From: Reclinomonas americana ATCC 50394
Lineage: Eukaryota
Assembly (NCBI GenBank): GCA_048213135.1
Contig: PS015178.1
Coordinates: forward strand, 1 to 55,188
Reading direction: 5' to 3'
Length of the DNA: 55,188 nt
Position numbers and translations under genes: made by a program. Shown piece after piece: positions 1 through 55,188 of the stretch; the first letter of the stretch is position 1; every line of letters begins with the position of its first letter. Under the pieces are notes generated by a model. The model made no database searches. It was not told where the DNA came from and worked only from the letters and a program-made list of their open reading frames with translations.

Positions 1-1089
1 TACCGCCGCCAACCACATGCATGAACGAATCTGAAGCGCGCGCTCTCACCGAGATCCAACTCCCACAGATCGTCGTACCACACTTCAACAGCGTTGCCGC
101 CGTGCAGATACACCGCGTTGCCCATCTGTTGTGCGACCGCACACAAGGAGAGAGCGAGAGGGAAGGTGAGGAAGTGAGGTGAACGAAATGGCGGTCGCTC
201 TTCTCACGCACGCACACGCCCACATACGAGGTGCGAGTCGTGCTGTCAACAGAGAGAGGAAGGGAGAACGATCAAGAGAACAGAGAGCAGCAGGCATAAA
301 CACACGTGCGAGAGAGGCGATGAGAGCCAGTGCAAGTGGTGTCATCACCAAAGACAACCACACATCAACATCATCACGCACAATCACACGATGCANNNNN
401 NNNNNNNNNNNNNNNNNNNNNNNNNNNNNNNNNNNNNNNNNNNNNNNNNNNNNNNNNNNNNNNNNNNNNNNNNNNNNNNNNNNNNNNNNNNNNNNNNNNN
501 NNNNNNNNNNNNNNNNNNNNNNNNNNNNNNNNNNNNNNNNNNNNNNNNNNNNNNNNNNNNNNNNNNNNNNNNNNNNNNNNNNNNNNNNNNNNNNNNNNNN
601 NNNNNNNNNNNNNNNNNNNNNNNNNNNNNNNNNNNNNNNNNNNNNNNNNNNNNNNNNNNNNNNNNNNNNNNNNNNNNNNNNNNNNNNNNNNNNNNNNNNN
701 NNNNNNNNNNNNNNNNNNNNNNNNNNNNNNNNNNNNNNNNNNNNNNNNNNNNNNNNNNNNNNNNNNNNNNNNNNNNNNNNNNNNNNNNNNNNNNNNNNNN
801 NNNNNNNNNNNNNNNNNNNNNNNNNNNNNNNNNNNNNNNNNNNNNNNNNNNNNNNCACACACAGGCGCGCACGCATACACACACATAGAGCAACACACAG
901 AGGCACGGAGAGAGGGGATACCGTGTGCACAGAGCGTAACGGCCATGACACGCACTTTGACAACACGCACGCAAAGACACACAAGCACAGAACATCGCAC
1001 AGACAAGAATGCGCAACTGTGCAGACGCCCGCGGCCTGGCGCGGCTCAGGCGGCTCGCCATCAAAGTCGCGCGTCTCCCACTGCAACAT
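1..1089 (-). CDS. Kelch-repeat protein, 5' part (continues beyond the window start)
   Basis: Exon 1089-1018 (MLQWETRDFDGEPPEPRQAAGVCT) joins in phase 0 to exon 125-50 (MGNAVYLHGGNAVEVWYDDLWELDL). This gives the Kelch pattern G-x-P-P-x-P-R...hyd-GG...DLWxLD. The intron spans an N gap. Confidence 0.75.
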
Positions 1090-1136
1090 CGATTTTGTGA
1101 CAGTGAGTGGCAGGACAAAACAAATGCACTCTGGCG

Positions 1137-2419
1137 ATGAGTGAGCAACGCGCGGCCTTTGTGCGCGCGCTCTCGCGACATGTGCAACGTTGTCACGAGC
1201 ATCAACTGCAACAACAACAACAGCAGCAGCAGGCAGCACCACTGCAGCAACCACAACAAGAAGAGGAAAATGATGTGTGGTGGCGATCTCCCTGGCAACG
1301 TCTGCAGAGGTGTGTGTATGCATGCTCTCTCATTTCCACGTGGTCACTGACAGTGGAAAGTGGGGATAACCCCCCGCAGGTGGGCGCATTGGGTGTGGAC
1401 TGGTCGTGAGGATTCTCTGCCTGCAGCTGCATGGCCGTCCACAGTGACGACAACAGCAACGACGACTGCTGCAGTGGCTGTGTCGTCGACGCTGGAAGAC
1501 AAGGCGCGAGTGACACTCGAGTTGCGACGAGTGCTGCAGGGCATGGGCGGTGGCCGACTGGCGCGTCGTGTGCAGCTGCTCGAGTTGCAGCTGCTGTCGC
1601 AGGTGGCGCTGCAGTATGTGCCCGCGTTGCGGTTTGTTGAAGTCTCTGTGTGTGTGTGTGTGTGTGTGTGTGGCTGTCTGCGCAGACTAAAGACTGACGC
1701 GCTCCCGTGCAGGCCGCAAGTGGCGCGTCTGGTGCAACTCGTGGATTCCGCGTCGAGATCGCCAGCCGTGCCCGCAGCAGCAGCAGCAGCAGCAGCACTG
1801 CCGCCACCACGGCAGCAGCAGCAGCAGAAGCAGCATCGTCATGTTCCGCGACGGAGTTCCGAAAGTGCGCCGTCGCAGCTGTCGTTTGTGGTGTCGCCTC
1901 GAGCGCACATGGAGCAGCTGTTGTTCGGGCGCAGCGACACTCATGTGTCCGTGGAGAGCGCGGTGCCGGTGACTCCGACACTGGAGCGCAGTGGCGATGT
2001 GGGCGTTGGTGTGGGAGTGCGCGATTTGCGGACTGACGGTGTCGAGGGTCCAGCCGTGTTTATGCCATTGCCACTGTCGGCNNNNNNNNNNNNNNNNNNN
2101 NNNNNNNNNNNNNNNNNNNNNNNNNNNNNNNNNNNNNNNNNNNNNNNNNNNNNNNNNNNNNNNNNNNNNNNNNNNNNNNNNNNNNNNNNNNNNNNNNNNN
2201 NNNNNNNNNNNNNNNNNNNNNNNNNNNNNNNNNNNNNNNNNNNNNNNNNNNNNNNNNNNNNNNNNNNNNNNNNNNNNNNNNNNNNNNNNNNNNNNNNNNN
2301 NNNNNNNNNNNNNNNNNNNNNNNNNNNNNNNNNNNNNNNNNNNNNNNNNNNNNNNNNNNNNNNNNNNNNNNNNNNNNNNNNNNNNNNNNNNNNNNNNNNN
2401 NNNNNNNNNNNNNNCGAGA

Positions 2420-2467
<48 letters not shown>

Positions 2468-2694
2468 ATTGCCGACCCAGGTGCGACCAAAGAGTCCACT
2501 TTCGCCGCTGTCGGCGTGCAGCTTGCCGCGGACGGCGTCCTCGGTGTCGATGGGCTCGCCTGTCATGTGATTACTGAGTTGCCTGCGCTGTTCGTTCGGC
2601 GGTGTTTTCTTTGCATGCGCGGTACCGCGCACTCACACTCCCCGTAACACAGACCTGCTCTGACGGCCGAGCCGGTGGCCGCCAGTCGACGGCG

Positions 2695-2747
<53 letters not shown>

Positions 2748-5700
2748 CGAGCGTGAAGATTGTCGACATTGATGAGCTCCGACGTCACGCCCGTGCCCGT
2801 GTCGCTGCCACTCGCCGCCCGCCTGCAGCTCGCGGCATTGCCCCTCCGGCCACCTTGCCGACGTTGCCTGCCCCCTCAGCAGCAGCGACGGCAGCAGCAC
2901 CTTTGTCAACTCCACTGGCGCAGCCCGCGACCGAGGACACAGAGGACGACGAGGCAGCGGTGGGTGAGGCCTTGGATCCGGGAGCGCCGATTGTGCGTTG
3001 GCTGAGCGCGGGGCCTCTGGGACCGCCATCGTGGTCTCTCCGTGGTCTAGCTTCGTGGTTCCTCGGCTCACAGCTGCCTCGTGGTGGCACTCACCGGGCC
3101 ATTGGCTTGTTGGAGAACGACATTGCACGAGCGCGTGGGGAGGCTGGCAACAGCATTATCGATCAACAGGGGTTGCCTGTTGTTCCCGACGATGTGGGAC
3201 CTCTGCCCACCGACAATCCACTGGTCACCCGCACCACGCTGCACCACGGTACATTTGGGTACGGCCGATTCGAGCTGTTGGAGAGTGAGCAGCAGGCCGT
3301 CGAAGCGTTGGTGGGCGGTGGTGGCGGTCTGCAGCAGCTACTGCGTGGACCTGAGCAGGGTGTTGATGTGTTGCGGCGAGTGCTCGCACGTTCCACGGCA
3401 CCACTGCAGGTAAGCCACACTCACACAGCAAACATCTCGCAGCTGTGTCTCACAACCGCGCTGCAATCCAACAGCGATTGACGCGGCTTCTGAAAAGCGG
3501 ACAGCGATTAAAGTCGGACCGTCTCGTCGGCGCTGGCTCGCAACTGAGTGACGACGAAAACGACGGCGAAGTGCGCATGGCACAGCGCCTGGCGGACGAG
3601 TCGGTGGCGGAGACCGCGGAGTCGTCTGTGGCACTGCTGCCGCCCGAGCCGGTGGGTTCCAGTCTTGTCATGTCTACTCCGCGCTCTATCGCAGAGGTTC
3701 TACCTGCTGCGCTGGCGGCGAACAAGCGGTGAGCACACTGGCCTTGCGCGTGTTTTGTTTTCGTTGACTAAACGATTTTTTGAGCGACGATAGAGTTCTG
3801 GCTGAGAGTGCGTCGCCGCTGGTGCGAGCATATGAGCTGGATGGAGACGAGCCTGCGGTGGCACACCAGCGACAGAGAGTTGCAGCGGCTCGACACTCGT
3901 GGGTGGCAGTGGACGCGGTTCAAGACGCGCAGCGGGCGCTCCGAGAGACAGACGGCGCAATGGTGGAAACCAGTGACACGCCGCTGCCACATCGTGCGCT
4001 TGCGCAATGGGGTGACTCACAGCGGACATTGTGGGCACGGTTGCGCCGCACTGCTCTTGTGGAGACCGTGGAGGAGCTGGCAGCACAGAGTGCGATTGTG
4101 GTGTCGCCACAGCTTGCAGCAGTCGTGTCTCTGGCTCGCGTTGCGACAACGGCTGAAACCGATGTTGTTGTGCGTGCTGCGCCGTCGTCACAGACGTTTG
4201 AACGGGGTGACGTGCAACTGAGACACATGGCCGAATTCCTTGAGCAGCGTTCTGCAGCTCGAGGAGCGCAGGAGGGTGCGCTGCCTGTTGACGGCGATTT
4301 GCGTGCGCCCGGGAGTGGAGGACAGTTGTTCCGTGCTGCGCAGTTGGGTGTTCACGCGCGGGAGGAACCATCGTCGTTGTCGTCGTCGTCGGCAGGTGAT
4401 CGTCTTCTCGCGCGGCTGAACTGGGAGCAGGAGTTGGACCGCTTGGACGAGGCTTTCGACGCGCTCAATGCGGATGCACGACGAGCGCTGCTGACGCAGG
4501 CCGAGGGACTCGATGTGTCTGTTCGTGACCGACTTCGCCAGTACGCGCAGTTGCGAGGGTTTCGCGCCGAGGCCATGCGACGAGATCCGCGATTACGCGA
4601 CTGGCGCTCCTTGTCGCTGCAGCAGAAACAAAGCGTGGCGCAAGAGTACGCACGGGCGATGCGTCGAGTGCAAGCCGACGGCACTGTCGACGAGCAGGCG
4701 TACGAAGTCGATCTGGTGATGGGTTCCACGCGTCGCGCCCAGCAGGCGCAGGTGGCCGAATCGCTGCAGTTGCTGGCTGCACGGATGGAGGCCATGCTTG
4801 CGGCCACACAGCGTGCGCCCGCTGCCGCAGCAGCCGGAGCCGAGAGCGATGAAAGTGCAGAAGTGGAGCAGGAGGTGAGACGATTTCTCGTGGAGTCTGC
4901 GGCGCGCCGTGATCGCCTCCTTCGTGCCGGCGAGTGGGGAGCGCGAGAGGACGCTTCCGTGCGACGGCAGTTCATGCCACCTGGTGCCTCGTTTCAGCGC
5001 CCAGCACAGCCCAGTGGTCTTGTGGTGCCCGGCGTCGTCGATCAGCACAGCGTCACTGAGCAGCAGCGTCGTCGTGAGATGCGCGAGTATGCCGCTGCAG
5101 TGCTGACGGATCAAGACCTGGTCGCTGTGGCGCAACGCGTGACTCGCATTCAGCAACAGTATCTGGTGGGCGAAAGCTCCGCACGACTGACGGTGGAGCA
5201 GTACGAGCTCATGGAACGCGTGTACTGTCGCAAGGTCGCCGAGTTGCTGCAACGACTTGCTGCCGTCCACAATACTCTGCAACGAGTGCCGGTCGCGCAG
5301 CCAGTGCAGCAACTGCTGTTGCAAATGGTGCGCGAAGTGGGTCCCTACCCACAACAGCGGCAGTATCGCGTGGTGGAGAGCAGAGTGCAGCAGGCGCCGC
5401 TAGGTGAGCTCACAGGCAGCCCGGTGCAATGGGAAGAGTTGCGTGGCGCGGTTGCCAGGAGGTTGCGCGAGGCGGCCGATCGACCCGCCAGCGCGGGACC
5501 ACAGGTGAGAGCACTGTGTGTTGCTAGTTGTCTTGTGCAGCTCTTGCGACGCGAGGCGCTGAAGAAAATGCGTGCTTGTGATGATGCAGTGGTCGCTGGA
5601 GGAGTGGCTGTGGGTGGAGGGCATCGGTACATTCTTTCGTGCCCAGGCACATGCTGGAACGCCAGTGTTTCCCGACCAGGTGTGGCCCTCGGTGCCGCGG

Positions 5701-6483
5701 TTGCTGCAGCTGCTGCGCGTGCAACAGCAACTTTTGCGCTTGGATCATCCTGTATTCGTGCGCCCAACATCACCTGCCTCGGCGACAAGTGTCAGCAGTG
5801 TGTTGTGCGCGGACACGTGGCTGCTTCCCGAGTCTCTCCACACGTTTATGCCTCTACAGCAACTTGTGCCTCCACCACCGCGCGAGAAACCACCGCCACC
5901 GCCGCCGCCACCGCCACCGCCACCGGTACGATTTTTAGAGGTTGACTTTCCTGTTTTCGTTGTTTCTTGACTAATGCTTTACTGTTTATGTGGCAGCCAC
6001 CTCCACCACCACCGCCACCACCGCCACCGCCACCGCCTCCCCCCGCGCTTCCCCCACCACCACCGCCACCACCACCGCCGCCGCCGGTACGATTTCGCAG
6101 CACACTCTTAATGCAGCTCGCTTTCCCTCTGTTTCTGGAAACACTGACACGAATCCGCAGCCACCACCACCTCCTCCACCACCGCCACCACCACCGCCGC
6201 CACCACCACCGCCGCCACCACCACCACCACTTCCACCGCCACCGCCACCGCCGGTGAGTTGTTTCTGTTTCTATATATGTCGCGTCGGTCTTTCCATTCT
6301 GAGAGTGTTCGGAATATGAAAAATCTCTCCGTGCAGCCTCCGCCTCCGCCGCCAAGGCCCGTGACTCCGCGACTGGAGTATATTCCTGATCGTGCTGCAG
6401 AGGTCACCGATGCTGTGGAGTATGCGGAGCCGTTGTTGCGCGAACTCGATCATCGTGTGTTTGGCGATCGACCAGCAGCGTGA
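1137..6483 (+). CDS. Large spliced hypothetical protein with Gln/Ala-rich, coiled-coil and C-terminal polyproline regions
   Basis: Long coding-like segments (about 2675-3409, 3475-3728, 3793-5504) are linked by GT-AG introns. Poly-Pro exons lie at 5860-6360 and the stop is at 6481-6483. An N gap lies inside the model and exact exon boundaries are uncertain. No family recognised. Confidence 0.55.
2695..2747 (+). repeat. (CAG)n trinucleotide repeat encoding poly-Gln
   Basis: Directly visible CAG run within the reading frame. Confidence 0.9.
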
Positions 6484-7239
6484 CAATTCGAACTGGAGAG
6501 TGGGTTGGGTGGGATTGGTTGGAGAGAAAGCAGTCATGATGCGGTTTGGCTATCATGCGCTCACTCCACGCACGTTGCCACGGCTGCGAGCGAGAAGTGT
6601 GTTTGTTTGGGATGCAAGTCGAGGGTGTGAGAACGAGAGGGACTTCTCACGTTGACAATAAACTTTTCACCGAACAAGTTGGTGCCGTCCGCCGCCGCAC
6701 GAAACAGCAAGAAAGCCTCGTTGAAAGACCTCGCTGTAGTGAGCGTGTGAGGGCGAATGCGACAGGATTCGACGAATATATGGTTTAGACAACGACAGGA
6801 ACACATGCGCACAGCGGTCGCAAATTTTTGGGGACATCTTTCGCTATATTTGGATATCGCGGGATCGCATCGTTCACGGGGAGAGGAGACCGTTGAGGTG
6901 AATGTGCACACATGAGTGAAGTGTGGTGCTTGGGAGGGCCACGAGAGAGATCCTGCCTCTGTGCTCTTTTCCTTCTTGTTCAGTACCGTAAACTATCTTC
7001 GTGGAAACGCACTTTTTGCCGCACTTTTTGAGAAACGCATGCGCATCGCGCCGTGTTGTCAGTGCCCTTGCCGTCGCAGTCCCTCTCGCGCTCTGACACT
7101 CACATACACATGCACCCACATACACTCCCCCCCCTCCCTCTCTCTCTCCCCAGCGGACACGTCTCTTTGTCTGTATATTGAGCAGTGGTCGTCCATATAT
7201 CGCGCCCCCCCCCTCACTGATTTGTTTGCACAGACAACA

Positions 7240-9420
7240 ATGACAGCAGCTACCGCAGCCACTGTGCCGTTTATGATGCCTCGCACCGGCCGTCACTGGA
7301 GCGCAGCTGAGGACGACGAGATGGTGGCCCTTGTTTCGGTGAGTTTAACAACACGACTGCAATTGCGCAAAGATCTAGAGTTTTGTGAACACACACCAAC
7401 GCCTGCACAAGTAGTGCGCATCGCGAATCGCACATACACGCAGACATGCAGAGAGAGAGAGAGAGAGGCAGAGGTTGACGTACAGTTGAATATGACCTGC
7501 GAGTGTGGTGCGGTAGGAGCGTGCGGAGTGTCCTTCGCTGAGAAGACATGAACCATTTCGAGAAACAGGATCTGCGTGAATCTGGACGTCACTCACACGC
7601 ACTCTTCTGTGCATGCTACACCGCAGCGACTCGGCACAGACAGCTGGCAGCAAGTGGCGAAGCACATGAAGGGCGGACAGCGAACGGCTAAACAATGCCG
7701 AGAGAGGCGAGTATGTTTTGTACAAGTGTGTGTGTGCGTGTTCAGTCGAGAGACTGCATATTCCCTGTTTCATGATCAATTGCGAACGTGCAACTGCAGT
7801 TGGCGACTGAGTACGTGCGGGGTTGCTGATTATTGATGGGCACAATGCAGGTGGGCCAACCATCTCGATCCGCGAGTGATGCGAGGCGTGTGGACGGAGG
7901 CGGAAGACCGGCTGATCTTGCGCGGACAGGCCACTCTGCACAACCAGTGGGCGGCGATTGCCAGCCTCCTGCCAGGGCGCACAGCGAACAATGTGAAGAA
8001 CCGCTGGAACTCTGTGCTGCGCCAGTTGCGTGACGCATGAAAGCAGCTTGTGTACAAGCTGCATACTTATTTTGCAAATTGGTTATTTCTCTCTCACACG
8101 ACCTGCAGAGCGGCCGAGAGCGTACGCGGTTTCACATTGGGAGGAGGGAAAAAAGGCGACCAGCGAGTGGTGATTGTGGAGGGCGAGTTGGTGGACCTCA
8201 TGTTCGGCAAGATCGGAGCTGACGGACGCCGTCAGCAGCGTTGTCAGATGCGGATGCGTGATCGGCCGGTTGTCTGGCACCAGTGCACACCGGACCCCGA
8301 GAGTGGCACACTCAAGACGAAGAGTCAAGATGTCGTCGAAGACATTGGTGCCTCGATTACGTACGGTGAGCGGTGTGTCTGTCCTGTTTTCGAACTCTGT
8401 GCATTTTTTCACCATTGCCGTGCATTCGTGACAGAGACCGACCAGGACCGCAAGCTGCTGGATGAGATCATTGCCATGGTGCATAACCCTCAGCCAAAGC
8501 CAGAGCGTCGCAAGGCAATTGTCATTCACGATCAGTCAGCACTGCTGGCCAGTGGAGGCGGCCGCCTATCACGACGGCGTTCGAGCGATGTACACGTCAG
8601 TGCTGATCATGACCTCTCGATCCCGAACATGGACGACGCGCGCGCCAACGAGACTGACGCCATCGACGTTGACAGCGGCCGTGGCGTTCGTCGACAGTGC
8701 AGACGCAGCCGACCGCAGGAAGGCGAGGCGTCACCGACAACTCGTGGAGACGGAACTTTGATCGTTGATCGCGATATCGATACGGCCGCGGATATCGATG
8801 ATGACGACGATGAGCCGGCTCACAAGCGGCGACGATTGTCACCAGTGGCCTCTCCGCACTCCATAGACACTGACGTCGGAGCGATGGTCGTTTCGCCCGT
8901 GGCCAACGGACGCCACCTGCATGCGCAGCCGCTGCACGTTTCACTTGACGAGACAACAGCGCCGGCGAACTTGCAATTGACCACCGACGTCAACGACAGC
9001 GTGGAATCCATGGAGGACATGTACGCCGCCGTGTTTGCGCCACCATCGTTGACGTGTGTGCAAGAGGCGCGCGCTCTTGCCACTCATTTGCACCACCACC
9101 ACCACACTGGATCCGTTGCCGGGCAGCCTCCTCCTCCTCCACCTCCTGCTGTTGCTACGCCAGTTTCAGACATCGAAGACATGTTGGTGGCCAGCTGGTG
9201 GGCCACTGGCACTGACCAACAACAGCCTTCGACCAAACCGGGCGCTACAGTAGTGGTACTCGATGCCGACGTCCGCCCAGCGTCTCTCGACTATTTCGAC
9301 GTGGTCGACACTGACAGCGGAGCTGACAGCGTGTGGCATCTGTTGCGTCATTGCACCCCTCACAATGCGATCGCTTGCGCAGTGCATGATGACCTGATCA
9401 TCACTGCTCGTGCAGGTTGA
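7240..9420 (+). CDS. Two-repeat (R2R3-type) Myb transcription factor
   Basis: Spliced repeats WSAAEDDEMVALV|SRLGTDSWQQVAKHMKGGQRTAKQCRER|WANHLDP and WTEAEDRLIL...WAAIASLLPGRTANNVKNRWNS, followed by a low-complexity C-terminus. One GC-AG intron (7707-7850) and one GTTGCG intron (8025-8108). Confidence 0.9.
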
Positions 9421-9667
9421 CACTGGGCCGCAGTTCGCAGTGAATATCGATCGATCTGCAGCAGCCTCCAACCGTGGTTGCGAGCTTGTATTCTTTTTTT
9501 GCACTCCTTTTGTGTCATTACGCATGTTGTTTTTTCCTTGTTTGTTTCATCTGCTGCGCGCTCAAGTACGTGCGCCGTGTCCGTGTTCGTCAACTTCAAC
9601 CGAGTGAATCGTTAGCGTTCCTCAATTCACTGTACAACAACAACTTTGTCGCTTGCGCGCTAGATGT

Positions 9668-10978
9668 CTAGTCGTAGCCCTTGATGCCACCCTTGGCACG
9701 TGCGGCACGTGTACGCGCATGTCGCTCCTCATGGCCTTCGATTTGTGGAGCCAGACGGCCGGCCTGGTAGTCTTCCAGCGTCTGGATGATTTCCTCGCGT
9801 CTGCGCAGCACGATGCCACCGACGTGTTGTGAGTTGGATTATCAGGGCAGCACAACACAACCTCGCACACAACAAAAGACGCAACGTGTTCATCACAAAC
9901 GGCCCGTGCCACACCACTGGCTCGCGGAGCTTCTTGCCGGCGCACAGCAGGATGCGAGCCTCCTCCGTGGCATCCGCAGCATTCTCCACCAGTACCGAGT
10001 CCTCCGCCGTGTCATCCTCCGACTCCTCAAACTCCACACTGTTGTGCAAGTTCACGTCGGTCTTGCCATTCACCCGCACGTTACCGCGGAACACATAAAT
10101 GAGGCCGCCAGAGTCACGAGGCAACGGCTGCGTCAGCGACGCACCGGGCGCCAGTCGGATGTCCAGCACTGCCGAGGAGAAGAAGAGTTTAGAAAAGGTG
10201 AGACGAGTCACGCTTGATGGCACGGTGCACACTCGCACCTGTGATGGGCGTCTTGGTCTCGATCACGGCAGACGAGCCGAGGCACTCCCCAGTAATCACT
10301 CGCGCAATCACACCATCGGCCTCGGCCACCGGAATGCGCTCTGGCGGCACATCCTGGTACCGCGGCTCGCACATCTTTTCCTTGGCCGGCAGGTTGACCC
10401 ACAGCTGGAACCCTCTGCGCGCACGCATTAGCACGGCGAACGAAATACAAGAAAAACTGGCAACAAACGCAACTCCATGGTTCCGCCGTTCTCCATGAGG
10501 TCGTCGAGGGGCATCTCGCTGTGGATGACGCCGCGTCCGGCCGTCATCCACTGCACCCAACCGGCCGACAGCTCGCCGCTGTGACCGGCCGAGTCGCGAT
10601 GCTGCATGCCACCCTGCAGCATAATCGACACTGTCTCCTGCCCGCGATGCGGGTGATCGGGCGCGCCCACGGCCTCACCGGGGCCATATGTCACCGGACC
10701 GAGATGACTGTGAATGCGAGTGAGAACCTACATAGCACAGCAAGGCATCGTCATCATGAGAGGATGACGCAACTCGAGCATCAAGAAGGGATCTGCGCGC
10801 ACACACACACACGGAGAGAGATGAGCGCGCGCGTCGGAGATAGAGAGGCAGGGGGTGGTGGCTCACCAGTGCGCGTGTATGACGAGTTGCGCCCGCCCAT
10901 TGGACGACGCACCAAGAATCCGCCTCCCTCGCGCATCTGAGGTGCCAGCTGGGGGCGAGAAATGCGACGCAGAGCCAT
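9668..10978 (-). CDS. PIR: Pirin family cupin protein
   Basis: Spliced motifs [43 protein letters not shown] and [13 protein letters not shown]; 5 introns. Confidence 0.93.
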
Positions 10979-11094
10979 GGACGCCGTGGTTGTCTTCTGT
11001 TTAAAGAGAGAGAAAAAGAAAGGTGATTGCCTGCTCTCGTGGAGAACAACAGAGCGAGTGGTGATGCCGGCCGGAGTGAGTGTGACCGAAACGC

Positions 11095-11457
11095 TTAAAT
11101 GTCCCTTTGTGGGGTCCGACAGAAAGAAAGACACAACGAGCATCCGTCGTTTGTTTCCGACCCTCGCTTTCTCTCACTCCTCCCACCGTTCACCCGCTCA
11201 CTCGCCTTGTCACTGCCTCCCTCTTGCGCTTGTTGTTGCACAGACAACTCCGATGGGATTGTGATTTCTTCTTCTCGCTCTTGCACTTCTTGTGACTGCT
11301 GCAGCACTGCTTGTGTCGATGCTGCGCTGGGTGGTGGCGATGATGCAGGTGTGCTCGAGTTGAACCAGATGAGCAGGGTGGTGAAGAGGATGCTGGCGAT
11401 GAGGACGAGCAGCAGTCGTTGTCGTGACGGAGCGAGTGGTGATCGTGTGTCGCGCAT
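11095..11457 (-). CDS. Small single-pass membrane hypothetical protein
   Basis: ORF MRDTRSPLAPSRQRLLLVLIASILFTTLLIWFNSS... has a basic N-terminus followed by one hydrophobic segment. No family recognised. Confidence 0.4.
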   Translation of the reverse strand: MRDTRSPLAPSRQRLLLVLIASILFTTLLIWFNSSTPASSPPPSAASTQAVLQQSQEVQEREEEITIPSELSVQQQAQEGGSDKASERVNGGRSERKRGSETNDGCSLCLSFCRTPQRDI

Positions 11458-11603
11458 GCCTCTCTCTCTACAGACGCAGACAGTCGATGCGTCCCCAACA
11501 CAAACAACGACGGAGGATGGAACACCGATCGATGTGCTTCGTTTTTGTTGTTTTTCACTCTCTCGAGTCATGCATGCACTGTGTCGGCGAGCACATTGCT
11601 CAC

Positions 11604-12820
11604 TCATGCGCGGTACAGCCTGATCGGGAAGTTTTCCGTGATTTGATAGCCTGGCGCACCATAGTCAGCGTGTCAGCATGGAAGTAAAGGCAAGCAGCAC
11701 AAACCATCCTCCAGCAACACCACAAGGTTGACCTCGAACTCGACGCGGAACTGCTCCGAGATCAGCGTCGGGCATGTGAACAGGCGCGGGAAGATCATGT
11801 GAATGGGTATGGAGAAGTCGCGGCACACGTCGCCGTCGGCAATCTGAATGTTCTGAATCTCGGTGGCTGCTCGACGACGAGAGTGAGAAACAAATGCGCA
11901 CTCCGTCGCCATCACACAGCTCACCTTCTTTTGCGGTGCCGTCCTCCTGACTCTTGATGGTCTCCACACGCACCAGCTGCACCTCGATGCTCTTAATGAG
12001 GCTCTCCGACTTGCGCACGGTGACGAGGCCGGTGAAGGGTCGCGTGATCTCACACAGCACCGAATCAATGTAGCCGTCGACGGCAAAGTCGGGAATGCGC
12101 GACAGCGAGCTCTTCTTCACATTGCGCAGCGACTCGGGCACAATGCTGAAATCCACTCGCCGCTCCTCCTGCTTGTGCGACCGCAGATGCACCACAAACT
12201 CGGTGCTGCGCTTGACATTGCGCTGCATGAAGCCGCGTTGCATCTCCACCGAGATCACATATCGCACATTGACAAACACGCCGTGATATGTCTCAAACAG
12301 CTCCCTGCCCGCATCCGCCGGCTGCACCAACTCAAACTCAAAGGGCACCTGTGCGGCACCCAGGAGGTGAGCAAGACAAGTGTGAAGCTGCTGCGCGTGC
12401 GTGCGTGCTTGCGGACCTCCCACACGCCCTTTTCGAACTTTCCCGGCGGCACCACCTCGAACTGCACCGAGAACAGCTCCAGCGGCTTCACATTGTTGTA
12501 AAACGCCTCAAAGAGGCCCACAGACTTGGCACTGAGGTCGAGCTTGACACCGCCCTCCGCCGACAATGTGACACCCTGATGCTTCAGCGATGAATCCGTC
12601 GAAATCACCTAAAGGCGGAGGCGGAGGCGGAGAAGAGTGAGTGGTGAGTGAGAGGTTAGTCTTTTCCACAGTGCACGCACCACAAAGCCCGACACCGTGT
12701 CCTGCATCGCGCGTGTGTGAGAATGAGTGAGATTGGCGAGAGGGAGTGACAGCATTCACACGCAACTCCTGGTCGGTATGTGCGATCGGCCTTGCGCAGC
12801 TTGATCTCCACCTCCTTCAT
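11604..12820 (-). CDS. VPS26C: Retriever complex subunit VPS26C (DSCR3)
   Basis: Motifs LSAKSVGLFEAFYNNVKP, LFETYHGVFVNVRY, IKSIEVQLVRVET, ATEIQNIQIADGDVCR, IPIHMIFPRLFTCPT and ITENFPIRLYR. Confidence 0.95.
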
Positions 12821-13040
12821 CTGCTGCACACAACAAGACAGAGAGAGAGAGAGAACGTGAGAGAGAGGGCGTCATGGCGCGGAACATCCGCACACACAGA
12901 GTCACAGACACACACACGCCTCGACACTAAGCGCACTCACATGCCACTACAAAACACACACACACACGGAACACAAGCAGCGCGCCCTCACCTTCTTTTC
13001 TTATCTGTGTGTGTGCTATTATTGTCCGCGGACAGTTCAT

Positions 13041-13090
13041 CCGCGCGCGAGCGGTATTGGCACTGGCGGGAAATGCCTGCACAACGGTCA
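13041..13090 (+). promoter_or_regulatory. Candidate cell-cycle promoter module: CCGCGCGCGA, reverse CCAAT, E2F-like GGCGGGAAA, MSA-like CACAACGGTCA
   Basis: The motifs lie immediately upstream of the MIS12 ATG. Three of them recur in the same order at 23671-23701. Confidence 0.55.
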
Positions 13091-13097
13091 TCATAAT

Positions 13098-14129
13098 ATG
13101 GGCGAGTGGGTGGAGGAGACGCGATTTTTCGGGGTGCACCCGATTGCGTTGATGGATGATGTGTACAACATGATTCAGGATTATGTGGTGGAGGCGGGTC
13201 GATCGTTGGACGATCATTTGTATGCTGAGATGCGTGTGATTGATAAGGGAGCGACGATTGAGCGTATCAAGCAGGTGAGGGAGTGTCTCTCTGCGTGTGT
13301 GCAAGAGTGAGTGTGTTGCTCATGTGTGTGCGTTGAGTAGACGGTGTCGCGATACATGGAGATCTTGGTCGATCTGCGCGATCGCAACTATGACAAGTTT
13401 GAGATGTACGCACTGCGCAATGTGTTTCGCTTGCCAGAGGCGCTGAGCATCGACACGCTCTCGGCGGTTGCGTGCAGTCACTCGCTCACGCGCATCTATG
13501 GCGGTCACTCACGTGCACGTGCGCGCACACACGCAGGATGTCGATGTCACGTACACGGACGACGATGAGGCCAAGTTGGATGAGGAGATTGAGCGGCTAC
13601 GAGAGGACGTGCGCAACGTTGCGTGGTGCCACTGTGGTAAAGAGAGAGAGTGTGTGTGTCGTGTCTCACGTGGAGCGCAGATGGCATTCTGGCGACGGAA
13701 AGTGCGCAGCGAGTTGGAGAGTCTGCGATTGTCGATTGGTGGTCTCGAGAAGATCCGTGATGCGCTCAGTGAGCTGACATCCACATCGTCGAGAGCACAA
13801 GGTAGGGTGATGCTTCTTGCGAGGGAGGAAAGGATGCTTGGCGTCAACTCAATCGATTGCGACAATCAGTCAATGTGTTGAAAGATCTCATGATCCCGCT
13901 GGCTTCGGCGAGGCAAGAGGCCGGCGTGGCACTGGCGCGTGTCGAATCCGCGCTGACCTCCTTCTGCGACGCCAATCGAATCGAAACCGGTGCAGGTGAG
14001 GAGATAAGAGAGAGAGAAACAGAGAGGGGAAGTCGACGTTTGCGCTGAAGTCGATTCTGTGCAGGAGCGTCAAGAAGCGCAGTGGCCGATGCTGCAATGC
14101 GGTCGGTGCCACATGCGCATGCGCTGTGA
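13098..14129 (+). CDS. MIS12: Kinetochore MIS12 complex subunit Mis12
   Basis: N-terminal ETRFFGVHPIALMDDVYNMIQDY and DRNYDKFEMYALRNVFRLP match the Mis12 signature, followed by a coiled coil. Spliced. Confidence 0.88.
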
Positions 14130-14279
14130 CGAGTACCAGAGGCGGCTGGGGGGCGAAACGAGTTGAGTGGAATGCGGAGGGGGAAAAAGAAGAAAATGTA
14201 AGAAAATCATGATTGTTGGCAGTTGTCGCCGTCCTGTCACGATGTTTTCGTTGTGTTGTTGTTGGTGAGCGAGTGCAAG

Positions 14280-15317
14280 ATGTCGCGTGCCAGCAGCAGC
14301 AGCGTGGCTGGTGTGATCACCGAGTCCATGATATTGCAAGCGAGTGGTGAGATCAGTGTCGACAGTGTGACGTTTCTCCCGTTACGAAACCTCGGTGAGC
14401 GATCGTGATAGTTACACAGTGAAGGAAGACACGCTCATCCCGCGTGATCCCACCCAGGCCTGACCAGCTTGAACGGTGTGGAGGTGTGTGAACGGTGCAC
14501 GGAGCTGGACGCCTCCATGAACCGCGTGTGCGAGATTGGCGCAGTCACCTCACTGGCCGAGCTTCGCGTGTTGCGACTCATTGGCAACCGCGTGAACGAC
14601 CTCAGCGTGCTGGCCAACGTGCCAACCCTCCAGCAGCTGTTCCTCCAGGGCAACGCCATTGCCGACGTGCAGGCGTTGGCACCGCTGAAGCACTGTCACG
14701 GGTTGCAGATGCTCAGTCTGCAGAACTACGATCGCTCCATGCCCAACCCGGTGTGCGAGACCGCCGACTATTGGCGGCAAGTGCGTGCGCTGTTGCCGCA
14801 GGTGCGTGTGCTCGACGGCAAGAGGTTACATATTGAGGTGCGTTTCTCCTCGCAAAGATCCGAGGCAGTGGCAAATGATCCTAAAGCTGGTTGTTTCGTG
14901 CAGTGCATGTCGGAGACAGGCGTCGGCCCTGAGCCCGACATGGAGGCCTCACAGTCGGGCAGCAGCGGTGCCGACGATATCGTCATCCCCAAGACCGCGC
15001 CCTGGCTGACCAGTTGAGTCGCTCTTCTCCACAGCGCAGTCGACAACTGCGACTGACTGACTCCTGTCTCGCGCCTGCAGAGTACGAGTGGAACCCCGAC
15101 AAGCCGCACTTTGACGAGGTCAAGCGCAGCATCAACTCCATCTCCCAGGGCTTCAAGAGTTGCGATGCTGAGGGCACACCAAGCACATGATCTGCCGTCT
15201 CTCTCTCACACATCATTCACAGACGATGTCATTGACTGTCGCAAGCTGCTGGCCAAAGCCGATGAGCTGCTGGCGGGCACCAGTGGAGGAGGAGGCAGCA
15301 GCAGCAGCAGCAAATGA
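14280..15317 (+). CDS. LRRC61: Leucine-rich repeat protein, LRRC61-like
   Basis: ITESMILQASGEISVDSVTFLPLRNLGL, SDS22-type LRRs and the LRRcap NPVC...YWRQVRALLPQVRVLDG resemble LRRC61 as recalled. Confidence 0.75.
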
Positions 15318-15365
15318 ACAACGCGTGTTTCACTGACTTGTGAGTCAGAGAGAACGAGCAAACAG

Positions 15366-15650
15366 TCAGCGGAAGTCAGGGCGATCCTTGAATCGCAGTC
15401 GCATGTCCAACTGAGAGCGCGCAAGTCAGAGTGTGTCTTGTGCCTCTGTGTGTGTGTGTCTCACCCACACACGCACCTGTCCTCGTCGACACTCAAAGTA
15501 CTGTCGTCGCACCTTGTCGCACTCCTCACTGAGGTGATTCGACTCGACCTTGAGGCACTCCTTGAAGGGCCTCTTCTGCTCGCGGAAGCACGCAGTCGCC
15601 ACAATGCACTCAATCAGCTGCTGTCGCAGCTTGTTGCAGCTCTTGCCCAT
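15366..15650 (-). CDS. COA5: Cytochrome c oxidase assembly factor COA5/Pet191 (twin Cys-pair protein)
   Basis: MGKSCNKLRQQLIEC...C...FKECLK...SEECDKVRRQYFECRRGQ|LDMRLRFK; one intron. Confidence 0.92.
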
Positions 15651-15714
15651 GTTTATGTGTGAATCGAGAACGAAGGACACAGATGTCCCCTCGCGTGTTT
15701 GTTCTGACTCCGCG

Positions 15715-17067
15715 ATGAGCTCTGATCGCTACTTTGGCCCTCACTGGAGACACCTGATCGCGGGGACACTAGCAGGCGCAGTGTCCATGGCCGCAGTGGT
15801 CTGTGTGGAGCATGCACACGCACACAGCACACAGCACACCACAGTCACTGATGCACTCATGCACAGGCGCCCATTGATCTCGTCAAGACGCGCTTGCAAG
15901 GTTCTTCTTCTCTCGTCTCTCTCTCTCTCTTGCGCCCACTCTTGTGGCTCAATGCATGACCACTCTGGCAGCACAAGAGACCTGGTCCAAGGTGCCTGGC
16001 ATGTACCGGCCTGTGTACCGGAACTCGTTTCATGCAGTGCGACAGATCTATGCCTCCGACGGGCTCGCCGGCTTCTACAGAGGCGTGGCACCAGCTGTAC
16101 TCGGCTCTGCCATGTCGTGGGGACTGTACTTTCTCATGTTTCGTCGCTTGTTCCATCGTTTGCAAGGCAGCAGCTGAGAGACTGTGGGCGCAGATACAAC
16201 AAGTTCAAATCGATGGCCAGTGGTGGTGAGAATGTGGAGCTGGGCCCGCTGGGCATTGTGTCGACGAGTACAGGTGCCGGCGCTGTCGTCTGCTGCATCA
16301 CCAATCCGGTGTGGTTGATCAAGACGCGAATGCAGTTGGAGGTGTTGAATGCGGCACCGCCTCTGACAGTGGGCGCTGCTGCTGCATCACCATCACCAGT
16401 GCCACCGCCGCCACCGTCGTACAAGAGTATTGGGAATGCGTTTAGAGAGATCCTTCGTGTCGACGGACCGCGTGGCTTGTGGCGAGGCCTCGGGCCGGCA
16501 CTGGTGATGACCTCGCACGGGGGACTGCAGTTTGTGGCCTACGAAGAGTTGCAGCGACTGTTCCAGTGGTTTGAGTGGAACCGCTTGCCGCCGACGCAGC
16601 AGGCGCACACACAGAGGCGAGATATCAAGCTGGTGCGGCTATCTGCCTTTGCTCCCTCCCTCACTCACTCACTCACTCGCGGTACGGGGGAGCAGAACTC
16701 GTGGCACTTTTTCGTCGCCGGCTACGCCTCCAAGATCGTCGCCACTGTCGGCACCTACCCACTGGCGGTGTGTCACCACCCCCGCGTGCTCTATGCATGT
16801 CCATCCCTTTTCCCATGACACGATGCGTCGCAGGTGATGAAGACGCGAATGCAAGACTGGAAGAACCGCGACAATACGCTATACTCCAGCATGTGGGACG
16901 CCGCCAAGAAGATCTACCACAACGAGGGCGTGCGCGGCTTCTACAAGGCCGTCCTCCCGAACACCTTCAAGGTCGCGCCCGCCAGCGCCGTCACATTAGT
17001 GGTCTACGAAGCCGCCTCCAAGTGGCTGCGTGCCCTCGACAGCGTAGAAGACACCGCATCACGATAA
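15715..17067 (+). CDS. SLC25A32: Mitochondrial carrier, folate/FAD transporter type
   Basis: Three carrier repeats (PIDLVKTRLQ, NPVWLIKTRMQ, YPLAVMKTRMQ) plus SWGLYF and SHGGLQFVAYEE, typical of SLC25A32/FLX1. Confidence 0.85.
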
Positions 17068-17139
17068 TAGAAACAAAACACAGGCATGCGTCCTGTGTGT
17101 CTGCATTTCATCTTCGTTTTTTTCCGACAGACACACGCA

Positions 17140-17755
17140 ATGGCCTTCCGTCTCCCTCTCACTGCACTTGCTGTTGCCTTTGTGCTGGGCATGCTGGCTG
17201 TCGACTTGACCATGGACAGTCACGGTGACGACGTGGCCACACGCGACATTCCTCTTCTCTACTATCGCGGTCACCGCACTGCGCAGTTCCCACACAACAT
17301 CACCATTGTGCTCGTCATTGTGTTTGGCGCGGTCTCGCTCATTGTCAACCTGGTCAAGAAGCGCTCGCTGGTGTTGGACTCGGTGTCGGCGGTGTTCATG
17401 ATGTGAGTGTGTGTGCATGCATGCAAGAAGGTGATGATGCAATGCATGCATTCTGACTCGCATCGCAGTGTTGGACTGTATGGCTTTGTCGGTGTGCTCA
17501 TTCCAGTTGCGCGAGTGCTGTGCACACTCTCTTATAGTCTCGTATGTGTCTCCGCTCATTGTGTGTGCGTGCGTGCAGGCGCAAGAGGCGATCAAGAACC
17601 TGTCGCCTTCCGATCCGTCACTGGCTCCCTTGCTCGTCCTCGTTCAGCAGTGGCACTACATTATGGTCGCCTTGATGGTGCCGGTCATGGGCCTGCAGAT
17701 TGCGTCGCATGCCCTTCCCGCGACCGGTGGCAAGAGCAAGCCGCATGCTCACTGA
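17140..17755 (+). CDS. Small 4-TM membrane protein, possibly SHR3-like ER chaperone
   Basis: Three exons give about 158 aa with four hydrophobic helices and a final GLQ. The SHR3 resemblance rests on topology only. Confidence 0.6.
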
Positions 17756-17765
17756 GTCTATCCAA

Positions 17766-19431
17766 TCATGACGATTGTTTATCCGAGTTCAATGAACGCC
17801 AATCCTTCCCCTCTCTTTCATCATCGATCCTCTGTTGAGAGCTCCCATTTGCTGAGGAAGGAGTAGTCGACGTAGACCTTTTTGTTGTTCCGGTTGCGAT
17901 AGGTGAGCTCCTTGACGCCTTGCATGTTGATGGTTTGATCCAGTGCGCCGAGATATCTGCAAAGGGAGGGGTGAGACAGGCGCAGTGGCAGTCACGGACA
18001 CAGGGGATCGTGACAGAACTTGTCCGGTCGCCGCAGTGTAATGATCTGCGTTGGTGTCGTGATGAGTATGGTGCCGCGCAGCGTACAGCGTGCAGCGCAC
18101 AAACCTTGTGACTCCACCTGTCGGAGGTCGCCCCCTGGTCCAGGCAGTGCAAGTGGCCGTCGACCTGCACGCCAGCAACAAGCAGTGAGCAACGGCAGAA
18201 GCCTCGTCATCTCCTCGGCAGTCACGCAACAGAAATATAGTACAAGTACAGGTGACCCACAAGAGTTCTGGCGCCGTCCACAAGGTGAGTGTGAACTCGA
18301 TGCACTTCACGTCATCGCACTCCACAGCACGCAACTTGCCGACGACGGGATCACACCCGGCCTTCTGGTGCGGCTCCAACTCCAAACGACTGACGATGCC
18401 ACACAGTCAGCTCCCGCTGTCTGTAACTGCCTCGCTGCGCAAGAGCCACCAACCGTGTCAAGTTCTCCCAATCCCACTTGATTTTCTTGTACACGTGGAT
18501 GAGTTCGTTGTCGGTGGATCGGAAGAACACGCGGTGTCGCACGGTGCCGACGGCCGAGACGAGTCCGTTTACCGGCGGAATGCCGAGCTCGGTGGTCAGA
18601 TCGCGCTCCCTCGATCCCAGTCGCGACACCTTGATCAAATGACTGCACAGCGATAGCGCACAGTGAGTTGATTGTTGTATCTCTCTCCTCGCATGCACAC
18701 ACACACACCCGTCGCTATTGCGCACACGGTACTTGCCCAGTGCCAGCGAGAACTGCTGACGAATGTCGGCCGCCGCATCGGCAGCGTCCTCCACCGCGCG
18801 CTCATCCAGAGCAGCCGCGGCCTCGGACACCTCATCCTCGGCGTCGCCAGCACCCGACAGGTCGTCGCTGACACTGCCGTCCACGAGCTGCGCCACCGCC
18901 AACCCTGCAGAACCCGCCGACGCCGACATGCGCACATGCACCGGCTGTGGTGGTGGCAGAGGCGGGGGTGTGGCCGGTCGACCTGCTTCCACTCCAGCTG
19001 CGGCGGCGACTGCTGGCGGAGCAGACACTGACCGACCGGCTGTGACTGCGTGAGGCGCGGATGAGCCAAGGAAGACGACATGACGACGAGCATCACGCAC
19101 CCCCACGCTCCTCCTTGCGTCTCTGCGAGGTCCGGTCGATGAGCCACGCCAGTGAAACCACAGTGATCGTGGTGAGGAAGCACGCTGGCCAGAACCCGAG
19201 CAATGAGAACACTGCGAGCAAGAGAGCGTCAGCTGGAGAGAGGTAACATAGGAGAGAGAAGAAACGCACGCATGCCCAGTGTGATGCATAGTCTGCGGAC
19301 AGCAATAACAAACGAGTCAGCAAGTCGTCGGAAGAAAGCAGATCACTCATGACGCAACACTCCAAATGCCAACTGCACGGCACCAAACAGTGAGCATGTT
19401 AGTGTGTGTATGTAAGAGAGTGGGGGCGGAG

Positions 19432-19473
<42 letters not shown>

Positions 19474-19657
19474 CAGTGCCCACTTGATCAAGTCGGCGGC
19501 ATCACGCAGCAGATCTTTCCACTCTGCGCGTTGTCCACGCAGGCGCTCCATGGCATCACGCAGGTCCTCCACTGCGAGGTGGTCAGTGAGAAACAACACG
19601 TTCTGCCCCTGCTCTCTCTCTCGCGCAGAGAGTACCAGCATAGCGGATCTTGTGCAT
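17766..19657 (-). CDS. Spliced hypothetical protein(s) with a TM segment and an acidic linker
   Basis: Coding-like exons (VEDLRDAMERLRGQRAEWKDLL; ALLLAVFSLLGFWPACFLTTITVVSLAWLI; FFRSTDNELIHVYKKIKWDWENLT) are flanked by GT/AG sites. The model is not fully resolved and may be two genes. Confidence 0.4.
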
Positions 19658-19835
19658 TCTTAGCGGTCCGACAATGACGATCAACGCAGAGGACTTATAC
19701 TTCGCAGGGGCGGCACGTTTTATTCTTGTGCACTGCAGTATAAAACCCTGCGTTTTCCAGTCTATACGCGAAACACTATAGGAGGGGAGGCTAAACAATT
19801 AACACGACTATAAAAAGAAGAAAACACGACGTCGG

Positions 19836-22216
19836 CTATGCCTGCGGAACAGTGGTCAGCAGAGCGAGGAACACGGTGCACCAGAGTGGCATGGTGCACA
19901 CGGCACACTGTTCGTGATTGATGAGCGAGTCAGCGCAGCAATAGCAGCAGCAATCGATGTTGAAGTGCCACGCAACAATCATCTGCCAGAAGAGCAACTC
20001 GGCGGTCTCGTCCTTGTTGAACTTCAATAGTTGAGACATGGTACTCAACGCCACTGCACAAGCATTCGCATCGATTCAACAACGTCGTAGATAGATATAG
20101 CCACGGTGTCTTGCATCGACCACTCACCAGCAGTGGGCGTCGCCGTCTCCACCATCAGCACGAAGAGGATGAGACGATCCGACGGCAGCACGCCGATTTT
20201 CCACATTGTGTACACGAGGGTGGTGAGCACGGCTGGCATCAGCAGCTGACGGCCAACTAGTGAGCCCACAATGAACTTGATGCGCAGACCGCGGCCGTCG
20301 TTCTCCACTGCTGCAGCTGGAGCCGGAGGATTTGACGACTCCGCAGGCGACTGCTGGGGATGCTCCTCGGGGCTCTCGCCCCCGGCGAGTCGTCGGCCCT
20401 TCGGTGTGGGCGGCGGCTGGTTGTCGGGCGACTCACCGTCCATGGCAACCATCTCCACATCTCGCTCGCCTGCCGCCGATGCTGGTGGTGGCGGTGATGA
20501 TGCGCGGTCACGTTGCTCCTGCTCTCGTCGCTGCTTGCGAGCACGCCACTGCGTGCGGAAGGTGACTGCCAGGGCGCCACCGAGACTGAGCATGGCGACC
20601 AGCACAAACGAGTCGCCAGTGATGTACAAGGCCGACATCTGCACCGTAGCTGGTGAGCGTTGTGAAAAGAAAAGAAGGGTGAGAGGAGAGCGACAACACA
20701 CCAGTGGCCGCAACAGCAGCGGTGGCTGTGTGGTCAGTCGCTTCAGGGGGCCAATCATGCCCACGAATACACCAATCAGACTCGACAGCGTAGGTGGCTT
20801 GGTGAACAGCTTGAGAATGGGCAGGACCTTGGTGCGGAACGTGGACGGTGCCGGACCGTGAGGCGCGCCAGCACCGTCGGCGCCATCTGTGCGAGCGTGA
20901 CTCAGACGGAGGCAAGAGCAGGTGGCGCGACGCAGGGCGCACACGTACCTTGCAACTGCGCATACGATGTGGCCGCACTGGGGCCGGCCGGTGGCGACAT
21001 TAGTACGTAGCCGACGACCCACGGCAGAATGGCTCCGAGAATGGTGACCAGAGAAATGTATCTGCAACACAAAAGGTGATCATGAGTTGACATACAGTCT
21101 CTCGTTCTGCGAATGCACAACAATGTGAACGTACCCCTTGGCCAGCTTCTCGAGTTCGGGAATGGTCAATCCATACACCGAAAAGATCTCACTCGTTACC
21201 GTGGCTGCACGAGGGGCACAGGGGAAGATGAGTTAGATGATCGATGTGGTGGTGTGGCAGCGACTTCGGCGACACACACCAAGCACAATGACCAGCGGCA
21301 GGTTGCCTGGTGCACACGATCAGTGGTGAGGCACGTGACGAGCTTCCGCATGCGAGCGACACGCCAAACCTGCATTGTTGAAGATGATACTGGCCACCAG
21401 CAGGCTGCGCAGTTTCTTTGGTGGTCGAACGCACAGGCGAACAAACAGCGGCACGATGAGCATGCCGACGGCTGCGAGCGGCGTGCAGGATGAGGATGAG
21501 CTCCAGTAAGAGCCTTCCCAGGTCTCTCAGTGTCACGCAACTCACGTACACTCCCTGGCACACAATCACCGGCCACTGCTCCGCCACTCGGCCGAGATCA
21601 AAGGTCTCAGATATCTGTGCAGAGAAAACACAAGCCTCAGCAGCAGCGAATACCGCAGCGGAGTGGAGCGAGACTGGCACCGCGCACCCGCATGAAGAGA
21701 AACGCCGGAATGACAATGTAAAACTGCACGCGGGCCATGGTCTCCGCAAACGACTCGCTGACCACATTGGAGAACACGAGGTACGCTCCTGCCGCCAGCG
21801 ATAAGCAAGGTGCGGGGGCCGGGAGAATAAAAAAGAATAAAAAGATATTTCGCCCCCGAGGAGGAGTCGAACCTCTACGCCGTCAAGCGTCTACGGATTT
21901 GAAGTCCGCACACTGAACCGTCAGAGCTCACAGGGGCAAAGGAACAAATGGCAGATTCTAAGCATGGCAACAATGCACTGGCACACTACATGCAGCGAGA
22001 AGGAAACGCGCGTGCACTTGTGCCTCTGTGTCTGTGTGTGCCTTTCTGCATGCATGTGCATGCATGGAAAGATCATCTCCGACTCACTCCGACTCTCTCT
22101 CTCTCTCTCTCTCTCTCTTTGTGAGATTGCTCACCGCCCGACGCCAGCACCACGCTGAGCAACACCGACGCTGATGCATCAGCAAAGAGACTGAGCAGCA
22201 CCGAGGCCGATGACAT
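19836..22216 (-). CDS. PIN-LIKES / auxin efflux carrier family membrane transporter
   Basis: Exon 1 MSSASVLLSLFADASASVLLSVVLASG|GAYLV, then FYIVIPAFLF, RPPKKLRSLLVASIIFNNA, KPPTLSSLIGVFVGMIGPLK, GRQLLMPA, FVLMVETATPTA and LLFWQ. Confidence 0.88.
21829..21843 (-). terminator. Pol III oligo-T terminator of tRNA-Sec
   Basis: TTTTT-ATTC-TTTTTT starts about 7 nt after the tRNA 3' end on the minus strand. Confidence 0.75.
21851..21937 (-). tRNA. tRNA-Sec (anticodon UCA), 87 nt
   Basis: The reverse complement folds into the eukaryotic 9/4 structure: acceptor GCCCCUGUG/CUCGGGGGC with a U-U pair, 6-bp D stem with a 4-nt CGGU loop, anticodon arm UGCGGA-CUUCAAA-UCCGUA, long variable arm, 4-bp T stem GAGG-UUCGACU-CCUC, and discriminator G. 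T5 and T6 runs follow. Confidence 0.96.
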
Positions 22217-22665
22217 GCTGCACACACATACACACACAGAGAGAGATTTGTGACAAATGCGACAGCAGAAAATAGATCGCCCTTCTTCTCCCTCTCCTCG
22301 CACCTCTCAACCCCAAGCTGGAGAGCAAGCAAGCCACAACGCCAGTCACTCACTCACACACGCGCGTCAGTGCTCTCGTGTGTTGTGGCGAAAAAGTGAC
22401 TGGCCGTGACCCACAAGCCGATCGACAGCGTCGGAGTGGTGGATCGTCTTCGCGCACCCCGCCCTTGCCTTTCAGTGATAATTTTCTTTTGGTAGTTTCT
22501 CCGTCTACGGGGATGCATCTCCACGGTGCGTCCCCCCGTGTACACAAAAAAACAAAGAAGAAGAACAACGAAGGATGAACAAGCAAGTCGCATTGCAACT
22601 TTCTTCGGCTACCTCAATGTACAACGACGAAACAAGCTCTCTCCCTTCTTCTGTTTACGGCAGTG

Positions 22666-23650
22666 TCACTCGCTCTCGTTGAGTCGCCGGACCAACTGCG
22701 CACTCGTATCAGCACGAGAAGCAAGCTTTCCCTCGGCGAGCAGCAGTGAGAACGCAACTTCGGCGAGGATTGTCGGTGCCGTGTCGAGCGTGTCGGCAAT
22801 GTTCCCGAGCCTCTCGCGCATTGTCGTCAGCTCGTTTGATGATCTCTCGTAGTCCTCCGTGAACTGCACATGGAATGGGGCAAGCGATCTGAGCATCGGC
22901 TCCTTCCCATCGCAGACACCCAAGTTGTACCTGTCGCAACATGGCCTGCAGATCGTCGCGTTCTCGTCGCTTCTCCAGATACCTCTTGGCCTGCACGATC
23001 TCAGCCGGCGGCAACTCGCATGTCATTATGCTGTGCGCAGATGGATGAGAGAGAGAGCGGAGACAAGTCGTCGACAAGGGACGGAACTTGGGTCCGTCTG
23101 TCATCGCGTCGAGCATGTTGAGCTTTGTGAAGACGTCGTGCTCTTCCATGATCGTGTCCAGCTCCGTCTGCGCCACACTCATCAGTCCACGACCCTCGCT
23201 CCTTCACACACACTCGTCGACGTCGACAATGAAACGCACTGTGGCATGACTTCTGATCTGTTGTGCAAACTGTGAATGCACGTCGAACATGAGCTCCTGC
23301 TGTGCCGGTGTCAAGTCGTCTTCCGCCTGTGCTCTCTTGTGCCCTGCCCGAATACACACACACACAGTCAATCATCATCGCATCGAGGTCGTCCTTGACT
23401 GTCACTCACCCACTCGCGCACATCTCGCCAAGATCTCGTCCTTATCCAACGACGGATCACGATAACACGTGCTGAGAATGGCCTCTCGCTGCGTCTCGCC
23501 CTTTGGCATCAACACCTCCGCCCCGCCCATCATATAGTCCAACGCGCGTTGGAACGCCGCTCGCAACGCGCGTGATCGTGGACCCAGATGCGTCCCACTG
23601 GTGCTGACAGTGCTGCCGACGGCCGCCTCCTCGTCTGCGGCGCTGGCCAT
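22666..23650 (-). CDS. PMF1: Kinetochore MIS12 complex subunit Nnf1/PMF1-like
   Basis: RSRALRAAFQRALD, TELDTIMEEHDVFTKLNMLD and LPPAEIVQAKRYLEKRRERDDL, followed by a coiled coil, match the Nnf1 pattern as recalled. Confidence 0.72.
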
Positions 23651-23670
23651 TTCTGCTGTCTTCGCTCACA

Positions 23671-23701
23671 CCGCGCGCGAATTGGATTTTCACAACGGTC
23701 A
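23671..23701 (+). promoter_or_regulatory. Candidate cell-cycle promoter module in a bidirectional promoter
   Basis: CCGCGCGCGA-ATTGG-...-CACAACGGTCA, the same ordered motifs as upstream of MIS12. Confidence 0.55.
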
Positions 23702-23799
23702 AATAGATTTCGAAGCGAGCGTGGAGCAAAGAGGCACGTTCTCTCTTACACACACTCTCGTCTGTGTGCTCACCCCACTCACACAGGAGACAGAGGCGA

Positions 23800-23964
23800 A
23801 TGGATCTTCAAGTGTCAACATTGACCACGGTGGAGGAGTACTTGTGGCAACTGCACGCACAGCTGGCGTCGCGAGTGCAGGAGGCGGTGCAGGGAGGAGT
23901 GGAGCGGTTGCAGCAGGAGAGTGAGGCCAAGAAGCGCGAACTCCTCGCCATGTGCGATGAATGA
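23800..23964 (+). CDS. 54-aa helical protein, candidate helix-only survivin/BORI-like chromosomal passenger subunit
   Basis: MDLQVSTLTTVEEYLWQLHAQLASRVQEAVQGGVERLQQESEAKKRELLAMCDE resembles the C-terminal helix of fungal Bir1 and plant BORI (TVEEW/YL...RL..E). Confidence 0.5.
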   Translation: MDLQVSTLTTVEEYLWQLHAQLASRVQEAVQGGVERLQQESEAKKRELLAMCDE

Positions 23965-24016
23965 CACAGCGACACCCTCCCAGTGTACAGCAGTAGTTTG
24001 AAAGAGTACTTTAATC

Positions 24017-25907
24017 TCAATGCGCCCTCTTCCGTGCACGCGTCTTTTTCCGTCGCTGTTCTTGCTGCACCTCCGTGGCCATCTCAGTGAGGTGTGCAGC
24101 GGGCATTCAGGTGGTCAGCACTCCGCGCCGTCTTCATCACGTCACGACTGCCTCTGCGGAGATGGCCACCACAGCTCCGCTGGAGGTGCCGGCGGCGATG
24201 CATGTGCCTGAGTGTGCATGCGTGCGTGTGAGGGAACAGGTGAGAGGGAGGGAGGGAGGACAGGGATGGGGGACCTGAGCTGTCGACCGCCACGGCACAG
24301 ATGGAGTACGAGGTGACTTCCGGATCGACGTGGGGCGGGTAGGCGTCGTCGCCACTCTGCGACAAGGTGACTGGTGCTGGCGACGGCGTCGGACCAGTCT
24401 GTGACACAGCGCGCCGTTGCAGCTGGCGCACCACGGACTCGGTTTCGGAGAAGGGCGAGTGCGACAGCCAGAGGTTGACACGCCCCGCCGCAGTGCCACA
24501 GGCCACATGTCTGTGTCATGAGAAGGAGTCAGGAGGCGGGCGTAACATTGGAGAGCTATGCCGTGTGCTCTGCGCACTCCCACCTGTCGTGGTGAAAGAC
24601 CACAGGTCGGCAGCCCTGCGGCACCGTCGCGTTGTCCAACAGCGTGCTCGTGTTCTGCACCAGCGTGCGTTGGTTACACACACACACCCCAGCAAGACGA
24701 CGAGGGCCAACAAAAACACCTTGCACGACAGCAAATCCCACACTCGCAAGGTGCGATCGCCGGCCTCGGTCACCAGCGAGGTGCCGTCCGTCATGCACGT
24801 CACCGAGCGAACCTGGAGTTCCGTGAGTGAGCCACGAAATAGAAGGCTGGCATTGTGAGCACACGCTCTCTACTCACCGACTCGGCGTCGTGCAGCGGCT
24901 GCTGCCCCGTGCGCCCACTCGATCGGCCCTGCCGACGGCTGGCCACGGCCAGTTGGTGGACCGGCTCCGCTCCAGCCCGCACATCATACGTCATGATGTG
25001 GCCACCACACGCCGTGTGCAGGGCGTACGGGCACCACGACTCTGGCAGCGCCAGCGACGTGGTCTCGGCCGACAACGAAGGCCGGAAGACTTGCAACTGT
25101 TGCCTCGTTTGCACGTCCCAGTGACTGCACTTGGATCGGTCAGCGGCTGAGATGCAAAGGAGAGCGCGTGCTCGTCGACGCAACATTAATTGCCTGTCAC
25201 CACCGCATGATACACACACCGCCAGATCGCTGCTGGCCACGCAGTCGCCAACATACGACGTGTGGCCGGCCAACCGCACCACCGGCTTTGTCAGTGCCTC
25301 CTGCACGCACAGAAGAACCCACTCAGCTCGACTTCTCTGACGCGAGGCAGGCATTCTCTTGCGCACCTCATTCGCACTGGCGATATCCCACATGAGCACC
25401 GTGCCTGACGAGGAGGAGAGTGAGAACGATGAACACACATGCGCGAGATCTGTTGATGCGATTCTCCTCACCATCCGCACAAGCTGCAACCAACCGCGAC
25501 GAGCTCCCTCCACATGTGCGCAGACTGCACTCGCCACAGTCACTCTCACAGTCCCCACTCGAGAGCACGCACGCGCTGCGCACACACACCTGTACACAGA
25601 CGACCCCAGAGTCGCTCTCCTGTGCTCCGCAATGTTGTGCGCGGCCACCAACTGCCACGCATCGCCACTCACCAGTGGCGCGCGCATCAACCGCACAGTG
25701 CCGCCAAAGTCAGCCACAGCCAGCAGCTCGTGTCCATCCAGTGCTGCCGCAGTGCTTGTGATCAGTCACATGTTGACAGAGAGAACGAGGAGAGCTGACG
25801 CAACAGCGACAGAAGCACATGCTGGTGACGGCATCGACGCTGCTATCATCCACACGCACCACACGTGAGCGTGCGAGTCGATCGCACACCAACTCGGCGG
25901 CGCTCAT
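24017..25907 (-). CDS. WD40-repeat protein
   Basis: DFGGTVRL, GTVLMWD, LAGHTSYVGDC...VSCGGDRQLM.WD and LVTEAGDRTLRVWDL; multiple introns. Confidence 0.8.
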
Positions 25908-25965
25908 CACGTTTGCAGTTCGGTGCGCGGGAAAAGCTGTCAAAACCCGACAACTCATTCCGCGG

Positions 25966-27530
25966 ATGAGCAGCGAGGCGGCTGCAGCTGGTGCTGCTGC
26001 TGTGCTGCATGCGCCGCCATTACGGGAGCAGGAGGAAGAAGAGGAGGACTTGGCTCGCGATGTGCAACTCGTGCAGCAGGCCGCCGTGCTGCAATTGAAG
26101 GAGCGACTCGGCGATGCGCGTGTGCGTGTCAGAACAGCGGTGGTTCGTGGGCGTGGAAGAGGGGGCGAGAACGGTAGGCAAGCGATCCCAACACAAGAGT
26201 TGCCGCGCGCACAGACGCAGGTGCAGCAGCAGACCGATGCCATGTTGGCCGGTGTGGCTCCGCAGCTGGAGGCGCTGGGGCATGTGATCGAGCATGCGGA
26301 GGGTGCGGAGGTGCAGGAAAAGTTGCAGGAGTTCATGGCGCGAGTGAATGAGCAGTCGGCGGCGCTCCTGCATCGGCTGGAACCGCTGTCGGACGTCGTC
26401 AATGAGGCACTGCAGGATGCGATGGCGACAGAGGGCACGGCGGCGGTGGCGGCGACCGAGGAGCTGGGCGATTCGGTGACTGGCTTTGTGGAACGGGCGC
26501 GGCTGCAGGTGCGTGTGGCCACCGACAAGCTGCACGAGATGCGAGCGCGAACCGAGGCACTGGTGCGATCGCTCGCTGAGCGCGTCGGGGAGGAGCGAGT
26601 GGTGCTGCAGCAGCGGTTTCAAGAGGTTTTTCTTTTGCTGTGTTCGTGGTAGAAAGCGAGCAGTGTCTGAAGAGAGCAACAGGCACAGGCTACAGTGATG
26701 CACGCGGTTCGTGTGGCTGCCGAGGCCACGCGCACCTCGTGTGCCATCATCGCCAGCGAGTTGCAAGCTCGGTACCAGGCCGTGAAGAGTGCTCTCGGCA
26801 AGCATCTGGCCGGCATTGTGGCGCTCGATGTGTCGTTGGATCGGAAAGGTACAGTGATCTTGCGCTCCGTCGCCAGAGTGGAACTGCGCACTGATGAAAC
26901 AAGTCGGCAGTGTTTGATTACACGGTCGAGTATGGTGTATCGACGCTGAAGGCATGCGTGTGGTTCGTTACTCGCCTTTCCCGTGTTATGGATGCCGCGT
27001 CTCACTCATCGACAATCGCAGGGCCTACGCCTGTGCCATCTGGTGTGAAAACTCGCGCGTGTCTCGCCAGCTGTCAGTCGAATTCTTATCGCCGTGTGGC
27101 GCACCGCCAGCACGTGCTGTCTCTCGTGCATCTGCTTTCGATACAGGAAACGCAAACTAAAGGCGCTGATTCTCACGAGGGGCTGTGGACTCACCCTGAA
27201 GGCCATGCGCAAGGATGGCACTGTGGACGAGTACCGGCTTGGCGACATTGTTGGCGAGTAGTTGCCTGGTGTCACCCTGCCCGTGAATCCCTCCCTCACG
27301 TGGACTGCGATTCCACAGATATTGCGTCGGCCACCGCCAAGGCACTGAATGCACCCGGTGTTGTGGACGCAGCACGAAGGGTGTACGCCGTCGGCGTTTC
27401 GGCGCGTACACGGGTGGCGATGCGAGGCAACCGCGCTGGACGAGCTGCGGCTGCAGCAGCGGCGGCCTCCGGCACCGAAGCCGCACAGCAGGTGATGGGC
27501 GACGTGGAGAGCGGTGGTGGCATCACATGA
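25966..27530 (+). CDS. Amphipathic-helix/coiled-coil hypothetical protein
   Basis: Ala/Glu/Gln-rich helical exons separated by short GT-AG introns; stop at 27528-27530. No family assigned. Confidence 0.55.
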
Positions 27531-27625
27531 GTGTACAAGCAGAAAGACTTTGTGTTCACAATTCAACAGAAAACAAGCAAAACAAGAGAAAGAGAAAGGA
27601 GAACCGTACACCCCAGCGTGCATCC

Positions 27626-29783
27626 TCATGTTCGTCGCTGCTGTTGTGGTTGATGGTGCTGCTGTTGGTGATCGTGAGAGCCATGCAGTACGTCCAGCTG
27701 ACGCAGCTCATTCTGCAGCGTGGTAAAATTGGTGTGCGACGCTGCCAGTTCACGAGCGTGCCGCTCCTTGCTCTCCGCCAAGTCGGCCAGCAGGCGCTTG
27801 TTGGTCGCCGTGAGGCTCCTACTCACACCAATGAGCTGCAGGAGAATTTGGGAGACATGCCACGCACGGCCCAACAACGCAACTCATGAGCCTCGCGAAG
27901 CATGGCGACAACTTGCTCACCCAGCCGCTCCTTGTTCCTTCCCGTCTGCTCCATCCCACGTAGTCGCTCATTCTCCGCCCGCAACACCGACAGTTCCTGC
28001 GCTTGCAGCTCCTGCACCACACCATCACATACACAGCATGTCAAGAAAAGTATGCACACTGTTTTCCAACGGGAGACACATCAACGGTTCCACGAAACAG
28101 CAGTCTCCACGGCAGCCCGCAGTTTGCTCTCGGCAGTGGCTGCCGAAATGCGCTCGGCCTCCAGCTGGAACTGCTCGTTTGCTCGTAACCGCTCGTGCTG
28201 CTTGGCAAACTCCTCCGTGGCATCGGCCCTGCCAGCTTGGTACAATCGGCGGAACACACTCTTCACAATCACTGCAGTCTCGTTTGGTCGACGGCAGAGG
28301 CCACAGCAAGGGCGAAGAACGCAATACGCACCACGCAGAGTGCCATTCTCCGACACCGCCGCACCACTGTGTCGATTCTCCTGCACGGCCAACTCAATGG
28401 CCTCCAACAGTTTCGTCTCCAGCTCCGCCACATCGCTCGGCAAGTGCTCATCACTGACACCGACAGAGTGGTGGGCCCACTGCACAGCGGTAGTCGTGAG
28501 TATGATCCTCCTGATGGAGATTCACGCCTCCCGCACCTCATGTAATCTCTTTTGTGGTGTCAGTGTACTCAGTGGCGCAGAAGCAGAGGCAGTGGTGCCA
28601 TCGCCAGCACTCGTGCCGAGCACACGACGTGCACGAGCCGCCGCCTGGCGAATGCCCTGTCGTGAGGATGACAGTCCGTCGTCTTCGTCGCCATCACCGT
28701 CGCTGTCGCTGAGTGCCATCACTGTGTCGGGTGACTGGAACGACATTGCACCACGACCGTCGCTACCAGGTGCACGTCGATCACGCGCCCTCGGCTCCAT
28801 AGTCTCATCTGCTCATGCGTTTGTCGGCGTGAGTTGGCGAACAGGCAGTCGACTTGTCTAAAGCACACACACAAACACACACGCACATCTCCTGCGGTCC
28901 AACTCTGCCAGCCGCCGTTCCGCCTCGAGTGTAAGTGAGCGATCCACAGTGTCGAGCAGTCGCTGGCGACCGCCAGCACCCTCCCCACCGCTCATCCACG
29001 ACGAATCTGGCAACGAAGCACGCCGGTCAACTGCCGCCGACGCAGCTGCCGCCTTGACCTTCTTCAGCTTCTTCCCACCGTTGGCGACTGCGGCCTTCGG
29101 TGGCGGTTCCGCCAGCTCACGCAACCGCGACGCCACTGCAGCCTTTCGCGTTCTTTCCGGCCTCTTTCCACTCTCATCCGCCGACAACGATCGTCGCACG
29201 GCATCGCCACCGACCATGCGCGATGCAAAGGCTGGCACACTCAGTGGCGCCGGCGAGAACAACGTGAACGTATCGCCCTCATCACCGCGACCCCATGCAC
29301 TCGGCTCCAGGCCCGAGATCGACGACACCTCGCCATCATCGTACTCGTCCTCGTCTTCATCGTCGTCATCGTCATCCTCGTCGTCCTCGTCGTCGTCTTC
29401 TGAGGAACGCCATGCCAGTCCCGACTGCTCACCCGAGTCCGACACCTCCTCCCCGTTGCGTGGACGTCGGCGTTCACCAGAGGTCGCACGAGAGGCCTTG
29501 CCACCACCACCACCACCACTGCGCTTCTTCACGCGACCACCGTTCGGTGCAGTCACGCGGCGTTTCGACGAACTGCGTGCGGGCGTTTGAGTGGACAGCA
29601 TCATCATCATCGCACCAGCCACACACACACACACCCGTACGAGTCGGCGTGCACTGACGGCACCATGACGGTGGAGGTGAGACGTGGTCGTGTGACACCG
29701 TTGCCGTTGGACAGTGTTGTCGTCGCGGTCCCTCCCGTGACTCGCGCGCCCATACGACGTGTCGTGCCGGTGCCACTGAGCAT
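27626..29783 (-). CDS. Hypothetical protein with a basic/acidic disordered N-terminus and a C-terminal coiled coil
   Basis: Coding-like ORF segments at 28858-29590, 28081-28800 and 27626-28020. An E2F-like TTTTCGCGCGC lies at 29834-29844 upstream. The start and some junctions are uncertain. Confidence 0.55.
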
Positions 29784-29933
29784 CGAGCGCGAGAGCGGCT
29801 GCGACGCCGACGAACCGCGCTGCATTTCTTTGTTTTTCGCGCGCAAACAAGTCGGACAGGACAGCGAAGGCCATGGATTACTGCTTATTATATGAGGAGG
29901 GAGAGCGACATGCATCATCTCCACAGCTGCCAT

Positions 29934-32900
29934 TTACGATCGGGTGTCGTATTCAAACGATGTCAACGAGCGACGTCGCATGAGATTTTTCAGCGGCGCC
30001 TGCTGCTGCGAGTTGTCGGAGCCGGACGGTGCGGGTGCGAGGCGATCGGTGCGGGCCTCATCGGCATCGACATCATCGTCGTTGTCGTAGGGGGTGTCGA
30101 CGGGAGTCGGAGTCGGCGACGGCGAGGTGGGAGTCATGGAGCGGACATCTGGCGACAAGCGTCGGCGCTTGAGCGCCTGCTGCCCGTCTGCATCGTGCGC
30201 CGCATGCATGACATGACGGTCGGCATCGCCCGTTTCGGAGGCATCGGACCGCCGTTTGCGCTCGCGTACCGGCACGTCCGCGGGCGGCGTATCCACCGGA
30301 CTGGGCGACGGCAGCTCGCCTCTGGCTGCGGCGGCGGCTGCGGCTGCTGCTGCTGCTGCGACTGCCGCCGAGGTGCGAAGCACCCGACGACGGCGCAGTA
30401 CCGAGTGCGCGCTCCGACCCTCCTCTACAAACTTGAATGCCTCGAGCCGATCGAGTGAAACCGCAGACTGCAGCGCAGCCGGTGGCGGGGGCGGAGGAGG
30501 AGGAGGAGAAAGAGGCGACTGTGGAGGTGGTAGTGCTGCGCGCGTTGGTGGGGCGGTGGGAGGAGACACGCCGATGGCGCCTCCAAGGCGCCCCCGTCGC
30601 TCCTCCCGGCCCGTCACTGCAATGTTCATCACGTCGGTGGGCGCCAGCGGCGCTCGATGCCGACGATGCTGTGTCTGCGACAAGGACGACGAGGGCGAGG
30701 GTGCTGGTGTCGAGGGCGACGGTGAGGCGGAGCCAAGAACGCCGCCCAGACTGTTTTGCGACAGGTGGCGTCGCGAGGCACTGCTGCCTCGGTCGTCCTC
30801 ATCCTCATCTTCACCGTCGTCGTTATCGCCACCACCGCCCCGAGCATCGCGATCGTTCACCTCCGTGCTGTCGTCTGCAAAGCCTGCTGCCGGCGTCGTC
30901 ACCTCGTCATCGTCAAGCGTCGCCGCAGCCTCTCCATAGTCTTCCAGTGGTGTGCGAGCTTCGGCGACGGCGTCTTGTGCACGGAATGCAAAGCGGGCCA
31001 GCAGCGCACCAATGGGTCGTCGCCTGCCTCGCGACACTGAACCGTCGGCACCACTCGGCGTCGTTGATGGTGAGCGCTCCTCGCCATCGGACAGGGGAGA
31101 CGACTCGCCGAGGCCGGAGGTGGTTCGGCGTGGCAGAGTCAGTCGCATTGCAGCTGTCTCGCTCACGGCCATTGCAGCAGTAGCAGTCGTGGTGGTGGTG
31201 GATGTCGTCGTCGTCGTTGAGGCGGTCGTTGTGAATTCGGCCGCTCGATACGACAATCGCCCCGAGAACAGGTGCGACACGTTGACCAGCGGCGAAGTCG
31301 GCGAGGCGGCCTGCAGCGACGGTTTCTGTTTCTGCCACCAGTGAGTCTCTCTGTGATGGTCGCAGCAAAGCAGATGGATTCCACACCTGCAACGGTCGGT
31401 TCTCATCGTGCTGGAAGAACCGACTGCGTCGTGCAGTGGCCGACTGCGGAGTGGATGCGGTGGTCGGTGTGGAGTCGGCGTCGTCTGCGGAGCAAGTGAG
31501 CGCAAGAGGGAGACAGTGTCTGTCGTACAGAGGAGGAGGGAATGCAGCCGCACCGGAGCCTGGGGTGTCGACACTGAGTGGCGACGGAGGTACAAAGGGT
31601 CGTGAGGCGCCGCTCGGACGACTGACGGCAGCTGTTGATGTAACAGGAGATGGTCAGCAGAGCGAGCGGGGGAAAAGGGGGAAGAGGCGGCAACCGATAA
31701 CAGCAACACCACGCACTCATGTAGTTGAAAATGGTGGAGCCAGCACGGTCGATTGGCAAGCGCAGCGACTTGCGCTCCGCAGGCTGGTCGGCCAGCAAAG
31801 TGGGACTCACCACCGTGGCTACCGACGGACCGGCTCTCCTCTGCAGCGACTTGGAGACTGGCTTGCGCGGCACTGCCACCCACCCACCAGCCTTGTCCAT
31901 CGACGACAAGGTCGGTGGCGACGGTGCTGTCGACGCAGCAGCTGTTGCGCTGGTGGTGGTTGTTGTTGTTGTTGTCGACGTTGGGTCTGAAGGTGCCGCA
32001 TGCGTGGTGCCTCCTAACCTCTCCTCGGCCAACACCCTGCGACTGATTAAGCAAAAGAGGAGAGAGAAAAAGAGAGGGCCACGACACAGGCACTCAACTC
32101 GGCAAACGGCCGCATCGACCGCGGCTCCAACTCGCCACACACGAGTGCGACCGCCGTCTCCTTGTCCAGCATTTCACCGACAAACTCCAAGTCGTCGGTG
32201 CCCAGCAAGCTCTCGTCTGGCTCCGAGAAGTGACACAAGCGCTTGGCTATGGGATCAAAGACCACCTGATAGCGAAACACCAACTCTGCGCGACGGAATT
32301 CGTCGGCGTACTCTCGTGGCACGGTGATGCGGTGGTCGAATTGCAGTCGCGACAGCACACGGTCCACCTCGCGGTACTGCTGCACCATCTGGTGTGCCTT
32401 CTTGATGCCCACATTGTGAATGTTGGGCAGGTAGTCGCACCCACAAAAGATGCACAGACGAGTGATCATGTCGGGGGTAAACGACGCAAATGACAGCTGC
32501 TGGTTGGCGCCAAGCATCTGCCACCAACAACGTGAGTCGCCTCTCTCCTCGATCTCCTCTCAGGCACACACACAGAGCGAGTGCAGCGTGCCTTGTACTT
32601 GAGCTCCTGCGCCTCGCCATCATTGTTCATCTTGAAGAGGATGCGCCGGCACTGGTACGCCACCAAATCACTGTCTTCGGTGATCACAGCCTCCACATAG
32701 TCCGTGTTGCACAGGTACGCCAGCTGCGCATCGGCCTCATACGGCGCCACCATGAACTCCACACCCTCAGCACGCAGCGCCTGCTGGAACGCATACGTCA
32801 TGCCCGCCGTGACCTCAATGCCCTTGCGGAAGCACTCGTTCGCCTGCCCAGCAGCAGCACACACATTCACGACAAGTCCTTGTGCGGCGGCAATCATGAC

Positions 32901-33398
32901 ACGCGCGCGTAACTTCCTGCGCACGTCCCTCGCGCAGCAGTGCCAGTCCGCGCTCTCGTCCTTCCTTGCGCGACTTGTTGCGTCCCTCGTTGGTGCCGCG
33001 CTTGGCTGGCAGTGGGCGCCCATCAAACACGATCACTGGCACCACATTGTGATGCCGCAAGAGACCAACCATGCGCATGCAGTATGCCAGGTATCTGTGT
33101 GAGTGTGTGAGTGTGTGTGTGAGAGTAGAGGGGGGAGTGGTGGAGGTGAAACTTGGTGGACGGCATGTTGAGGCACAGTTCGCGCGCGCAGGCATATGCG
33201 CCCCTGTGCAGCCACGCTGACGCATCCACGGCCACCTGTGCGTGTGCGCACACATGCGAATGAGCGACAGTGTGTGTGTGTGAGAGAGAGAGCGCAAACA
33301 CACACACAACACGCGCTCACCTTCTTGCCTGCGTACTTGGAGACGTGCACAGTGACAAGGCATGACTTGAGGTGCGTGAGGAGGTTGGATATTCCCAT
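29934..33398 (-). CDS. EXO1: Exonuclease 1 (XPG/FEN1 nuclease family)
   Basis: MGISNLL, VAVDASAWLHRGAYACA, VFDGRPLPAKRGT, VAPYEADAQLAYL, ITEDSDL, GCDYLPNIHNVGIKKA and FRYQVVFDP, followed by a long disordered C-terminus. Confidence 0.95.
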
Positions 33399-34331
33399 GA
33401 CGCGGGAGAGTGGTCGTTGTGTAGACCACGCACTCGCGCGCGAGTTGCAACTGTGAGCGCAGCGCTTGTGTAAACCACGCGCAGGAGGGGTTTGCGATGG
33501 CAATGCCGGGCAAACCGGCACGTCATCGCTGCGCATTTGTCCCGCCCATCATTTCGTTGTTTTTTTCGACGGAGCATATGTTGCGTGTCTGTGTGGCTCT
33601 GTGTCGGTGTGGAAGAGTGCATGTGCGCGTGTGAAGAAGGAGAGCAGAGAAACGATTGTGCTTTGTGAGTTTGGTGCACATCAGAAGAAAACACGTGTGC
33701 GCATGGCTTGTGTCTGTGTGCCATAGTGCACCACAGCAGCAGAGGTGGATGTTGAGGACAGCGAGCAGGGGAGAAAGAATGCATGTGGGGCATGGTGTAC
33801 ATGTCGTAGACATGCATGTGCATGCCCACGCACTCGCTCACTCACTCACCTCCCNNNNNNNNNNNNNNNNNNNNNNNNNNNNNNNNNNNNNNNNNNNNNN
33901 NNNNNNNNNNNNNNNNNNNNNNNNNNNNNNNNNNNNNNNNNNNNNNNNNNNNNNNNNNNNNNNNNNNNNNNNNNNNNNNNNNNNNNNNNNNNNNNNNNNN
34001 NNNNNNNNNNNNNNNNNNNNNNNNNNNNNNNNNNNNNNNNNNNNNNNNNNNNNNNNNNNNNNNNNNNNNNNNNNNNNNNNNNNNNNNNNNNNNNNNNNNN
34101 NNNNNNNNNNNNNNNNNNNNNNNNNNNNNNNNNNNNNNNNNNNNNNNNNNNNNNNNNNNNNNNNNNNNNNNNNNNNNNNNNNNNNNNNNNNNNNNNNNNN
34201 NNNNNNNNNNNNNNNNNNNNNNNNNNNNNNNNNNNNNNNNNNNNNNNNNNNNNNNNNNNNNNNNNNNNNNNNNNNNNNNNNNNNNNNNNNNNNNNNNNNN
34301 NNNNNNNNTGTCTCCACCACACACAGACCCA

Positions 34332-35694
34332 ATGGCTGACGGAGCTTCGGCCGGGACTGGCGAGGGACGTGGCGGTGGACGCGGTGGCTTTGGCCGTGGT
34401 GGGTTTGGCCGCGGACGTGGTGATCGCGATGGCGGCGAGGGTGGCCGTGGTGGACGCGGTGGCCGCGGCGGTCGCGGTGGACGTGGCGGCCGTGGTGGTG
34501 GCCGCGGTGGTCGCGAGGAGAAGGCCTGGGTGCCGTGCACGAAGCTCGGTCGCCTGGTCGACGCTGGCCTGATCAAGAGCATTGAGGAGATCTTCCTCTT
34601 TGCGCTGCCGATCAAGGAGGCCAAGATTGTCGATCACTTCCTCGGCAAGGACCTCAAGGACGAGGTGCTCAAGATCCAGCCTGTGCAGAAGCAGACTCGT
34701 GCCGGTCAGCGCACTCGCTTCAAGGCATTNNNNNNNNNNNNNNNNNNNNNNNNNNNNNNNNNNNNNNNNNNNNNNNNNNNNNNNNNNNNNNNNNNNNNNN
34801 NNNNNNNNNNNNNNNNNNNNNNNNNNNNNNNNNNNNNNNNNNNNNNNNNNNNNNNNNNNNNNNNNNNNNNNNNNNNNNNNNNNNNNNNNNNNNNNNNNNN
34901 NNNNNNNNNNNNNNNNNNGTGGTCGTCGGCGATCACAATGGTCACATTGGCCTCGGCGTCAAGTGCTCCAAGGAAGTCGCCGGTGCCATTCAGGGTGCCA
35001 TTCTGGCGGCCAAGCTGGCCATCCTGCCCATTCGCCGTGGCTACTGGGGCAGCAAGATCGGCACCCCCCACACTGTGCCCATCAAGGTGAGCGAGGAGGA
35101 AGGAAGGAGGGGAGAGAGTGTGGGATGCTCTTTTCTTTTTGTTGTTGCTGCTTGCTGCTGCAAGTGATCTCTGCTCCGCTTCCGTGATGATTCCATTTCT
35201 GTCTCTTGACGATCAAATTATGGAAGACAGATTAACCATCTTTCGGGACTGATGAAGATGGTGTCGACACTTGCAGCAAATGGCAGCAGTCTGCCTGCGC
35301 CCTATCTCCCTCTCTCTCTCTGTCGTTGATGTGGGGTAGCACACTGTCTTGCAATGCATTGTTGCTCACTGGCGCACGACTCGACCAGGTCACTGGCAAG
35401 TGCGGCTCTGTGCGCATTCGCCTCGTGCCGGCCCCGCGCGGTACTGGCATTGTCGGTGCCCCGGTGTCGAAGAAGATCCTGCACTACGCTGGCCTGGAGG
35501 ACGTGTACACGTCGTCGTCTGGCCAGACTGCCACCCTCGGCAACTTTGCCAAGGCTGTCTTCAACGCGGTCCTCAGCACCTACACCTTCCTCACCCCCGA
35601 CCTGTGGAAGAAGACCAAGTTCCGCCAGACTCCGTACCAGGAGCACACCGACTTCCTGTCGACTCAGAAGCTGAAGAAGCGCGTGGAGGAGTAA
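34332..35694 (+). CDS. RPS2: 40S ribosomal protein uS5 (S2)
   Basis: RGG-rich N-terminus, [41 protein letters not shown] and TLGNFAKA. Confidence 0.98.
35179..35257 (+). ncRNA. Intronic box C/D snoRNA, snR39B/SNORD2-like, guiding LSU rRNA 2'-O-methylation
   Basis: Box C GTGATGA at 35184-35190, box D CTGA at 35249-35252, terminal stem CTTC/GAAG. The guide ACCATCTTTCGGG is complementary to the conserved LSU sequence CCCGAAAGAUGGU. Confidence 0.9.
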
Positions 35695-35904
35695 TTCCAC
35701 CCTCGCCAACGTCGGCTTGTTACACGCTGTGCATTTGCATGAATGAATGGTGTGCTGCATACTCCCCGTTGAATTCGATTTTGAACACATGATTGCTTCT
35801 TTCATTTCCAGTAGAAGGTGGGTTATTGCTTCTCGTCTGGCCCACTAGATACGTGCTTCCGCACCGCAGACGCGACCTCATCGAATCGCGGATACGGGAA
35901 GCAC

Positions 35905-38900
35905 TTATATCGTCAATGGGCCCTCAAGCTCCGGAGGTGCAGCTGGCGCTGTTAACATGGATGGACTGCCTGTAGGAGCGGCAGGCGCGGGACTCGGCGG
36001 GAGCACAGGAGGCTCGGCGGGCGCGGGACTCGGCGGGAGCACAGGAGGCTCGGCGGGCGCGGGACTCGGCGGGAGCACAGGAGGCTCGGCGGGCGGACCT
36101 GCGTCGTCACCAGGCTGTGGGCTGGACGCTGACAATTGACTTCGACGCATAGCTTCGGCGAAGATGTGTTTCGCCATGGACTTGAGGAATATTTTCTTGG
36201 CAAAGCCGTCCACACGGTTGACGTTCCCTGAGCAACAATGAAGGATGAAGTTCCTTGCAAGTGAGGGTGCGCATTCTCGATCAAATTCATGGCGCGACAA
36301 ATACGAACCTCGTGGAACACTCTGCAGAAACATCCGCACATTGGAAATGCCAGGAGCCACCGGAACGGCACACACACACCCGCTGCATTGTGCGCGTACC
36401 ACCGACGGCTCTCTGGGGTAATCAGGGAACACGTGGTCGATAGAGACAATGTAGTACATGGTGCATCCTGCCAAATACACAGATAGTGACGAACATGAGA
36501 TTCAACAGGCAGTCACAACAGCGCGCTGCGGTGCGCCCTCACCGTTGACACGTATGACACAGTCCATCATCAGAAAGTCACGGTCGTTGAGCAACCTGGT
36601 GTGCGGCAATGTTGTCAGCATCAGTACTGAAGGAGAACGAGAGAGAACACAATGTACATCAACATACCGAAAGATTGATTTGTATCGATTGCGGACGATG
36701 CGGCATCCAAATGGCAGCTTGCGGATCACCGTCCACGTATACTCATTGTTCCAATCCTGAAACGAGCAACAATGATGATGAGAGCACTTCAGAAGCACAT
36801 GCGAGACAGTCAATGTGACAACGCAACCCCAGGGTCGCCCGCCATTTCCGCGGTCTTTTCACAGCTCAGTGGCACGCCGGTAATTGAGGTCTTCCACGCA
36901 CTCGAGTTCCAGCCCACCTCGTCAAGTGTGCCAAAGTGTGGCCCACCGTCAAAAGACTCTCCAAGTCTGTCCGGATCCTCTCGATTCCAGAAAGGGAAAA
37001 TAGGCGGCGCAATCTGGAGTTCCTTCTGTTGCGACTTCTTCATCCGGTACGTTCGAATCCTGTATACATGTACAATGAAAGGGGAACGCATGCATCAGCG
37101 TATCTGGCAGCACCTTCTTGTGGGAAATGGAGCACACGCACAAGCGTCCGTCGTCGACGTGTTTTTCGGAGCGCATTTTCCAGTGACGAGAAGGGACACT
37201 CAGCGCAGCATGAACACTTGGCAGCGCGACTTGGTGCATCCACAGCGCCAATCGCAAGTCGACGTTATCCGGCATGGACAACCAGTGAAGCGGCTTACGT
37301 CTTCCCTCGTCGATCACTCGCATTTGGTCCAACGACCTAATCATCGATCGCACCTCAACACTTCGATTCGCAGGATTGGCGCCACAGAGCGCCTCCGCAC
37401 GCAAATATGTCGAAACGGCTTGCTGAGCCTGCACAAGATTCAGAGGCATGCACCGAGTGAGTGTGCTGCGACGACACGCGTGGACAACCAAGGCTTATCG
37501 AAGTCACACACCCAAGCAGAGTGAGCAGGATCTTCGTCTCTGTCGGGTAATATGCCTGTGGCGATGTCGAGACAGTGCTTGCCTTCCTCCAGTGCCTCGG
37601 CATCTGGCACTGGTTTCTGTTGTAGGAGGCATTCGCAAACATTCAAGTGGCCCTGGAAGCCCTTTCCGCGTTCTCGATCATCGATCACTCTCCGATAGTT
37701 GGCCAACGCCTCCTCCCACAGCTGCTTGCGCACGCAATACATCGCGTCGAACTCGAATCCACGCTGTCCGCGATCATTGAACCACGACAAGTCGTTCTCC
37801 TCAAACACTGCGTTCGCGGCCTGAACAATCAACCACAAACGCGCAAGTCGTCAGCTGCCGATCAACATGTGCATCCTAATATTGCTCGACCCCGTACAAA
37901 CCTTCTGCATCCAGGGAGCCAACGACGAGAGGCGAAGGGTGTGTGGGTACGTGTCGAGGTCGCTAAGCTTAAGCCCGAATTCGCTACTGCCAGCGGCTGC
38001 ATGCAGATCCGACTGCGAGTCCGGGTTGGACGGAAGGCTGTGCGTGCGCACCACGTTAGGCACCACCACCACACTGTGAGCTGTGCGTGGCAATTATGCG
38101 CACCGAAAAGAGTCCAAGATACTTGAACGACCACTCTCAAAGTACTCGAGTGCATCCACCAAGCCATTTAAGGTGTCCACTGCGGGCAGCGCGCGAGTGA
38201 GATCCACGTCAAGTGTGGTGCGAGTGGCAACTTGCGCACACTGACCACCACAGACGTCGTTTCGCAGCTCGTCTTCGCCGTATGCGATGATCGGCAGAAC
38301 CTGCGTGACACGGGAAGGTCATTGGTGCACTCTTCAGCAAGAATGCGAGAGACGGAGACAAAATTTACCTGGGAACAGAGGATTCGCAGCTGTCGCAGCT
38401 GTCGCAGACGATCATCATCGTTCACGAGACTCTCACCGGAATACTCGCTCGGAATGCATTGCAGCACATCGAGGCCTGCGAGGACGTAGAGACACATCAG
38501 TGCACACGAGTAAATCTACGGAGCACCAGCACATCTCGCTATGCTCGTCGTGCATACCTCGGCAAAACGCAAGCTGTCGATGCGACAGCATCTCAATGCG
38601 TTCCAGCAGCCGCAGCCGTGCCGCGTCGCGCTTAAAATTACACTTTGCTTCCCGATAGTGGTCACGCCACTCACACGCCACCTCATGCAGTCGCGTCAGC
38701 AGCTGAGTCAACGGCTGAGCAACGTTGAGGCCTGCACAGCGCGCGTTGACATAAGTATATAACTTCGTTTCTCGAACGCGTACGATCGCTGACGAACTTG
38801 TGCCAGGCTGTGCCCTCGCGGCGGGTCGCAGCATGGAATGCGTACTAGATCCAGATTCCATCGACGGTATGCTGGCTTCGCTGCATGCATGCGACAATTA

Positions 38901-39338
38901 CGCAATAAGAGAGAGAGAGAGAGAGAGATCAACAACAATGCACTGACAATGCGTTGTGCACGCACCGACGCATGCCTCGATTGAAAGACGCTGCTGGCAT
39001 TTCCGGATCCTGTACAACTGATAAGCGACAGTGGCACCAGACACAGCAGTGCATGAAATATGCATGCACACCAAGGATCTCGAGCGCGCTCGCAATCGTT
39101 GTTGCAGAGCATGAACTGGTCGCGACTGGTAATCCAACACAGCAGTTGCCAATGGGATCTGAGAAAGAGAGGCCCTTTCTTCAAGTGTGCGGGGAGCTGA
39201 TGCGTCGGCGGCAGCCGACTGACCAAAAAATGACGTTCTCGATCCTATTGTCACAGAATGGAAGTCTCCGTCGTCCTCTGATGCGGGAAGCAGCTCGTCG
39301 TCTCCGACAAGCGCATGGCGAGAGCGCGGCGCATCCAT
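35905..39338 (-). CDS. Helical/TPR-like protein with a C-terminal START-like domain (gene A)
   Basis: TPR-like QLWEEALANYRRVID, START-like LLNDRDFL...SIDHVFPDYPREPSVVRA...SNVRMFLQSVPRG, and a Pro-rich tail. Many introns; model approximate. Confidence 0.6.
35985..36092. repeat. Three perfect 36-bp tandem repeats encoding PAEPPVLPPSPA
   Basis: The unit gcgcgggactcggcgggagcacaggaggctcggcgg occurs three times with no spacers. Confidence 0.95.
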
Positions 39339-39422
39339 GGTGATCGATATTTAATTTGGCGACTCGATGGCGGACAATATATAAAATACAAAGGACGTCG
39401 GAAGTTCGGCCGGCTCCCTCTC

Positions 39423-41786
39423 ATGTGTGACGACGCTGAGGAGCTAGTGCCCTTCTCCGCTGCAGTGCAATGTCTGGCGAACGCAGTGGTCAAGCTCGCC
39501 AATGTGATGCGTTCGAGCTCGAGTGCCAATGATCTTCGCGTGGATTCATCGCTTGTGCGTGTGTTGATGGAGTTGGTCAGTCGTGCGCAGCCGTTCCGAG
39601 AGCGCCTGCTGCGCCTGGAACGCACCCTGGCAAAGACCACAGAGCGAGAAAACCATGCTGCGTTCCGCAGCTTGTGGAATCAACTGCATGCAGTGTGTGC
39701 GCGATTCATGCCTGCATTGCTGTCGATCGTGGACGACTTGGAGTACAATCGTTTCTCTGGTTCGCACACCATGCGCGTGTGCGTATACCTGTCGCTGTGT
39801 ATGTGCTCATGAACAGCAAGCAGATGAGCTGGCGGAAGATCTGGAGGCGGCGCTGAAGGAGCTGTACGACTACGTGGACTTCCTGCACGACGACTTCGTG
39901 TGAGTAGAGTGAGAAGAGGCGTTGTTGTGCATGTTGTGGTTTCCTCACCTTGCCATTGTCTCTTCTCTGTGCAGTCGCATCGAGGAGTTCATCCGCGCAG
40001 TGAATGAGTTGCGCACGAGGTTTGCATCGGTGCCAGCCGGAGAACAAGCAGGCAGTCCACAGACGGAGTCAGAGCTGCTGACGAAAAGCTATGCCAAATT
40101 GTTTGTTCCGACGAGTGCGGAGCAGAAAGTGCAGGGCCAGTCTCGTCTCGGCTTTGTTGAGTGCGGTGCACGTGGCGCTTGGTCAGCTCGCAGTGCGAAT
40201 GCTGACAAGGGTGGCGTCACAGATTTCTTTGGAGAAGTGGGGCCAATGGTTGGACGAAGACCAGACGTGGCATGCCGCCAAGTCTCTGGCAGTGCGAGGG
40301 GATTTGAAAGGTGCAGAACGTCGGCTGCTAGACGTGGTCGACGCCATCGATTGTCGCCTGCTCGTCAGCACTTGTGCAGCCATGTGCTATGCCGATACTG
40401 GTGAAGCCGGCGATCGGCAGGCAAGCGCCAGTGTGTCTGATGATATTGATGCGAGCCCGGCAAGCTTGGAAGCCCTTAACAGCAAGCTGGCGCTCTTGCA
40501 GCGTACGCTGCAGCAGAATGAGGGACCGTCGCATGCACAGGTTTCGTTGCTGACAGTCCTTCTTCTTCCTGGATGCCCGCAGAATTGACACGTGCTCCTG
40601 CAGTGGACCGACATCTACAAGGCCATGAGCGAGCAAGCCAGGAGGCTGGCGGTCCCCGCAGGCAGTCAGGATGCAGAGATATCACACCTGCATGCGCTCA
40701 ATTGCCCCATGACGCTGGTGTGCACTGCGCGCAATCCGCTGGCGTTCTTCATGGGTGCGCACCAAGACTGACGCGCCGCTGCGTGTGTATGCGCAGGTCA
40801 CCAGGGGCTTCAGGCGCTTGCGATCGGTTGCAGAGTCGCATCGTAGCGACTGGAAGGTGTTGAAGTCGGCACGCACTGGCGGTTTGCGGTACGCAGAAAC
40901 GCGTGTTTCGCGGCATACATGTGCTTACCGTTCGTATGCACAGGTACATGATCATGAGGCTCAATGCCAGGAGCAGGGAGGCACTACCACCCGTGCTCGA
41001 GGGGGTCCGTGAAACGCCCGGCAGTGTGAGTTTGCCAGGCTCCACGTCATGACCTTGCACTGTTTTTCATCACCAGACGTGGTGGTGCGTCGCAGGTGTT
41101 CAAGCTTGTTTCCTATGATGTGCCACTCTCGGCCACTGCGCTCATCGAGCGTTTCCAGAACCCGATGGTGAACAATTCGTCGCGCATCACCTGCGTTTTG
41201 CGCCGTGCTCACTGTCAGTGCATGCAGCTGTGGGACCTCGGCGTCACCACTACATACAATGTGTTGCAGGAGGGTCCTTTTGGCACGCGCCTCGTGCACT
41301 GGGTGCAGAAAGAGGGGCCAGGCAACTCGTTTCCACACTCGGAATACCTCCTGTACGACTTTTCACTGCGGGAGGAGCGCGAGAGCGCTGTCAGTTGCGC
41401 TCCACCACCACACGTGTCACGTGCATTTGTGTGTTTGCATGCTGCTTGCGCTCACTGTCATCACGTGCGACAGATCCCATGTCGGTGCACTACTGCGCTG
41501 TTAGTGCACCCGACGATGTCGACAAGATGCCCAAGATCAAGCGGAATCGCAGACGGGCCATGCACATGCTGTTTGTCACCGCGGTTGCCACCTCTCTCTC
41601 GTCGTGCAACCTGCGTGTGGTGGTACAGATTGGCGACAGTGGTGAGTTCTGCAGCTTGTGTGCTGCAACTTATCCCGGACACATCAGCTCATGTGCACCT
41701 CCGCAGGTGTGATCTTGCACTCGCGTGCATGCAAGAAGTTCCTGCGCCGAATTGCCGAGAAGATAAATATTACGAAGAGTAATTGA
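39423..41786 (+). CDS. Helical/TPR-like protein with a C-terminal START-like domain (gene B)
   Basis: Starts MCDDAEELVPF downstream of TATATAAAA (39378). Contains WKVLKS, LWD...YNVLQEGPFGTRLVHW...FPHSEYL and CNLRVVVQ. Spliced. Confidence 0.6.
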
Positions 41787-42332
41787 ATGGTAATTCAATA
41801 ACAATCGTTTGGTCGTTCCCAGGGAGTGCTGTGGGTACCATGTGAACTCGAGGGTTTAGCAAAATAATGATCCTGGGCACAGCAGTAGTTGCTCCTTTTT
41901 CTCGTGTCACATACAGACGATCTTCCGGCAAACTTTGAACAGTGGCCACGCTGCCGTCTTCTGCTTCCACCCGGCACCAATCACCGTTGGACGCCATATG
42001 CGCCAGACTCTGGATCGACAGAGGGCTGCAGCAGAAGCATCGTCAGGTCACTGTCATGAAACCATGCTGGACACAATGCATTACCGAAACGGTAAGCACG
42101 CGGCTGTGGGCCCTCTCTCTCTCCGTCGACACTCATCGGAACATACACTCCGATCGCGCAACAAAAGATAACCATCTCTGCTGCTGCACATCCACCGGCG
42201 GGCCCTCTCATCGCATTGATCGGAACTGCACTCCGATCGCCGCGGGGGAATAAAAAAGCGGACAAGGGTTGTGGTTCATTCATTCTTCCACATCAGCCTC
42301 TGAGCCAAGAACAACAACAGCAACCAAGAACC

Positions 42333-43114
42333 ATGAGCGACGAAGATGTGTCTCACCTGAGCGACTCGCAGTGGCGTGAGCGACTGGAGCCGGGAGTGTT
42401 TGCAGTGGTGAGTTCACCACTCTGCATGCATGTGTGTGTGATCGTTGCGTTTGCTAGCTGACACTCCTGTCACTCAGCTGCGACAAAAGTCGACGGAGCG
42501 ACCAGGCACCAGCAAGTACAACAAGTACCACCCGGCCGATGGTGGTGAGTGTGTGAGACTCCGTGTGAGAATGTGATTGTGCTGATCACTGACTGCCTCT
42601 CTCCCCTTTCCAGTGTTCCGCTGCGTCGGCTGTGACACACCACTGTACCAGGCCAACACCAAGTTTGGTGAGTGCGATGTTGCTTGCGAAGCAGGGGCGC
42701 GGACAATGTGACTGACACTGTGTATGCTTGTTGCTGATCGCAGACAGTGGATGTGGCTGGCCGGCGTTCTACGAGGGCATTCCGGGGGCGATCACCGAGA
42801 CCACCGATGAGGACGGCCACCGCACCGAGATCACCTGCACCAAGTGTGGTGGACATGTTTCGTTTGTATTTATAATCAATCGTCTTGCAGCGATAATGAG
42901 CCAAGAAGTCTCACTTGTTTGTTGATGTTGCGTGCTACTGTATACGTAGCTCGGCCATGTCTTCAAGGGCGAGGGATTCGCCACCCCCACGGACGAGCGG
43001 CACTGCGTGAATGGCATTTGCTTGCGCTTCGAGGCCGGACCCAAGTCGGCCGGCACTGAACCCGCTGGTGCCGGCGCATCAGCTGGCGGCAGCGGTAGTG
43101 GCAGCAGTCGCTAA
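42333..43114 (+). CDS. msrB: Peptide methionine-R-sulfoxide reductase (Cys-type, Zn-binding)
   Basis: LSDSQWRERL, TERPGT, FRCVGCDTPLY, KFDSGCGWPAFY, RTEITCTKCGGH|LGHVF and RHCVNG. Confidence 0.96.
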
Positions 43115-43264
43115 TGGAGGCATGAGGCGGTATGTGTGTAGAAAGGAAGGGTCGGCAAGGGAGCGTAGTCACTGTAAATGAAGCGTTTCATTGACAACTC
43201 TGCTCGTGAGTGAGAGAGAGCGCGCAGTCTGCAGGTGCGTCGACCGTTCATTGCTGAGCTGCAG

Positions 43265-43594
43265 TCACGTGCTGAGGCCGATTCTGCCGGTGGGAGGAAA
43301 CGCCGGAGGATCGATATTCATCAGTGCGACTGTCATGCACACTTGGACTGAGTCCCTGTCAACGACCAGCAGCAACTGTACTCTGCCGCGCGTACCTAGT
43401 ATGTGCTCCTCCGCCACACGGCGCTCACTTCCCTTCTCTGCTCGTTCCACGCGACGCCACAATGAGCGAAGAGTTTCGCGAACCTCTGGCTCATTGCAGT
43501 GGTTTCGCATGAACCGCAGGCCACTCTGGATGTACAAATCGTCGCCTCTCCCGTGCTCCTTCGCCAGCTCTTCGAGGCGAACCACCAGATCCAT
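43265..43594 (-). CDS. Intronless 109-aa orphan ORF
   Basis: ATG-initiated ORF with globular-looking composition, filling the space between two genes. No motif recognised. Confidence 0.3.
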   Translation of the reverse strand: MDLVVRLEELAKEHGRGDDLYIQSGLRFMRNHCNEPEVRETLRSLWRRVERAEKGSERRVAEEHILGTRGRVQLLLVVDRDSVQVCMTVALMNIDPPAFPPTGRIGLST

Positions 43595-43897
43595 GCTTTG
43601 TGAAGAGAACTCGATTATAATAAGTGCGGCCGCGGTCCTGCTGAGTGGTGAAGTTGCAGCAGCTTCATCCTCGCACCTTCCGTCAGGATTACGAACAAGG
43701 GCATGTTCTTATGTGCATTATATGTGCACAGTGGACGTCTGCACGAGTTGCAACCCCCATGGCCACCTTCGAATTCTCGTGCAATTCTCATAGAGTCCTG
43801 TGTCATGCATCACGCTTGACCATTCTGATCCACATTCTTTGACCACGAGTCTTGACCACCGTGTCTCTGTGCTCACCCTACAGACAACACCAGCAAC

Positions 43898-47196
<3,299 letters not shown>

Positions 47197-47262
47197 ACGT
47201 ACACGGGAGTAAAAAAGTTGTCCGCGTCCTCCTCCGTCTGTGTGTGCCGGCACCGCCATTGG

Positions 47263-49959
47263 ATGTTCAGTCGCAGCAGCGCAGGTGGCCTTGCGCCGCG
47301 TGCCGCATCCATGTGGACGCGACTGGCCACCGCCTGGCACGCACGTCCCTTCCACCAACAACACCAACACCAACAACAACAGTTCTTTGCACTTTCGCAT
47401 CGCCAGCACTTTCATCGTCGCTCCCGCCACGACAATGGCAGCCGCAGTGCGAGCAGCGCAGGTGGAGGAGGCAGTGACAACAGTAACAACAACGATGAGG
47501 AAAGTCAGTTGTGGTTGAGTGATAAAAGTGAGAAGCAGTCGCGTTCTCGCACAAAGACGCAGACTGACCAGGGTGAGTGCATCATACGCACGTGTGTATG
47601 TGTGTGTGTCTGGAGTGAGAGAGCGTGTGTGTTGTGCTGACACGTGTATGCGTGCGTTTGAGTAGAGATTGCTGAGGAGGATGCTGTGGATGGGAGTTTG
47701 CTTGTGCATCCTCGTCGTGCGTCTTCGTCTTCGTCGTCGGCGACTCGCCCTGAGTCGAGTGAGGAGAGTGAGGATGATGATGCGGAGGGCGAGGNNNNNN
47801 NNNNNNNNNNNNNNNNNNNNNNNNNNNNNNNNNNNNNNNNNNNNNNNNNNNNNNNNNNNNNNNNNNNNNNNNNNNNNNNNNNNNNNNNNNNNNNNNNNNN
47901 NNNNNNNNNNNNNNNNNNNNNNNNNNNNNNNNNNNNNNNNNNNNNNNNNNNNNNNNNNNNNNNNNNNNNNNNNNNNNNNNNNNNNNNNNNNNNNNNNNNN
48001 NNNNNNNNNNNNNNNNNNNNNNNNNNNNNNNNNNNNNNNNNNNNATGATGATGATGATGATGAGGATGATGAGGATGATGAGGATGATGATGACGATGAG
48101 GACGATGAGGATGATGACACGAATGTGTTTGTGGCGGGCGCGCGTGGCAGCTCGCCGGCCTCCACGTCGAGTGATGCCAGTGCCGGAGGTGAGAGGCACG
48201 GGAGGGGCAGTGTGAGAGCTTGCAGCTCCGGAGGACTCCGATGGAGACAAGAGACAAGAGAGATGATAGAGAGAACGAGAGGCCTTGTGCTGTTGGAGAC
48301 AACTCTGCGTCGTCTGAAATGCATGTCTCGTTGTTGCTGTTGTGCAGCCTTGGTGCATCCGAGTAGTCTGCCGCTGCCGAGCGAGCTGCTGGTGATTCCG
48401 TTGTATCGGCGACCGGTGTTTCCGGGCATTGTGGCGCCGATCTTGCTGCAGGACGATGACTTTGTGCGGCAGTTGACCAGTCTGCGCGATTCCGGTGTCA
48501 AGCATGTGGGTCTTTTCTTGGCCAAGGAGGCGCCGGCGGGGACGCCGGATGCCTCTGGCGCCGCAGCTGGTGCTGCAGCGTCGCCGTCGTCGAGCCCGTC
48601 GGATGCCGCCAAGGCGACCGACAGTACCAAGGCCGGCGACAAGGTGCCTGGCAGTTGTCTCCGTCGTATTGATTGCTTGCTTGCTCATTTCGTCGTGCAG
48701 GACAAGAAACCGGGAAGCAGCAAAGAGGAAGATGTGCAACGGCTGGTCAAGAGCATGGAGCAAGTGCACCACATCGGTGTAATTGCGCGCATTATTCGCA
48801 TCCTGCCGAGCCGATCGGGCGGAGCGCAAGTCATGTTGTCGGGACTGAGTCGTATCGAGGCTGTTGAGGAGGTGAAGAATCGCGATCGACTGACTGTGCG
48901 TGTGCGCCACCTGAAGGTGAGTACGTCCTGCCTGACAGCGTGTGTGTGTGTGTGAGTGCATCTCATTGTTTTGCTCTGCTTGCAGAACAAACCGATTGAC
49001 ACGTCGGACACGGAAGTCAAGGCCTACACTGTGGAGATTGTGAACACGATCAAGGACATTCTCAAGGTGCCTCCTCCAAGCAGAGAAGCGGGAATCTGCA
49101 TGTTCCAGAGCACTAACACGTGCCTCCCCCCGCACAGCTGAACCCCTTCTTCAAGGAGCAGTTGCAGACGTTCCTCGACCAAGTGGACCTGGGCAATCCG
49201 AGCGAGTTGGCCGACCTGGCTGCGGCGCTGACCACAGCCGAGGCTGTCAAGTTGCAGGAAGTGTTGGACGCTGTGGAGTTGCACGACCGTCTGTCCAAGT
49301 CACTGACGCTGATCAAGACCGAGTTGGATCTCAACATGATCCAGCAAAAGATTCAGCGGCAGCTGGAGGACAACATCAGCCAGACGCACCGCCGATACAT
49401 GCTCATGGAGCAGCTGAAGGCCATCAAGAAGGAGCTGGGACTGGAGCGTGAGGACAAGGACACCGTGATCAAGAAGTTCCGCGATCGGCTGGCCGAGCTC
49501 AAGGTGCCGGAGCACGCCAACAAAGTGATTGAGAACGAGATGGTGAGTTGTTGGCACAGCGCAAGGAAATATGTCAGATGCTGATGGTGGTTTCTGTTCT
49601 GCTGTGCCACGTAGAACAAGCTGCAAATGTTGGAGGCGTCGAGCGCCGAGTTCAACATGACGCACAACTACCTCGACTGGCTCACTTCGTTGCCGTGGGG
49701 CATCTACTCCACCGAGAATCTCGACATCAAGCACGCCAAGGGTGAGCGGTGAAGAGGGGAAGGGGGATCAAAGAGAGGGAGAGCGCAGGCAGTAAGCACG
49801 AGCATCATTCTGATCTTCGTTGCTCCATCGTGCTCTGTTTCTCTCGCTCCGCGTCTCTTTACCAGTCTCTCTGTCTCTACCTGAGCCTCTTTGGTAGTCT
49901 CTCTGTCTCTTTGTCTTTCTGTCTTTCGTTCTTTCTGTCTTGTCTGTCGGTGTGTGTGG

Positions 49960-49996
<37 letters not shown>

Positions 49997-52273
49997 CTCT
50001 TCTGTCTTGCTCTGTTCTCCTCTTTTCCTCTGTCCTCTTGCTCCGTTCTTCCTCTTGTCCCCCCTTCTCTCTTTCTCTCTGCTTTGTTGTGTGCTCCTCG
50101 GTTCTTCCCTCCCATGGCCCCCTCGTCTCCTTCTCTCTGCTCAGTTCTGCTCTGTTCTGCCGCTTCACTTCTTTCTCACTCTCTCTTTTCTTCTTATCCT
50201 TTGCTCCATTGTCCTCTTTCCGTCCCCCCCCCCTTCCCTCTCCCTTTCTCTTCCCCTTATCGTGCTCACCTTTCTTGCACAACGCAGCGGTGCTCGAGGA
50301 GGACCACTTTGGCCTGGACGATGTGAAGCAGCGAATCCTGGAGTTTATTGCTGTCGGTGGCCTGCGCGGCACTGTGCAAGGTAAAATCCTGTGCATGGTC
50401 GGACCGCCTGGTGTCGGCAAGACCTCCATTGGCAAGTCGATTGCGCGCTCGTTGGACCGCTCCTTCTACCGCTTCTCGGTTGGCGGCCTCAGTGATGTGG
50501 CTGGTGAGAGCGGAAATAATCGTTCATCTGCACATACAATGATTCTCATTTCTCCTTTGACAGAAATCAAGGGCCACCGACGAACGTACATTGGCGCCAT
50601 GCCCGGCAAGCTGCTGCAGTGCTTGAAGACCACGCAGAAGGCCAACCCGGTCATCATGATTGACGGTCGGTGGAGTATGCGCGCTCACTCTGGACATTCA
50701 GAAGTGACGCTCATGTCCTCCCTGCGCACAGAAATCGACAAGCTTGGTCGTGGATACCAGGGTGACCCGGCGTCGGCACTCCTCGAGGTGCTCGACCCGG
50801 AGCAAAACCACGCATTCCTGGACCACTTCCTTGACGTGCCGTTCGATCTGTCCAAGGTGCTGTTCGTGTGCACCGCCAACTCGCTCGACACCATCTCCAA
50901 GCCGCTGCTCGATCGCATGGAAATCATCCGGCTGAGCGGCTACGTGTTGGAGGAGAAGGTGGCGATCGCCAACCGGTACCTCATCCCGCACGCAGCCACA
51001 GACTCGGGCATCACCATGGTTTGTGTTGAAAAGGGGGCACAGAGGGAAAAGACAATGTGAGTTGCTGAACATGGATTGGTGGCCACAGGAGCAAGTGAAA
51101 ATCACCGACGGAGCCATTGAGGAGCTGTGCAAGTCGTACTGCCGCGAGGCTGGCGTGCGCAATCTGCAAAAGCACATTGAGAAGGTGTTCCGCAAGGCCG
51201 CCTACAAGGTGAGCGTTGGTGTGTGGATAATTTGGAGGAAGTGCACCGCTGAATCCGAGGTGAATGCACCACCAGCTGGCCGCCAAGGAGGTCGAGAATG
51301 TCACGGTGACGCCGGAGAACCTCTCGGACTATGTCGGCAAGCCGGTGTTTACGTCGGATCGCTACTATGCGCGCACTCCTGTTGGCGTCGTTGCGTGCGC
51401 GCTTTCTTCCTGCACGTAAGCATTCGACCTGTCCCTCACCCGTTTCCACACACAGACCATGGGCCTGGCCTGGACGGCGATGGGTGGCAGCACGCTGTAC
51501 ATTGAGACAGTGCTCGAGAAGGCGTACTCGTCGTACAAGAAGCTGACCAAGGCCGCCGAAGCCAAGGATGCCAGCGCCAAGGACGAGGAGCGATCGCTGT
51601 CCGGTGGTCGCCTGAAGGTCACCGGCCAGCTGGCGTCGGTGATGCAGGAGAGCACAGATGTGGCGTACACATACGCCCGCCACTTCTTCTATGAGACGGT
51701 GCTGCCGAATCTGCCGGCGGACAGCGGGGTCGACACGTCGTTCTTTGACCATGTGCGTGTGGGAGAGAAAGGGAGGGAGGGGAAAGCTTGATCCTTCTCA
51801 TCCTTTTCTGTTTGGCAGGCGCGCATCCACCTGCACGTGCCGGAGGGCGCGACACCGAAGGATGGTCCGTCGGCCGGTTGCACGGTGGCCACCTCGATTC
51901 TCTCGCTGGCACTCAACGTGCCGGTGCGCCACAACTTAGCCATGACGGGCGAGATCACGCTGACAGGTATTTGAGTTTGTGCTTGTCTGTGTTCTTCCTC
52001 CTGACTGTCTGACTGACTGACCGCTCACTCGCCACAGGCAAAATCCTCCCGATCGGTGGCGTCAAGGAGAAGACAATCGCAGCAAAGCGCAGCGGCATCA
52101 CGCGTGTGATTCTGCCGGCCGGCAACCGCAGCGACTGGGACGAGATGCCGGAGCACATCAAGAAGGGCATCAAGGTGCACTTTGTCAAGACCTTTGAAGA
52201 CGTCTTCAAGATTGCCTTCCCCACCGTGGCCAGACACGCGCGCAAGACGCACAAGCCCGCCAAGAAGAACTAG
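47263..52273 (+). CDS. LONP1: Mitochondrial Lon protease
   Basis: Arg/Ser-rich presequence, [18 protein letters not shown], Walker [15 protein letters not shown], catalytic PKDGPSAG (Ser) and GGVKEK (Lys); about 14 introns. Confidence 0.96.
49742..50288 (+). repeat. CT-rich low-complexity expanded intron in the Lon gene
   Basis: About 550-nt GTGAGC...GCAG intron made mostly of pyrimidines. Splicing restores HAKAVLEEDH. Confidence 0.8.
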
Positions 52274-52321
52274 AAGAGAACGAAATCGCAAACACAATAC
52301 ACTTGACCTTGCTCTCGTTTG

Positions 52322-52873
52322 TCATGCCACCGCGGCCGTAATGTAAAGCCCCACCACACAACCGTAGCCGAGCACAAACACCACCGATCGCAACGTGGCC
52401 ATGGCGTTGTTGGCGCCCATCAGGTACACGATAATGTACAGAGCGCGCAAGCCGAGGAAACCAATCGACAATCCATTCACCCAACCGCGCTGCGATGCCT
52501 CCATCGGCACCTGCATGTGCGCAATGATGGCAGCGGCTGCGAAGAAGGGCGTCACCTCCAGAGAGTTGAGATGGGCGTTGTAGGCGCGACGACCCCAGCC
52601 TGTGCAATCAGTGAGAGAGAGAGAGAGACACGCGCGCGCTCTCAGACTTGACACGTGCCATCGAGCACTTCAGCTGCTTGCTTGCGAGGGTCCACGTTGT
52701 CGTACTTGCCCTTGTTGCGATGAATCCTGTGTGTGAGTGAGAGAGAGTGAGAGTGTGCATTTTGTGTGTGTGTGTGTGTTTTGTCGCAATGCGCACCATA
52801 CGGATTTGAGTGTCGACGGCACGTACACCAGAATGCCGGCGGCGAGCACACACCAGAGAGGAATGGTCAACAT
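52322..52873 (-). CDS. MAPEG family membrane protein (bacterial-type subfamily)
   Basis: MLTIPLWCVLAAGILVY...KYDNVDPR...GWGRRAYNAHLNSLEVTPFFAAAAIIAH...FLGLRALYIIVY...LRSVVF; two introns. Confidence 0.88.
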
Positions 52874-53323
52874 GCTTGAGAGGAGGGAAGAGACGGAGAG
52901 TCGGTCCTCTGACGTTGCAAATATCAATCGGAAAAACACACCGCGGTCGGTTGCTGGTGGAGGAGGTGTGCGATCGATGGAGGAACAAGTGGTCGTTTAT
53001 GCCCGTGTGCGTGCGAGAGAGAAGAAGAGAAACTGGCGGAGAAAGAGAGAATGCAAATGTCGACGTCGACGTTATTCTCTCTCCTCGCTGCGCACCCAGA
53101 AGGCAATGCAAATGGTGAACATAGAGACACACAAGGAGAAGAGAGAGACAACGTGCACTCGCAGGTGTCACAGCCAGACGACGTTCACGCGCCTTCCAAG
53201 TCGGGCGGACGCACAATTTTGTTATATTTTCGTTGTTGCACCGCGCCACGCACGCACGCACACACACAGTCCACACTCAAGAAAGGACTCACTTACACAC
53301 TTACACACTCGCGCATCATCAAC

Positions 53324-55188
53324 ATGGCAGAACGACTCCGATGGTGTGTCTTGTCTGCATCACTTATATCAGTCACCCGTCTCTCACGCACTTGCTGCTG
53401 TCTCTCTTCCCCTTTTCTCTCTCACACACACAGGTTGGTTCTCGGCGGCACTGGCTTCATTGGCCGGTGAGTCTGTCTGCTTGCTTGCTTGCTTGTGTGT
53501 GTTTTGTGTGTGTGAGGTACACACAATGTCTCACACGCACGCAGCCACCTCGTCAAGTACCTTGTGCGCAACGACTTGGCCTCCAAGATCCGCGTCGTCG
53601 ACAAGATCATGCCCGCACTGGCGTACCTCACTCCCGAGTTTGAGGAGTACTATAACGCGGCTGTTGTCGAGTTCAAGCAGGTGCGTTGTCTCACGCACTC
53701 GCACACAGCAAGAGAGAAGGAGAAGGAGAGAGAGTCTGTATGTGTGCATGTGTGCATCTCACTCTCTCAGAGTGTGCGTGTGCTTGTGCGGGCCCGCTGT
53801 TGTGTGTGGTTGCGGAGAAATGGCCAACTCACTCACACCTTGTCTTCTCTCCCTCCCTCTCCACAGGCCAACCTTGGCAACCCTGGTTGCGTCCCTCTCT
53901 TCCCTCCACACGCCCCTGTGCTGCTTTAACAACAGCAGCAGCAGCAGCATGCAAATGATTGACTTGTTGTTTCTTTTTGGACAAATAACACACAGCTCAT
54001 TTGGCGCGCGCGTTTGACGACCCCGAAGGCACCTTCGACATTGTCGTCAACCTGGCGGCGGAGACCAAGTACGGCCAGGCGGAGGATGTTGCGGCACCAT
54101 TCAAATGTTGATGCATGCACACACATTCGAGTGCTGAATGGCGGCAAAATGCAGGTGTACAAGCAACTCATCCTCGACGTGGCGCTGGCGGTGGCCACCG
54201 AGGCCGTCCGCCGCGGCGGTGTGCGCAAGTTCATTCAAGTGAGCACTGCGCAGATCTACGACTCGTCCAAGGTTCGCTCTTGTTTCATTTTTCTCTGGCT
54301 GGTGAGACAACTGAACTCACTCTGCCGCGTGATCACGAGTAACAGAAGACGAGCACGGAGAGCAGCAAGATCAAGCCGTGGACGCTGCTGGCGCGTTACA
54401 GCCTGGAGGCCGAGGAGGCCCTCCGTGGCATTGCTGGGTGCGCGTGAATCCAAAGTGTGTTTTTCTTCACGTGAGGCGATCTGTGCTGACTGTGTGCTCT
54501 TTGCAGACTGCCGCTGGTGGTCCTGCGACCGGCCATCTGCTATGGCCCGGGCGACCAGAACGGTGTGATGCCGCGCGTCATTTGCGCTGCGTCGTACACC
54601 CAGCTGGGCGAGAAGATGCAGTTCCTGTGGGGCAAGGATCTGCGGTGCGTTCTCTCTGCCTAAGTTTCTCGCCCATCTTAACCCGCTGCTCACTCTCTCC
54701 TTCACTCACTCCAGCATCAACACTGTGCATGTGGCCGACGTGGCGCGTGCCATTCACCACGTGGCCATCACGGCGGCGGCTGGATCCGTGTTCAACCTGT
54801 CCGATGAGGGCGACACGAGTTGCGTCTCCACGAGTTGCTGCGCTGTGTGTTGTTGTTGGTATTCACTGTCTCACGCCCCCCACACACACAACAGACCAGA
54901 AGACCATTGGCAAGATCCTGGAGCGCCTCTTTGGCATCCGCACCGACTACTACGGCTCGATCATGTCGAACTTGGCCAAGCTGAACCTCGAGTCGCTGAC
55001 CGAGGAGGCCAACGACAAGCACATGACGCCGTGGAGTGCGCTGATCAAGGAGTACAACCTCAACACGCCGCTCTCACCGTACCTCGACATTGAGCTGCTG
55101 TACAACAACCCGCTGTCGATTGACGGAGGTGCCATCAAGAGCACCGGATTCAACTATGAGTTCCCGGCAGTTGAGTGGAAGGGGGGAA
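53324..55188 (+). CDS. NAD-dependent epimerase/dehydratase (extended SDR), truncated by the window end
   Basis: LVLGGTGFIGRHLV, IVVNLAAETKYGQ, FIQVSTAQIY, VVLRPAICYGPGD and VHVADVARA. Confidence 0.92.

What the first reader, a model, noticed from the sequence alone, without database searches (positions are those of the whole stretch)
1012..55176. A second major 5' splice-site class: register-shifted A|GTTGCGT donors at 20 or more introns
Seen: reconstructing reading frames places introns starting GTTGCG at + strand 8025, 13467, 13618, 15159, 17506, 41394, 45660, 51390, 53886, 54088, 54819 and - strand 1017, 9885, 10473, 10773, 12766, 19976, 21541, 22758, 36827. The introns at 19976 and 22758 are in-frame and so less certain. 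Relatives are GTTGAGT (15013, 32098, 55170), GTTACG (32913) and GTTTCG (16138, 40541, 42857). By hand count over the 20 sites, the -1 base is A in 12 and G in only 3, and +7 is T in 15. Ordinary GTGAG/GTGCG donors here mostly follow G. So A|GTTGCGT reads as AG|GTGCGT displaced by one nucleotide. Conserved motifs fix the cut at GT (pirin DPFLMLD|H and ME|GFQLW; MsrB CGGH|LGHVF). Known: rare human /GUUAAGU donors are read by U1 pairing in a shifted register (Roca and Krainer 2009). Inference: this lineage uses such donors routinely, through shifted U1 pairing, a variant U1/U6 snRNA or altered splicing factors. The normally critical +5 G is C here.
Basis: partly seen in the sequence, partly recalled or inferred. 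Interest (0 to 1): 0.9.

Follow-up and report, generated by a model that had tools for sequence, protein, structure and literature searches.

The report
Second intron-start motif: A|GTTGCGT
In this stretch of an unidentified GC-rich microbial eukaryote, about one short intron in six starts with the rigid motif GTTGCG(T) instead of the usual GTGAGT/GTGCGT. Its flanks look like the usual motif moved by one base, which would make a mode of splice-site reading that is rare in humans routine here.

Summary

- **Donor support.** My self-trained gene model recovers 16 of the 20 as intron starts. Eight of these are also the best-scoring junction against homologous proteins: pirin 3, an epimerase-like SDR gene 3, Lon 1, VPS26C 1. 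Four sites (45660, 1017, 22758, 36827) have no support.
- **Frequency.** GTTGCG is the commonest donor hexamer, 17 of 140 modelled introns against about 0.8 expected from independent positions. It is 8 of 28 among homology-anchored introns.
- **Covariation.** The predicted pattern is present. Anchored ordinary donors follow G in 18/20 and never A; anchored GTTGCG donors follow A in 4/8 and G in 1/8. Among +3T donors, -1A goes with +6G/+7T and not with +5G.
- **Not mobile, not U12-type.** The introns share no other sequence, so they are not introner copies, and they lack U12-type signals.
- **Mechanism.** It is not settled. Shifted pairing to a standard U1 gives more pairs but a weak duplex, and it does not explain the strict +5 C. 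A dedicated U1 variant is a live rival.

There was no RNA data, no genome and no snRNA gene. I found no published description.

The parts
10708..10773 (-). 66-nt intron, donor cga|GTTGCGTC, in the pirin gene (DPFLMLD|HLGPV)
   Evidence: Top junction against 6 pirin homologs. Only a GT-AG cut gives the conserved D.
10415..10473 (-). 59-nt intron, donor gga|GTTGCGTT, pirin (GGTME|GFQLW)
   Evidence: Top junction, 1752 against 1686 for the next candidate.
9801..9885 (-). 85-nt intron, donor cac|GTTGCGTC, pirin (GPFVMNT|REEI)
   Evidence: tblastn HSP ends; top junction.
12702..12766 (-). 65-nt intron, donor gga|GTTGCGTG, VPS26C/DSCR3-like gene
   Evidence: Top junction against 10 homologs, 714 against 604.
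51390..51455 (+). 66-nt intron, donor gtc|GTTGCGTG, mitochondrial Lon protease gene
   Evidence: Top junction against 10 Lon homologs, 1793 against 1737.
53886..53995 (+). 110-nt intron, donor ctg|GTTGCGTC, NAD-dependent epimerase-like (SDR) gene
   Evidence: Top junction against 12 homologs.
54088..54154 (+). 67-nt intron, donor gat|GTTGCGGC, SDR gene
   Evidence: Top junction.
54819..54894 (+). 76-nt intron, donor cga|GTTGCGTC, SDR gene
   Evidence: Top junction.
8025..8108 (+). 84-nt intron, donor cca|GTTGCGTG, directly after a complete Myb domain exon
   Evidence: Gene model only. Myb profile 1-46/46 ends at the exon end.
13467..13536 (+). 70-nt intron, donor gcg|GTTGCGTG, Mis12-like gene
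   Evidence: Gene model and strict subset. Gene identity from Pfam Mis12.
13618..13680 (+). 63-nt intron, donor aac|GTTGCGTG, Mis12-like gene
   Evidence: Gene model only.
15159..15222 (+). 64-nt intron, donor aga|GTTGCGAT, tail of an LRR gene
   Evidence: Gene model and strict subset.
17506..17578 (+). 73-nt intron, donor cca|GTTGCGCG, small membrane-protein gene
   Evidence: Gene model and strict subset.
41394..41473 (+). 80-nt intron, donor tca|GTTGCGCT, gene of unknown family
   Evidence: Gene model only.
21472..21541 (-). 70-nt intron, donor tga|GTTGCGTG, Mem_trans (auxin-efflux-carrier-like) gene
   Evidence: Gene model only.
19908..19976 (-). 69-nt candidate intron, donor att|GTTGCGTG; in frame, no stop, coding-like third positions
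   Evidence: Gene model; sequence. It could equally be exon.
15013..15080 (+). Relative: 68-nt intron, donor cca|GTTGAGTC
   Evidence: Gene model and strict subset.
32037..32098 (-). Relative: 62-nt intron, donor cga|GTTGAGTG, EXO1-like gene
   Evidence: Gene model.
42857..42949 (+). Relative: 93-nt intron, donor cat|GTTTCGTT, MsrB gene (CGGH|LGHVF)
   Evidence: Pfam SelR profile 50-88 ends at the last residue of the upstream exon; 89-115 starts at the first residue of the next.
48917..52037 (+). Comparison set: 10 ordinary Lon introns anchored by homology (GTGAGT x2, GTGAGC x2, GTGAGA, GTGCGT, GTGCCT, GTCGGT, GTTTGT, GTATTT); 9 of the 10 follow G

Best explanation
GTTGCG(T) marks genuine U2-type GT-AG introns. 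They are 59-110 nt long, carry a CTCAC/CTAAT-like branch motif and end in CAG. They form a discrete, rigid second 5' splice-site class beside the degenerate ordinary class G|GTG(A/C)G(T/C).

The class consensus A|GTTGCGT equals the ordinary AG|GTGCGT with the first intron G replaced by T and the cut moved one base upstream.

Most likely mechanism (inferred): U1 snRNP docks one nucleotide out of register, pairing -1A:U10, +1G:C9, +3U:A7, +4G:U6 (wobble), +6G:C4 and +7U:A3. The chemistry is then set at the only available GU by U6/U5. This is the human 'shifted register', but here it is used at roughly 12-29% of introns.

Shown here: the introns exist, the cut is at GT, the class is discrete and frequent, and its flanks covary as the shift predicts.

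Inferred: which snRNA or factor reads it.
For: - Junctions. Eight GTTGCG donors are the best of all GT/GC..AG pairs within +/-36 nt when the spliced peptide is scored against 6-12 homologs.
- Frequency. 17/140 modelled, 6/35 strict and 8/28 homology-anchored introns. Expected under position independence: about 0.8 of 140 and 0.39 of 35. The reversed-sequence control shows no motif.
- Covariation at -1. Anchored set: GTTGCG A4 C2 G1 T1, others G18 T2 of 20 (Fisher p = 0.003 for A, 0.0002 for G). Modelled +3T donors: +6G/+7T gives -1 A 11/22, +5G gives -1 A 1/13, non-+3T gives A 2/93.
- Donor copies differ from other copies. GTTGCG at donors has -1A in 9/17 and +7T in 13/17. Non-donor copies have 9/44 and 14/44 (p = 0.026 and 0.003).
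- Pair counts with the U1 5' end printed in PMC4856993 (passage). GTTGCG donors: 6.5 pairs shifted against 4.6 canonical, shifted better in 7/8. Ordinary donors: 4.85 against 7.4, shifted better in 2/20.
Against: - Nearest-neighbour duplex energies with a standard U1 are weak for all 20 sites (+0.5 to -5.5 kcal/mol). The +1 register alone is the minimum-energy one at only 5 of 20, with 1 tie. The shifted helix is three 2-bp blocks split by two mismatches.
- +5 is C at every class member by definition. The A variant (GTTGAG), which should pair better with U1, is 2 against 17. In the ordinary class A:C is 24:17 (p = 0.0006).
- -2 shows no C preference.
- GTTGCG also lies unspliced in modelled sense exons 21 times.
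- There are no reads and no snRNA genes. It is one 55-kb window, and the organism is unknown.
Confidence: 0.42

Rival explanations
1. A dedicated variant U1 (or U1-like) snRNA with a 5' end complementary to A|GUUGCGU reads this class. A standard U1 reads the ordinary class, so two U1 types serve two donor classes in one genome.
For: - The class is rigid. The exact hexamer occurs 17 times, while one-off variants in the model (GTTGAG 2, GTTGGG 1, GTTACG 1, GTTTCG 3) total 7. The ordinary class is degenerate.
- This rival explains the strict +5 C, the +7 T and the -1 A together. Shifted pairing to a standard U1 does not explain the +5 C.
- Precedent: Entamoeba GUUUGU with U1 ACAAAC, Mastigamoeba U1 ACGUAC, and both standard and modified U1 reported for Physarum (preprint 10.1101/2022.06.08.495308, passages).
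Against: No snRNA gene is in the window and no genome is held, so there is no direct evidence. The one-base-shift likeness to the ordinary motif would then be a coincidence, or a trace of how the variant arose.
Confidence: 0.22
2. A standard U1 pairs in the canonical register with the +3 U bulged out (bulge register): G1:C8, U2:A7, then G4, G6 and U7 as in GTGCGT.
For: Bulged registers are validated in human (PMC4856993, passages). Pairing downstream of the bulge is the same as in the shifted model.
Against: A bulge register keeps -1 opposite C9, so -1 G should stay favoured as in ordinary donors (18/20). It is G in only 1/8 anchored, 2/17 modelled and 3/20 listed GTTGCG donors, and A dominates.
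Confidence: 0.1
3. The motif is a historical mark rather than a recognition class. On this view it is either the conserved 5' end of an old burst of inserted introns (introner-like), or the product of repeated G(+1)>T mutation of AG|GTGCGT donors with one-base intron sliding.
For: The motif equals the ordinary donor with one substitution. Such introns cluster by gene: pirin 3/5, SDR 3/7, Lon 1/11.
Against: - All-against-all blastn of the 140 modelled introns gave 13 pairs after removing simple repeats. All are 13-21 nt low-complexity matches, and none is between two GTTGCG introns.
- One-base sliding needs a compensating one-base change at the acceptor each time.
- Donor-specific -1A and +7T point to present-day selection on recognition.
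Confidence: 0.1
4. Gene-model artefact: the true donors are neighbouring GT or GC sites, for example the GC at +4/+5 giving a GC-AG intron that is one codon shorter.
For: At 7 of the 8 anchored sites the runner-up is the GC-AG intron starting 3 nt downstream (54819 is the exception). Score margins are modest, 56-111 summed over 6-12 homologs.
Against: That alternative loses at all 8 sites, because every homolog set lacks the extra residue. It would also have no consensus around the GC. The motif emerged from a model with no donor prior and not from the reversed control.
Confidence: 0.05

Closest known systems
Shifted-register 5' splice sites in human (Roca & Krainer 2009, recalled and cited within PMC4856993; Tan et al. 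2016, PMC4856993, passages read)
   Same: GU is cut, but the surrounding bases pair with the U1 5' end one position out of register. -1 A and a G-U two bases later than usual are the hallmarks. The printed example is ACA|GUCAAGUAU.
   Different: In human, all validated non-canonical registers together are about 1.5% of 5' splice sites, and the shifted helix is continuous after one mismatch. Here one rigid motif is 12-29% of introns in the window. Its shifted helix carries a second obligatory mismatch (+5 C) and is predicted to be weak.
Lineage-specific donor motifs with co-evolved U1 (Entamoeba GUUUGU(U) with U1 ACAAAC; Mastigamoeba U1 ACGUAC; preprint 10.1101/2022.06.08.495308, passages read)
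   Same: +3 U donors and a +7 U preference. This shows that the U1 pairing region can change.
   Different: There a single motif replaces the standard one genome-wide, in 88-90% of introns. Here two classes coexist within the same genes, and no U1 sequence is available.
Rigid GTGCG(T/C) donors of Mamiellales and the +4 C preference of Thecamonas with a standard U1 (Irimia & Roy 2008, PMC2483917, search listing only; same preprint)
   Same: GC-rich protists with short introns tolerate C opposite U1 position 5. The ordinary class here includes GTGCGT.
   Different: Those lineages have one class in the canonical register. No displaced A|GTTGCGT class is described in the passages I read.
U12-type (minor spliceosome) introns
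   Same: A second, rigid 5' splice-site class coexisting with a degenerate major class in the same genes.
   Different: From recall, the U12-type donor is /RTATCCTT with a TCCTTRAY branch site. Here the donor is GTTGCGT and the branch motif is CTCAC-like, as in the ordinary introns.

Membership tests
U2-type GT-AG spliceosomal introns | GT...AG termini whose removal restores the reading frame and the alignment to homologs | tested here: met
   8 of 8 GTTGCG junctions tested against homologs are the top-scoring junction. 10773 excludes a one-base-shifted non-GT cut.
U2-type GT-AG spliceosomal introns | Branch-site-like YTNAY motif shortly upstream of a YAG acceptor | tested here: met
   7 of 8 anchored GTTGCG introns have CTCAC, CTAAT or TTGAC 13-33 nt from the 3' end (54088 has none). 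All 8 end in CAG.
U2-type GT-AG spliceosomal introns | Spliced transcripts | not testable with these tools
   No RNA run was listed.
Shifted-register (+1) U1 recognition | More base pairs to the U1 5' end in the +1 register than in the canonical register | tested here: inconclusive
   Pair count: met in 7/8 (6.5 against 4.6). Minimum-energy duplex: +1 register alone at only 5/20 sites, and all duplexes are weak.
Shifted-register (+1) U1 recognition | Flank covariation: -1 behaves like ordinary -2 (A), and +6/+7 like ordinary +5/+6 (G, T) | tested here: met
Shifted-register (+1) U1 recognition | The organism's U1 has the standard 5' end; suppressor-U1 rescue works in the shifted register | not testable with these tools
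   No U1 in the window; no genome held.
U12-type introns | /RTATCCTT donor and TCCTTRAY branch site (recalled consensus) | tested here: not met
   Donor is GTTGCGT; branch motifs are CTCAC-like.
Introner elements (mobile introns) | Sequence similarity along the intron between copies | tested here: not met
   No non-repeat match between any two GTTGCG introns among the 140 introns compared. This covers the window only.
GC-AG introns | Intron starts at the GC (+4/+5 of the motif) | tested here: not met
   This alternative scores below the GT start at 8 of 8 anchored sites.

The most novel reading that the evidence does not exclude
This lineage runs two parallel U1-type recognition systems on GT-AG introns. 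A standard U1 reads G|GTG(A/C)GT, and a second U1-like snRNA with a 5' end complementary to A|GUUGCGU reads a rigid class that makes up a sixth or more of all introns. That would be a 'third intron class' sharing the branch site, acceptor and catalytic core of the major spliceosome.
Probability: 0.2. Interest if true: 0.9.

Novelty: new variant of a known kind. Interest (0 to 1): 0.62.

Why it matters
Non-canonical U1 registers are known in human as rare exceptions that cause mis-prediction of splice mutations.

A free-living eukaryote that uses one such out-of-register motif at 12-29% of its introns would be a natural system for several questions:
- how U1 docking is uncoupled from the choice of the cleaved bond;
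- how far the 'critical' +5 G can be dispensed with;
- whether snRNA variants split the intron population into classes.

There is also a practical side. Gene finders trained on a single donor matrix will mis-call these junctions in this genome. My own first pass did so: it placed the pirin donor at 10468 instead of 10473.

Tried and rejected
- **Whole genome.** None is held, so there was no U1/U5/U6 search. Rfam on the window found only tRNA-Sec, at both the gathering and E<=1 thresholds.
- **Organism identity.** Best protein hits are 65-82% identical (pirin, Lon, VPS26C, SDR). No protein identical to the window's appeared. Cluster look-up of six top hits gave no organism names. A PDB search with a uS5 exon did not separate lineages. 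Earlier-findings look-ups by place and by sequence were empty.
- **First gene-model passes without splice matrices.** They were too noisy to use.
- **Junctions not confirmed by homology.** 2 of 12 modelled Lon introns (48189, 48644; low-complexity N-terminus); 1 of 5 VPS26C (11704); 2 of 10 SDR (53681, 53780; probably one longer intron). I also dropped 53346 because its upstream exon has only 5 coding bases.
- **Pfam on short exons** of the Mem_trans, Mis12 and unknown genes gave no junction information. Myb and XPG hits did not reach the junctions.
- **PDB search on a whole-gene frame** was rejected because the translation held stop codons, so I used single exons afterwards.
- **Introner reading:** rejected. 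**U12-type reading:** rejected on motif.
- **Possible 5'/3' end pairing.** UUGCG is complementary to the CGCAG acceptor. CGCAG ends 6/17 GTTGCG introns against 15/123 others (p = 0.023). This is weak and I did not pursue it.
- **Literature.**
  - Whole-word GTTGCG, GUUGCG, GTTGCGT, GUUGCGU: 17 papers, 16 listed, none on splicing by title or abstract start.
  - 'shifted register' + 'U1 snRNA' + 'splice site': 8 papers, on human or tunicates.
  - Two broader term sets gave no description of such a class.
  - Roca & Krainer 2009 is not held.
  - Sequence logos in figures and supplementary files of genome papers cannot be searched, so an earlier depiction cannot be excluded.
Full report
**1. What the window is**

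The window is 55,188 bases with eight N gaps. It is 58.5% G+C outside the gaps. It is nuclear DNA of an intron-dense eukaryote. Coding exons have third-position G+C near 0.8. Introns are sharply short: the median is 70 nt, and 90 of the 140 modelled introns are 60-74 nt.

Genes recognised by homology or Pfam:

| Gene | Strand and position |
|---|---|
| Pirin | -, about 10990-9668 |
| VPS26C/DSCR3-like | -, 12820-11600 |
| Mis12-like, then an LRR gene | +, 13098-15317 |
| Mitochondrial carrier | +, 15787-17043 |
| Mem_trans carrier | -, 21738 to about 19870 |
| EXO1-like | -, 33078-29934 |
| Ribosomal protein uS5 | +, 34309-35694 |
| MsrB | +, 42333-43114 |
| Mitochondrial Lon protease | +, 48045-52273 |
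| MAPEG-like (judged from the model translation only) | -, 52873-52322 |
| Epimerase-like SDR | +, 53341 to the window end |

I could not name the organism. The best protein hits are 65-82% identical and come from scattered protists, fungi, sponges and bacteria. No protein identical to the window's own appears in the 5.8-billion-protein collection.

**2. The observation**

GTTGCG is not enriched in the window overall: 65 copies against 55.5 +/- 7. It also sits 21 times in modelled sense exons. The claim therefore rests entirely on whether these copies are intron starts.

**3. An intron catalogue made without a donor prior**

No reads and no genome were available. I wrote a small Viterbi gene finder with:
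- a 3-periodic second-order coding model;
- GT..AG introns of 40-160 nt;
- both strands modelled separately.

I trained it on the window itself. Donor, acceptor and length scores were learned only from its own earlier output.

It settles on 140 introns in genes scoring above 25. GTTGCG is the commonest donor hexamer:

| Donor hexamer | Count of 140 |
|---|---|
| GTTGCG | 17 |
| GTGAGT | 12 |
| GTGCGT | 11 |
| GTGTGT | 11 |

From the model's own position frequencies (+3T 47, +4G 30, +5C 36, +6G 43 of 140), about 0.8 GTTGCG are expected.

Further checks:
- A strict subset has 6 GTTGCG of 35 (expected 0.39; p = 2e-6). The subset required both flanks coding, retention disruptive and length 50-120 nt.
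- The same pipeline on the reversed window gives 7 'genes', 19 'introns' and no hexamer seen more than twice.
- It does not contain 45660, 1017, 22758 or 36827. At 45660 the upstream frame is coding, but no acceptor within 200 nt opens a coding frame. At the other three the upstream coding scores are negative.
- 19976 is in frame, has no stop and looks coding. It stays doubtful.

**4. Homology anchoring**

For five genes I enumerated every GT or GC donor and every AG acceptor within +/-36 nt of the modelled junction. I spliced each pair and scored the peptide against 6-12 homologs.

| Gene | Model junctions that score best |
|---|---|
| Lon | 10 of 12, plus a 546-nt intron 49742-50287 that the model missed |
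| VPS26C | 4 of 5 |
| Pirin | 4 of 4, plus a first intron 10866-10793 |
| SDR | 8 of 10 (I dropped 53346 because its upstream exon is too short) |
| MsrB | 42857, anchored by Pfam SelR profile continuity 88\|89 |

This gives 28 anchored introns:

| Donor type | Count of 28 |
|---|---|
| GTTGCG | 8 |
| GTGAG(T/C/A) | 8 |
| GTGCG | 5 |
| Others (GTGCCT, GTCGGT, GTTTGT, GTATTT, GTCCGC, GTTCGC, GTTTCG) | 7 |

At 7 of the 8 GTTGCG sites the runner-up is the GC-AG intron starting 3 nt downstream (54819 is the exception). That alternative loses at all 8 sites because the homologs lack the extra residue. At 10773 a cut one base later, with a compensating acceptor shift, would turn the conserved D of DPFLMLD|H into E. 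The bond cut is therefore A|GT.

**5. Is it a class, and does it look displaced?**

In the anchored set:

| Position | Ordinary donors (n = 20) | GTTGCG donors (n = 8) |
|---|---|---|
| -2 | A 10 | not informative |
| -1 | G 18, T 2, A 0 | A 4, C 2, G 1, T 1 |
| +3 | G 14 | T 8 |
| +4 | A 8, C 8 | G 8 |
| +5 | G 17 | C 8 |
| +6 | T 10, C 7 | G 8 |
| +7 | G 10, T 5 | T 7 |

Fisher tests on -1 give p = 0.003 for A and 0.0002 for G. Read one base to the right, the second motif reproduces the first at seven of eight positions.

| Modelled donors | n | -1 base |
|---|---|---|
| +3T with +6G/+7T | 22 | A 11, G 3 |
| +3T with +5G | 13 | G 9, A 1 |
| Not +3T | 93 | G 67, A 2 |

The signal that is read is therefore the longer A|GTTGCGT.

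The class is also rigid. The exact hexamer occurs 17 times, against 7 one-off variants in the model.

**6. What it is not**

- **Not mobile-intron copies.** The introns share nothing beyond the start, a CTCAC/CTAAT-like branch motif and CAG. All-against-all blastn of the 140 introns leaves 13 short low-complexity pairs, none between two GTTGCG introns.
- **Not U12-type.** The donor and branch motifs are wrong (the U12 consensus is from recall).
- Length, branch motif and acceptor are like those of ordinary introns.

**7. Mechanism**

I used the standard U1 5' end as printed in Tan et al. 2016. By pair count, the +1 register gives GTTGCG donors 6.5 pairs against 4.6 canonical, and it is better in 7/8. 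Ordinary donors behave the other way: 4.85 against 7.4, shifted better in 2/20.

The loss of -1 G argues against the alternative bulged-U register, which keeps -1 opposite C9.

Two results go against a simple shift on a standard U1:
- The shifted helix is three 2-bp blocks separated by two mismatches. RNAduplex finds all 20 duplexes weak (+0.5 to -5.5 kcal/mol). The +1 register alone is the optimum at only 5 of 20 sites.
- +5 C is a mismatch in that register, and A would pair. Yet GTTGAG is 2 against GTTGCG 17, while the ordinary class has GTGAG 24 against GTGCG 17 (p = 0.0006).

A U1 variant complementary to AGUUGCGU would explain every conserved position. There is precedent for altered U1 pairing regions in Entamoeba and Mastigamoeba, and for mixed U1 types in Physarum (preprint passages). 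No snRNA gene is in the window.

My estimates are 0.42 for shifted pairing and 0.22 for a dedicated variant. The remainder goes to the bulge register, a historical origin and artefact.

**8. Comparison with what is known, and novelty**

Human shifted and bulged registers are documented. Together they cover about 1.5% of 5' splice sites (PMC4856993, passages). Lineage-wide altered donors are known, but they occur as a single class per genome (PMC2483917, listing only).

I found no paper describing a coexisting A|GTTGCGT class. Figures and supplements cannot be searched, and the organism is unknown, so an earlier depiction cannot be excluded.

I file this as a new variant of a known kind.

**9. 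Verdict**

- The displaced-motif reading is supported by covariation.
- The agent that reads the motif is undetermined.
- Interest is 0.62. This is held down by the single window and by the lack of RNA and snRNA data.

Noticed in passing
window 21852-21937 (-): A selenocysteine tRNA gene (Rfam tRNA-Sec, 72.3 bits, E = 6e-13) lies just upstream of the Mem_trans carrier gene. The organism therefore uses selenocysteine.
   Followed up: no
window 49742-50287 (+) and about 35087-35388 (+): Two introns are far longer than the 70-nt norm. One is a 546-nt intron in Lon, anchored by homology. Their content was not examined.
   Followed up: partly
Lon gene, window 49067, 50666, 51967 (+): Homology-anchored donors as degenerate as GTGCCT, GTCGGT and GTATTT are used. 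The ordinary 5' splice site is therefore weakly constrained beyond -1 G and GT. This contrasts with the rigid GTTGCGT class.
   Followed up: partly
3' ends of the GTTGCG introns (e.g. 10415, 13680, 9801, 21472): CGCAG, which is complementary to the UUGCG of the donor, ends 6 of 17 GTTGCG introns against 15 of 123 others (p = 0.023). This is a possible 5'/3' end pairing, or chance.
   Followed up: partly
window-wide: (GT)n/(CA)n and (CT)n microsatellites are very common in introns and spacers. GTGTGT occurs 313 times, 130 of them inside modelled introns. They create spurious GTGTGT 'donors' in gene models.
   Followed up: no
window 53681-53866 (+): The model splits this stretch into two introns around a 9-nt micro-exon, and homologs do not support that. 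It is probably one intron of about 186 nt starting cag|GTGCGT.
   Followed up: no
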